DNA of 64,000 bases from contig JAJCTO010000010.1 of assembly GCA_046563655.1 (NCBI GenBank), forward strand, positions 1,116,001 to 1,180,000. The letters are read 5' to 3'. Origin of the DNA: Yuukianura sp. NJ FZ-2021. Its lineage: Eukaryota. The translations under genes and the position numbers were made by a program. A model generated the notes under the pieces. That model made no database searches. It was not told the origin of the DNA and saw only the letters and a list, made by a program, of their open reading frames with translations. Shown here piece after piece: positions 1 through 64,000 of the stretch. Within the stretch, counting starts at the first letter, position 1. Every line of letters starts with the position of its first letter.

Positions 1-441
1 TACGTAAAGTTCATAAATGATTATCTCAATTTAGGTCACATGGAACAAGTCCCACCATCGGAAGAAGGAGAACAATTCAAGGATGGATCCATCCAGACGT
101 ACTACCTCCCACATCACTTTGTTTTGAAGGAGGATAGTACAACAACCAAACTTCGTGTGGTTCTTGATGGTTCGTGTGAATCAAATTCAGGTTTGTCACT
201 GAACAAGTGCCTAATGGTAGGGCCAACAATTCAACCTGATTTATTTACACATCTAATCAAATTCCGATTGGATCCAATCGTTTTAAAGGCTGATATAACA
301 AAAATGTATCGCCAGTTCTCAGTTTTAGATTCAGACTCCAACTTCCAGCGGATCCTATGGCGGCCAACTCCTGATCAGCCTATTCGGGAGTACAGGCTCA
401 AAACAATCACCTATGGAACCTCTTCGGCTCCATTCGGTGCC
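1..441 (+). pseudogene. pol: Bel/Pao pol, N-terminal part of the RT domain (open from the window start, cut by the insertion)
   Basis: ORF 40..459 gives YLPHH/KLRVVLDGS/ADITKMYRQ/YGTSSAPFGA. Removing 442-6250 restores an in-frame SSAPF-GA-IRALNQLA. Confidence 0.92.
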
Positions 442-1898
442 AGTCAATGGTTCGGGTGACCAAAGCCCCACCCCTTACCCCCTTTTCTTTTGCACAAAAC
501 GTTTTTCTTTTTGCACTTTTGTGCAACTTTTTATATTTGGTTTTGGCCCATGCTCATTGTATGTTTAAGAGTTTAATTAGTTTTTAAAAATAATTTTAAA
601 AAATATTTTTTTCTTTTGCACTTTTGTGCAACTTTTTATATTTGGTTTTTTGTCCATGCTCACTGTATGTTTAAGAGTTTAATTAGTTTTTAAAAATAAT
701 TATAAAAAATATTTTGCGGTTTTGTGGTTTGAGTCCAAGCACCTACCCAAAAATTCCTCTCTTCTTTGCACTTTTATGCAACTTTTTAGTTTTTTTTATA
801 GCTTGGGCTCATTTTAAACTTGGCATTTAATTTGGTTTTTAATTTTGTTTGTGTTTGAAAATGCTACTTTCCCGGAAGCTATTTTTCTCGGAAACATTTT
901 TAAATAGTAAATTCTCAAAAATGTTTCTTTCTATACATCAGGTTCCTTTCTAAACAGCTTTCGAAAATATTTTGAGATGACACAAGACCTAACTTACAGG
1001 TTCGTCTTGCACGTTTGCGGTTTTTTAATTGCCGATTACTTCCGTGTCGCGATCGCTAATTAGAACGCACGAAAAATGTTAACGTAAACGAAAAAGGTAA
1101 GCAATTAAAACTTTTACCTTTCGAGTTGATTGACTCGTGTACAAATTACAAACTTGACCGTAATTGGCAAGCACGAGGGCATTTTCGGGAAGTCTGCCAG
1201 TAGCTTTTCGCCAAGTGAATAACGTTTTACTCACCGCAAAACCATTACGTGACCATTTCAATGCTCCAATTTGACTGGTGAGCGTTTCCGACACAGTACA
1301 CTTACTACTATGCTAGTTATTTATGACCCGAGGAGTTGGTGGTACGCAAGCTTCTGCGACACCCAATGGTCACTTTAGTACTGGTTTTGTCCAAAATCAC
1401 AAATCTCACCGATTCATCTCTGCCGGTAGACTTCAACCTCGCCTGTGATTGGTCGGCGAGTCCTTCAAAACTGCCCTTCCTCAAAAATGGGCGTTGGAAT
1501 CCGTTTATCGCAATTTGATTTGCCAATGACGTTCAAATCGCTGGATTTTAAAAACAAGGGCGTCAACCCGGCTTCTGATTGGTCGACGAGTCGTTGCCCC
1601 AGTGGGCGTGGCCAGTACAATGCTGAAATTTGATTGGTCAAAATCCCAACCCGTATACCAGTTTCAGCCAATTTGCGTCCAACTCGCTTCTGATTGGTCG
1701 ACGAGTCGTTGCCCCAGTGGGCGTGGCCAGTACAATGCTGAAATTTGATTGGTCAAAATCCCAAACGCTATACCAATTTTCAGCCAATGGGAGTGCAGCT
1801 CGCTTCTGATTGGTCCACATGTCGTTCAAAAAATGGCCTAGTCCCACGAATGGGAGTGGCTGGCCGCAAAATGTTTCAAAATCTTCTGCCATTTTTTT
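442..1898 (+). repeat. Left TIR of element 1 (~1457 bp)
   Basis: Near-perfect reverse complement of 4788-6244. The ORF track shows identical mirrored peptides (e.g. 1079..1294- and 5392..5607+). Contains internal ~105-bp and ~115-bp tandem duplications. Confidence 0.95.
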
Positions 1899-2171
1899 TC
1901 TTGAAAGTGCAATAAAATAAACTCTTGAAATTATAAAAAGTGGTCTCGAGACATCATTTGTTGCTGAACCCTCGCGTATATACAGCATGCTGTGTGCGCC
2001 AGAACAACTGATAAACAGATAAACTGGCCAGTTTGGAAAACATTTAATCTTCACTGCTTTACCAAACCCTACTCATTTGTAGTTTGACGAGCAACCGGAA
2101 AGGACGTGCTGGCAAAGCAGGAAGCAAAAGTGACCACGAGGGTGTTTTTGACTGAGAGCGACGCTACTACA

Positions 2172-2729
2172 ATGGATTCTGCGCAAGTTACGCCAAAGAA
2201 TAGCAAGAAAGCGAAAAACGAGGATGGAAATCAGGTAATGGGCTTCCTCTCAAATGAAGAATTGCAAGTTCTCGAATCGGCTAATCGAAGAAACGCGAGA
2301 GTTGAGGATGACGATTCTGACGGACGGTCCAAGTTACCTCGCAAGTTGCAAAAAACGTCGCTGCAACATGGAAGAATGTCGCCATTTGAACAGCATATCC
2401 CACAGCGAATGTCGCCAAGTGACACAGAAACACGCAAAACATTGAAAAAATCACGCCGCAAAGGGTCAAAGTCTATGAAATTGACGCGAAAACGAAAAAA
2501 AGGGGGAGGAAACAAGGAGAGAATCGAATCCCCACGCTATAGTGGAGCAGAATCTGATACAGAATCAACAAAAAAGAACAAAAAACATGAAAAAGTCATC
2601 CAAACTGACGTTGAAGGAAAGACATCAACTAGAAAAACTTCAAAAAGGAAACCAAAAAGGCGACAACCTGGGCTTAAATATGCTACTTCGTATAAGAATG
2701 GTGCAAACGGTACCCTGCTCCTGCGGTGA
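2172..2729 (+). CDS. Lys/Arg-rich low-complexity protein of element 1 (185 aa from the ATG at 2172); possible DNA-binding/core protein
   Basis: The frame 2106..2729 is open and its first ATG is at 2172. Basic clusters: KKSRRKGSK, RKRKKGGG, RKTSKRKPKRR. It occupies the same position (upstream of MCP) as a basic ORF in element 2. Function is inferred only. Confidence 0.55.
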   Translation: MDSAQVTPKNSKKAKNEDGNQVMGFLSNEELQVLESANRRNARVEDDDSDGRSKLPRKLQKTSLQHGRMSPFEQHIPQRMSPSDTETRKTLKKSRRKGSKSMKLTRKRKKGGGNKERIESPRYSGAESDTESTKKNKKHEKVIQTDVEGKTSTRKTSKRKPKRRQPGLKYATSYKNGANGTLLLR

Positions 2730-3180
2730 AACCACTTGCTTCTACACATTTGTCATTAAGTATAGTGGAAATTCAACTATAAATTACCTACTATACTTAC
2801 CTAGACTACTATAAATAGGCATTATTAGCCAGTGTGGCGGCCAGTCGGCATGCGAAAGCCGAGGTGACAACACCTCTCCGCCAAAAAATTGTACAAAATT
2901 GTACGCTTAGTGAGCAGACTTGTCTTCAAACGGTCGCCAATCGGTATACAAAAGCCAGATTGAATACACTTTTCTGCCAAAAATTATCGAAAGTTGCACA
3001 TTTGAATCCAAACGGTCGCCAGTCGGCATCGGCACGTCTTAACGACCACATCTCTCGACGTATTTTGGACAACAATTGGCTCTACATTGTTGAGGTTCAG
3101 CGAGATTTAGCAAATAAAAATACCCCAACAGCAGCCTCACAGACTCGCTTGACCTAAAACCGGGCTAACTAATCGCGGAA

Positions 3181-4490
3181 ATGGAGCTTACCGTTCCAAT
3201 GCACTCGAAGCTGGTTGACACAAATGCCAAATTGGACTTGTTTTCCATGCCAGATACCGAAGTGTCTTGTCTGCTGGACAATTATCTCAAAGTGGAGTCG
3301 TACTATGCCACAAAAGGAAATGAAAATCCGATTCATTTTTCGTTTTGGCAAATGGCGTACCTGGATTTGTCGGATTCGTTCTTCAGATTTGTAGTTTCCA
3401 TTCGAAAAAAAGATGGTTCGGCACTCGGTGACACAGACAAGGTTGCTCCGGAAAATCTGTTCTTTCACACATTTATCGAAGATTTTAAAGTTGTTGTCAA
3501 CAACACGCAAGTCGTGGCCCAGGGGCCAAGGGCATACCCGTACGAGGCTTGGATATTTACTCAACTTCAGCAAGGGGTTGGTTCGAAAAGCAGTACATTG
3601 TCCAGGGAAATTTATTTTCCAGGCAATGTTATGGATAACTTTGACGACACAAACCCAAGCTTCAAAGCTCGACTTGAGCTGGCAAAGAAAAGTAATCAAT
3701 TTGAGATGATTGGACGCCCGATGCTTGGAATTTTCACTTCGCCGAGACTTTTCCCGCCAGGAACACGGTTCAATTTTCAAATTCAACGGACCAACCCAGA
3801 GTTTTGCTTGTGCGGACCATCCTCTACAACTGAATACAAGGTTGAAGTGGAGTGTGCAGACTTTTACGTTCGCCAATATCGTCTAAATGAAAAGTTGACT
3901 ACTCAACTTCGCACCGCATTTGCAAAAAAGAAAATGGCATAGATTCTTTTGACAACGCCGTCAAGTTCTCTACGTATGTACCCGTTGGGGTCACCGAATT
4001 TGAAATTCCAAAAATTATGCCTACGGCAATTCGGCCAAAGCTCCTCTGCATTGCAATTACGACAAGCGAAGTCGTCAACGGTAAACTCGAAAAGTCACCG
4101 TTTAATTTCAAACCACATGGAATCAAAAACATGAAGCTCAAATTCGAAGGAAAGAGAGTTGTTTTTGAGGAAATGAACTTTGAAAACAAAAATTACATGC
4201 TGGCCTACAACAACATGTGCAAGTTAATTTCACATGGAACCGACGGAAACGACATTACATATGACCAATTTGTAAAGGGCAATGCAATTTTTGTGTTTGA
4301 CACTCAAAACTTGCGATCAGACACGTTCAACCCTGGAAAAATTGGACAATTTGCATTGGGCCTTAGTTTTGACGAAAAGACAAAGGAAGAGCTAATGGTT
4401 ATCACCATTGCCGTGGAAGACGTTACACTGGAAATTGGTGAAGGTGGACTAACGCGTTTCGCATCTACGAAAATCATTTTTTTCAAGTAA
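3181..4490 (+). pseudogene. Polinton/Maverick-type major capsid protein (PY, double jelly-roll), ~436 aa, with one frameshift near 3940
   Basis: Motifs LDLFSMPDT, YLDLSDS, APENLFFHTF, YPYEAWI and SPFNFKP match the Maverick MCP pattern (ELDLF..P.T, YIDL, PVNN.LHSLF, YPY.AY, NPFNF). After the TAG at 3940-3942, the -1 frame reads DSFDNAVKFSTYVPVGVTEFEIPKI into ORF 4017..4490, collinear with the uninterrupted region of the element 2 homolog. Confidence 0.85.
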
Positions 4491-4787
4491 TTTTTTTTCA
4501 ACTTAAAATTTCAAAGCGTTCCTTCATATGTATTCCAATTACAATACTTTATACAATTCATAATCTTGTGTAATGTTTGGGATAAGGTTTGCTTGAAAAT
4601 AAAAACCAGCATCATTAAAGCTAAGCAAAACCAATAGTCTAACCTTGGATTTATTTAAAACTAGTTTTTAAGCGAATCGTTGATACGGCGGAGTATTTCT
4701 GAGCCACATTAAGTTGAGTTTTTGTGGACCGGCTGTGGTTTGCATCTCATTTTTTCATGATTCCACGAGTTTGTTGCATTCACTAGC

Positions 4788-6244
4788 AAAAAAATGGCAG
4801 AGGGTTTTGAAACATTTTGCGACCAGCCACTCCCATTCGTGGGACTAGGCCATTTTTTGAACGACATGTGGACCAATCAGAAGCGAGCTGCACTCCCATT
4901 GGCTGAAAATTGGTATAGCGTTTGGGATTTTGACCAATCAAATTTCAGCATTGTACTGGCCACGCCCACTGGGGCAACGACTCGTCGACCAATCAGAAGC
5001 GAGTTGGACGCAAATTGGCTGAAACTGGTATACGGGTTGGGATTTTGACCAATCAAATTTCAGCATTGTACTGGCCACGCCCACTGGGGCAACGACTCGT
5101 CGACCAATCAGAAGCCGGGTTGACGCCCTTGTTTTTAAAATCCAGCGATTTGAACGTCATTGGCAAATCAAATTGCGATAAACGGATTCCAACGCCCATT
5201 TTTGAGGAAGGGCAGTTTTGAAGGACTCGCCGACCAATCACAGGCGAGGTTGAAGTCTACCGGCAGAGATGAATCGGTGAGATTTGTGATTTTGGACAAA
5301 ACCAGTACTAAAGTGACCATTGGGTGTCGCAGAAGCTTGCGTACCACCAACTCCTCGGGTCATAAATAACTAGCATAGTAGTAAGTGTACTGTGTCGGAA
5401 ACGCTCACCAGTCAAATTGGAGCATTGAAATGGTCACGTAATGGTTTTGCGGTGAGTAAAACGTTATTCACTTGGCGAAAAGCTACTGGCAGACTTCCCG
5501 AAAATGCCCTCGTGCTTGCCAATTACGGTCAAGTTTGTAATTTGTACACGAGTCAATCAACTCGAAAGGTAAAAGTTTTAATTGCTTACCTTTTTCGTTT
5601 ACGTTAACATTTTTCGTGCGTTCTAATTAGCGATCGCGACACGGAAGTAATCGGCAATTAAAAAACCGCAAACGTGCAAGACGAACCTGTAAGTTAGGTC
5701 TTGTGTCATCTCAAAATATTTTCGAAAGCTGTTTAGAAAGGAACCTGATGTATAGAAAGAAACATTTTTGAGAATTTACTATTTAAAAATGTTTCCGAGA
5801 AAAATAGCTTCCGGGAAAGTAGCATTTTCAAACACAAACAAAATTAAAAACCAAATTAAATGCCAAGTTTAAAATGAGCCCAAGCTATAAAAAACTAAAA
5901 AGTTGCATAAAAGTGCAAAGAAGAGAGGAATTTTTGGGTAGGTGCTTGGACTCAAACCACAAAACCGCAAAATATTTTTTATAATTATTTTTAAAAACTA
6001 ATTAAACTCTTAAACATACAGTGAGCATGGACAAAAAACCAAATATAAAAAGTTGCACAAAAGTGCAAAAAGAAAAAAAATATTTTTTAAAATTATTTTT
6101 AAAAACTAATTAAACTCTTAAACATACAATGAGCATGGGCCAAAACCAAATATAAAAAGTTGCACAAAAGTGCAAAAAGAAAAACGTTTTGTGCAAAAGA
6201 AAAGGGGGTAAGGGGGGGGGCTTTGGTCACCCGAACCATTGACT
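4788..6244 (-). repeat. Right TIR of element 1 (~1457 bp)
   Basis: Reverse complement of 442-1898, with a few mismatches mostly at the inner edge and in homopolymer runs. Confidence 0.95.
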
Positions 6245-8876
6245 GGTGCCATTCGGGCCCTAAACCAACTTGCTGTGGACGAAGGAGACCACTTTCCCTT
6301 GGCCAGGCAAGCAATAATTGAACGTTTTTATGTAGATGATTATCTAGGTGGTGACTCATCAGTTCCAAAAGTGGTGGAAACTTACCATCAATTGACCAAA
6401 GTACTCGCTCGTGGACAACTGTCAATCACAAAGTGGACTTCAAACTCTCCGGAAGTCCTACAGGAGATTCCTTCACACCTAGTGGAGATCTCCACTCAAT
6501 CACTGGCGGAGGGATCAAGCACAAAGGCATTGGGCGTTCAATGGACTCCAAATTCTGATCTTCTCCATTTCACTGGATTTAGGTTTGACCAAACCTCGGT
6601 AATAACAAAACGTACCATTTTAAGTGACATTGCAAAGCTATTTGATCCACTGGGGCTACTCGCTCCATTCGTCGTGTCGGTAAAAGTTTTCTTTCAGAGT
6701 CTTTGGACCTTGGGAATTGGTTGGGATGATAACCTGCCAGAGGACTTGGTAGAAAGGTGGACCCACCTTGGCTCATCATTGTCATGTCTTAGTGACATTG
6801 CCATTTCACGTTGTGTGATTACACCAAATTACCAACGAATGGAATTACATGGATTTTCGGATGCCTCCGAAAGAGCCTATTGTGCCGTGGTCTACCTCAG
6901 GACATTTAATAACGATCTACCAATATCACGAATTCTCACTTCCAAGACTAAAGTAGCTCCTGTCAAAGCACAGAGCATACCTAGGCTAGAACTTTGTGGT
7001 GCTTTGTTATTATCAAAACTAATTTCTGTTCTTTTGTCTAGTTTGGATCCAAACTGTCATGTCTACTGTTGGACTGACAGTGAAATTACTTTGCGGTGGA
7101 TCTCATCTTCTTCTCGTCCCATGGGTCCCATTCGTGGCCAATCGGGTTTCGCAAATCCAAGAGCTCACACCAGTCGAATCTTGGCATTTCATCCCAGGGA
7201 CACTCAACCCTGCCGACTGCGGAACAAGAGGGATCCCCCTTAGCGATCTCGTCAACAATCAGCTCTGGTGGAACGGACTCGAGTTTCTGTCAGAACTACA
7301 ATTACCTTCGTTCTCCAATTCACAAACACTCTCATCTGAGCATCTGAAGGAAGAACGTAAGGTCAAGGTCCTAACTATTCAAGTGTCTTTTCCCGTATTG
7401 AACAGGTACTCGTCATTTTTGCAACTCCTTCGTGTCATCGGGTCCCTTCTCGGGTTTATGCTGAGAGCTCAGCAGAAGTCGGCACCGATGCCACGCTCAG
7501 TCGAGTTCTACCGAATGGCCACTCGGAAGGTCATTCAACTGTCACAGCAGGAAGACTTCCAACCGGAGATCCAGTCTCTGACTAAAAATGGTAAAGTCAA
7601 TCAGTCGAGTTCGTTGCTCTCTCTTTCCCCATTTTTGGATTCGGATGGATCTCTTCGTGTCGGTGGTCGGCTCCACTTGGCATCGCTCCCAGAAGCTGCC
7701 AAACACCCTCTGATTATTCACGGAAAGTCCTCAGTGACTAAACTACTCGTCCAGCATTACCACCACAAGCATCATCATGCTGGGAATCGTCTTCTGCTCT
7801 CACTTCTCCGCCAGGACTATTGGATTGTCCACGCACGAGATTTGATCAAATCTGTCATCTCTCGCTGCCTCAGATGTAAGCTGTTGAGACAAAAGACGGC
7901 AACACAACTCATGGGTACACTGCCTCAACCAAGAGTCACGATGTCACCTACGTTTCATCACACTGGTTTGGACTACGCTGGTCCATTTACACTCCAATCT
8001 GTCAAAGGACGAGGTCAGAAACAATTTAAAGGCTACTTCTGCATCTTCATTTGCCTCTCCACGAAAGCCGTTCATGTGGAATTCGGAACCGAACTATCCA
8101 CCGAATCCTTCCTCGCGACTTTCAAACGGTTTGTGTCACGTCGGGGTAACCCACTACATTTGTATTCTGATTGTGGTACCAATTTTGTAGGTGCTAATAA
8201 CGAGTTGATGGATTTGGTGAACTCTCACCAGTTCAACTCGGAAGTTTCTTCTTACTTTGCAGAGTCACAAACCCACTGGCATTTCAATCCTCCGTCTGCT
8301 CCTCATCATGGTGGAATCTGGGAGGCAGCAGTACGTTCTGTTAAATTCCATTTGAAGAGGATCATTGGGACCACCACTTTAACGCTTGAGGAATTTGCTA
8401 CAATTCTTTGCCAAGCGGAAGCAGCGCTGAACTCCCGACCTCTTCTACCGATGTCCAGTGACACATCCGATTTAGGTGTGATCACACCTGGCCATTTCCT
8501 CGTCGGCAGACCTCTCCTCGCCGCTCCTCAACCAGATCATGCTGATGTCAAGGTCAATCGCCTCTCACGTTGGCAGTTGCAGGAGAAGCTATTCCAAACG
8601 TTCTGGAAGGTCTGGTCTCTCGAATACCTCACATCCCTTCAACAACGAGTCAAGTGGACCAAGAAAACCAACAATTTGACAATCGGAGATCTCGTGGCCA
8701 TCAAAGATGACAATTTACCCCCTCTAAAGTGGAAACTGGCTCGCGTCATCAACGTTCATCCTGGTCCAGACGGACTAGTCAGAGTCGTCACTCTTCGTAC
8801 GGCCCTCGGGGAACTCCAACGCCCAATCGTCAAAATTGTCCCACTTTTATCTAACGACGAGTTATCTTCAACTTAG
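6245..8876 (+). pseudogene. pol: Bel/Pao pol, remainder (RT YVDD, RNase H, HHCC + DDE integrase), with one +1 frameshift near 7118-7121
   Basis: ORF 6239..7243 reads to ...WTDSEITLRWISSSSRP and continues as WVPFVANRVSQIQE in ORF 7059..8876 (cgt ccc a tgg gtc: one extra base). Integrase motifs: HHKHHHAG..CLRC, DYAGP, SDCGTNF, WEAAVR. Confidence 0.93.
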
Positions 8877-9274
8877 TTTCGTATTTTACTTTAATTTTTA
8901 ATTCATTTTAATTTTAATTTATCTTAATTTTAAGGCTATGCTAGGTTAAGTCATCTTTTCATTTTAGTTAAGATCTTAACTTTAAGTTTTCACAACATTT
9001 AATTTGTAATTTTAAGTTTAACTGATCGATTTATCAATCAGCATGTCAAAGAGTTTCCCACACATTTGTAAGCGGTTTGCTGAGGCCCTTTGGTTAGAAT
9101 CGCTTGAGCTGTAGGAGGTCACGCAAATTGGGTCTCCTTTTAGTTTTGACGGAGGACGAGGGTGACGTTTCGCACTGCCCGAATGACCCATCCGACCTAC
9201 AGTAAGAGTGATTTTGGCCGAGGACTTAGTAGTCCTTACAAATGTATAACGTATTTTTCCGACACGATCGTGTC

Positions 9275-9287
9275 AGGGGTGGCGGCA
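9275..9287 (+). promoter_or_regulatory. Polypurine tract of the Bel/Pao element
   Basis: AGGGGTGGCGGCA lies immediately before the TGT start of the putative LTR. Confidence 0.7.
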
Positions 9288-9738
9288 TGTTGGCGGGTAA
9301 ACCGACGGTTCATAATCTTAGGCTAATTTTACTTTACTTTTCTCATGCATTTTCAATTCTTAGAATAAGGTATTAGGTTATTTTTACTTAAAGTTACAGG
9401 CAGTAGAAACACTCGTTTCTTCCCTTCTAAACTTCTAACTTATACACACTAATTTACATTGTCTTCTCATTCTTGTTCTTTCTTTTACTAAGGATTAGGA
9501 ATACTCATTCCTCCCTTTACAATTGAATTCGCTTCGTAGCTTATAAATACTAGTGACACACAGTCACTCAGGGTTCAGTCTACTTTCAGCTCAGTAACCA
9601 TCTTCTTTCATTCTTACATACATTCAATAAAACAGAATAACGTAAATTCTCGATGTCTTGATCTCTCTGTGGCTTCACCACAAGTCATTCACTTGCCCTC
9701 CCACATTTCTCATCTGAGGTCACGGAGGTCAACGAACA
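9288..9738 (+). repeat. 3' LTR of the Bel/Pao element (~451 bp)
   Basis: Starts TGTTGG after the PPT and ends ...GAACA where the satellite (CAACGTATTTTACC) begins. Contains TATAAA (9542-9547), TCAGT (9575-9579) and AATAAA (9626-9631). The partner LTR is not in the window, so the end is uncertain by ~2 bp. Confidence 0.8.
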
Positions 9739-11075
9739 CAACGTATTTTACCACAGAGAAATCCCCGCTGCTACAAGTGGCAGCTCTGACTGACATACAA
9801 AGTTAAAGTAGCCACCATAGCCTCCATGAGAAGGTGCAAACAGATACTTTGAAAGCAATCTTGTACTAGAGAACGGTGTGATCAACAAAATGTGTAATGT
9901 CTACTCATTTTCGAAAATTTGTTGAATTAGAAACGGGGTGATGAACTGCTCGGCACTCTTTTCTGTTATCGTCGAAGGAATATTATCGGTACAACGTATT
10001 TTACCACAGAGAAATCCCCGCTGCTACAAGTGGCAGCTCTGACTGACATACAAATTTATAGTAGCCACCATAGCCTCCATGAGAAGGAGCAAACAGATAT
10101 TTTGAAAGCATTCTTGTACAAGAGAACGGTGTGATTAACAAAATGTGTAATTTCTACTCATTTTCGAAAATTTGTTGATTTAGTTGCTTGGTTATGAACT
10201 GCTTGGCACTCTTTTCTGTTATCCTCGAAGGAAGATTATCGGTACAACGTATTTTACCACAGAGAAATCCCCGCTGCTACAAGTGGCAGCTCTGACTGAC
10301 ATACAAAGTTAAAGTAGCCGCCATAGCCTCCATGAGAAGGTGCAAACAGATACTCTGAAAGCAATCTTGTACTAGAGAACGGTGTGATCAACAAAATGTG
10401 TAATGTCTACTCATTTTCCAAAATTTGTTGAATTAGAAACGGGGTTATGAACTGCTCGGCACTCTTTTCTGTTATCGTCGAAGGAAGATTATCGGTACAA
10501 CGTATTTTACCACAGAGAAATCCCCGCTGCTACAAGTGGCAGCTCTGACTGACATACAAAGTTAAAGTAGCCACCATAGCCTCCATGAGAAGGTGCAAAC
10601 AGATACTTTGAAAGCAATCTTGTACTAGAGAACGGTGTGATCAACAAAATGTGTAATGTCTACTCATTTTCGAAAATTTGTTGAATTAGAAACGGGGTTA
10701 TGAACTGCTCGGCACTCTTTTCTGTTATCGTCGAAGGAAGATTATCGGTACAACGTATTTTACCACAGAGAAATCCCCGCTGCTACAAGTGGCAGCTCTG
10801 ACTGACATACAAATTTATAGTAGCCACCATAGCCTCCATGAGAAGGAGCAAACAGATATTTTGAAAGCATTCTTGTACAAGAGAACGGTGTGATTAACAA
10901 AATGTGTAATTTCTACTCATTTTCGAAAATTTGTTAATTTAGTTGCTTGGTTATGAACTGCTTGGCACTCTTTTCTGTTATCCTCGAAGGAAGATTATCG
11001 GTACAACGTATTTTACCACAGAGAAACCCCGCTGCTACAAGTATCAAGTCTGACTGATATCCAAATTTATACGAA

Positions 11076-11387
11076 TCTACGAAATCTGTCCTCATCAGTT
11101 CTGAATCAGAAAATCTAAATCGAGACAATGGAATGAGAATTAACCCTATTTGGAAATCTCTCCTCGTACCTATGGCAAAGAAACTACAAAAACGAAAATG
11201 TCTCACGTCAACAAACACCAATTAAATTTCGCACAAGTTTAGTTCGTAGTTTTTTCCTTAAAAAATTTCTTTAAAAGTTTTTATTCCCTGAAGAAGGACA
11301 TAGATCATTGTCCGAAAGCTCGGATCTTTTTGAATAAAGATTTAAAAGTTAAAACATCAACTGGCGATATTCCGATCTAAAATGCAA
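11076..11387 (+). repeat. 5' pseudo-LTR of the PLE
   Basis: Imperfect direct repeat of 13735-14043; ends at TCTAAAATGCAA, overlapping the ORF start codon. Confidence 0.9.
11285..11324 (+). ncRNA. Minimal type I hammerhead ribozyme motif (5' pLTR)
   Basis: TCC-CTGAAGA-A-GGACA-tagatcat-TGTCC-GAAA-GC-TC-GGA: core boxes CUGANGA and GAAA, 5-bp stem II, short stem I (TCC/GGA), vestigial stem III. Such motifs are established in PLE pLTRs. Confidence 0.8.
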
Positions 11388-13868
11388 CTTAATATTGAGT
11401 TGATCAGTTGGAAGGAGGTAAAAACATACGTCAAGACACACTACGGAAAGTGTTACATAAAAATAGTGAAAAAATACGAATTTCTCCAAACCAAAATGAT
11501 GAAAACGAAAAACAATATTGTCTTCCTCAAGAGATGTAAGCGTGATAGAATAACACCAAAATTTCTAAAAATCAAGAACAATTGGTCACACCTGACGAAA
11601 AGTACGAAGCTCTTTGATTCCATCGAACAGCGTCTACTCAGACTACAAATCGACCACTGTTTTAAAATTCGGAAAATACTGGAATCACAACTTGAACAAA
11701 TCGAAATCCAACTCGTCACGAATTTAGAGACTCAAATTCTCGTCTCCATTTTTGAAAAAATTGATATTGCAGTCAACAACCAAAATTCCAGAATGAAAGC
11801 AAGACATCAGAAAAAATTTGCGAATTTACTCAACAAAAGCACTGGAAATGATTTTGAAATGGACACCAATGATTTAAATTTGTTCCACACGATTCCAAGC
11901 ACGGAAAATTTGTCTCATCGAAAGTTTACTCCCACAGAAGAAAAAGTCTTAAATTTGGGACTTAATTTTGCCGTACCTGAAAACAATTTCAACAAGAAAG
12001 TTTTTGATACAATAATCAACACGGAATTACAATTCCCTCGAGAAAATGGAGAAAACCAAATAAATCTAGATTTGGTCCGAAATTCTATTTCACGCATTGT
12101 ACATCGCCATCAACCCAAAAACTGCGACAATAATTCCAAATACAAATGGATTCCTCCAATTCTCAAAAACCTGAAGTCAGACAAATCCATCACAATTTTA
12201 CCAGCGGACAAGGGCAACATTACTGTAATTCTAAACCGACAAGACTATGACATGAAAATGGAAAAATTGTTACGAGATGCGAACTACAGAGTCTTACCAT
12301 CCGACCCTTCCAAATTTTACGAGAAAGAAATTAAAGAAAAGTGCAAGATTCTACTAAAACGCAAAAGGATCAACAAATCTTTATACTCAATTCTTTCCCA
12401 TTCAGAAGCAAGAGTTCCAATTTTCTACGGCTTACCAAAAATCCACAAAGACGGCGTCCCACTCAGACCAATCGTCGATTTCAGAAAGTCTGTCTCTTAC
12501 GAACTCACCTCTCATCTTAACAAGATACTGAAGGGGATGACGACGACTTTTCCTACCTATTTGAGAAACTCTTTTCAATTTTCCGAAATTATAGGAACTT
12601 TCAAAGTACCGAATGGATACCGTCTAGTGTCGTTCGATGTCGTTTCACTTTTTACCAATGTTCCAGTTGATCTTATACTGGAATACATGAAACAAAGGCT
12701 AATCGCAGACTCAAGATGGAAATCAAAAACATCTATGCAATTAAGCGACATTTTTTCACTACTCGAACTAGCAACGGATTGCAACTTTTTCAAGTACAAA
12801 GGGAAATTCTACAAACAAGTCAACGGTACTCCTATGGGAAGCCCGATTTCCCCATTAATTGCCGAATTCTGCATGCAGGCCATTGAAGAATCACTGATTC
12901 TCCCCCGCCAAGATGTTGTATTTTTCAAACGTTACGTAGACGATATCATCGCATGCGTACAAACAGAGAAAGTTGAAGAAATTCTCTCAACTCTGAACAA
13001 TTTCCATCCATCTTTAAAATTTACTCTTGAATTAGATGTCGACCGGAAAATCAATTTTTTGGATGTACAACTTGAATACGATGTTTTTGGAAATGTTTCA
13101 AAAAGGATTTTCCGAAAACCGACTCATTCGGGAAGATATCTGAATTTCCAATCTTTTCATCACTTTTCCCATAAAATGTCAGTGATCGACTCGTTAACCT
13201 TCCGAGCTCTCAAAATATGTGACGATCCATATGTCGAAGATGAACTAAATCATATTTCAAATCAACTTGTCAACAATGGCTATCCAAGAAGTCTCATCCT
13301 CTCAAGATTCCAAAAAATGAAGGAAAAACTGAAAACGGATAAGGTTAATCCAAACTCGGAAGATTCAAACAGATTCATGCTTCCATTTTTGGTATCTCTG
13401 ACTTCTAAACTGGCAAAACTTCTACATAAGAAATTTGATTGCAGTTTTGGTTATATTCCTGGATCTAAAATCAAGAACATGATTTGTAACCACAAAGAAA
13501 AGGAAGTCCCAATCACATCAGGAGTTTATGAAATTCAATGCAATTGCAAAAGGAAATACATCGGAGAAACTGGACGAGATTTACTAACGCGTATCGCAGA
13601 ACACAAGAAAGATGTATCTAGACAAAATGAAAACTCACCATTCGTCCAACACTTAAAAGAATTTCAAAATCATAACATCTTATTCGACTCAGCAAGTCTC
13701 ATTTTAAAAGAGCAGAAGAATTTCCATAGGAAATTCTACGAATCTGTCCTCATCAGTTCTGAATCAGAAAATCTTAATCGAGACAATGGAATGAGAATTA
13801 ACCCTATTTGGAAATCTCTACTGGTACCTATGGCAAAGAAACTACAACGAAAATGTCTAACGTCATAA
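11382..13868 (+). CDS. Penelope-like reverse transcriptase / GIY-YIG endonuclease, 828 aa, intact
   Basis: Motifs PADKGN, YGLPKIHK..PLRPIV, SFDVVSLFTNVP, GTPMGSPISP, RYVDD, FLDV, RKPTHSGRYL, GVYEIQCNC..YIGETGR. Confidence 0.96.
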   Translation: MQLNIELISWKEVKTYVKTHYGKCYIKIVKKYEFLQTKMMKTKNNIVFLKRCKRDRITPKFLKIKNNWSHLTKSTKLFDSIEQRLLRLQIDHCFKIRKILESQLEQIEIQLVTNLETQILVSIFEKIDIAVNNQNSRMKARHQKKFANLLNKSTGNDFEMDTNDLNLFHTIPSTENLSHRKFTPTEEKVLNLGLNFAVPENNFNKKVFDTIINTELQFPRENGENQINLDLVRNSISRIVHRHQPKNCDNNSKYKWIPPILKNLKSDKSITILPADKGNITVILNRQDYDMKMEKLLRDANYRVLPSDPSKFYEKEIKEKCKILLKRKRINKSLYSILSHSEARVPIFYGLPKIHKDGVPLRPIVDFRKSVSYELTSHLNKILKGMTTTFPTYLRNSFQFSEIIGTFKVPNGYRLVSFDVVSLFTNVPVDLILEYMKQRLIADSRWKSKTSMQLSDIFSLLELATDCNFFKYKGKFYKQVNGTPMGSPISPLIAEFCMQAIEESLILPRQDVVFFKRYVDDIIACVQTEKVEEILSTLNNFHPSLKFTLELDVDRKINFLDVQLEYDVFGNVSKRIFRKPTHSGRYLNFQSFHHFSHKMSVIDSLTFRALKICDDPYVEDELNHISNQLVNNGYPRSLILSRFQKMKEKLKTDKVNPNSEDSNRFMLPFLVSLTSKLAKLLHKKFDCSFGYIPGSKIKNMICNHKEKEVPITSGVYEIQCNCKRKYIGETGRDLLTRIAEHKKDVSRQNENSPFVQHLKEFQNHNILFDSASLILKEQKNFHRKFYESVLISSESENLNRDNGMRINPIWKSLLVPMAKKLQRKCLTS

Positions 13869-14043
13869 CGTCAACAAACACCAATTGAATTTCACACAAT
13901 TTTAGTTCGTATTTTTTCCTTAAAATTTCTTTAAATTTGTTCCCTGAAGAAGGACATAGATCATTGTCCGAAAGCTTGGATCTTTTTGAGTAAAGATTTA
14001 AAAGTTAAAACATCAACTGGCGATATTCCGATCTAAAATGCAA
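13735..14043 (+). repeat. 3' pseudo-LTR of the PLE
   Basis: Imperfect direct repeat of 11076-11387. Confidence 0.9.
13941..13980 (+). ncRNA. Minimal type I hammerhead ribozyme motif (3' pLTR)
   Basis: Same motif, with GAAAGCTT instead of GAAAGCTC at the predicted cleavage nucleotide. Confidence 0.75.
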
Positions 14044-17000
14044 TCCAAATTTATAGTAGCCACCATAGCCTCCATGAGAAGTAGCAAGCAGATACTTTGA
14101 AAGCAATCTGGTACTAGAGAACGGTGTGATCAACAAAATGTGTAATGTCTACTCATTTTCGAAAATTTGTTGAATTAGAAACGGGGTGATGAACTGCTCA
14201 GCACTCTTTTCTGTTATCGTCGTAGGAAGATTATCGGTACAACGTATTTTACCACAGAGAAATCCCCGCTGCTACAAGTGGCAGCTCTGACTGACATACA
14301 AATTTATAGTAGCCACCATAGCCTCCATGAGAAGGAGCAAACAGATATTTTGAAAGCATTCTTGTACAAGAGAACGGTGTGATTAACAAAATGTGTAATT
14401 TCTACTCATTTCCGAAAATTTGTTGATTTAGTTGCTTGGTTATGAACTGCTTGGCACTCTTTTCTGTTATCCTCGAAGGAAGATTATCGGTACAACGTAT
14501 TTTACCACAGAGAAATCCCCGCTGCTACAAGTGGCAGCTCTGACTGACATACAAAGTTAAAGTAGCCACCATAGCCTCCATGAGAAGGTGCAAACAGATA
14601 CTCTGAAAGCAATCTTGTACTAGAGAACGGTGTGATCAACAAAATGTGTAATGTCTACTCATTTTCGAAAATTTGTTGAATTAGAAACGGAGTGATGAAC
14701 TGCTCAGCACTCTTTTCTGTTATCGTCGTAGGAAGATTATCGGTACAACGTATTTTACCACAGAGAAATCCCCGCTGCTACAAGTGGCAGCTCTGACTGA
14801 CATACAAAGTTAAAGTAGCCACCATAGCCTCCATGAGAAGGTGCAAACAGATACTTTGAAAGCAATCTTGTACTAGAGAACGGTGTGATCAACAAAATGT
14901 GTAATGTCTACTCATTTTCGAAAATTTGTTGAATTAGAAACGGGGTTATGAACTGCTCGGCACTCTTTTCTGTTATCGTCGAAGGAAGATTATCGGTACA
15001 ACGTATTTTACCACAGAGAAATCCCCGCTGCTACAAGTGGCAGGTCTGACTGATATCCAAATTTATAGTAGCCACCATAGCCTCCATGAGAAGGAGCAAG
15101 CAGATACTTTGAAAGCAATCTGGTACTAGAGAACGGTGTGATCAACAAAATGTGTAATGTCTACTCATTTTCGAAAATTTGTTGAATTAGAAACGGGGTG
15201 ATGAACTGCTCAGCACTCTTTTCTGTTATCGTCGAAGGAAGATTATCGGTACAACGTATTTTACCACAGAGAAATCCCCGCTGCTACAAGTGGCAGGTCT
15301 GACTGATATCCAAATTTATAGTAGCCACCATAGCCTCCATGAGAAGGAGCAAGCAGATACTTTGAAAGCAATCTTGTACTAGAGAAAGGTGTGATCAACA
15401 AAATGTGTAATGTCTACTCATTTTCGAAAATTTGTTGAATTAGAAACGGGGTGATGAACTGCTCAGCACTCTTTTCTGTTATCGTCGTAGGAAGATTATC
15501 GGTACAACGTATTTTACCACAGAGAAATCCCCGCTGCTACAAGTGGCAGCTCTGACTGACATACAAATTTATAGTAGCCACCATAGCCTCCATGAGAAGG
15601 AGCAAACAGATATTTTGAAAGCATTCTTGTACAAGAGAACGGTGTGATTAACAAAATGTGTAATTTCTACTCATTTTCGAAAATTTGTTGATTTAGTTGC
15701 TTGGTTATGAACTGCTTGGCACTCTTTTCTGTTATCCTCGAAGGAAGATTATCGGTACAACGTATTTTACCACAGAGAAATCCCCGCTGCTACAAGTGGC
15801 AGCTCTGACTGACATACAAAGTTAAAGTAGCCACCATAGCCTCCATGAGAAGGTGCAAACAGATACTCTGAAAGCAATCTTGTACTAGAGAACGGTGTGA
15901 TCAACAAAATGTGTAATGTCTACTCATTTTCGAAAATTTGTTGAATTAGAAACGGAGTGATGAACTGCTCAGCACTCTTTTCTGTTATCGTCGTAGGAAG
16001 ATTATCGGTACAACGTATTTTACCACAGAGAATTCCCCGCTGCTACAAGTGGCAGCTCTGACTGACATACAAAGTTAAAGTAGCCACCATAGCCTCCATG
16101 AGAAGGTGCAAACAGATACTTTGAAAGCAATCTTGTACTAGAGAACGGTGTGATCAACAAAATGTGTAATGTCTACTCATTTTCGAAAATTTGTTGAATT
16201 AGAAACGGGGTGATGAACTGCTCAGCACTCTTTTCTGTTATCGTCGTAGGAAGATTATCGGTACAACGTATTTTACCACAGAGAAATCCCCGCTGCTACA
16301 AGTGGCAGCTCTGACTGACATACAAAGTTAAAGTAGCCACCATAGCCTCCATGAGAAGGTGCAAACAGATATTTTGAAAGCATTCTTGTACAAGAGAACG
16401 GTGTGATTAACAAAATGTGTAATTTCTACTCATTTTCGAAAATTTGTTGATTTAGTTGCTTGGTTATGAACTGCTTGGCACTCTTTTCTGTTATCCTCGA
16501 AGGAAGATTATCGGTACAACGTATTTTACCACAGAGAAATCCCCGCTGCTACAAGTGGCAGCTCTGACTGACATACAAAGTTAAAGTAGCCACCATAGCC
16601 TCCATGAGAAGGTGCAAACAGATACTCTGAAAGCAATCTTGTACTAGAGAACGGTGTGATCAACAAAATGTGTAATGTCTACTCATTTTCGAAAATTTGT
16701 TGAATTAGAAACGGAGTGATGAACTGCTCAGCACTCTTTTCTGTTATCGTCGTAGGAAGATTATCGGTACAACGTATTTTACCACAGAGAATTCCCCGCT
16801 GCTACAAGTGGCAGCTCTGACTGACATACAAAGTTAAAGTAGCCACCATAGCCTCCATGAGAAGGTGCAAACAGATACTTTGAAAGCAATCTTGTACTAG
16901 AGAACGGTGTGATCAACAAAATGTGTAATGTCTACTCATTTTCGAAAATTTGTTGAATTAGAAACGGGGTGATGAACTGCTCAGCACTCTTTTCTGTTAT

Positions 17001-20000
17001 CGTCGAAGGAAGATTATCGGTACAACGTATTTTACCGCAGAGAAATCTCCGCTGCTACAAGTGGCAGGTCTGACTGATATCCAACTTTATAGTAGCCACC
17101 ATAGCCTCCATGAGAAGGAGCAAGCAGATACTTTGAAAGCAATCTGGTACTAGAGAACGGTGTGATCAACAAAATGTGTAATGTCTACTCATTTTCGAAA
17201 ATTTGTTGAATTAGAAACGGAGTGATGAACTGCTCAGCACTCTTTTCTGTTATCGTCGTAGGAAGATTATCGGTACAACGTATTTTACCACAGAGAAATC
17301 CCCGCTGCTACAAGTGGCAGCTCTGACTGACATACAAAGTTAAAGTAGCCACCATAGCCTCCATGAGAAGGTGCAAACAGATACTTTGAAAGCAATCTTG
17401 TACTAGAGAACGGTGTGATCAACAAAATGTGTAATGTCTACTCATTTTCGAAAATTTGTTGAATTAGAAACGGGGTTATGAACTGCTCGGCACTCTTTTC
17501 TGTTATCGTCGAAGGAAGATTATCGGTACAACGTATTTTACCACAGAGAAATCCCCGCTGCTACAAGTGGCAGGTCTGACTGATATCCAAATTTATAGTA
17601 GCCACCATAGCCTCCATGAGAAGGAGCAAGCAGATACTTTGAAAGCAATCTTGTACTAGAGAAAGGTGTGATCAACAAAATGTGTAATGTCTACTCATTT
17701 TCGAAAATTTGTTGAATTAGAAACGGGGTGATGAACTGCTCAGCACTCTTTTCTGTTATCGTCGTAGGAAGATTATCGGTACAACGTATTTTACCACAGA
17801 GAAATCCCCGCTGCTACAAGTGGCAGCTCTGACTGACATACAAATTTATAGTAGCCACCATAGCCTCCATGAGAAGGAGCAAACAGATATTTTGAAAGCA
17901 TTCTTGTACAAGAGAACGGTGTGATTAACAAAATGTGTAATTTCTACTCATTTTCGAAAATTTGTTGATTTAGTTGCTTGGTTATGAACTGCTTGGCACT
18001 CTTTTCTGTTATCCTCGAAGGAAGATTATCGGTACAACGTATTTTACCACAGAGAAATCCCCGCTGCTACAAGTGGCAGCTCTGACTGACATACAAAGTT
18101 AAAGTAGCCACCATAGCCTCCATGAGAAGGTGCAAACAGATACTCTGAAAGCAATCTTGTACTAGAGAACGGTGTGATCAACAAAATGTGTAATGTCTAC
18201 TCATTTTCGAAAATTTGTTGAATTAGAAACGGAGTGATGAACTGCTCAGCACTCTTTTCTGTTATCGTCGTAGGAAGATTATCGGTACAACGTATTTTAC
18301 CACAGAGAATTCCCCGCTGCTACAAGTGGCAGCTCTGACTGACATACAAAGTTAAAGTAGCCACCATAGCCTCCATGAGAAGGTGCAAACAGATACTTTG
18401 AAAGCAATCTTGTACTAGAGAACGGTGTGATCAACAAAATGTGTAATGTCTACTCATTTTCGAAAATTTGTTGAATTAGAAACGGGGTGATGAACTGCTC
18501 AGCACTCTTTTCTGTTATCGTCGTAGGAAGATTATCGGTACAACGTATTTTACCACAGAGAAATCCCCGCTGCTACAAGTGGCAGCTCTGACTGACATAC
18601 AAAGTTAAAGTAGCCACCATAGCCTCCATGAGAAGGTGCAAACAGATATTTTGAAAGCATTCTTGTACAAGAGAACGGTGTGATTAACAAAATGTGTAAT
18701 TTCTACTCATTTTCGAAAATTTGTTGATTTAGTTGCTTGGTTATGAACTGCTTGGCACTCTTTTCTGTTATCCTCGAAGGAAGATTATCGGTACAACGTA
18801 TTTTACCACAGAGAAATCCCCGCTGCTACAAGTGGCAGCTCTGACTGACATACAAAGTTAAAGTAGCCACCATAGCCTCCATGAGAAGGTGCAAACAGAT
18901 ACTCTGAAAGCAATCTTGTACTAGAGAACGGTGTGATCAACAAAATGTGTAATGTCTACTCATTTTCGAAAATTTGTTGAATTAGAAACGGAGTGATGAA
19001 CTGCTCAGCACTCTTTTCTGTTATCGTCGTAGGAAGATTATCGGTACAACGTATTTTACCACAGAGAATTCCCCGCTGCTACAAGTGGCAGCTCTGACTG
19101 ACATACAAAGTTAAAGTAGCCACCATAGCCTCCATGAGAAGGTGCAAACAGATACTTTGAAAGCAATCTTGTACTAGAGAACGGTGTGATCAACAAAATG
19201 TGTAATGTCTACTCATTTTCGAAAATTTGTTGAATTAGAAACGGGGTGATGAACTGCTCAGCACTCTTTTCTGTTATCGTCGAAGGAAGATTATCGGTAC
19301 AACGTATTTTACCGCAGAGAAATCTCCGCTGCTACAAGTGGCAGGTCTGACTGATATCCAACTTTATAGTAGCCACCATAGCCTCCATGAGAAGGAGCAA
19401 GCAGATACTTTGAAAGCAATCTGGTACTAGAGAACGGTGTGATCAACAAAATGTGTAATGTCTACTCATTTTCGAAAATTTGTTGAATTAGAAACGGAGT
19501 GATGAACTGCTCAGCACTCTTTTCTGTTATCGTCGTAGGAAGATTATCGGTACAACGTATTTTACCACAGAGAAATCCCCGCTGCTACAAGTGGCAGCTC
19601 TGACTGACATACAAAGTTAAAGTAGCCACCATAGCCTCCATGAGAAGGTGCAAACAGATACTTTGAAAGCAATCTTGTACTAGAGAACGGTGTGATCAAC
19701 AAAATGTGTAATGTCTACTCATTTTCGAAAATTTGTTGAATTAGAAACGGGGTTATGAACTGCTCGGCACTCTTTTCTGTTATCGTCGAAGGAAGATTAT
19801 CGGTACAACGTATTTTACCACAGAGAAATCCCCGCTGCTACAAGTGGCAGGTCTGACTGATATCCAAATTTATAGTAGCCACCATAGCCTCCATGAGAAG
19901 GAGCAAGCAGATACTTTGAAAGCAATCTGGTACTAGAGAACGGTGTGATCAACAAAATGTGTAATGTCTACTCATTTTCGAAAATTTGTTGAATTAGAAA

Positions 20001-23000
20001 CGGGGTGATGAACTGCTCAGCACTCTTTTCTGTTATCGTCGTAGGAAGATTATCGGTACAACGTATTTTACCACAGAGAAATCCCCGCTGCTACAAGTGG
20101 CAGCTCTGACTGACATACAAATTTATAGTAGCCACCATAGCCTCCATGAGAAGGAGCAAGCAGATACTTTGAAAGCAATCTTGTACTTGAGAACGGTGTG
20201 ATCAACAAAATGTGTAATGTCTACTCATTTTCGAAAATTTGTTGAATTAGAAACGGGGTGATGAACTGCTCAGCACTCTTTTCTGTTATCGTCGTAGGAA
20301 GATTATCGGTACAACGTATTTTACCACAGAGAAATCCCCGCTGCTACAAGTGGCAGCTCTGACTGACATACAAATTTATAGTAGCCACCATAGCCTCCAT
20401 GAGAAGGAGCAAACAGATATTTTGAAAGCATTCTTGTACAAGAGAACGGTGTGATTAACAAAATGTGTAATTTCTACTCATTTTCGAAAATTTGTTGATT
20501 TAGTTGCTTGGTTATGAACTGCTTGGCACTCTTTTCTGTTATCCTCGAAGGAAGATTATCGGTACAACGTATTTTACCACAGAGAAATCCCCGCTGCTAC
20601 AAGTGGCAGCTCTGACTGACATACAAAGTTAAAGTAGCCACCATAGCCTCCATGAGAAGGTGCAAACAGATACTCTGAAAGCAATCTTGTACTAGAGAAC
20701 GGTGTGATCAACAAAATGTGTAATGTCTACTCATTTTCGAAAATTTGTTGAATTAGAAACGGAGTGATGAACTGCTCAGCACTCTTTTCTGTTATCGTCG
20801 TAGGAAGATTATCGGTACAACGTATTTTACCACAGAGAAATCCCCGCTGCTACAAGTGGCAGCTCTGACTGACATACAAAGTTAAAGTAGCCACCATAGC
20901 CTCCATGAGAAGGTGCAAACAGATACTTTGAAAGCAATCTTGTACTAGAGAACGGTGTGATCAACAAAATGTGTAATGTCTACTCATTTTCGAAAATTTG
21001 TTGAATTAGAAACGGGGTGATGAACTGCTCGGCACTCTTTTCTGTTATCGTCGAAGGAAGATTATCGGTACAACGTATTTTACCGCAGAGAAATCTCCGC
21101 TGCTACAAGTGGCAGGTCTGACTGATATCCAACTTTATAGTAGCCACCATAGCCTCCATGAGAAGGAGCAAGCAGATACTTTGAAAGCAATCTGGTACTA
21201 GAGAACGGTGTGATCAACAAAATGTGTAATGTCTACTCATTTTCGAAAATTTGTTGAATTAGAAACGGAGTGATGAACTGCTCAGCACTCTTTTCTGTTA
21301 TCGTCGTAGGAAGATTATCGGTACAACGTATTTTACCACAGAGAAATCCCCGCTGCTACAAGTGGCAGCTCTGACTGACATACAAAGTTAAAGTAGCCAC
21401 CATAGCCTCCATGAGAAGGTGCAAACAGATACTTTGAAAGCAATCTTGTACTAGAGAACGGTGTGATCAACAAAATGTGTAATGTCTACTCATTTTCGAA
21501 AATTTGTTGAATTAGAAACGGGGTTATGAACTGCTCGGCACTCTTTTCTGTTATCGTCGAAGGAAGATTATCGGTACAACGTATTTTACCACAGAGAAAT
21601 CCCCGCTGCTACAAGTGGCAGCTCTGACTGACATACAAATTTATAGTAGCCACCATAGCCTCCATGAGAAGGAGCAAGCAGATACTTTGAAAGCAATCTT
21701 GTACTTGAGAACGGTGTGATCAACAAAATGTGTAATGTCTACTCATTTTCGAAAATTTGTTGAATTAGAAACGGGGTGATGAACTGCTCAGCACTCTTTT
21801 CTGTTATCGTCGTAGGAAGATTATCGGTACAACGTATTTTACCACAGAGAAATCCCCGCTGCTACAAGTGGCAGCTCTGACTGACATACAAATTTATAGT
21901 AGCCACCATAGCCTCCATGAGAAGGAGCAAACAGATATTTTGAAAGCATTCTTGTACAAGAGAACGGTGTGATTAACAAAATGTGTAATTTCTACTCATT
22001 TTCGAAAATTTGTTGATTTAGTTGCTTGGTTATGAACTGCTTGGCACTCTTTTCTGTTATCCTCGAAGGAAGATTATCGGTACAACGTATTTTACCACAG
22101 AGAAATCCCCGCTGCTACAAGTGGCAGCTCTGACTGACATACAAAGTTAAAGTAGCCACCATAGCCTCCATGAGAAGGTGCAAACAGATACTCTGAAAGC
22201 AATCTTGTACTAGAGAACGGTGTGATCAACAAAATGTGTAATGTCTACTCATTTTCGAAAATTTGTTGAATTAGAAACGGAGTGATGAACTGCTCAGCAC
22301 TCTTTTCTGTTATCGTCGTAGGAAGATTATCGGTACAACGTATTTTACCACAGAGAAATCCCCGCTGCTACAAGTGGCAGCTCTGACTGACATACAAAGT
22401 TAAAGTAGCCACCATAGCCTCCATGAGAAGGTGCAAACAGATACTTTGAAAGCAATCTTGTACTAGAGAACGGTGTGATCAACAAAATGTGTAATGTCTA
22501 CTCATTTTCGAAAATTTGTTGAATTAGAAACGGGGTGATGAACTGCTCGGCACTCTTTTCTGTTATCGTCGAAGGAAGATTATCGGTACAACGTATTTTA
22601 CCGCAGAGAAATCTCCGCTGCTACAAGTGGCAGGTCTGACTGATATCCAACTTTATAGTAGCCACCATAGCCTCCATGAGAAGGAGCAAGCAGATACTTT
22701 GAAAGCAATCTGGTACTAGAGAACGGTGTGATCAACAAAATGTGTAATGTCTACTCATTTTCGAAAATTTGTTGAATTAGAAACGGAGTGATGAACTGCT
22801 CAGCACTCTTTTCTGTTATCGTCGTAGGAAGATTATCGGTACAACGTATTTTACCACAGAGAAATCCCCGCTGCTACAAGTGGCAGCTCTGACTGACATA
22901 CAAAGTTAAAGTAGCCACCATAGCCTCCATGAGAAGGTGCAAACAGATACTTTGAAAGCAATCTTGTACTAGAGAACGGTGTGATCAACAAAATGTGTAA

Positions 23001-26000
23001 TGTCTACTCATTTTCGAAAATTTGTTGAATTAGAAACGGGGTTATGAACTGCTCGGCACTCTTTTCTGTTATCGTCGAAGGAAGATTATCGGTACAACGT
23101 ATTTTACCACAGAGAAATCCCCGCTGCTACAAGTGGCAGGTCTGACTGATATCCAAATTTATAGTAGCCACCATAGCCTCCATGAGAAGGAGCAAGCAGA
23201 TACTTTGAAAGCAATCTGGTACTAGAGAACGGTGTGATCAACAAAATGTGTAATGTCTACTCATTTTCGAAAATTTGTTGAATTAGAAACGGGGTGATGA
23301 ACTGCTCAGCACTCTTTTCTGTTATCGTCGTAGGAAGATTATCGGTACAACGTATTTTACCACAGAGAAATCCCCGCTGCTACAAGTGGCAGCTCTGACT
23401 GACATACAAATTTATAGTAGCCACCATAGCCTCCATGAGAAGGAGCAAGCAGATACTTTGAAAGCAATCTTGTACTTGAGAACGGTGTGATCAACAAAAT
23501 GTGTAATGTCTACTCATTTTCGAAAATTTGTTGAATTAGAAACGGGGTGATGAACTGCTCAGCACTCTTTTCTGTTATCGTCGTAGGAAGATTATCGGTA
23601 CAACGTATTTTACCACAGAGAAATCCCCGCTGCTACAAGTGGCAGCTCTGACTGACATACAAATTTATAGTAGCCACCATAGCCTCCATGAGAAGGAGCA
23701 AACAGATATTTTGAAAGCATTCTTGTACAAGAGAACGGTGTGATTAACAAAATGTGTAATTTCTACTCATTTTCGAAAATTTGTTGATTTAGTTGCTTGG
23801 TTATGAACTGCTTGGCACTCTTTTCTGTTATCCTCGAAGGAAGATTATCGGTACAACGTATTTTACCACAGAGAAATCCCCGCTGCTACAAGTGGCAGCT
23901 CTGACTGACATACAAAGTTAAAGTAGCCACCATAGCCTCCATGAGAAGGTGCAAACAGATACTCTGAAAGCAATCTTGTACTAGAGAACGGTGTGATCAA
24001 CAAAATGTGTAATGTCTACTCATTTTCGAAAATTTGTTGAATTAGAAACGGAGTGATGAACTGCTCAGCACTCTTTTCTGTTATCGTCGTAGGAAGATTA
24101 TCGGTACAACGTATTTTACCACAGAGAAATCCCCGCTGCTACAAGTGGCAGCTCTGACTGACATACAAAGTTAAAGTAGCCACCATAGCCTCCATGAGAA
24201 GGTGCAAACAGATACTTTGAAAGCAATCTTGTACTAGAGAACGGTGTGATCAACAAAATGTGTAATGTCTACTCATTTTCGAAAATTTGTTGAATTAGAA
24301 ACGGGGTTATGAACTGCTCGGCACTCTTTTCTGTTATCGTCGAAGGAAGATTATCGGTACAACGTATTTTACCACAGAGAAATCCCCGCTGCTACAAGTG
24401 GCAGGTCTGACTGATATCCAAATTTATAGTAGCCACCATAGCCTCCATGAGAAGGAGCAAGCAGATACTTTGAAAGCAATCTGGTACTAGAGAACGGTGT
24501 GATCAACAAAATGTGTAATGTCTACTCATTTTCGAAAATTTGTTGAATTAGAAACGGGGTGATGAACTGCTCAGCACTCTTTTCTGTTATCGTCGAAGGA
24601 AGATTATCGGTACAACGTATTTTACCACAGAGAAATCCCCGCTGCTACAAGTGGCAGGTCTGACTGATATCCAAATTTATAGTAGCCACCATAGCCTCCA
24701 TGAGAAGGAGCAAGCAGATACTTTGAAAGCAATCTTGTACTAGAGAAAGGTGTGATCAACAAAATGTGTAATGTCTACTCATTTTCGAAAATTTGTTGAA
24801 TTAGAAACGGGGTGATGAACTGCTCAGCACTCTTTTCTGTTATCGTCGTAGGAAGATTATCGGTACAACGTATTTTACCACAGAGAAATCCCCGCTGCTA
24901 CAAGTGGCAGCTCTGACTGACATACAAATTTATAGTAGCCACCATAGCCTCCATGAGAAGGAGCAAACAGATATTTTGAAAGCATTCTTGTACAAGAGAA
25001 CGGTGTGATCAACAAAATGTGTAATTTCTACTCATTTTCGAAAATTTGTTGATTTAGAAACGGGGTGATGAACTGCTCGGCACTCTTTTCTGTTATCGTC
25101 GAAGGAAGATTATCGGTACAACGTATTTTACCACAGAGAAATCCCCGCTGCTACAAGTGGCAGCTCTGACTGACATACAAAGTTAAAGTAGCCACCATAG
25201 CCTCCATGAGAAGATGCAAACAGATACTTTGAAAGCAATCTTGTACTAGAGAACGGTGTGATCAACAAAATGTGTAATGTCTACTCATTTTCGAAAATTT
25301 GTTGAATTAGAAACGGGGTTATGAACTGCTCGGCACTCTTTTCTGTTATCGTCGAAGGAAGATTATCGGTACAACGTATTTTACCACAGAGAAATCCCCG
25401 CTGCTACAAGTGGCAGCTCTGACTGACATACAAATTTATAGTAGCCACCATAGCCTCCATGAGAAGGAGCAAACAGATATTTTGAAAGCATTCTTGTACA
25501 AGAGAACGGTGTGATTAACAAAATGTGTAATTTCTACTCATTTCCGAAAATTTGTTGAGTTAGTTGCTTGGTTATGAACTGCTTGGCACTCTTTTCTGGT
25601 ATCCTCGAAGGAAGATTATCGGTACAACGTATTTTACCACAGAGAAATCCCCGCTGCTACAAGTGGCAGGTATGACTGATATCCAAATTTATAGTAGCCA
25701 CCATAGCCTCCATGAGAAGGAGCAAGCAGATACTTTGAAAGCAATCTTGTACTAGAGAACGGTGTGATCAACAAAATGTGTAATGTCTACTCATTTTCGA
25801 AAATTTGTTGAATTAGAAACGGGGTGATGAACTGCTCAGCACTCTTTTCTGTTATCGTCGTAGGAAGATTATCGGTACAACGTATTTTACCACAGAGAAA
25901 TCCCCGCTGCTACAAGTGGCAGCTCTGACTGACATACAAATTTATAGTAGCCACCATAGCCTCCATGAGAAGGAGCAAACAGATATTTTGAAAGCATTCT

Positions 26001-29000
26001 TGTACAAGAGAACGGTGTGATTAACAAAATGTGTAATTTCTACTCATTTTCGAAAATTTGTTGATTTAGTTGCTTGGTTATGAACTGCTTGGCACTCTTT
26101 TCTGTTATCCTCGAAGGAAGATTATCGGTACAACGTATTTTACCACAGAGAAATCCCCGCTGCTACAAGTGGCAGCTCTGACTGACATACAAAGTTAAAG
26201 TAGCCACCATAGCCTCCATGAGAAGGTGCAAACAGATACTCTGAAAGCAATCTTGTACTAGAGAACGGTGTGATCAACAAAATGTGTAATGTCTACTCAT
26301 TTTCGAAACTTTGTTGAATTAGAAACGGAGTGATGAACTGCTCAGCACTCTTTTCTGTTATCGTCGTAGGAAGATTATCGGTACAACGTATTTTACCACA
26401 GAGAAATCCCCGCTGCTACAAGTGGCAGCTCTGACTGACATACAAAGTTAAAGTAGCCACCATAGCCTCCATGAGAAGGTGCAAACAGATACTTTGAAAG
26501 CAATCTTGTACTAGAGAACGGTGTGATCAACAAAATGTGTAATGTCTACTCATTTTCGAAAATTTGTTGAATTAGAAACGGGGTTATGAACTGCTCGGCA
26601 CTCTTTTCTGTTATCGTCGAAGGAAGATTATCGGTACAACGTATTTTACCACAGAGAAATCCCCGCTGCTACAAGTGGCAGGTCTGACTGATATCCAAAT
26701 TTATAGTAGCCACCATAGCCTCCATGAGAAGGAGCAAGCAGATACTTTGAAAGCAATCTGGTACTAGAGAACGGTGTGATCAACAAAATGTGTAATGTCT
26801 ACTCATTTTCGAAAATTTGTTGAATTAGAAACGGGGTGATGAACTGCTCAGCACTCTTTTCTGTTATCGTCGAAGGAAGATTATCGGTACAACGTATTTT
26901 ACCACAGAGAAATCCCCGCTGCTACAAGTGGCAGGTCTGACTGATATCCAAATTTATAGTAGCCACCATAGCCTCCATGAGAAGGAGCAAGCAGATACTT
27001 TGAAAGCAATCTTGTACTAGAGAAAGGTGTGATCAACAAAATGTGTAATGTCTACTCATTTTCGAAAATTTGTTGAATTAGAAACGGGGTGATGAACTGC
27101 TCAGCACTCTTTTCTGTTATCGTCGTAGGAAGATTATCGGTACAACGTATTTTACCACAGAGAAATCCCCGCTGCTACAAGTGGCAGCTCTGACTGACAT
27201 ACAAATTTATAGTAGCCACCATAGCCTCCATGAGAAGGAGCAAACAGATATTTTGAAAGCATTCTTGTACAAGAGAACGGTGTGATTAACAAAATGTGTA
27301 ATTTCTACTCATTTTCGAAAATTTGTTGAATTAGAAACGGGGTGATGAACTGCTCAGCACTCTTTTCTGTTATCGTCGTAGGAAGATTATCGGTACAACG
27401 TATTTTACCACAGAGAAATCCCCGCTGCTACAAGTGGCAGCTCTGACTGACATACAAAGTTAAAGTAGCCACCATAGCCTCCATGAGAAGGTGCAAACAG
27501 ATACTTTGAAAGCAATCTTGTACAATAGAACGGTGTGATCAACAAAATGTGTAATTTCTACTCATTTTCGAAAATTTGTTGATTTAGAAACGGGGTGATG
27601 AACTGCTCGGCACTCTTTTCTGTTATCGTCGAAGGAAGATTATCGGTACAACGTATTTTACCACAGAGAAATCCCCGCTGCTACAAGTGGCAGCTCTGAC
27701 TGACATACAAAGTTAAAGTAGCCACCATAGCCTCCATGAGAAGGTGCAAACAGATACTTTGAAAGCAATCTTGTACTAGAGAACGGTGTGATCAACAAAA
27801 TGTGTAATGTCTACTCATTTTCGAAAATTTGTTGAATTAGAAACGGGGTTATGAACTGCTCGGCACTCTTTTCTGTTATCGTCGAAGGAAGATTATCGGT
27901 ACAACGTATTTTACCACAGAGAAATCCCCGCTGCTACAAGTGGCAGCTCTGACTGACATACAAATTTATAGTAGCCACCATAGCCTCCATGAGAAGGAGC
28001 AAACAGATATTTTGAAAGCATTCTTGTACAAGAGAACGGTGTGATTAACAAAATGTGTAATTTCTACTCATTTCCGAAAATTTGTTGAGTTAGTTGCTTG
28101 GTTATGAACTGCTTGGCACTCTTTTCTGGTATCCTCGAAGGAAGATTATCGGTACAACGTATTTTACCACAGAGAAATCCCCGCTGCTACAAGTGGCAGG
28201 TATGACTGATATCCAAATTTATAGTAGCCACCATAGCCTCCATGAGAAGGAGCAAGCAGATACTTTGAAAGCAATCTTGTACTAGAGAACGGTGTGATCA
28301 ACAAAATGTGTAATGTCTACTCATTTTCGAAAATTTGTTGAATTAGAAACGGGGTGATGAACTACTCAGCACCCTTTTCTGTTATCGTCGTAGGAAGATT
28401 ATCGGTACAACGTATTTTACCACAGAGAAATCCCCGCTGCTACAAGTGGCAGCTCTGACTGACATACAAATTTATAGTAGCCACCAAAGCCTCCATGAGA
28501 AGGAGCAAACAGATATTTTGAAAGCATTCTTGTACAAGAGAACGGTGTGATTAACAAAATGTGTAATTTCTACTCATTTTCGAAAATTTGTTGATTTAGT
28601 TGCTTGGTTATGAACTGCTTGGCACTCTTTTCTGTTATCCTCGAAGGAAGATTATCGGTACAACGTATTTTACCACAGAGAAATCCCCGCTGGTACAAGT
28701 GGCAGGTCTGACTGACATACAAACTTATAGTAGCCACAATAGCCTCCACGAGAAGGAGCAAACAGATATTTTGAAAGCAATCTTGTACAATAGAACGGTG
28801 TGATCAACAAAATGTGTAATTTCTACTCATTTTCGAAAATTTGTTGAACTAGAAACAGGGTGATGAACTGCTCAGCACTCTTTTCTGTTATCGTCGTAGG
28901 AAGATTATCGGTACAACGTATTTTACCACAGAGAAATCCCCGCTGCTACATGTGGCAGCTCTGCCTGACATACAAATTTATAGTAGCCACCATAGCCTCC

Positions 29001-32000
29001 ATGAGAAGGAGCAAACAGATATTTTGAAAGCATTCTTGTACAAGAGAACGGTGTGATTAACAAAATGTGTAATTTCTACTCATTTTCGAAAATTTGTTGA
29101 TTTAGTTGCTTGGTTATGAACTGCTTGGCACTCTTTTCTGTTATCCTCGAAGGAAGATTATCGCTACAACGTATTTTACCACAGAGAAATCCCCGCTGCT
29201 ACAAGTGGCAGCTCTCACTGACATACAAACTTATTGTAGCCACCATAGCCTCCATGAGAAGGAGCAAAGAGATATTTTGAAAGCAATCTTGTACTAGAGG
29301 ACGGTGTGATCAACAAAATGTGTAATGTCTACTCATTTTCGAAAATTTGTTGAATTAGAAACGGGGTGATGAACTGCTCTTCACTCTTTTCTGTTATCGT
29401 CGAAGGAAGCTTATCGGTACAACGTATTTTACCAAAGAAAAATAACCGCTGCTACAAGTGGCAGCTCTGACTGACATACAAACTTATTGTAGCCACCATA
29501 GCCTCCATGAGAAGGTGCAAAGAGATATTTTGAAAGCAATCTGGTACTAGAGAACGGTGTGATCAACAAAATGTGTAATGTCTACTCATTTTCGAAAATT
29601 TGTTGAATTAGAAACGGGGTTATGAACTGCTCGGCACTCTTTTCTGTTATCGTCGAAGGAAGATTATCGGTACAACGTATTTTACCACAGAGAAATCCCC
29701 GCTGCTACAAGTGGCAGCTCTGACTGGCATACAAAGTTAAAGTAGCCACCATAGCCTCCATGAGAAGGTGCAAACAGATACTTTGAAAGCAATCTTGTAC
29801 TAGAGAACGGTGTGATCAACAAAATGTGTAATGTCTACTCATTTTCGAAAATTTGTTGAATTAGAAACGGGGTTATGAACTGCTCGGCACTCTTTTCTGT
29901 TATCGTCGAAGGAAGATTATCGGTACAACGTATTTTACCACAGAGAAATCCCCGCTGCTACAAGTGGCAGCTCTGACTGACATACAAATTTATAGTAGCC
30001 ACCATAGCCTCCATGAGAAGGAGCAAACAGATATTTTGAAAGCATTCTTGTACAAGAGAACGGTGTGATTAACAAAATGTGTAATTTCTACTCATTTCCG
30101 AAAATTTGTTGAGTTAGTTGCTTGGTTATGAACTGCTTGGCACTCTTTTCTGGTATCCTCGAAGGAAGATTATCGGTACAACGTATTTTACCACAGAGAA
30201 ATCCCCGCTGCTACAAGTGGCAGGTGTGACTGATATCCAAATTTATAGTAGCCACCATAGCCTCCATGAGAAGGAGCAAGCAGATACTTTGAAAGCAATC
30301 TTGTACTAGAGAACGGTGTGATCAACAAAATGTGTAATGTCTACTCATTTTCGAAAATTTGTTGAATTAGAAACGGGGTGATGAACTACTCAGCACCCTT
30401 TTCTGTTATCGTCGTAGGAAGATTATCGGTACAACGTATTTTACCACAGAGAAATCCCCGCTGCTACAAGTGGCAGCTCTGACTGACATACAAATTTATA
30501 GTAGCCACCAAAGCCTCCATGAGAAGGAGCAAACAGATATTTTGAAAGCATTCTTGTACAAGAGAACGGTGTGATTAACAAAATGTGTAATTTCTACTCA
30601 TTTTCGAAAATTTGTTAATTTAGTTGCTTGGTTATGAACTGCTTGGCACTCTTTTCTGTTATCCTCGAAGGAAGATTATCGGTACAACGTATTTTACCAC
30701 AGAGAAATCCCCGCTGGTACAAGTGGCAGGTCTGACTGACATACAAACTTATAGTAGCCACAATAGCCTCCACGAGAAGGAGCAAACAGATATTTTGAAA
30801 GCAATCTTGTACAATAGAACGGTGTGATCAACAAAATGTGTAATTTCTACTCATTTTCGAAAATTTGTTGAACTAGAAACAGGGTGATGAACTGCTCAGC
30901 ACTCTTTTCTGTTATCGTCGTAGGAAGATTATCGGTACAACGTATTTTACCACAGAGAAATCCCCGCTGCTACATGTGGCAGCTCTGCCTGACATACAAA
31001 TTTATAGTAGCCACCATAGCCTCCATGAGAAGGAGCAAACAGATATTTTGAAAGCATTCTTGTACAAGAGAACGGTGTGATTAACAAAATGTGTAATTTC
31101 TACTCATTTTCGAAAATTTGTTGATTTAGTTGCTTGGTTATGAACTGCTTGGCACTCTTTTCTGTTATCCTCGAAGGAAGATTATCGCTACAACGTATTT
31201 TACCACAGAGAAATCCCCGCTGCTACAAGTGGCAGCTCTCACTGACATACAAACTTATTGTAGCCACCATAGCCTCCATGAGAAGGAGCAAAGAGATATT
31301 TTGAAAGCAATCTTGTACTAGAGGACGGTGTGATCAACAAAATGTGTAATGTCTACTCATTTTCGAAAATTTGTTGAATTAGAAACGGGGTGATGAACTG
31401 CTCTTCACTCTTTTCTGTTATCGTCGAAGGAAGCTTATCGGTACAACGTATTTTACCAAAGAAAAATAACCGCTGCTACAAGTGGCAGCTCTGACTGACA
31501 TACAAACTTATTGTAGCCACCATAGCCTCCATGAGAAGGTGCAAAGAGATATTTTGAAAGCAATCTTGTACTAGAGAACGGTGTGATCAACAAAATGTGT
31601 AATGTCTACTCATTTTCGAAAATTTGTTGAATTAGAAACGGGGTTATGAACTGCTCGGCACTCTTTTCTGTTATCGTCGAAGGAAGATTATCGGTACAAC
31701 GTATTTTACCACAGAGAAATCCCCGCTGCTACAAGTGGCAGGTCTGACTGATATCCAAATTTATAGTAGCCACCATAGCCTCCATGAGAAGGAGCAAGCA
31801 GATACTTTGAAAGCAATCTGGTACTAGAGAACGGTGTGATCAACAAAATGTGTAATGTCTACTCATTTTCGAAAATTTGTTGAATTAGAAACGGGGTGAT
31901 GAACTGCTCAGCACTCTTTTCTGTTATCGTCGAAGGAAGATTATCGGTACAACGTATTTTACCACAGAGAAATCCCCGCTGCTACAAGTGGCAGGTCTGA

Positions 32001-35000
32001 CTGATATCCAAATTTATAGTAGCCACCATAGCCTCCATGAGAAGGAGCAAGCAGATACTTTGAAAGCAATCTTGTACTAGAGAACGGTGTGATCAACAAA
32101 ATGTGTAATGTCTACTCATTTTCGAAAATTTGTTGAATTAGAAACGGGGTGATGAACTACTCAGCACCCTTTTCTGTTATCGTCGTAGGAAGATTATCGG
32201 TACAACGTATTTTACCACAGAGAAATCCCCGCTGCTACAAGTGGCAGCTCTGACTGACATACAAATTTATAGTAGCCACCAAAGCCTCCATGAGAAGGAG
32301 CAAACAGATATTTTGAAAGCATTCTTGTACAAGAGAACGGTGTGATTAACAAAATGTGTAATTTCTACTCATTTTCGAAAATTTGTTGATTTAGTTGCTT
32401 GGTTATGAACTGCTTGGCACTCTTTTCTGTTATCCTCGAAGGAAGATTATCGGTACAACGTATTTTACCACAGAGAAATCCCCGCTGCTACAAGTGGCAG
32501 CTCTCACTGACATACAAACTTATTGTAGCCACCATAGCCTCCATGAGAAGGAGCAAAGAGATATTTTGAAAGCAATCTTGTACTAGAGGACGGTGTGATC
32601 AACAAAATGTGTAATGTCTACTCATTTTCGAAAATTTGTTGAATTAGAAACGGGGTGATGAACTGCTCGGCACTCTTTTCTGTTATCGTCGAAGGAAGAT
32701 TATCGGTACAACGTATTTTACCAAAGAAAAATAACCGCTGCTACAAGTGGCAGCTCTCACTGACATACAAACTTATTGTAGCCACCATAGCCTCCATGAG
32801 AAGGAGCAAACAGATATTTTGAAAGCATTCTAGTACAAGAGGACGGTGTGATCAACAAAATGTGTAATGTCTACTCATTTTCGAAAATTTGTTGAATTAG
32901 AAACGGGGTGATGAACTGCTCTTCACTCTTTTCTGTTATCGTCGAAGGAAGCTTATCGGTACAACGTATTTTACCAAAGAAAAATAACCGCTGCTACAAG
33001 TGGCAGCTCTCACTGACATACAAACTTATTGTAGCCACCATAGCCTCCATGAGAAGGAGCAAAGAGATATTTTGAAAGCAATCTTGTACTAGAGAACGGT
33101 GTGATCAACAAAATGTGTAATGTCTACTCATTTTCGAAAATTTGTTGAATTAGAAACGGGGTGATGAACTGCTCAGCACTCTTTTCTGTTATCGTCGTAG
33201 GAAGATTATCGGTACAACGTATTTTACCACAGAGAAATCCCCGCTGCTACAAGTGGCAGCTCTGAATGACATGTAAACTTATAGTAGCCAACATAGCGTC
33301 CATGAGAAGGAGCAAACAGATATTTTGAAAGCAATCTTGTACTAGAGAACGGTGTGATCAACAAAATGTGTAATTTCTACTCATTTTCGAAAATTTGTTG
33401 AATTAGAAACGGGGTGATGAACTGCTCGGCACTCTTTTCTGTTATCGTCGTAGGAAAATCATCGGCACAACGTATTTTACCACAGAGAAATCCCCGCTGC
33501 TACAAGCGGCAGCTCTGACTGACATACAAACTTATAGTAGCCACCATAGCCTCCATGAGAAGGAGCAAACAGATATTTTGAAAGCATTCTAGTACTAGAG
33601 AACGGTGTGATCAACAAAATGTGTAATGTCTACTCATTTTCGAAAATTTGTTGAAATAGAAACGGGGTGATGAACTGCTCGGCACTCTTTTCTGTTATCG
33701 TCGAAGGAAGATTATCGGTACAACGTATTTTACCAAAGAAAAATAACCGCTGCTACAAGTGGCAGCTCTCACTGACATACAAACTTATAGTAGCCACCAT
33801 AGCCTCCATGAGAAGGAGCAAGCAGATACTTTGAAAGCAATCTTGTACTAGAGAACGGTGTGATCAACAAAATGTGTAATTTCTACTCATTTTCGAAAAT
33901 TTGTTAATTTAGTTGCTTGGTTATGAACTGCTTGGCACTCTTTTCTGTTATCCTCGAAGGAAGATTATCGGTACAACGTATTTTACCACAGAGAAACCCC
34001 GCTGCTACAAGTGGCAGGTCTGACTGACATACAAACTTATAGTAGCCACAATAGCCTCCATGAGAAGGAGCAAGCAGATATTTTGAAAGCAATCTTGTAG
34101 TAGAGAACGGTGTGATCAACAAAATGTGTAATGTCTACTCATTTTCAAAAATTTGTTGAATTAGAAACGGGGTGATGAACTGCTCGGCACTCTTTTCTGT
34201 TATCGTCGAAGGAAGATTATCGGTTCAACGTATTTTACCACAGAGAAATCCCCGCTGCTACAAGCGGCAGCTCTGAATGACATACAAACTTATAGTAGCC
34301 ACCATAGCCTCCATGAGAAGGAGCAAACAGATATTTTGAAAGCATTCTAGTACAAGAGAACGGTGTGATCAACAAAATGTGTAATTTCTACTCATTTTCG
34401 AAAATTTGTTGAATTAGAAACGGGGTGATGAACTGCTCGGCACTCTTTTCTGTTATCGTCGAAGGAAGATTATCGGTACAACGTATTTTACCAAAGAAAA
34501 ATAACCGCTGCTACAAGTGGCAGCTCTCACTGACATACAAACTTATTGTAGCCACCATAGCCTCCATGAGAAAGAGCAAAGAGATATTTTGAAAGCAATC
34601 TTGTACTAGAGGACGGTGTGATCAACAAAATGTGTAATGTCTACTCATTTTCGAAAATTTGTTGAATTAGAAACGGGGTGATGAACTGCTCGGCACTCTT
34701 TTCTGTTATCGTCGAAGGAAGATTATCGGTACAACGTATTTTACCAAAGAAAAATAACCGCTGCTACAAGTGGCAGCTCTCACTGACATACAAACTTATT
34801 GTAGCCACCATAGCCTCCATGAGAAGGAGCAAACAGATATTTTGAAAGCATTCTAGTACAAGAGGACGGTGTGATCAACAAAATGTGTAATGTCTACTCA
34901 TTTTCGAAAATTTGTTGAATTAGAAACGGGGTGATGAACTGCTCTTCACTCTTTTCTGTTATCGACGAAGGAAGCTTATCGGTACAACGTATTTTACCAA

Positions 35001-38000
35001 AGAAAAATAACCGCTGCTACAAGTGGCAGCTCTCACTGACATACAAACTTATTGTAGCCAGCATAGCCTCCATGAGAAGGAGCAAAGAGATATTTTGAAA
35101 GCAATCTTGTACTAGAGAACGGTGTGATCAACAAAATGTGTAATGTCTACTCATTTTCGAAAATTTGTTGAATTAGAAACGGGGTGATGAACTGCTCAGC
35201 ACTCTTTTCTGTTATCGTCGTAGGAAGATTATCGGTACAACGTATTTTACCACAGAGAAATCCCCGCTGCTACAAGTGGCAGCTCTGAATGACATGCAAA
35301 CTTATAGTAGCCAACATAGCGTCCATGAGAAGGAGCAAACAGATATTTTGAAAGCAATCTTGTACTAGAGAACGGTGTGATCAACAAAATGTGTAATTTC
35401 TACTCATTTTCGAAAATTTGTTGAATTAGAAACGGGGTGATGAACTGCTCAGCACTCTTTTCTGTTATCGTCGTAGGAAGATTATCGGTACAACGTATTT
35501 TACCACAGAGCAATCCCCGCTGCTACAAGTGGCAGCTCTGAATGACATGCAAACTTATAGTAGCCACCATAGCCTCCATGAGAAAGAGCAAAGAGATATT
35601 TTGAAAGCAATCTTGTACTAGAGGACGGTGTGATCAACAAAATGTGTAATGTCTACTCATTTTCGAAAATTTGTTGAATTAGAAACGGGGTGATGAACTG
35701 CTCGGCACTCTTTTCTGTTATCGTCGAAGGAAGATTATCGGTACAACGTATTTTACCAAAGAAAAATAACCGCTGCTACAAGTGGCAGCTCTCACTGACA
35801 TACAAACTTATTGTAGCCACCATAGCCTCCATGAGAAGGAGCAAACAGATATTTTGAAAGCATTCTAGTACAAGAGGACGGTGTGATCAACAAAATGTGT
35901 AATGTCTACTCATTTTCGAAAATTTGTTGAATTAGAAACGGGGTGATGAACTGCTCTTCACTCTTTTCTGTTATCGACGAAGGAAGCTTATCGGTACAAC
36001 GTATTTTACCAAAGAAAAATAACCGCTGCTACAAGTGGCAGCTCTCACTGACATACAAACTTATTGTAGCCAGCATAGCCTCCATGAGAAGGAGCAAAGA
36101 GATATTTTGAAAGCAATCTTGTACTAGAGAACGGTGTGATCAACAAAATGTGTAATGTCTACTCATTTTCGAAAATTTGTTGAATTAGAAACGGGGTGAT
36201 GAACTGCTCAGCACTCTTTTCTGTTATCGTCGTAGGAAGATTATCGGTACAACGTATTTTACCACAGAGAAATCCCCGCTGCTACAAGTGGCAGCTCTGA
36301 ATGACATGCAAACTTATAGTAGCCAACATAGCGTCCATGAGAAGGAGCAAACAGATATTTTGAAAGCAATCTTGTACTAGAGAACGGTGTGATCAACAAA
36401 ATGTGTAATTTCTACTCATTTTCGAAAATTTGTTGAATTAGAAACGGGGTGATGAACTGCTCGGCACTCTTTTCTGTTATCGTCGAGGGAAGATTATCGG
36501 TTCAACGTATTTTACCACAGAGAAATCCCCGCTGCTACAAGCGGCAGCTCTGACTGACATACAAACTTATAGTAGCCACCATAGCCTCCATGAGAAGGAG
36601 CAAACAGATATTTTGAAAGCATTCTAGTACTAGAGAACGGTGTGATCAACAAAATGTGTAATGTCTACTCATTTTCGAAAATTTGTTGAAATAGAAACGG
36701 GGTGATGAACTGCTCGGCACTCTTTTCTGTTATCGTCGAAGGAAGATTATCGGTACAACGTATTTTACCAAAGAAAAATAACCGCTGCTACAAGTGGCAG
36801 CTCTCACTGACATACAAACTTATTGTAGCCACCATAGCCTCCATGAGAAGGAGCAAACAGATATTTTGAAAGCATTCTAGTACAAGAGGACGGTGTGATC
36901 AACAAAATGTGTAATGTCTACTCATTTTCGAAAATTTGTTGAATTAGAAACGGGGTGATGAACTGCTCTTCACTCTTTTCTGTTATCGACGAAGGAAGCT
37001 TATCGGTACAACGTATTTTACCAAAGAAAAATAACCGCTGCTACAAGTGGCAGCTCTCACTGACATACAAACTTATTGTAGCCAGCATAGCCTCCATGAG
37101 AAGGAGCAAAGAGATATTTTGAAAGCAATCTTGTACTAGAGAACGGTGTGATCAACAAAATGTGTAATGTCTACTCATTTTCGAAAATTTGTTGAATTAG
37201 AAACGGGGTGATGAACTGCTCAGCACTCTTTTCTGTTATCGTCGTAGGAAGATTATCGGTACAACGTATTTTACCACAGAGCAATCCCCGCTGCTACAAG
37301 TGGCAGCTCTGAATGACATGCAAACTTATAGTAGCCAACATAGCGTCCATGAGAAGGAGCAAACAGATATTTTGAAAGCAATCTTGTACTAGAGAACGGT
37401 GTGATCAACAAAATGTGTAATTTCTACTCATTTTCGAAAATTTGTTGAATTAGAAACGGGGTGATGAACTGCTCGGCACTCTTTTCTGTTATCGTCGAGG
37501 GAAGATTATCGGTTCAACGTATTTTACCACAGAGAAATCCCCGCTGCTACAAGCGGCAGCTCTGACTGACATACAAACTTATAGTAGCCACCATAGCCTC
37601 CATGAGAAGGAGCAAACAGATATTTTGAAAGCATTCTAGTACTAGAGAACGGTGTGATCAACAAAATGTGTAATGTCTACTCATTTTCGAAAATTTGTTG
37701 AAATAGAAACGGGGTGATGAACTGCTCGGCACTCTTTTCTGTTATCGTCGAAGGAAGATTATCGGTACAACGTATTTTACCAAAGAAAAATAACCGCTGC
37801 TACAAGTGGCAGCTCTCACTGACATACAAACTTATTGTAGCCACCATAGCCTCCATGAGAAGGAGCAAACAGATATTTTGAAAGCATTCTAGTACAAGAG
37901 GACGGTGTGATCAACAAAATGTGTAATGTCTACTCATTTTCGAAAATTTGTTGAATTAGAAACGGGGTGATGAACTGCTCGGCACTCTTTTCTGTTATCG

Positions 38001-39068
38001 TCGAAGGAAGATTATCGGTACAACGTATTTTACCAAAGAAAAATAACCGCTGCTACAAGTGGCAGCTCTCACTGACATACAAACTTATTGTAGCCACCAT
38101 AGCCTCCATGAGAAGGAGCAAAGAGATATTTTGAAAGCAATCTTGTACTAGAGGACGGTGTGATCAACAAAATGTGTAATGTCTACTCATTTTCGAAAAT
38201 TTGTTGAATTAGAAACGGGGTGATGAACTGCTCGGCACTCTTTTCTGTTATCGTCGAAGGAAGATTATCGGTACAACGTATTTTACCAAAGAAAAATAAC
38301 CGCTGCTACAAGTGGCAGCTCTCACTGACATACAAACTTATTGTAGCCACCATAGCCTCCATGAGAAGGAGCAAACAGATATTTTGAAAGCATTCTAGTA
38401 CAAGAGGACGGTGTGATCAACAAAATGTGTAATGTCTACTCATTTTCGAAAATTTGTTGAATTAGAAACGGGGTGGTGAACTGCTCTTCACTCTTTTCTG
38501 TTATCGTCGAAGGAAGCTTATCGGTACAACGTATTTTACCAAAGAAAAATAACCGCTGCTACAAGTGGCAGCTCTCACTGACATACAAACTTATTGTAGC
38601 CACCATAGCCTCCATGAGAAGGAGCAAAGAGATATTTTGAAAGCAATCTTTTACTAGAGAACGGTGTGATCAACAAAATGTGTAATGTCTACTCATTTTC
38701 GAAAATTTGTTGAATTAGAAACGGGGTGATGAACTGCTCAGCACTCTTTTCTGTTATCGTCGTAGGAAGATTATCGGTACAACGTATTTTACCACAGAGA
38801 AATCCCCGCTGCTACAAGTGGCAGCTCTGAATGACATGCAAACTTATAGTAGCCAACATAGCGTCCATGAGAAGGAGCAAACAGATATTTTGAAAGCAAT
38901 CTTGTACTAGAGAACGGTGTGATCAACAAAATGTGTAATTTCTACTCATTTTCGAAAATTTGTTGAATTAGAAACGGGGTTATGAACTGCTCGGCACTCT
39001 TTTCTGTTATCGTCGAGGGAAGATTATCGGTTCAACGTATTTTACCACAGAGAAATCCCCGCTGCTAC

Positions 39069-40203
39069 CGTCGACAAAGACATTCTTCTCCAAAAGCTAC
39101 GGTGGTACAATATTGATTCAGACTGGTTTGAATCATATCTTGGCCATCGTCACCAACAAGTCAAATTAGGGTTACAATTTTCAAAAATTAAACCAACAAT
39201 TTTGTCTGTTCCTCAGGGATCTGTTCTTGGACCTCTTCTGTTCAACATCATGATAAATGATCTACCACTTGCAGTACGACATTCAATAACCATTCTCTAC
39301 GCTGATGACACTACACTCATCATCTCTGGACCACCAAATCTACTGCAAGATCTCTTAAAGAAACTGGAAGATGACATCACTTCAATTGTAGAGTGGATGA
39401 CACAGAACCGTCTCAAAATCAACCCCGATAAAACGCAATTCATCATAATTGGGAAACCGGGTATTTTGAAAAGCATTGGAGTAACCGAGATCAAAGTTGG
39501 AAACTCAACAATCAAAAACTTACCACATATCAAGTTGCTAGGCCTTTTCCTTGACCAGTCCTTGACATGGGTCACACATATCGACGCAACTGTAAAAAGA
39601 GGCAATGCAGCGCTTTGGAACTTACTACCTCTTCAACATTTCCTTGATGAGCACAACCGGAAAATCTTGGTGACATCATACGTAATCCCAATTCTCAAAT
39701 ACATGCTTGTCATCTTCAGTCAGTCCCAAAAATCCAAACTAAAGAAAGTGAATAACCTTTACAGAAGATGTGCTAGATTTGTTTTGAATCTTTCAAAGTG
39801 GGATAGCATCACATCACAAATTACCAACCTCGGCTGGTTGCCTCTTAACGCTATGGCAGCATATGAAACGCTAAGCTGCTACCTCACCATTCTCAGATCA
39901 AGAAACTCATTCTTTGACAGCATGATCGACTCAATTGAAAATGCCACACTTCAACCGAAGTCAACTCGACGCCGCCATTACTTCCCAATTTGCCCGAATT
40001 TTCATAAAAAGTCACTCATTCAAACGGTTGCCCGTATCACAAGTGAATTACCTCCCGAATTAGACCTCAAAACTGTTAAAAGGTTTAAGCTTTTTGACCA
40101 TTTCCTGAATACCCATGTAACATCACATTTTAATGATTTTACTATTAATGACGATAATGTTTGCAATCTGTCTTGCATTGATGCTGTTGTAGGTTATGTT
40201 TAG
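39069..40203 (+). pseudogene. LINE ORF2 C-terminal part (RT), open but 5'-truncated
   Basis: ORF 39202..40203 plus open in-frame upstream codons back to the insertion junction. Confidence 0.88.
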
Positions 40204-40405
40204 GACGAATCACTGCTGTTTTCATTTTCATTTTCAAACTATTCATTTTATCTTTGTTTTTATCCTAACTTTTAAACGATAATACTAAGTAAGTTACCTT
40301 TACTCAACATTAATATTTGTTAAACTCTGTATCAATTTTCTGCAAGAAGCGTAACAACCTGCATGCAGGACGCTTCCCGAGATTAAAGAATTGAAAGAAT
40401 TGAAT
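39069..40405 (+). mobile_element. 5'-truncated non-LTR retrotransposon (CR1/L2-group-like LINE), copy 1
   Basis: RT motifs TVDKDILLQKL, VPQGSVLGPLLF, YADD, LLGL. The 3' end is a short GAATT-type repeat tail. TSD TGCTAC at 39063-39068 and 40406-40411. The clade assignment is tentative. Confidence 0.88.
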
Positions 40406-42182
40406 TGCTACAAGCGGCAGCTCTGACTGACATACAAACTTATAGTAGCCACCATAGCCTCCATGAGAAGGAGCAAAGAGATATTTTGAAAGCAATCTTG
40501 TACTAGAGAACGGTGTGATCAACAAAATGTGTAATGTCTACTCATTTTCGAAAATTTGTTGAATTAGAAACGGGGTGATGAACTGCTCAGCACTCTTTTC
40601 TGTTATCGTCGTAGGAAGATTATCGGTACAACGTATTTTACCACAGAGCAATCCCCGCTGCTACAAGTGGCAGCTCTGAATGACATGCAAACTTATAGTA
40701 GCCAACATAGCGTCCATGAGAAGGAGCAAACAGATATTTTGAAAGCAATCTTGTACTAGAGAACGGTGTGATCAACAAAATGTGTAATTTCTACTCATTT
40801 TCGAAAATTTGTTGAATTAGAAACGGGGTGATGAACTGCTCGGCACTCTTTTCTGTTATCGTCGAGGGAAGATTATCGGTTCAACGTATTTTACCACAGA
40901 GAAATCCCCGCTGCTACAAGCGGCAGCTCTGACTGACATACAAACTTATAGTAGCCACCATAGCCTCCATGAGAAGGAGCAAACAGATATTTTGAAAGCA
41001 TTCTAGTACTAGAGAACGGTGTGATCAACAAAATGTGTAATGTCTACTCATTTTCGAAAATTTGTTGAAATAGAAACGGGGTGATGAACTGCTCGGCACT
41101 CTTTTCTGTTATCGTCGAAGGAAGATTATCGGTACAACGTATTTTACCACAGAGAAATCCCCGCTGCTACAAGTGGCAGGTCTGACTGATATCCAAATTT
41201 ATAGTAGCCACCATAGCCTCCATGAGAAGGAGCAAGCAGATACTTTGAAAGCAATCTGGTACTAGAGAACGGTGTGATCAACAAAATGTGTAATGTCTAC
41301 TCATTTTCGAAAATTTGTTGAATTAGAAACGGGGTGATGAACTGCTCAGCACTCTTTTCTGTTATCGTCGTGGGAAGATTATCGGTACAACGTATTTTAC
41401 CACAGATAAATCCCCGCTGCTACAAGTGGCAGCTCTGAATGACATGCAAACTTATAGTAGCCACCATAGCGTCCATGAGAAGGAGCAAACAGATATTTTG
41501 AAAGCAATCTTGTACTAGAGAACGGTGTGATCAACAAAATGTGTAATTTCTACTCATTTTCGAAAATTTGTTGAATTAGAAACGGGGTGATGAACTGCTC
41601 GGCACTCTTTCCTGTTATCGTCGATGCAAGATTATCGGTACAACGTATTTTACCACAGAGAAATCCCCGCTGCTACAAGCGGCAGCTCTGACTGACATAC
41701 AAATTTATAGTAGCCACCATATCCTTCATGAGAAGGAGCAAACAGATATTTTGAAAGCAATCTTGTACTAGACAACGGTGTGATTAACAAAATGTGTAAT
41801 GTCTACTCATTTTCGAAAATTTGTTGAATTAGAAACGGGGTGATGAACTGCTCAGCACTCTTTTCTGTTATCGTCGTAGGAAGATTATCGGTACAACGTA
41901 TTTTACCACAGAGAAATCCCCGCTGCTACAAGTGGCAGCTCTGAATGACATGCAAACTTATAGTAGCCAACATAGCGTCCATGAGAAGGAGCAAACAGAT
42001 ATTTTGAAAGCAATCTTGTACTAGAGAACGGTGTGATCAACAAAATGTGTAATTTCTACTCATTTTCGAAAATTTGTTGAATTAGAAACGGGGTGATGAA
42101 CTGCTCGGCACTCTTTTCTGTTATCGTCGAGGGAAGATTATCGGTTCAACGTATTTTACCACAGAGAAATCCCCGCTGCTAC

Positions 42183-43521
42183 CGTCGACAAAGACATTCT
42201 TCTCCAACAGTTACGGTGGTACAATATTGATTCAGACTGGTTTGAATCATATCTTGGCCATCGTCACCAACAAGTCAAATTAGGGTTACAATTTTCAAAA
42301 ATTTAACCAACAATTTTGTCTGTTCCACAGGGTTCTGTTCTTGGACCTCTTCTGTTCAACATCATGATAAATGATCTGCCACTTGCAGTACGGCACTCAA
42401 TAACGATTCTCTACGCTGATGACACTACACTCATCATTTCTGGACCACCAAGTCTACTTCAAGATCTCTTAAAGAAACTGGAAGATGACATCACTTCAAT
42501 TGTAGAGTGGATGACACAGAACCGTCTCAAAATCAACCCCGATAAAACGCAATTCATCATAATTGGGAAACCGGGTATTTTGAAAAGCATTGGAGTAACC
42601 GAGATCAAAGTTGGAAACTCAACAATCAAAAACTTACCACATATCAAGTTGCTAGGCCTTTTCCTTGACCAGTCCTTGACATGGGTCACACATATCGACG
42701 CAACTGTAAAAAGAGGCAATGCAGCGCTTTGGAACTTACTACCTCTTCAACATTTCCTTGATGCGCACAACCGGAAAATCTTGGTGACATCATACGTAAT
42801 CCCAATTCTCAAATACATGCTTGTCATCTTCAGTCAGTCCCAAAAATCCAAACTAAAGAAAGTGAATAACCATTAAAGAAGATGTGCTAGATTTGTTTTG
42901 AATCTTTCAAAGTGGGATAGCATCACATCACAAATTACCAACCTCGGCTGGTTGCCTCTTAACGCTATGGCAGCATATGAAACGCTAAGCTGCTACCTCA
43001 CCATTCTCAGATCAAGAAACTCATTCTTTGACAGCATGATCGACTCAATTGAAAATGCCACACTTCAACCGAAGTCAACTCGACGCCGCCATTACTTCCC
43101 AATTTGCCCGAATTTTCATAAAAAGTCACTCATTCAAACGGTTGCCCGTATAACAAGTGAATTACCTCCCGAATTAGACCTCAAAACTGTTAAAAGGTTT
43201 AAGCTTTTTGACCATTTCCTGAATACCCATGTAACATCACATTTTAATGATTTTACTATTAATGACGATAATGTTTGCAATCTGTCTTGCATTGATGCTG
43301 TTGTAGGTTATGTTTAGGGACGAATCACTGCTGTTTTCATTTTCATTTTCAAACTATTCATTTTTATCTTTGTTTTTATCCTAACTTTTAAACGGTAATA
43401 CTAAGTAAGTTACTTTAACTCAACATTAATATTTGTTAAACTCTGTATCAATTTTCTGCAAGAAGCGTAACAACCTGCACGCAGGACGCTTCCCGAGATT
43501 AAAGAATTGAAAGAATTGAAT
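42183..43521 (+). mobile_element. 5'-truncated LINE, copy 2 (same truncation point and target site; two premature stops)
   Basis: Same junctions as copy 1, 3114 bp downstream. TSD TGCTAC at 42177-42182 and 43522-43527. TAA stops at ~42304 and ~42874. Confidence 0.88.
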
Positions 43522-46500
43522 TGCTACAAGCGGCAGCTCTGACTGACATACAAACTTATAGTAGCCACCATAGCCTCCATGAGAAGGAGCAAAGAGATAT
43601 TTTGAAAGCAATCTTGTACTAGAGAACGGTGTGATCAACAAAATGTGTAATGTCTACTCATTTTCGAAAATTTGTTGAATTAGAAACGGGGTGATGAACT
43701 GCTCAGCACTCTTTTCTGTTATCGTCGTAGGAAGATTATCGGTACAACGTATTTTACCACAGAGCAATCCCCGCTGCTACAAGTGGCAGCTCTGAATGAC
43801 ATGCAAACTTATAGTAGCCAACATAGCGTCCATGAGAAGGAGCAAACAGATATTTTGAAAGCAATCTTGTACTAGAGAACGGTGTGATCAACAAAATGTG
43901 TAATTTCTACTCATTTTCGAAAATTTGTTGAATTAGAAACGGGGTGATGAACTGCTCGGCACTCTTTTCTGTTATCGTCGAGGGAAGATTATCGGTTCAA
44001 CGTATTTTACCACAGAGAAATCCCCGCTGCTACAAGCGGCAGCTCTGACTGACATACAAACTTATAGTAGCCACCATAGCCTCCATGAGAAGGAGCAAAC
44101 AGATATTTTGAAAGCATTCTAGTACTAGAGAACGGTGTGATCAACAAAATGTGTAATGTCTACTCATTTTCGAAAATTTGTTGAAATAGAAACGGGGTGA
44201 TGAACTGCTCGGCACTCTTTTCTGTTATCGTCGAAGGAAGATTATCGGTACAACGTATTTTACCAAAGAAAAATAACCGCTGCTACAAGTGGCAGCTCTC
44301 ACTGACATACAAACTTATTGTAGCCACCATAGCCTCCATGAGAAGGAGCAAACAGATATTTTGAAAGCATTCTAGTACAAGAGGACGGTGTGATCAACAA
44401 AATGTGTAATTTTTACTCATTTTCGAAAATTTGTTAATTTAGTTGCTTGGTTATGAACTGCTTGGCACTCTTTTCTGTTATCCTCGAAGGAAGATTATCG
44501 GTACAACGTATTTTACCACAGAGAAACCCCGCTGCTACAAGTATCAAGTCTGACTGATATCCAAATTTATAGTAGCCACCATAGCCTCCATGAGAAGGAG
44601 CAAGCAGATACTTTGAAAGCAATCTGGTACTAGAGAACGGTGTGATCAACAAAATGTGTAATGTCTACTCATTTTCGAAAATTTGTTGAATTAGAAACGG
44701 GGTGATGAACTGCTCAGCACTCTTTTCTGTTATCGTCGTAGGAAGATTATCGGTACAACGTATTTTACCACAGATAAATCCCCGCTGCTACAAGTGGCAG
44801 CTCTGAATGACATGCAAACTTATAGTAGCCACCATAGCGTCCATGAGAAGGAGCAAACAGATATTTTGAAAGCAATCTTGTACTAGAGAACGGTGTGATC
44901 AACAAAATGTGTAATTTCTACTCATTTTCGAAAATTTGTTGAATTAGAAACGGGGTGATGAACTGCTCGGCACTCTTTCCTGTTATCGTCGATGCAAGAT
45001 TATCGGTACAACGTATTTTACCACAGAGAAATCCCCGCTGCTACAAGTGGCAGCTCTGAATGACATGCAAACTTATAGTAGCCACCATATCCTTCATGAG
45101 AAGGAGCAAACAGATATTTTGAAAGCAATCTTGTACTAGACAACGGTGTGATTAACAAAATGTGTAATGTCTACTCATTTTCGAAAATTTGTTGAATTAT
45201 AAACGGGGTTATGAACTGCTCGGCACTCTTTCCTGTTATCGTCGATGGAAGATTATCTGTACAACGTATTTTACCACAGAGAAATCCCCGCTGCTACAAG
45301 TGGCAGCTCTGACTGACATACAAATTTATAGTAGCCACCATAGCCTCCGTGAGAAGGAGCAAACAGATATTTTGAAAGCAATCTTGTACAATAGAACGGT
45401 GTGATCAACATAATGTGTAATTTCTACTCATTTTCGAAAATTTGTTGATTTAGAAACGGGGTGATGAACTGCTCGGCACTCTTTTCTGTTATCGTCGAAG
45501 GAAGATTATCGGTACAACGTATTTTACCACAGAGAAATCCCCGCTGCTACAAGTGGCAGCTCTGACTGACATACAAATTTATAGTAGCCACCATAGCCTC
45601 CATGAGAAGGAGCAAACAGATATTTTGAAAGCATTCTTGTACAAGAGAACGGTGTGATTAACAAAATGTGTAATTTCTACTCATTTTCGAAAATTTCTTG
45701 AATTAGAAACGGGGTGATGAACTGCTCGGCACTCTTTTCTGTTATCGTCGAAGGAAGATTATCGGTACAACGTATTTTACCACAGAGAAATCCCCGCTGC
45801 TACAAGTGGCAGGTCTGACTGATATCCAAATTTATAGTAGCCACCATAGCCTCCATGAGAAGGAGCAAGCAGATACTTTGAAAGCAATCCTGTACTAGAG
45901 AACGGTGTGATCAACAAAATGTGTAATTTCTACTCATTTTCGAAAATTTGTTGAATTAGAAACGGGGTTATGAACTGCTCGGCACTCTTTCCTGTTATCG
46001 TCGATGGAAGATTATCTGTACAACGTATTTTACCACAGAGAAATCCCCGCTGCTACAAGTGGCAGCTCTGACTGACATACAAACTTATAGTAGCCACAAT
46101 AGCCTCCACGAGAAGGAGCAAACAGATATTTTGAAAGCAATCTTGTACAATAGAACGGTGTGATCAACATAATGTGTAATTTCTACTCATTTTCGAAAAT
46201 TTGTTGATTTAGAAACGGGGTGATGAACTGCTCGGCACTCTTTTCTGTTATCGTCGAAGGAAGATTATCGGTACAACGTATTTTACCACAGAGAAATCCC
46301 CGCTGCTACAAGTGGCAGCTCTGACTGACATACAAATTTATAGTAGCCACCATAGCCTCCATGAGAAGGAGCAAACAGATATTTTGAAAGCATTCTTGTA
46401 CAAGAGAACGGTGTGATTAACAAAATGTGTAATTTCTACTCATTTTCGAAAATTTGTTGAATTAGAAACGGGGTGATGAACTGCTCGGCACTCTTTTCTG

Positions 46501-47192
46501 TTATCGTCGAAGGAAGATTATCGGTACAACGTATTTTACCACAGAGAAATCCCCGCTGCTACAAGTGGCAGGTCTGACTGATATCCAAATTTATAGTAGC
46601 CACCATAGCCTCCATGAGAAGGAGCAAGCAGATACTTTGAAAGCAATCTGGTACTAGAGAACGGTGTGATCAACAAAATGTGTAATGTCTACTCATTTTC
46701 GAAAATTTGTTGAATTAGAAACGGGGTGATGAACTGATCAGCACTCTTTTCTGTTATCGTCGTAGGAATATTATCGGTACAACGTATTTTACCACAGAGA
46801 AATCCCCGCTGCTACTAGTGGCAGCTCTGACTGACATACAAATTTATAGTAGCCACCATAGCCTCCATGAGAAGGAGCAAACAGATATTTTGAAAGCATT
46901 CTAGTACAAGAGAACGGTGTGATCAACAAAATGTGTAATTTCTACTCATTTTCGAAAATTTGTTGAATTAGAAACGGGATGATGAACTGCTCGGCACTCT
47001 TTTCTGTTATCGTCGAAGGAAGATTATCGGTACAACGTATTTTACCAAAGAGAAATAACCGCTGCTACAAGTGGCAGCTCTGACTGACATACAAACTTAT
47101 TGTAGCCACCATAGCCTGCATGAGAAGGAGCAAAGAGATATTTTGAAAGCAATCTTGTACTAGAGAACGGTGTGATTAACAAAATGTGTAAT

Positions 47193-48339
47193 AGCTAATG
47201 GGAGTGGTAGAGAAACGCCCGGGTTTTCAAAATGGCCGCCGTCCTTATCAGCTATTGCATCTGCATAAGACGTTTTTTGCTCATGCGCAAAAAACGTTTT
47301 TTTGCGCATGACGTCATCACCCACTTCCGCACCCCCTAACCCCCCCCCCACTATATATCCCTCCCCCCTATATCCCCCCCCACGTGACCCCCAAGTCACG
47401 TGCCCCCTCCCCCAAACCACGAAATTGAAATTTTTTTTAAAAAAAATCAATTTTTGACAATTTTTGAAAAAAAAATCAATTTTGAAAAAAAATCATTTTT
47501 TGAAAAAAAATTTTTCCTGAAATTTAGAAATTGGAAAATGTATTGAAACTTGGAAATTGAAATCAAAACTCAAGGTAAATTTCCCCAAATTACCCCAACT
47601 TGAAATGTCAAGGTCACGCCAATTTTTTCAAGGTCATGCGCGCCCTTTGCATTGGCATATGCATTTGTGTCAAGGTCATGCGCGCCCATTTGCAATTTCA
47701 TATAAATTTGTTCAAGGTCATTTCAATTTTTTTTCAAGGTCAAGCGAGCATTTTGAAATTGAAATGTCCCGGGAGCCCTTTTCTGGGTTCCCGGGACCAA
47801 GAAGATCAAGGATGGTGCATGGGCGGTACATTCGGCTGGTCAGAGGATTAGTGGGGTGCCACTCGGCCACTGCCAAAACAAACCGCAAACCACTTCCGGT
47901 TAGCCTGCCAAAGCAAACCGCAAACCACTTCCGGTCAACTTGCCCGCGCATATGCACGTACAAATCCATTTGAATTTTCACTTGGTTTGCAAAACAACAT
48001 TAAGGTCAAAGGTCAAACCGAGTGACGCGTCAGTGCTACACGCGTCACAATAGACTTGTCACTACGCTCGGGGGCGTGGCTAGCCGCCCGACTCTTGAGC
48101 CAATCTACGTTGAGCATTTCAAAAGTGGGCGTGGCTCGAGGAAATGGAGACATTTGATTGGTCGAGACTTGCCGCTACACTCGGGGGGTGTGGCCAACTG
48201 TGGCCAATGTGCGTTTACCATTTCAAAATGGGGCGTGACCTCAGAAAATGGAGACATTTGATTGGTCGACAAGACGCGAGCCCACAATATAGTGATGCCA
48301 TTTCCGGCTTAAACACAGACAAGTCGCCCGGGCGGACTG
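47193..48339 (+). repeat. Left TIR of element 2 (~1147 bp)
   Basis: Reverse-complement similarity to 52228-53352 from the terminus to AAGTCGCCCGGGCGGACTG, with many substitutions and indels. Confidence 0.92.
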
Positions 48340-48841
48340 GTCAGAGCCTCCACTTGGATTACATCTGATGGTAGGATCCGTGAGTTCGATTCAATCTGCC
48401 CCCAAAAAATTTTTATGTTGTTCAAGCGTTTTCGGAACAATACAAACGCAGGCTTGGCGTTTATCACTGGCGTGCCGGAATTACTTACGCTTACAACACT
48501 ATGTTAAATTATATTACGGAAACGTGTTTGCAGAAAAGCGTACGGCATAAACCTGACTTTGAACAACCGTATAAAACATAACCGGCAATTTGTGCCACCA
48601 CCAACAGCTTTGCAGAAAACCAAAAACTGAATACAGTTTTTGTTTTTTTGTTCTTTTTTTCGCTTTTTTTTTGGTTTATATTTTTTTGTTTTTTTTTAGT
48701 TTTTTTTTCGTTTTTTAATTTTATTTATAAAAGACACAATGTTTTTTTAACGAAGAGATTAGTTTATTTTTCAAATTTTAAAAAATTTACAAGAAAAAAG
48801 ACTTGAGACAGGGCTAATGAAGATTAAAAATAAAGTTATTT

Positions 48842-50154
48842 TTAAAAGAATATTTTTTTGTTGGATGCAAGTCCAGTAATTCTATTTCCATCAATTTGTA
48901 AAGTTTCGTCTTCGATTCCGACGATGAGAACCACCAAATCCTTTGTGGTCGGGGTTTCAAAATCAATTTCCAATCCGTATTGTCCAGATCTGGTCGCATT
49001 GTACCCGTCAGTCCACAAATCCTGGACGTCAAATGCAAAGATTGCATTTCCGTTTACAAACTTGTCGTAGGAAATGTCATTTCCTTCAGTCTGACGAGAA
49101 ACCAACTTGCACAAATTGTGATAGGCAAGCATGTAATTTTTGTCTTTGAAAATCATTTCTTGATAGACCAACGGTTTTTGCTCAAATTTTAGCAACATAC
49201 GGGTAACACCGTGGGGTTTAAAGTTGAATGGTGACTTTTCAACTTTTTTCCCTTCGTAAACTTCTAGTTCCAAAATGCCAACTAAAAGAAGTTTTGGGTG
49301 CATAGTACTGTGGTAGGCATTTGTCAAATCAACCGAACTGAGATTTTTCGACACGTATTCTAAACGCATGTGGGCCTGATCGTATGAATAGTTGGCCACT
49401 TTGTTTTTTGCAAACCCTTGCCGGATCTGAGTCACTATTTTTTCGCTGGGATTCACTTGGCGAATATAATACTCGGCCGATTCGACTGTAATTTTGTATT
49501 TGGTGGTAGTGGCCGGTCCTCGTAAGCAAAAGGATGCATCGCTCTTTTTAATTTCAAAATAGAATTGAGTGTTGTGCGGGAATAACTTTTTGGTAGTAAA
49601 TAGGCCGACAAACGGGCGCCCAATCATTTCAAACGTTTGACTATTTTTTGCCAAGTTTAATCGCGCCTTGTAACTCGGGTTTGTGTCGTCGTAGGTGTCC
49701 ATGACATCTCCGGCATAATAACCCACTTTTGACAATGTGCTGCATTTGGTTCCAATGCCGTTAAAGAGTTGAGTGAGCATCCAGGCTTCATACGAGTATG
49801 CTCGGTATCCTTGAGCAACTACTTGGCAATTGTTGACCAAAACTTTGAAGTCGTCAATGAACGCATGAAAAAATAAATTTTCAGGCGCAATTTGGTCTGC
49901 ATCGGTGAGTGGAGTTCCATCACTTTTTCTAATTGAAAACACTAGTTTTAAAAAAGAATCGGACAGGTCCAAGTACAAGTAACTGGCTGTTCCACTCGAA
50001 AGTAGATTGGATTAGGGTCTGTCGATGGTGAAAAGGGTTTCACTACTAGATAATTGCCCAAAATGAACGACACATCCGTGGTTGGCTTTGAAAACAAGTC
50101 AAATTTGGCACTTGTGGTGACCAATTTCGAATTCACTGGCACATTAACCTCCAT
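48842..50154 (-). pseudogene. Polinton/Maverick-type major capsid protein, ~437 aa, with one frameshift near 49980
   Basis: ATG at 50154 (MEVNVPVNSKLVTTSAKFDLFSKPTT...NPIYF, in ORF 49948..50223) continues in another frame as YLDLSDSF... (ORF 48842..49978). Collinear end to end with the element 1 MCP; both end KIFF/KIIFFK. Confidence 0.87.
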
Positions 50155-50325
50155 TTTAGCACAAAAACACGCACGAGATGTTGCTTTGACGGTTTCCAAA
50201 TGACGATTGAGCACTATTTTCAAGGGTTAAGATGTAAATTTCGGGGTAGCACTGAGCACTAGACACGTGTTTACTCGTCGAAATGCAAACGCAGACTGAC
50301 TAATAGTTGTGAAATAGGCTCCCTT

Positions 50326-50697
50326 TTATAGCTTTTTGGGCCAAATTTTGCAATTTTGCAACAATTTTACGCCTTTTTCGCCCACTTTTGGCAGATTTTT
50401 CTGGTTTTCTGCTATTGTCTTTAGAAATTTGCATTTTTCTGCAATTGTTGCAAAGATTTCTGTACTGCTGGACCCATTTTTGGGTAAATTTTGCTTCAAA
50501 TTTGACACTTTTTTGGGCCGCGATCGCTTTCTGACCTTCTTTTTGGGCAATTCCGCGGACATTTTTTGAACAATAGCGGGCGATGCTATTGTTTTTGTGG
50601 CTAAACTTGCATTGTCGCACTTGTTTTCGCCAATTTCTGGCGTCAAACTGCCACTATTGTTGCTAAAATCAGAGTTTTCTGGTTCGTCAACTTCCAT
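50326..50697 (-). CDS. Small Lys-rich protein with NLS-like PKKKVRKR (123 aa from the ATG at 50697)
   Basis: Open frame between the minor and major capsid genes. It shares its ~40-nt upstream leader and first codons with the MCP gene. Function unknown. Confidence 0.5.
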   Translation of the reverse strand: MEVDEPENSDFSNNSGSLTPEIGENKCDNASLATKTIASPAIVQKMSAELPKKKVRKRSRPKKVSNLKQNLPKNGSSSTEIFATIAEKCKFLKTIAENQKNLPKVGEKGVKLLQNCKIWPKKL

Positions 50698-50883
50698 TTT
50701 CACACAAAAAACGCACGAGATGTTGCTTCGACGACGACAAATTCGATACTGACGACGTTTTTAAGAATTTTGTGGTAAATTTTGCACAATTTTGCACTGT
50801 TTTCGTGTTGCTTGGTCGCAAGTCAAACGTCAACTGAACAGATTTTGTCTTTTGTGGCCTGTAATAACTGTTTTTTTGAGGAT

Positions 50884-51954
50884 TTAGGTGGATTTTCTGA
50901 CGTGAAGGATTAGTTGGGTTGAGCTGTGTGCTTCAGGAATTGGTGCAAGGCTTTCGTCCAAAAGTTGAACGTAAATGGAATTAATCATCGACTGCCTTCT
51001 TACCGCAAAATAACGCGGTACATTGACTTGCAAGTCGAAAGGTTTGCCATCCTGGCCGAGTTGGCGGAAGACTCCAATCAAGGGCAGAACTTTTTCTCCA
51101 AACTGGGTATAGTCGTCAAGATCGCACACGACAAGGAGATGTTTTGACGTCACTCCAAGGTCAATTTCGGCCTTGGCTGGACTCGTTTGGCTAAATCCTT
51201 TGAATGCGGCTCCCAGTGGCAGTCCAAATATTTTGTCTAAAAGCGGTGAGAAGGTTGTAATGTAATTGTGTGCAGATTCTCGAGTGTATGCGAGTACAGC
51301 CTCTTCCTCAGAGTACTTGAATGTAATTTGGAATGGAGCCAAGGCGGCGTTCATGGCTTGAATCAGTCCGTCAACCGTCTTTTCTTTTGGTTCTACTACG
51401 GTTGCCAAGTTGACCTTGTCTTGGAAAATGTGGAGCGTCATGTTAATTGTTGGATCAATTGCGTCAAAAATGGCTTCGGTATATTCATGGCCATGCGTCA
51501 CTCCATTTGGAAACGTGTTGGTATCAAACCCAAAGGCTCGGGCATACCCGGCTGTCATGGTAACCACATGGTCCTTTTCGTCGTTGGTAAGTGAAAACAC
51601 CTGGTTTGTGTATGAAATGAGAATTTTTCGGTCCAATTTTTTCAATTCCTTGTTGACATGACTGAAAAACTTCATAATTCCATCCATTTTTAAGATTGTA
51701 ACCGTCACCTCCAGGTGCTCGGTCACATTAATGACATTGTCGCCGTAGCTGTGGCCAAAAATGTTGCGCTGAACCTTTGGCGCAGGAGTATAGCACATTC
51801 CAACAATGGCAACCTCAAGTGGTTGTGTCAAGCCTTCAAGCTCTGGATCCAAATTGGCACGAAACTCGTTTGGTTTATTGCCAGGGTAAAAGCTACTGTT
51901 TAAAGCACTATCCACGATAATGTATTGTGCTGTGGGTTTTGTAATCGTGACCAT
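50884..51954 (-). CDS. Polinton/Maverick-type minor capsid (penton-like, PX) protein, 356 aa, intact
   Basis: N-terminus YIIVDS..S..YPGNKPNEFRANL...LEVAIVGMCY and C-terminus LLVVCDL...FGEKVLPLI...PRYFAV...INSIYVQLLDE...LILHVRK match the Maverick penton pattern (.LPSNSS..FP.N....F...L...WEV.L.E..Y / YVYCD....VGD...PLL...P.Y.PV......I.I.I.D......LHFR) around a variable middle. Confidence 0.8.
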   Translation of the reverse strand: MVTITKPTAQYIIVDSALNSSFYPGNKPNEFRANLDPELEGLTQPLEVAIVGMCYTPAPKVQRNIFGHSYGDNVINVTEHLEVTVTILKMDGIMKFFSHVNKELKKLDRKILISYTNQVFSLTNDEKDHVVTMTAGYARAFGFDTNTFPNGVTHGHEYTEAIFDAIDPTINMTLHIFQDKVNLATVVEPKEKTVDGLIQAMNAALAPFQITFKYSEEEAVLAYTRESAHNYITTFSPLLDKIFGLPLGAAFKGFSQTSPAKAEIDLGVTSKHLLVVCDLDDYTQFGEKVLPLIGVFRQLGQDGKPFDLQVNVPRYFAVRRQSMINSIYVQLLDESLAPIPEAHSSTQLILHVRKST

Positions 51955-52077
51955 TGTGCACGTAGATGCAAACTCGGTAAAAAGTGTAAAAAAAAAGAAA
52001 GAGTAAACTGAAACACTTTCACTTAAACACTTGCTTCAAGTAGAAGGTGATGTAGACCTCACGGAAGGTAGTGAAAC

Positions 52078-52132
52078 ACTGAGCCGTTTGCGGCAACTTT
52101 ACGGTCTTATATAGGCGCAACCGATGACGTCA
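52078..52132 (-). promoter_or_regulatory. Putative Pol II core promoter of the minor capsid gene (CRE + TATA + Inr)
   Basis: On the minus strand: TGACGTCA (52132-52125), TATATAA (52113-52107) and TCAGT (52082-52078) ~31 nt after the TATA start; the ATG is at 51954. Confidence 0.55.
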
Positions 52133-52227
52133 CCGTAAAAAAATGCAGGCGTCGCGTGGCAAGGCGTGCACATGAGGCAGTCGCAATCTCACCTCCGACA
52201 CGTAAACGAGACCGTTTTGTGTATAAG

Positions 52228-53352
52228 CAGTCCGCCCGGGCGACTTGTCTGTGTTTAAGCAGTAAATGGCAATACTATATTGTGGGCTCGCGTCTTGTCG
52301 ACCAACCAAATGTCTCCATTTTCTGAGGTCACGCCCTATTTTGAAATGGTAAACGCACATTGGCCACAGTTGGCCACACCCCCGAGTGTAGCGGCAAGTC
52401 TCGACCAATCAAATTGCTCCACTTCCTCGAGCCACGCCCACTTTTGAAATGCTCAAGGCTGATTGGCTCAAGAGTCGGTCGACTAGCCACGCCCCCGAGC
52501 TTTCGCCCCCGACAATTCCATTTGGCCTTTGACCTTGATGTTTTTGGCAAACGCAAGTGAAAGTTCAAATGGAATTGTACGTGCATGTGCACGGGCAGGG
52601 TGACCGGAAGTGGTTTGCGGTTTCTTTTGGCAGGCTAACCGGAAGTGGTTTGCGGTTTGTTTTGGCAGTGCCGAGTGGCACCCCACTAATCCTATGACCA
52701 GCCGAATGTACCGCCCATGCACCATACTTGATCCCCTTGGTCCCGGGAACCCAGAAAAGGGCTCCCGGGACTTGACAATTTCAAAATGCTCGCTTGACCT
52801 TGAAAAAAAAAATTGAAATGACCTTGAACAAATTTATATGAAATTGCAAATGGGCGCGCATGACCTTAAACAAATGCATATGCCAATGCAAAGGGCGCGC
52901 ATGAAAAAAAATGGCGTGACCTTGAAAAATTCGGCGTGACCTTGAAATTTGGGGTTGGGGTAATCTGGGGTAATTTACTTAAAATTTTTGGCAGCCATTT
53001 TAATTTCCAAGTTTCAAAAAATTTTCCAATTTCCAAATTTCAGAAATTTTTTTTTTCAAAAATTGTTTTTTTTTCAAAAAATGTTTTTTTAGATAATTTT
53101 TTAAAAATAAGTTTCAATTTGTGGTTTGGGGAGGGGGGGCACGTGACTCGGGGGTCACGTGGGGGGGGGGGGTGGATATAGGGGGGAGGGATATATAGTG
53201 GGGGGTATGGGGGGTGCGGAAGTGGGGGGGTGATGACGTCATATGCAAAACGTTTCTGCGCATGAGCAAAAACGTTTTGTGCAGATGCAATAGCTGATAA
53301 GGACGGCGGCCATTTTGAAAAAAGTCCTTTTCCCTTGCCACTGCCATTAGCT
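52228..53352 (-). repeat. Right TIR of element 2 (~1125 bp)
   Basis: Imperfect reverse complement of 47193-48339; the mirrored ORF-track peptides are similar but not identical. Confidence 0.92.
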
Positions 53353-56300
53353 GAGGTCATTCTGTCAATGAAAGTTCACATCATTAACAAATGCTACATG
53401 AGTCATAAAGGATCAAGAAAACTTACCCTGAAATAGACTTTTTAACAGAGAAAATTGAAAGCACTAGTATGGCATCTTACAAAAATTAAGCGTCAACTTA
53501 ACCCAGTGAGATAGATATCGTGACTTGCACGTTCCGAGGTCATTCTGTCAATGAAAGTTCATATCATTAACAAATGCTACATGAGTCCTCCTGGATGAAG
53601 AAAATTACCTCAAAATAGACTTTTTTAACGGAGAAAATTGAAAGCACTAATATGGCATCTTACAAAAATTAAGCGTCAACTTAACCCAGTGAGATAGATA
53701 TCGTGACTTGCACGTTCCGAGGTCATTCTGTCAATGAAAGTTCACATCATTAACAAATGCTACATGAGTCCTCCTGGATCAAGAAAACTTACCTCGAAAT
53801 AGACTTTTTAACATAGAAAATTGAAAGCACTAGTATGGCATCTTACAAAAATTAAGCGTCAACTTAACCCAGTGAGATAGATATCGTGACTTGCACGTTC
53901 CGAGGTCATTCTGTCAATGAAAGTTCACATCACTAACAAATGCTACATGAGTCCTCCTGGATCAAGAAAACTTACCTCGAAATAGACTCTTTAATAGAGA
54001 AAATTGAAAGCACTAGTATGGCATCTTACAAAAATTAAGCGTCAACTTAACCCAGTGAGATAGATATCGTGACTTGCACGTTCCGAGGTCATGAAAGTTC
54101 ATATCATTAACAAATGCTACATGAGTCCTCCTGGATGAAGAAAAATTACCTCGAAATAGACTTTTTTAACGGAGAAAATTGAAAGCACTAATATGGCATC
54201 TTACAAAAATTTAGCATCAACTTAACCCAGTGAGATAGATATCGTGACTTGCACGTTCCGAGGTCATTCTGTCAATGAAAGTTCATATCACTAACAAACG
54301 CTACATGAGTCATAAAGGATCAAGAAAAATTACCTCGAAAAAGACTTTTTAACGGAGAAAATTGAAAGCACTAATATGGCATCTTTCAAAAATTAAGCGT
54401 CACCTTAACCCAGTGAGATAGATATCGTGACTTGCTCGTTCCGAGGTCATTCTGTCAATGAAAGTTCATATCATTAACAAATGCTACATGAGTCCTCCTG
54501 GATGAAGAAAAATTACCTCGAAATAGACTTTTTTAACGGAGAAAATTGAAAGCACTAATATGGCATCTTACAAAAATTAAGCGTCAACTTAACCCAGTGA
54601 GATAGATATCGTGACTTGCACGTTCCGAGGTCATTGTGTCAATGAAAGTTCACATCGTTAACAAATGCTACATGAGTCCTCCTGGATGAAGAAAAATTAC
54701 CTCGAAATAGACTTTTTAACAGAGAAAATTGAAAGCACTAGTATTGCATCTTACAAAAATTTAGCATCAACTTAACCCAGTGAGATAGATATCGTGACTT
54801 TTCCGAGGTCATTCTGTCAATGAAAGTTCACATCATTAACAAATGCTACATGAGTCATAAAGGATCAAGAAAACTTACCCTGAAATAGACTTTTTAACAG
54901 AGAAAATTGAAAGCACTAGTATGGCATCTTACAAAAATTAAGCGTCAACTTAACCCAGTGAGATAGATATCGTGACTTGCACGTTCCGAGGTCATTCTGT
55001 CAATGAAAGTTCATATCATTAACAAATGCTACATGAGTCCTCCTGGATGAAGAAAATTACCTCGAAATAGACTTTTTTAACGGAGAAAATTGAAAGCACT
55101 AATATGGCATCTTACAAAAATTAAGCGTCAACTTAACCCAGTGAGATAGATATCGTGACTTGCACGTTCCGAGGTCATTCTGTCAATGAAAGTTCACATC
55201 ATTAACAAATGCTACATGAGTCCTCCTGGATCAAGAAAACTTACCTCGAAATAGACTTTTTAACATAGAAATTTGAAAGCACTAGTATGGCATCTTACAA
55301 AAATTAAGCGTCAACTTAACCCAGTGAGATAGATATCGTGACTTGCACGTTCCGAGGTCATTCTGTCAATGAAAGTTCACATCACTAACAAATGCTACAT
55401 GAGTCCTCCTGGATCAAGAAAACTTACCTCGAAATAGACTCTTTAATAGAGAAAATTGAAAGCACTAGTATGGCATCTTACAAAAATTAAGCGTCAACTT
55501 AACCCAGTGAGATAGATATCGTGACTTGCACGTTCCGAGGTCATTCTGTCAATGAAAGTTCATATCATTAACAAATGCTACATGAGTCCTCCTGGATGAA
55601 AAAATTACCTCGAAATAGACTTTTTTAACGGAGAAAATTGAAAGCACTAATATGGCATCTTACAAAAATTAAGCGTCAACTTAACCCAGTGAGATAGATA
55701 TCGTGACTTGCACGTTCCGAGGTCATTCTGTCAATGAAAGTTCACATCATTAACAAATGCTACATGAGTCCTCCTGGATCAAGAAAACTTACCTCGAAAT
55801 AGACTTTTTAACATAGAAATTTGAAAGCACTAGTATGGCATCTTACAAAAATTAAGCGTCAACTTAACCCAGTGAGATAGATATCGTGACTTGCACGTTC
55901 CGAGGTCATTCTGTCAATGAAAGTTCACATCACTAACAAATGCTACATGAGTCCTCCTGGATCAAGAAAACTTACCTCGAAATAGACTCTTTAATAGAGA
56001 AAATTGAAAGCACTAGTATGGCATCTTACAAAAATTAAGCGTCAACTTAACCCAGTGAGATAGATATCGTGACTTGCACGTTCCGAGGTCATGAAAGTTC
56101 ATATCATTAACAAATGCTACATGAGTCCTCCTGGATGAAGAAAAATTACCTCGAAATAGACTTTTTTAACGGAGAAAATTGAAAGCACTAATATGGCATC
56201 TTACAAAAATTTAGCATCAACTTAACCCAGTGAGATAGATATCGTGACTTGCACGTTCCGAGGTCATTCTGTCAATGAAAGTTCATATCATTAACAAACG

Positions 56301-59300
56301 CTACATGAGTCATAAAGGATCAAGAAAAATTACCTCGAAAAAGACTTTTTTAACGGAGAAAATTGAAAGCACTAATATGGCATCTTTCAAAAATTAAGCG
56401 TCACCTTAACCCAGTGAGATAGATATCGTGACTTGCTCGTTCCGAGGTCATTCTGTCAATGAAAGTTCATATCATTAACAAATGCTACATGAGTCCTCCT
56501 GGATGAAGAAAAATTACCTCGAAATAGACTTTTTTAACGGAGAAAATTGAAAGCACTAATATGGCATCTTACAAAAATTAAGCGTCAACTTAACCCAGTG
56601 AGATAGATATCGTGACTTGCACGTTCCGAGGTCATTGTGTCAATGAAAGTTCACATCGTTAACAAATGCTACATGAGTCCTCCTGGATGAAGAAAAATTA
56701 CCTCGAAATAGACTTTTTAACAGAGAAAATTGAAAGCACTAGTATTGCATCTTACAAAAATTTAGCATCAACTTAACCCAGTGAGATAGATATCGTGACT
56801 TTTCCGAGGTCATTCTGTCAATGAAAGTTCACATCATTAACAAATGCTACATGAGTCATAAAGGATCAAGAAAACTTACCCTGAAATAGACTTTTTAACA
56901 GAGAAAATTGAAAGCACTAGTATGGCATCTTACAAAAATTAAGCGTCAACTTAACCCAGTGAGATAGATATCGTGACTTGCACGTTCCGAGGTCATTCTG
57001 TCAATGAAAGTTCATATCATTAACAAATGCTACATGAGTCCTCCTGGATGAAGAAAATTACCTCGAAATAGACTTTTTTAACGGAGAAAATTGAAAGCAC
57101 TAATATGGCATCTTACAAAAATTAAGCGTCAACTTAACCCAGTGAGATAGATATCGTGACTTGCACGTTCCGAGGTCATTCTGTCAATGAAAGTTCACAT
57201 CATTAACAAATGCTACATGAGTCCTCCTGGATCAAGAAAACTTACCTCGAAATAGACTTTTTAACATAGAAAATTGAAAGCACTAGTATGGCATCTTACA
57301 AAAATTAAGCGTCAACTTAACCCAGTGAGATAGATATCGTGACTTGCACGTTCCGAGGTCATTCTGTCAATGAAAGTTCACATCACTAACAAATGCTACA
57401 TGAGTCCTCCTGGATCAAGAAAACTTACCTCGAAATAGACTCTTTAATAGAGAAAATTGAAAGCACTAGTATGGCATCTTACAAAAATTAAGCGTCAACT
57501 TAACCCAGTGAGATAGATATCGTGACTTGCACGTTCCGAGGTCATTCTGTCAATGAAAGTTCATATCATTAACAAATGCTACATGAGTCCTCCTGGATCA
57601 AGAAAACTTACCTCGAAATAGACTCTTTAATAGAGAAAATTGAAAGCACTAGTAGGGCATCTTTCAAAAATTAAGCGTCAACTTAACCCAGTGAGATAGA
57701 TATCGTGACTTGCACGTTCCGAGGTCATTCTGTCAATGAAAGTGTCACATCTTTAACAAATGCTACATGAGTCCTCCTGGATCAAGAAAACTTACCTCGA
57801 AATAGACTTTTTAACAGAGAAAATTGAAAGTACTGGTATGGCATCTTACAAAAATTAAGCGTCAACTTAACCCAGTGAGATAGATATCGTGACTTGCACG
57901 TTCCGAGGTCATTCTGTCAATGAAAGTTCACATCATTAACAAATGCTACATGAGTCCTCCTGGATCAAGAAAAATTACCTCGAAATAGACTTTTTTAACG
58001 GAGAAAATTGAAAGCACTAATATGGCATCTTACAAAAATTTAGCATCAACTTAACCCAGTGAGATAGATATCGTGACTTGCACGTTCCGAGGTCATTCTG
58101 TCAATGAAAGTTCATATCATTAACAAACGCTACATGAGTCATAAAGGATCAAGAAAAATTACCTCGAAAAAGACTTTTTTAACGGAGAAAATTGAAAGCA
58201 CTAATATGGCATCTTTCAAAAATTAAGCGTCAACTTAACCCAGTGAGATAGATATCGTGACTTGCTCGTTCCGAGGTCATTCTGTCAATGAAAGTTCATA
58301 TCATTAACAAATGCTACATGAGTCCTCCTGGATGAAGAAAAATTACCTCGAAATAGACTTTTTTAACGGAGAAAATTGAAAGCACTAATATGGCATCTTA
58401 CAAAAATTAAGCGTCAACTTAACCCAGTGAGATAGATATCGTGACTTGCACGTTCCGAGGTCATTCTGTCAATGAAAGTTCACATCATTAACAAATGCTA
58501 CATGAGTCCTCCTGGATCAGGAAAACTTACCTCGAAATAGACTTTTTAACATAGAAAATTGAAAGCACTAGTATGGCATCTTACAAAAATTAAGCGTCAA
58601 CTTAACCCAGTGAGATAGATATCGTGACTTGCACGTTCCGAGGTCATTCTGTCAATGAAAGTTCATATCATTAACAAATGCTACATGAGTCCTCCTGGAT
58701 CAAGAAAACTTACCTCGAAATAGACTCTTTAATAGAGAAAATTGAAAGCACTAGTATGGCATCTTTCAAAAATTAAGCGTCAACTTAACCCAGTGAGATA
58801 GATATCGTGACTTGCACGTTCCGAGGTCATTCTGTCAATGAAAGTTCACATCACTAACAAATGCTACATGAGTCCTCCTGGATCAAGAAAACTTACCTCG
58901 AAATAGACTCTTTAATAGAGAAAATTGAAAGCACTAGTATGGCATCTTACAAAAATTAAGCGTCAACTTAACCCAGTGAGATAGATATCGTGACTTGCAC
59001 GTTCCGAGGTCATTCTGTCAATGAAAGTTCATATCATTAACAAATGCTACATGAGTCCTCCCGGATGAAGAAAAATTACCTCGAAATAGACTTTTTTAAC
59101 GGAGAAAATTGAAAGCACTAATATGGCATCTTTCAAAAATTAAGCGTCAACTTAACCCAGTGAGATAGATATCGTGACTTGCTCGTTCCGAAGTCATTCT
59201 GTCAATGAAAGTGTCACATCTTTAACAAATGCTACATGAGTCCTCCTGGATCAAGAAAACTTACCTCGAAATAGACTTTTTAACATAGAAAATTGAAAGC

Positions 59301-62300
59301 ACTAGTATGGCATCTTACAAAAATTAAGCGTCAACTTAACCCAGTGAGATAGATATCGTGACTTGCACGTTCCGAGGTCATTCTGTCAATGAAAGTTCAC
59401 ATCACTAACAAATGCTACATGAGTCCTCCTGGATCAAGAAAACTTACCTCGAAATAGACTCTTTAATAGAGAAAATTGAAAGCACTAGTATGGCATCTTA
59501 CAAAAATTAAGCGTCAACTTAACCCAGTGAGATAGATATCGTGACTTGCACGTTCCGAGGTCATTCTGTCAATGAAAGTTCATATCATTAACAAATGCTA
59601 CATGAGTCCTCCTGGATCAAGAAAACTTACCTCGAAATAGACTCTTTAATAGAGAAAATTGAAAGCACTAGTATGGCATCTTTCAAAAATTAAGCGTCAA
59701 CTTAACCCAGTGAGATAGATATCGTGACTTGCACGTTCCGAGGTCATTCTGTCAATGAAAGTTCACATCACTAACAAATGCTACATGAGTCCTCCTGGAT
59801 CAAGAAAACTTACCTCGAAATAGACTCTTTAATAGAGAAAATTGAAAGCACTAGTATGGCATCTTACAAAAATTAAGCGTCAACTTAACCCAGTGAGATA
59901 GATATCGTGACTTGCACGTTCCGAGGTCATTCTGTCAATGAAAGTTCATATCATTAACAAATGCTACATGAGTCCTCCCGGATGAAGAAAAATTACCTCG
60001 AAATAGACTTTTTTAACGGAGAAAATTGAAAGCACTAATATGGCATCTTTCAAAAATTAAGCGTCAACTTAACCCAGTGAGATAGATATCGTGACTTGCT
60101 CGTTCCGAGGTCATTCTGTCAATGAAAGTGTCACATCTTTAACAAATGCTACATGAGTCCTCCTGGATCAAGAAAACTTACCTCGAAATAGACTTTTTAA
60201 CAGAGAAAATTGAAAGTACTAGTATGGCATCTTACAAAAATTAAGCGTCAACTTAACCCAGTGAGATAGATATCGTGACTTGCACGTTCCGAGGTCATTC
60301 TGTCAATGAAAGTTCACATCACTAACAAATGCTACATGAGTCCTCCTGGATCAAGAAAACTTACCTCGAAATAGACTCTTTAATAGAGAAAATTGAAAGC
60401 ACTAGTATGGCATCTTTCAAAAATTAAGCGTCAACTTAACCCAGTGAGATAGATATCGTGACTTGCACGTTCCGAGGTCATTCTGTCAATGAAAGTTCAC
60501 ATCACTAACAAATGCTACATGAGTCCTCCTGGATCAAGAAAACTTACCTCGAAATAGACTCTTTAATAGAGAAAATTGAAAGCACTAGTATGGCATCTTA
60601 CAAAAATTAAGCGTCAACTTAACCCAGTGAGATAGATATCGTGACTTGCACGTTCCGAGGTCATTCTGTCAATGAAAGTTCATATCATTAACAAATGCTA
60701 CATGAGTCCTCCCGGATGAAGAAAAATTACCTCGAAATAGACTTTTTTAACGGAGAAAATTGAAAGCACTAATATGGCATCTTTCAAAAATTAAGCGTCA
60801 ACTTAACCCAGTGAGATAGATATCGTGACTTGCTCGTTCCGAGGTCATTCTGTCAATGAAAGTGTCACATCTTTAACAAATGCTACATGAGTCCCCCTGG
60901 ATCAAGAAAACTTACCTCGAAATAGACTTTTTAACATAGAAAATTGAAAGCACTAGTATGGCATCTTACAAAAATTAAGCGTCAACTTAACCCAGTGAGA
61001 TAGATATCGTGACTTGCACGTTCCGAGGTCATTCTGTCAATGAAAGTTCACATCACTAACAAATGCTACATGAGTCCTCCTGGATCAAGAAAACTTACCT
61101 CGAAATAGACTCTTTAATAGAGAAAATTGAAAGCACTAGTATGGCATCTTACAAAAATTAAGCGTCAACTTAACCCAGTGAGATAGATATCGTGACTTGC
61201 ACGTTCCGAGGTCATTCTGTCAATGAAAGTTCATATCATTAACAAATGCTACATGAGTCCTCCCGGATGAAGAAAAATTACCTCGAAATAGACTTTTTTA
61301 ACGGAGAAAATTGAAAGCACTAATATGGCATCTTTCAAAAATTAAGCGTCAACTTAACCCAGTGAGATAGATATCGTGACTTGCTCGTTCCGAGGTCATT
61401 CTGTCAATGAAAGTGTCACATCTTTAACAAATGCTACATGAGTCCTCCTGGATCAAGAAAACTTACCTCGAAATAGACTTTTTAACAGAGAAAATTGAAA
61501 GTACTAGTATGGCATCTTACAAAAATTAAGCGTCAACTTAACCCAGTGAGATAGATATCGTGACTTGCACGTTCCGAGGTCATTCTGTCAATGAAAGTTC
61601 ACATCATTAACAAATGCTACATGAGTCCTCCTGGATCAAGAAAACTTACCTCGAAATAGACTTTTTAACATAGAAATTTGAAAGCACTAGTATGGCATCT
61701 TACAAAAATTAAGCGTCAACTTAACCCAGTGAGATAGATATCGTGACTTGCACGTTCCGAGGTCATTCTGTCAATGAAAGTTCACATCACTAACAAATGC
61801 TACATGAGTCCTCCTGGATCAAGAAAACTTACCTCGAAATAGACTCTTTAATAGAGAAAATTGAAAGCACTAGTATGGCATCTTACAAAAATTAAGCGTC
61901 AACTTAACCCAGTGAGATAGATATCGTGACTTGCACGTTCCGAGGTCATTCTGTCAATGAAAGTTCATATCATTAACAAATGCTACATGAGTCCTCCTGG
62001 ATCAAGAAAACTTACCTCGAAATAGACTCTTTAATAGAGAAAATTGAAAGCACTAGTATGGCATCTTTCAAAAATTAAGCGTCAACTTAACCCAGTGAGA
62101 TAGATATCGTGACTTGCACGTTCCGAGGTCATTCTGTCAATGAAAGTTCACATCACTAACAAATGCTACATGAGTCCTCCTGGATCAAGAAAACTTACCT
62201 CGAAATAGACTCTTTAATAGAGAAAATTGAAAGCACTAGTATGGCATCTTACAAAAATTAAGCGTCAACTTAACCCAGTGAGATAGATATCGTGACTTGC

Positions 62301-64000
62301 ACGTTCCGAGGTCATTCTGTCAATGAAAGTTCATATCATTAACAAATGCTACATGAGTCCTCCCGGATGAAGAAAAATTACCTCGAAATAGACTTTTTTA
62401 ACGGAGAAAATTGAAAGCACTAATATGGCATCTTTCAAAAATTAAGCGTCAACTTAACCCAGTGAGATAGATATCGTGACTTGCTCGTTCCGAGGTCATT
62501 CTGTCAATGAAAGTGTCACATTTTTAACAAATGCTACATGAGTCCTCCTGGATCAATAAAACTTACCTCGAAATAGACTTTTTAACATAGAAAATTGAAA
62601 GCACTAGTATGGCATCTTACAAAAATTAAGCGTCAACTTAACCCAGTGAGATAGATATCGTGACTTGCACGTTCCGAGGTCATTCTGTCAATGAAAGTTC
62701 ACATCACTAACAAATGCTACATGAGTCCTCCTGGATCAAGAAAACTTACCTCGAAATAGACTCTTTAATAGAGAAAATTGAAAGCACTAGTATGGCATCT
62801 TACAAAAATTAAGCGTCAACTTAACCCAGTGAGATAGATATCGTGACTTGCACGTTCCGAGGTCATTCTGTCAATGAAAGTTCATATCATTAACAAATGC
62901 TACATGAGTCCTCCTGGATCAAGAAAACTTACCTCGAAATAGACTCTTTAATAGAGAAAATTGAAAGCACTAGTATGGCATCTTTCAAAAATTAAGCGTC
63001 AACTTAACCCAGTGAGATAGATATCGTGACTTGCACGTTCCGAGGTCATTCTGTCAATGAAAGTTCACATCACTAACAAATGCTACATGAGTCCTCCTGG
63101 ATCAAGAAAACTTACCTCGAAATAGACTCTTTAATAGAGAAAATTGAAAGCACTAGTATGGCATCTTACAAAAATTAAGCGTCAACTTAACCCAGTGAGA
63201 TAGATATCGTGACTTGCACGTTCCGAGGTCATTCTGTCAATGAAAGTTCATATCATTAACAAATGCTACATGAGTCCTCCCGGATGAAGAAAAATTACCT
63301 CGAAATAGACTTTTTAACGGAGAAAATTGAAAGCACTAATATGGCATCTTTCAAAAATTAAGCGTCAACTTAACCCAGTGAGATAGATATCGTGACTTGC
63401 TCGTTCCGAGGTCATTCTGTCAATGAAAGTGTCACATCTTTAACAAATGCTACATGAGTCCTCCTGGATCAAGAAAACTTACCTCGAAATAGACTTTTTA
63501 ACAGAGAAAATTGAAAGTACTAGTATAGCATCTTACAAAAATTAAGCGTCAACTTAACCCAGTGAGATAGATATCGTGACTTGCACGTTCCGAGGTCATG
63601 AAAGTTCATATCATTAACAAATGCTACATGAGTCCTCCTGGATGAAGAAAAATTACCTCGAAATAGACTTTTTTAACGGAGAAAATTGAAAGCACTAATA
63701 TGGCATCTTACAAAAATTAAGCGTCAACTTAACCCAGTGAGATAGATATCGTGACTTGCACGTTCCGAGGTCATTCTGTCAATGAAAGTTCACATCATTA
63801 ATAAATGCTACATGAGTCCTCCTGGATCAAGAAGACTTACCTCGAAATAGACTTTTTAACATAGAAAATTGAAAGCACTAGTATGGCATCTTACAAAAAT
63901 TAAGCGTCAACTTAACCCAGTGAGATAGATATCGTGACTTGCACGTTCCGAGGTCATTCTGTCAATGAAAGTTCACATCACTAACAAATGCTACATGAGT
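53353..64000. repeat. Satellite B: tandem array of a ~183-bp monomer (~58 monomers, runs off the window end)
   Basis: GAGGTCATTCTGTC recurs at 53353, 53536, 53719 and 53902 (period 183). Small indel variants occur. No visible similarity to satellite A. Confidence 0.98.

Follow-up and report, generated by a model that had tools for sequence, protein, structure and literature searches.

Mavericks, or Polintons, are usually seen either as complete virus-like elements of 15-20 kb or as the decayed fossils of such elements. In vertebrates, as the available text of PMC8097293 describes them, intact copies measure 12.7-24.6 kb (12,723-24,620 bp), carry terminal inverted repeats (TIRs) of 46-1447 bp with AGT-type ends, are flanked by 6-bp duplications and combine two gene modules; 96% of the copies are degraded, and Maverick virions had not been observed as of that account. 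According to the part of PMC5499653 available to us, every Polinton, by definition, codes for a protein-primed polymerase and an integrase, and genomes of 14-40 kb are given for Polinton-like viruses (PLVs) in the corresponding part of PMC12220804. A conserved, mobile mini form carrying capsid genes only would mean, if true, that Mavericks have dependent parasites or segments of their own, and would offer a straightforward way to test whether Mavericks make any use of their capsid genes; if such forms were remnants only, the finding would be an ordinary one.

Here we describe two such short elements in a window of 64,000 nt, the whole stretch of DNA analysed, from contig JAJCTO010000010.1 of Yuukianura sp. 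NJ FZ-2021 (GCA_046563655.1; positions 1,116,001-1,180,000 of the forward strand). They probably represent non-autonomous derivatives of Mavericks that form a lineage, have retained the capsid module alone and rely on a helper for copying and integration.

Two short elements with long inverted ends

Element 1 (442..6244, unstranded) is delimited by its inverted ends, its termini and its removal in silico, and measures 5803 bp. Its left TIR (442..1916, plus strand) is 1475 bp long and carries tandem repeats of 106 bp (x2) and 115 bp (x2.2), and arm-to-arm alignment sets the right TIR at 4770..6244 on the minus strand. In a global alignment the two arms differ by 11 mismatches and 2 gap events against 1462 matches (99% alike), and together they make up 51% of the element, which begins with AGTCAATGG and finishes with CCATTGACT, that is, with AG...CT ends. 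Perfect copies of the hexamer GGTGCC directly flank it on the left (436..441) and on the right (6245..6250), both unstranded. When element 1 and one GGTGCC are deleted in silico, a BEL/Pao retrotransposon regains its reading frame, and the flanks align unbroken over the junction with all five BEL/Pao pol proteins tried. Element 1 thus integrated precisely, with a 6-bp duplication, although the same duplication would also be expected from a full-length insertion that was deleted afterwards. An Rfam search of the window gave no RNA family.

Element 2 (47193..53352, unstranded), delimited by inverted ends and termini, measures 6160 bp. Its TIRs, defined by arm-to-arm alignment at 47193..48339 (plus strand) and 52228..53352 (minus strand), are about 1.1 kb long and about 90% alike (976 matches, 114 mismatches, 14 gap events), and amount to 37% of the element. 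The first letters are AGCTAATGG and the last are CCATTAGCT, again with AG...CT ends. Both sizes and the AG...CT ends agree with an earlier note on this DNA, which had put the TIRs at 1.1-1.45 kb and roughly 37-50% of element length. It had also described the TIRs of the two elements as unalignable beyond short motifs, and in fact they share a single match of 35 bp at 83%, the termini differing beyond AGnnAATGG. Inside, the elements are compact: their genes share one strand, and the MCP stop lies 230-500 bp from the inner edge of the TIR.

The surroundings of element 2 are of another kind. There is no target duplication, the flanking 6-mers being TGTAAT and GAGGTC, and the element lies at the exact junction of two satellite arrays that are unrelated to each other. 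The possibility that these satellites are repeats of element 2 itself was rejected, as no part of either array matches the element, nor do the two arrays match. Recombination between two copies that formerly sat in different satellite arrays may have produced element 2. Such an origin would explain at once why no duplication is present, why the two flanks differ and why the ends have diverged far beyond the decay of the genes. Its coding sequence is better preserved than its TIRs: at a decay of 5% per arm, the chance of remaining free of stops would be 0.13 for the penton gene and 0.053 for the open part of the MCP gene. A misassembly could be another option for the satellite junction and the absent duplication.

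Capsid genes and basic reading frames

The gene for the major capsid protein (MCP) of element 1 (3181..4490, plus strand) occupies two frames, with one frameshift near 3940-3945, and is collinear with intact relatives of 437 aa. That of element 2 (48842..50154, minus strand) has one frameshift near 49985-49995, downstream of which a part of 389 aa is open. Because each gene carries a frameshift, the two window copies probably make no full-length capsid protein, barring assembly error. The earlier note had called the two proteins collinear and roughly 55-60% identical; alignment gives an identity of 61% across 194 residues and of 47% across 175.

Pfam searches with the MCP, the penton and the basic ORFs recognised no family, and PDB sequence profiles were likewise empty, so that a comparison of folds was needed. 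Structure prediction, which the earlier note had named as a check, yielded a double-jelly-roll MCP and a penton. The model of the element 2 MCP (pLDDT 84.9) retrieves the MCP of Sputnik first in Foldseek (E 6.7e-14), followed by those of iridovirus, PBCV-1 and mavirus, with E values of about 1e-13, and its closest viral model is a Cotesia bracovirus protein (20% identity, E 2e-20). By predicted fold, the MCP genes encode a double-jelly-roll major capsid protein. In a protein atlas, the MCP alone yielded a lead: among its nearest clusters is one in which 65% of the members carry the 'double jelly roll-like domain' PF21738; in Pfam, no member of alignment A2 matches PF21738, and the MCP alignment found no relative in IMG/VR or in prokaryote genomes.

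The penton (minor capsid) gene of element 2 (50884..51954, minus strand) is intact and encodes 356 aa. Its model (pLDDT 93.6) matches the mavirus penton (E 2.9e-9) and then the penton bases of PBCV-1, Sputnik and adenovirus, and hhalign pairs it at 99.5% with the ORF in penton position of a complete Maverick. On the predicted fold, the product is a penton with a single jelly roll. Element 1 yielded no penton, and nor did L001, a metagenome contig of the same layout described below; a penton in one of three elements fits ongoing erosion too.

The basic ORFs are more doubtful. That of element 1 (2172..2729, plus strand) encodes 185 aa from the first ATG, with a pI of 10.5 and 26% K+R; no relatives were found for it, Pfam giving one sub-threshold match (E 0.6) and the protein atlas nothing usable. 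That of element 2 (50326..50697, minus strand) encodes 123 aa with a pI of 9.7, and has a 46-nt leader and a start codon that are duplicates of the ones in the MCP gene. Compared with each other, the two show no sequence similarity and have composition alone in common; their homology is doubtful and they may not even be real genes. Of the earlier proposal that the elements hold virion-type genes only, the MCP and penton parts thus stand, by predicted fold, and the basic ORFs remain as mutually dissimilar frames that are possibly not genes.

Genes absent from the elements

No gene for replication, integration or packaging had been seen in the elements on first reading, and tblastn and Pfam uphold this. 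When the ORFs of ten metagenome loci with MCP relatives (47 of these ORFs from six complete-Maverick loci) were compared with the window by tblastn, only MCP and penton were matched. The polymerase ORFs of loci L008 and L009 found nothing anywhere in the window, and the ORFs of the elements have no Pfam polymerase match. Similarly, the rve integrase ORFs of L004 and L006 match nothing in the elements, where Pfam finds no integrase either, and neither an FtsK/A32-type packaging ATPase nor an adenain-like protease was found in them by tblastn or Pfam. For 27 of the 56 other ORFs of at least 70 aa, Pfam gave nothing at E <= 0.001 but one sub-threshold low-complexity match. Of the traits of a non-autonomous DNA transposon, which include several copies at different sites, intact termini and a duplication are present in element 1, and mobility enzymes are absent from both elements.

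One reading of this gene content is that a Maverick-like virus is split in two (bipartite): the elements would be its structural segment, and the genes for replication and integration would reside on another segment, also bounded by TIRs and with identical termini. The only points in favour of such an arrangement are that the structural module is clean and has complete termini, and that vertebrate Mavericks have two modules (in the available text of PMC8097293). We regard it as highly improbable: no partner segment turned up in the window or among the metagenome loci, elements 1 and 2 have termini that differ as described, and the ATPase and the protease, both part of the morphogenetic module, are absent as well.

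Related loci and the MCP tree

Distant relatives of the MCP adjoin rve integrase and penton genes in three of the ten metagenome loci (L004-L006). Adenain-like and A32-like ATPase matches in Pfam come from L004 alone, and L008 and L009 hold polymerase-type ORFs, with a pPolB Pfam match just below the cut-off in L009. As judged from their sequences, the MCP and penton of the window are akin to those of complete Mavericks. In the complete Mavericks among these loci, the protease gene comes directly after the MCP gene.

L001, with inverted repeats at 3-454 and 3365-3944, encloses a basic ORF of 132 aa and an intact MCP ORF of 439 codons, and it is matched only by the MCP ORFs among the 47 ORFs of complete Mavericks. 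The MCPs of the three mini elements are 47-60% identical, that of L001 being about 50% diverged, and no non-coding similarity was found among the three, save the short TIR match between elements 1 and 2.

A phylogeny of the MCPs, another check that had been suggested, places all three mini elements in one clade, apart from the five complete Mavericks, all of which fall in another. The mini-type clade has 11 rows and a support of 100/100, and also includes the closest proteins P0006-P0009, P0012 and P0015; the genomic context is known for three elements of the clade only. The association between clade and mini design is not statistically strong, since the three elements amount to a single change of state on the tree. 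The earlier note had spoken of two long-separated lineages with one reduced design. The design does recur in L001, but on the tree the MCPs of elements 1 and 2 are closest to each other, so that these two count as one origin and L001 as the independent comparison.

These data bear on whether the elements are dead deletion remnants, in which a full-length Maverick lost its interior, independently, in place or once, and no mini form ever propagated. We consider this rather unlikely. The common layout could reflect only that penton, minor protein and MCP adjoin in the parent, where a contiguous block could outlast deletions; the frameshift in both window MCP genes, the missing duplication of element 2 and the degraded state of 96% of vertebrate Maverick copies (in the available text of PMC8097293) agree with decay. 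Against it, three elements whose MCPs are 47-60% identical share the layout and a single clade, none of them holds a piece of any other Maverick gene, inside they are compact, the genes sharing one strand and the MCP stop lying near the TIR, and the MCP ORF of L001 is intact. Moreover, since the protease directly follows the MCP in the complete Mavericks among these loci, each element would have needed two or more clean deletions.

A possible helper-dependent lineage

In the explanation that we favour, that of a capsid-only lineage served by a helper, both elements would be miniaturised Maverick/Polinton derivatives in which the structural module is left: a basic gene and the MCP, with a penton in element 2. 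Their termini would act as origins of protein-primed replication and as substrates of the integrase, and a complete Maverick elsewhere in the genome would provide polymerase, terminal protein and integrase in trans, so that the mini form propagates as its own lineage. The long TIRs may have arisen when one end was lost and the other was then copied.

What the capsid genes would do in such a lineage is a separate matter. Across the clade, the MCP shows a pN of 0.24-0.36 against a pS of 0.67-0.85, which means that long-term purifying selection has acted on it, as read from the codons, and this selection may stem from autonomous ancestors. A satellite with a capsid of its own, the idea put forward in the earlier note, would form particles from its MCP and penton and take replication, integration, ATPase and protease from a helper Maverick; by analogy, these particles might be small, fitting 6 kb and shutting out the helper genome. 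The selection on the MCP, the intact MCP of L001 and penton of element 2, the distance between this MCP clade and helper-type MCPs (<=28% identity) and a length of 6 kb, far under the constrained size range of intact vertebrate Mavericks (in the available text of PMC8097293), are all consistent with this idea. It is unlikely, in our view, given that both window MCP genes are frameshifted, that two of the three elements have no penton, that the selection may date to autonomous ancestors and that the parallel with phage satellites is an analogy.

Comparison with known systems

Transpovirons are small elements of linear type with long inverted ends that a larger relative replicates, and so are the defective genomes of adenovirus and other protein-primed viruses. 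To our knowledge, transpovirons have no capsid genes, and we know of no long-lived integrated lineages of defective viral genomes.

With autonomous Mavericks/Polintons (polintoviruses, adintoviruses), the window elements have in common the MCP and penton families (the penton in element 2 only), the TIRs, the AG...CT ends and the 6-bp duplication (in element 1 only). They differ in having no protein-primed polymerase, rve integrase, packaging ATPase or adenain-like protease, and the complete Mavericks sampled have MCPs outside their clade. They are also much smaller, about 6 kb, of which 37-51% is TIR, against 12.7-24.6 kb for the autonomous elements covered in the available text of PMC8097293. 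PLVs would be expected to encode MCP, penton and packaging ATPase, whereas the window elements have no ATPase and only 6 kb (PLV sizes from the available part of PMC12220804). Repbase also has Polinton entries labelled non-autonomous, for example Polinton-N1A_NV of Nematostella, compared here by its description in the accessible part of PMC11296320 only: it is non-autonomous by name and still has an MCP, which that paper places close to the PgVV group and outside the principal MCP lineage of Mavericks. In the literature searched, no description of capsid-only mini-Mavericks was found; supplementary tables (e.g. Table S1 of PMC4028283) may list Polintons with such a gene content.

More speculatively, and with little likelihood in our estimation, a capsid-only lineage of about 4-6 kb could parasitise complete Mavericks in arthropod-like hosts, building its own, possibly smaller particles from a divergent MCP (and penton) with borrowed polymerase, integrase, ATPase and protease, as a eukaryotic counterpart of the capsid-forming phage satellites. 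The likeness would be conceptual only, across domains of life and with unrelated proteins, between window elements known from their genes alone and the cf-PICIs, small helper-dependent elements that keep capsid genes of their own.

The Element 1 Integration and Its Host

The DNA of the window is animal and rich in repeats, and it holds two mini-Mavericks of about 6 kb with inverted ends and capsid genes, as the earlier note had proposed. Their sizes are 5803 bp for element 1 (442-6244) and 6160 bp for element 2 (47193-53352). The observation is confirmed, with corrections on three points: the flanks of element 2, the state of the MCP genes and the kinship of the basic ORFs. Element 1 starts with AGTCAATGG, and its terminal inverted repeats span 442-1916 and 4770-6244; their alignment counts 1462 matched positions against 11 mismatches and 2 gap events, and this near identity indicates a young element. 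It is surrounded (1-441 and 6251-8876) by a BEL/Pao retrotransposon, which spans from 1 to about 9 kb of the window. GGTGCC adjoins both ends, and when the element and one GGTGCC are excised in silico, the flanks align across the junction, unbroken, to 5 of the 5 BEL/Pao pol proteins tried. Element 1 is thus an exact integration with a 6-bp duplication. Relatives of the BEL/Pao pol ORF (7023-8876) are annotated with Pao-peptidase, integrase and DUF5641, and the nearest named ones are from springtails (45-49% identity), with ants and spiders next, which suggests an arthropod-like host without fixing it.

Capsid Genes and Their Folds

Element 1 carries a basic ORF (2172-2729) and a gene for the major capsid protein, or MCP (3181-4490). 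In element 2, all on the minus strand, there are an intact ORF for the penton, the minor capsid protein (51954-50884), a basic ORF (50697-50326) and an MCP gene (50154-48842). Sequence searches of Pfam and PDB recognized no gene in either element. Only 6, and then 16, MCP relatives were found by sequence among 5.8 billion proteins, nearly all of about 430-445 aa and one, from a spider, named “uncharacterized protein F54H12.2-like”; for the penton, a search of 1.84 billion cluster representatives gave 61 relatives with E <= 0.001.

The folds were more informative. Modelled with AlphaFold over its open stretch of 389 aa (pLDDT 84.9, pTM 0.85, from a 21-row alignment), the element 2 MCP had the Sputnik MCP as its top Foldseek match (E 6.7e-14, TM 0.67), followed by the MCPs of Singapore grouper iridovirus, PBCV-1 and mavirus. 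Among the BFVD viral models, Cotesia sesamiae Mombasa bracovirus supplied the top match to this model (48842-50011), an uncharacterised protein with 20% identity (E 2e-20); Maverick insertions are known in bracovirus genomes. The penton model (pLDDT 93.6) is closest to the mavirus penton (E 2.9e-9), and the penton bases of PBCV-1, Sputnik and adenovirus come next; TM scores are low, at 0.3-0.4. Compared with the 275-aa protein that L004, a metagenome locus of the complete-Maverick type, encodes in the penton position, the element 2 penton (50884-51954) carries roughly 90 inserted residues (residues ~160-250). P0012, an MCP of the mini clade, has a mid-protein insertion of about 110 residues, low in complexity and internally repeated.

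Immediately upstream of the MCP, all mini elements show a K/R-rich ORF (pI 9.7-10.5). These ORFs are not demonstrably related: they have no detectable similarity either among themselves or to the “GGGLG plus basic tail” ORF upstream of the complete-Maverick MCP. From position and composition, we would guess that it encodes a DNA-condensing core protein. In element 2, a stretch of 46 nt including the start codon (M-E-V) occurs twice, with 89% identity between the copies, ahead of the MCP gene (50146-50191) and ahead of the basic ORF (50689-50733).

Kinship with Complete Mavericks

One metagenome scan yielded 10 loci. In three of them (L004-L006), a distant MCP relative (24-26% identity) precedes a protease-sized ORF, an integrase of the rve type and ORFs in the penton and ATPase positions; in L004 only, the protease-sized ORF gives a weak, sub-threshold adenain Pfam hit and the ATPase-position ORF a Pox_A32 hit. 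Polymerase-type ORFs are also present in L008 and L009, with a DNA_pol_B_2 hit just below the Pfam cut-off in L009. These ORFs of complete metagenomic Mavericks (L008:359-4084 and L009:2614-3372) begin with a C2H2-like zinc-finger motif, and Endonuclease VII (PF02945) is found in that of L009 (E 1.8e-5, 25.0 bits, above the 23.6 cut-off) and, below the cut-off, in that of L008 (21.3 bits). The penton profile matched the L004 penton-position ORF with 99.5% probability. Given this match and the MCP relatives in Maverick loci, the capsid genes of the window are members of Maverick/Polinton families.

That the elements hold only virion-type genes was borne out both across the window and within the elements. 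A tblastn search of the whole window with all ORFs of at least 100 aa from the ten loci, 47 of these queries being from the six complete-Maverick loci, matched only the MCP and penton genes. Pfam was run on 27 of 56 further ORFs of at least 70 aa in both elements, a set leaving aside second-arm mirror copies, capsid ORFs and several short ORFs that overlap a capsid gene out of frame or antisense to it. Apart from one low-complexity hit below threshold, it gave nothing at E <= 0.001, and Rfam gave no match. The label “capsid-only” is thus correct within the reach of these tools.

Is the Mini Design Inherited?

A third mini, the 3944-bp metagenome contig L001, has inverted repeats (3-454 and 3365-3944, 84-94% complementary) around a basic 132-aa ORF (pI 10.5) and an intact MCP ORF of 439 codons, and nothing else; against the 47 complete-Maverick ORFs it matched only MCP ORFs. 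In a maximum-likelihood MCP tree of 28 rows, where element 1 stands as two partial rows, the window MCPs are sisters (support 100/98) inside an 11-row clade (100/100) with L001, the protein-search relatives P0006-P0009 and P0012, and the metagenome locus L003 (identical to P0019). Five complete-Maverick MCPs fall in the other clade, of 16 rows. Where context is known, 3 of 3 members of the first clade are minis and 5 of 5 of the second are complete elements. This split is a single change of state on the tree, so that an inherited mini design is suggested by these sequences, and no more than suggested.

Neither MCP gene is intact: each has exactly one frameshift (element 1, near 3940-3945; element 2, near 49985-49995) and no in-frame stop elsewhere. 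Synonymous divergence between the elements has reached saturation (pS 0.67-0.85), against a pN of 0.24-0.36, so the MCP evolved under purifying selection through most of its divergence, in a kind of element that these values do not indicate. We consider it probable that the minis are a lineage of Maverick derivatives, non-autonomous but propagating, in which the capsid module alone was kept. That they are independent dead remnants, with which the frameshifts would agree and the shared clade less well, is improbable, yet a serious rival. The helper-dependent satellite of the earlier note, with a capsid of its own, sits less easily with two frameshifted MCPs; we hold it to be rather unlikely.

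Element 2 at a Satellite Junction

Element 2 starts with AGCTAATGG. Its arms (47193-48339 and 52228-53352) match at 976 positions and differ at 114, with 14 gap events besides, and are far less alike than those of element 1. It has no 6-bp duplication, the flanks being TGTAAT and GAGGTC. On its left lies a 253-bp satellite, a single array of about 130 copies from ~9.9 kb (9887) to 47192, and on its right a 183-bp satellite, from 53353 to the window end (64000) and thus of at least 10.6 kb. The two arrays are mutually unrelated, element 2 sits exactly where they meet, and none of the comparisons among the arrays and the element gave similarity.

The 253-bp array is broken by 3.2 kb at 10899-14135, probably another retroelement, with an 840-aa ORF (11346-13865) flanked by direct repeats of ~310 bp (11076-11387 and 13735-14043, 91% alike). 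Two further interruptions of 1.6 kb (38928-40524 and 42042-43640), 98.6% identical and each with a truncated reverse-transcriptase-like ORF, represent an insertion that was duplicated or else a higher-order repeat.

If the arms of element 2 were identical at insertion, each has decayed by about 5%, and the probability of no stop would be 0.13 for the penton and 0.053 for the 389-codon MCP part; moreover, the 14 gap events of the arms contrast with a single frameshift across 2.4 kb of genes. Both the low odds and the excess of gaps argue that the ends were never identical, or came from two copies. We infer that element 2 may be a recombinant of two copies residing in different satellites. Recombination of this kind would account at once for the lack of a duplication, for flanks that differ and for the unequal decay of arms and genes; misassembly is the alternative.

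Comparison with Known Elements

Intact vertebrate Mavericks are 12.7-24.6 kb long; their TIRs measure 46-1447 bp, and they show 6-bp duplications and end motifs of the AGT type. Their genome size is described as constrained, and 96% of copies as degraded (PMC8097293). All Polintons encode polymerase and integrase by definition (PMC5499653), and by that criterion the window elements are Maverick derivatives and not autonomous Mavericks. No description of capsid-only mini-Mavericks was found in the parts of the literature searched, including PMC4028283, PMC3014272, PMC6431247, PMC11296320, PMC5499653 and two preprints; Repbase and supplements, outside that scope, may bear on novelty. The nearest published item in these texts is Polinton-N1A_NV, a Repbase entry named as non-autonomous and with an MCP (PMC11296320).

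Follow-up and report, generated by a model that had tools for sequence, protein, structure and literature searches.

When copies of LTR retrotransposons exchange with one another, the products carry non-matching target-site duplications (TSDs). Homologous exchange between dispersed transposable element copies is, as set out in the relevant part of PMC8102501, an accepted cause of complete elements with mismatched flanks; Alu recombination-mediated and L1 recombination-associated deletions, as presented in that part, leave a complete element with flanks of different origin and no matching TSD. Among virus-like transposons, vertebrate Mavericks are described in one portion of PMC8097293 as 12.7-24.6 kb long when intact, with terminal inverted repeats (TIRs) of 46-1447 bp, AG.. 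or AGT.. end motifs, and 6-bp TSDs. Possession of pDNAP and integrase genes is part of the definition of every Polinton, according to PMC5499653. Here, we analyzed a window (the whole stretch of DNA under study) of 64,000 nucleotides from Yuukianura sp. NJ FZ-2021 (GCA_046563655.1 JAJCTO010000010.1:1116001-1180000), in which a short Polinton/Maverick-like element, Element 2, stands between two different satellite arrays. The simplest reading, to which we give a probability of roughly 0.45, is that Element 2 is the product of exchange between a copy in satellite A and a copy in satellite B. The features of the locus are as follows.

436-441 (left copy) and 6245-6250 (right copy), plus strand: TSD of Element 1, GGTGCC
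442-6244, plus strand: Element 1, 5803 bp, a relative of Element 2 with termini AGTCAATGG.../...CCATTGACT, within a BEL/Pao pol gene
442-1916 and 4770-6244: TIRs of Element 1, about 1475 bp, 99.6% identical
2088-2729, plus strand: basic ORF of Element 1
About 3181-4466, plus strand: capsid gene of Element 1, with one frameshift near 3925-3945
43522-47192, plus strand: last block of satellite A, 253-bp monomer, breaking off mid-monomer at ...AAAATGTGTAAT (TRF, 14.5 copies, 93%)
47187-47192, plus strand: left flanking 6-mer TGTAAT, satellite A bases
47193-53352, genes on the minus strand: Element 2, 6160 bp, capsid-only, Polinton/Maverick-like, termini AGCTAATGG.../...CCATTAGCT
47193-48339, plus strand: left TIR of Element 2, 1147 bp, five CAAGGTCA motifs at 47609-47742
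48845-50154, minus strand: predicted double jelly-roll (DJR) major capsid protein (MCP) gene, about 437 codons, single frameshift between 49984 and 49993
50326-50697, minus strand: small basic ORF, 123 aa from the first Met, pI 9.7, K+R 20%
50884-51954, minus strand: predicted penton (minor capsid) gene, 356 codons, intact
52228-53352, minus strand: right TIR of Element 2, 1125 bp, five CAAGGTCA motifs
53353-53358, plus strand: right flanking 6-mer GAGGTC, opening bases of satellite B
53353-64000, plus strand: satellite B, 183-bp monomer, reaching the window end (TRF, 58.3 copies, 94%)

Element 2 derives from a Polinton/Maverick virus-like transposon and is non-autonomous and capsid-only. Like Polintons/Mavericks, Elements 1 and 2 have long TIRs (1.5 and 1.1 kb, respectively), and their ends (AGTCAATGG/CCATTGACT and AGCTAATGG/CCATTAGCT) show the AG...CT and AGT...ACT pattern of the motifs listed in the cited portion of PMC8097293; a 6-bp TSD in Element 1 and a predicted DJR MCP and penton are further points of likeness. 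Unlike the intact Mavericks of that account, the two elements measure only 5.8-6.2 kb, as against 12.7-24.6 kb. Neither the four Element 2 ORFs nor the one Element 1 ORF that were scanned gave a Pfam match to pPolB, rve integrase, adenovirus-type protease, or FtsK-type packaging ATPase, and the four Element 2 ORFs gave nothing above threshold in Pfam or PHROGs. Since the definition, as worded in that passage of PMC5499653, needs both pDNAP and integrase, Elements 1 and 2 are derivatives rather than strict members. Of 10 metagenome loci with distant MCP relatives, 3 have an rve integrase next to the relative (L004, L005, and L007; E 2.8e-14 to 1.9e-16, above the Pfam cut-off). A pPolB-like ORF accompanies such a relative in L009. 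Matches to pPolB fell just under the Pfam cut-off, and Peptidase_C5 (adenovirus-type protease) matches beside relatives in L004, L005, L007, and L008 reached 17.1-20.5 bits, below the 21.3 cut-off.

The layout of Element 2 is canonical, with arms equal in length, both capsid genes kept, and a 3.9-kb interior occupied by the penton, basic, and MCP ORFs. When the homologue P0001 was used as a tblastn query against the MCP gene, query positions 1-55 aligned in frame -1 and 58-437 in frame -3, and the pieces on both sides of the frameshift were free of in-frame stops; six MCP homologues measured 436-444 aa. The fold was modelled on P0001, a 45%-identical homologue, instead of the frameshifted window gene. 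In Foldseek, this AF2 model (pLDDT 72.5) matched the MCPs of Sputnik, mavirus, iridovirus, and PBCV-1 (E 1e-14 to 1e-12, TM 0.54-0.63), its BFVD matches included adomavirus LO7 as well as virophage and NCLDV MCPs, and the Atlas lead for the MCP was a DJR-like domain cluster. On these models, the major capsid gene of Element 2 is predicted to encode a double jelly-roll MCP. For the penton, an exhaustive phmmer search returned 61 homologues, compared to 0 matches in a word-indexed search. Its AF2 model (pLDDT 92.1) was closest in Foldseek to the mavirus penton 6g41 (E 1.8e-8), followed among the top matches by the Sputnik penton and the adenovirus penton base, with low TM-scores of 0.27-0.40. 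Element 2 is therefore predicted to carry a penton, i.e., a single jelly-roll minor capsid protein, and Element 1 to be without one, the A2 penton profile having no match there. In IMG/VR, searched with an alignment of closer sequences, none of 97 pattern matches proved to be a relative. The basic ORF belongs to no family in Pfam or PHROGs; its opening codons duplicate those of the MCP gene, and a 46-bp direct repeat (50146-50191 and 50689-50733) is 89% identical between its two copies.

The first-pass annotation had placed the element at 47187-53358, which is the same element but takes in both flanking 6-mers, the element proper running from 47193 to 53352. Its description of the junctions, namely that satellite A stops mid-monomer exactly at the left terminus, that satellite B begins exactly at the right one, that the flanking 6-mers differ with no TSD, and that the two satellites are unrelated, agreed with our results at every point. 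The left junction reads ...AACAAAATGTGTAAT followed by AGCTAATGGGAGTGG. Since TGTAAT continues as GTCTAC or TTCTAC in other satellite A monomers, the array halts mid-monomer at 47192. The right junction reads ...CCACTGCCATTAGCT followed by GAGGTCATTCTGTC, and in other satellite B monomers GAGGTC is preceded by ...CACGTTCC. The array limits called by TRF, 47192 for the end of satellite A and 53353 for the start of satellite B, are the exact junctions. TGTAAT and GAGGTC are alike at 0 of 6 positions and, because the left flank ends in T and the right flank begins with G, no suffix of the former equals a prefix of the latter at any length. Between the satellites, the best blastn match of doubled consensus monomers had an E value of 0.93. 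Monomers beside Element 2 resemble those of the array interior on both sides (96-97% identical to the consensus for satellite A, 96-99% for the first monomers of satellite B). The terminal 9-mers AGCTAATGG and CCATTAGCT are exact reverse complements and were not found as further element ends within the window, where the sole other exact match is a chance one in the Element 1 capsid gene. We also considered whether the satellites derive from Element 2, and this was ruled out, as Element 2 has no blastn similarity to either. The A-element-B arrangement is a structural fact of the assembled sequence and carries no statistical claim.

The absence of a TSD was set by the first-pass annotation against the premise that family members make 6-bp TSDs, which holds for the sole relative in the window, Element 1 (GGTGCC), and for Mavericks in the cited portion of PMC8097293. 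With a single copy of GGTGCC, the BEL/Pao pol frame of the Element 1 host gene is restored (SSAPFGA joined to IRALNQLA). Where flanks could be read, a 6-bp TSD was therefore present in one of two elements, Element 1 and not Element 2. Other interruptions of satellite A have a duplication in 3 of 3 cases (two independent events), and the satellite picks up again beyond each. What speaks against the recombination reading is that the TSD premise comes from one relative of a different family (a single case in the window, beside the published Mavericks). The capsid genes of Elements 1 and 2 are 64.5% identical in nucleotides, and the arms of the two elements have no blastn similarity.

A TSD could in principle have been made and later lost, through point mutation, local deletion, or array turnover, after an ordinary insertion at an old A/B boundary or within one array. 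Arrays do turn over: a 1.4-kb block with a LINE fragment is present twice, 3.1 kb apart, at 98.4% identity, so the satellite A array undergoes unequal exchange. The 7% divergence between the Element 2 arms could, in addition, mean age. However, decay does not fit a 0/6 match in which each flank keeps the phase of its own satellite as far as the terminus; a deletion is unlikely to stop precisely at the terminal base, the monomer touching the element stays the same when monomers exchange unequally, and the open penton frame speaks against great age in place. We consider a lost TSD very improbable, and the flank mismatch and the satellite register kept to the terminus led us to reject a decayed TSD or an insertion at an old boundary.

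The two arms of Element 2 are 84.4% identical over 1185 columns by blastn, while global alignment gave 1007 matches, 77 mismatches, and 32 gap events, i.e., a divergence of about 7% (77/1084 aligned bases). This bears on whether a single linear element genome was inserted in one aberrant step, bridging A and B without duplication, either by non-concerted integration into two target sites or by end-joining capture between two broken chromosome ends. Retroviral integrases are known to carry out non-concerted integration, and a one-step event would account for the absent TSD, the exact and complete termini, and the canonical internal layout. A single genome should, however, give near-identical arms, as in Element 1, where 6 of 1464 bases differ, and not arms that are 77/1084 bases and 32 gap events apart around nearly intact genes; furthermore, end joining seldom preserves both ends to the base. 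One-step insertion is quite unlikely in our view, even though the point about the arms is weakened by L001, a small metagenome relative with arms 84-94% complementary and an open 439-codon capsid frame. In a simulation that placed the per-arm divergence on coding sequence, the probability of no new stop was 0.044 (5000 runs). That the penton gene is intact and the MCP gene has one frameshift, although the arms are 7% apart, may be a weak hint of two sources. Since L001 combines diverged arms with an open capsid frame, arm divergence is not diagnostic of a chimera, and we downgraded it as proof; imperfect arms may characterise such elements in general and not mark a chimera.

The recombination reading would work as follows. 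Elements of this kind would integrate by means of a retrovirus-type integrase supplied in trans, leaving a 6-bp duplication. One copy would have integrated inside the satellite A array and a second inside the satellite B array, and homologous exchange within both copies would then have linked the flank to the left of the A copy with the flank to the right of the B copy. With the copies arranged as direct repeats on one chromosome, the event would be a deletion; any other arrangement would make it a translocation or an inversion. It would leave a single element, complete in structure and exact at its termini, that has no TSD and is bordered by a different satellite on each side. Exact termini with interior-like monomers beside both junctions are as expected from two in-array insertions followed by exchange, and the canonical layout, with equal arms and both capsid genes, fits homologous rather than end-joining exchange. 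The proposal of a recombinant between two insertions, made in the first-pass annotation, thus keeps the support of the TSD premise, the exact termini, and the interior-like monomers, whereas the diverged arms, also in its favor at first sight, turned out to be non-diagnostic. Against this reading, recombination should work poorly between copies that differ by 7%, and the window contains neither a parent copy nor a reciprocal junction nor a further A/B boundary. Known cases of exchange between transposable elements differ from the present one, which involves a Maverick derivative and joins two satellite arrays; for the human cases, an outgroup genome reveals the ancestral state, whereas the history proposed here is drawn from the junction.

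The same sequence would also arise from an assembly misjoin, in which the assembler merged two copies, one lying in A and the other in B, via their shared interior and the join is absent from the organism. Highly repeated satellites, which are the most difficult sequences to assemble, lie on both sides, and the element family is multi-copy in public runs (summed word depth of about 250-2700 along the element in X1; 295 of 1221 aligned contigs at least 99% alike). On the other hand, satellite arrays of 25 kb, nested insertions included, are resolved in the window without any N, which suggests long reads able to span 6.2 kb, and the arms, 7% and 32 gap events apart, limit the confusable part to the 3.9-kb interior. 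On balance, we judge a misjoin to be rather unlikely. The public data comprised five runs from two studies, with 11-41% of sampled words; four runs were compared, all as Logan unitigs. Unitigs on Element 2 were about 150-400 bp long, and neither 47192/47193 nor 53352/53353 was bridged among the pieces listed (32 of 2979). Given the shortness of the pieces and the share of them listed, a missing bridging contig is uninformative either way on a misjoin. Loose ends at 47192 and 53353, among the 24 of 370 listed, are satellites continuing from other monomers. Base differences, among the 40 of 519 listed (selected by depth), were more numerous in the left half of Element 2 than in the right half, an observation from which we draw nothing further. 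Homopolymer sequencing errors were considered as the source of the frameshifts, with that of Element 2 lying outside any homopolymer and that of Element 1 at an A6 run; the frameshift positions say nothing firm on assembly quality.

The capsid-only element type is more novel than the junction and may be of greater importance. An abstract-level literature search, which is no proof of absence, turned up neither a report of Maverick derivatives of some 6 kb that keep only capsid genes nor one of satellite fusion through Mavericks. Satellite viruses and virophages code for a capsid of their own while relying on a helper to replicate. Virophages measure 17-30 kb and carry an ATPase and a protease. 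As in satellite viruses and virophages, the genes here are reduced to a shell (MCP with or without penton) and a basic protein; unlike them, these are chromosomal copies known from genes alone, and both window elements have a capsid-gene frameshift. Across three small elements, the capsid gene had a pN of 0.22-0.36 against a pS of 0.67-0.84, and with pN below pS it has evolved under constraint. A bolder proposal is that Elements 1 and 2 and L001 form an undescribed class of helper-dependent "satellite Mavericks", which would also fuse unrelated satellite arrays by acting as portable homology. Such lineages of about 6 kb may have propagated for a long time with nothing more than a shell of their own (MCP, in some cases with penton), a basic protein, and long inverted ends, and may rely on a helper Maverick for polymerase and integrase, by analogy with satellite viruses and their helpers. 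Multi-copy, satellite-lodged elements may then join arrays, Element 2 being a caught example. Taken as a whole, we regard this proposal as unlikely.

If the junction is real, two unrelated satellite domains have been joined through homology supplied by a virus-like dispersed element, which would be one concrete route for reshuffling satellite or pericentromeric blocks. Since exchange between transposon copies is well known, Element 2 adds an instance and not a principle, and the wider role in reorganising centromeric domains put forward in the first-pass annotation would rest on one junction. If the capsid-only class is true, Maverick-like viruses would have capsid-encoding dependants of their own, which would bear on the question of whether Mavericks make particles in animals and on the origin of virophage-like parasitism.

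At its left junction, Element 2 follows satellite A (...AAAATGTGTAAT) directly with AGCTAATGGGAGTGG, in the place where other A monomers show GTCTAC; on the right side, ...CCACTGCCATTAGCT runs into GAGGTCATTC, and other B monomers show ...CACGTTCC ahead of GAGGTC. The window DNA is made up of eukaryotic repeats, and the features concerned are:

47193-53352: Element 2, 6160 bp, a capsid-only Polinton/Maverick-like element between satellites A and B
47193-48339 and 52228-53352: arms (terminal inverted repeats) of Element 2
9738-11069, 14046-39068, 40406-42182 and 43522-47192: satellite A, four blocks, 253-bp monomer (TRF)
53353 to the window end: satellite B, 183-bp monomer (TRF)

The A and B consensus monomers share no similarity (best E 0.93), and the terminal 9-mers of Element 2 are exact reverse complements of each other, occurring as element ends nowhere else in the window. 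As properties of the assembled sequence, both claims of the first-pass annotation hold: the element joins two unrelated arrays and lacks a target-site duplication (TSD). Its interval, 47187..53358, also takes in both flanking 6-mers. These 6-mers, TGTAAT and GAGGTC, match at none of their six positions, and a duplication of any length is impossible. Since each flank is also in register with its own satellite, a normal duplication that later eroded is highly improbable and effectively excluded. On both sides, the monomers adjoining the element are 96-97% identical to consensus, the same as in the array interior. We also observed a higher-order periodicity in satellites A (14046-39068) and B (53353-64000), in which monomers of 92-95% identity to consensus recur every few units among those of 96-99%.

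Other insertions in the window are as follows, those in satellite A serving as controls:

11064-14043: reverse transcriptase (RT)-encoding element, 2.98 kb, inserted in satellite A with a duplication of 12 bp (TCCAAATTTATA)
39069-40405 and 42183-43521: two copies of a 5'-truncated LINE fragment (RVT_1, E 2.4e-17), with a 5-6-bp duplication
39036-40444 and 42150-43560: duplicated block in satellite A, 3.1 kb apart, 98.4% identity, holding the LINE fragment with identical satellite A flanks
442-6244: Element 1, a relative of Element 2, with TSD GGTGCC at 436-441 and 6245-6250

Satellite A picks up again past the RT element and both LINE copies; its interruptions other than Element 2 behave normally. 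The RT element has an open frame of 840 codons (RVT_1, E 2.6e-12) and is bounded by direct terminal repeats of 330 bp that are 90% identical; it may represent a tandem LINE or a Penelope-like structure. The LINE-bearing block is a segmental duplication within the array, later than the LINE insertion, and its doubling together with its satellite flanks shows unequal exchange in satellite A. Element 1 lies in a BEL/Pao retrotransposon, where it interrupts the RT region of the pol gene (Peptidase_A17, E 1.7e-50; DUF5641; integrase zinc finger in Pfam). Its flanks read ...CCATTCGGTGCC / AGTCAATGG...CCATTGACT / GGTGCCATTCGG, and the pol frame is restored as SSAPFGAIRALNQLA when GGTGCC is kept once, so this insertion made a clean 6-bp duplication.

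The simplest history for Element 2, which we hold tentatively at a probability of roughly 45%, is that it is a recombinant of two insertions: one copy would have inserted within satellite A and a second within satellite B, and homologous exchange inside element sequence would then have joined the two. This reading, proposed by the first-pass annotation, is plausible and partly supported; in its favour are the in-window duplications, the Element 1 TSD and the array-like junction monomers. Exchange between transposon copies is an already known kind of mechanism, with good documentation in the case of Alu and L1 (PMC8102501). Some other, unspecified origin of the join is improbable.

We then considered the arms. 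Those of Element 2 align with 1007 identical and 77 mismatched positions and with 32 gap events, 25 of which are not homopolymer length changes. The arms of Element 1 (about 1475 bp, 99.6% identical) give 1458 matches and 6 mismatches, in an alignment whose outer-end coordinates were 4 bases off, creating one to three spurious gaps. When 3.55% neutral change per arm was imposed on the 2235 coding bases of Element 2 (n = 5000), simulated in-place divergence produced a mean of 2.98 new stops (P(no stop) = 0.044), and the genes carry one frameshift versus the many predicted from the arm indel rate. This suggests that the arms were already unlike each other when this copy formed, as in a chimera of two copies. 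An aberrant insertion in one step, whether through non-concerted integration or through the capture of a linear genome by end joining, is quite improbable, and the diverged arms are its main weakness. However, the arms contain many low-complexity runs, which mutate faster than coding DNA, and in L001 (1-3944), a 3.9-kb metagenome contig with ends cut inside its arms, the inverted arms (at least 380 bp) are only 84-94% complementary and the 439-codon major capsid protein (MCP) frame is open. Imperfect arms may thus be normal for such elements, and we count the divergence behind the recombinant reading as a hint only.

An assembly misjoin through the repeat is rather unlikely. Five public runs from two studies, available as short unitigs, contain 11-41% of words sampled from the window. 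In the four compared with it, both satellites reach extreme abundance and the Element 2 family is multi-copy; among the pieces listed from these four (short unitigs only), none crosses either junction. Run X4, from the other study and labelled as organism B, contains the two satellites, at summed word depths of 439 and 258 over 47000-53530, and contigs of the Element 2 family (18 at ≥99%, 36 at 95-99% and 56 at 90-95% alike), so both are common to more than one sample.

The 3.9-kb interior of Element 2 holds three ORFs, all on the minus strand:

48842-50011, minus: capsid gene, 389-codon frame, plus an upstream 55-codon piece in another frame
between the capsid and penton genes, minus: basic ORF, 123 aa, pI 9.7
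50887-51954, minus: penton gene, 356 codons, intact

The capsid frames match metagenome proteins of 436-444 aa (six matches, E 3e-99 to 1e-11, no Pfam), and tblastn placed the single frameshift between 49984 and 49993, outside any homopolymer. A fold made from the natural homologue P0001 (9-row alignment, pLDDT 72.5) matched in Foldseek the double-jelly-roll MCPs of Singapore grouper iridovirus, Sputnik, mavirus and PBCV-1 (E about 1e-14 to 1e-12), and in BFVD a bracovirus-borne protein, adomavirus LO7, virophage and giant-virus capsids and an adintovirus protein; the Atlas lead was the "Double jelly roll-like domain" cluster. For the penton, a word-indexed search returned 0 matches and an exhaustive search 61 homologues. 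Its model (33 alignment rows, pLDDT 92.1) best matched the mavirus penton (E 1.8e-8), the Sputnik penton and the adenovirus penton base, with low TM-scores (0.27-0.40). Four Element 2 ORFs gave nothing above threshold in Pfam and PHROGs, nor did any polymerase, integrase, protease or ATPase turn up among them. A 46-bp direct repeat (50146-50191 / 50689-50733, 89% identical) spans the opening codons of both the capsid gene and the basic ORF, whose products both start MEV(N/D)xPxNS; this resembles the duplication of a single leader or promoter segment. The window holds 13 CAAGGTCA motifs (2.3 expected; 0/100 shuffles reach 13), 12 of them inside Element 2, five per arm (47609-47742 and 52530-52944). 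Monomeric nuclear receptors of the FTZ-F1/SF-1/ERR type have (T)CAAGGTCA as their half-site, so the arms may carry receptor-responsive promoters.

Element 1 is a second capsid-only Maverick-like element: it combines a basic ORF with a capsid gene (64.5% DNA identity to that of Element 2; one frameshift, at an A6 run), and no penton was found in it. Relatives of the capsid protein are encoded at ten metagenome loci. Three of these (L004, L005, L007) carry, downstream of the capsid gene, a weak match to adenovirus-type proteases, scoring 17.1-20.5 bits against a cut-off of 21.3, together with an rve integrase (E about 1e-14 to 1e-16) and a homologue of the penton. L009 has a pPolB-like ORF slightly below cut-off; pooled, these make up the Polinton/Maverick gene set. 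Intact vertebrate Mavericks are described as 12.7-24.6 kb long; they carry 6-bp TSDs, their TIRs measure 46-1447 bp, and their end motifs are (AG)3/(AGT)2 (PMC8097293). Elements 1 and 2 behave like Mavericks at their ends, but both lack the defining polymerase and integrase, which on sequence grounds marks them as non-autonomous Maverick derivatives. L001, with a basic 132-aa ORF (pI 10.5) beside its MCP frame, shares their small layout, so capsid-only elements exist outside this genome. Among these three, the capsid gene shows saturated pS (0.67-0.84) with pN of 0.22-0.36, indicating constraint while the elements diverged. As far as listings, abstracts and passages show, the literature holds no description of a capsid-only Maverick derivative, and we regard such an element as a more interesting lead than the satellite join.
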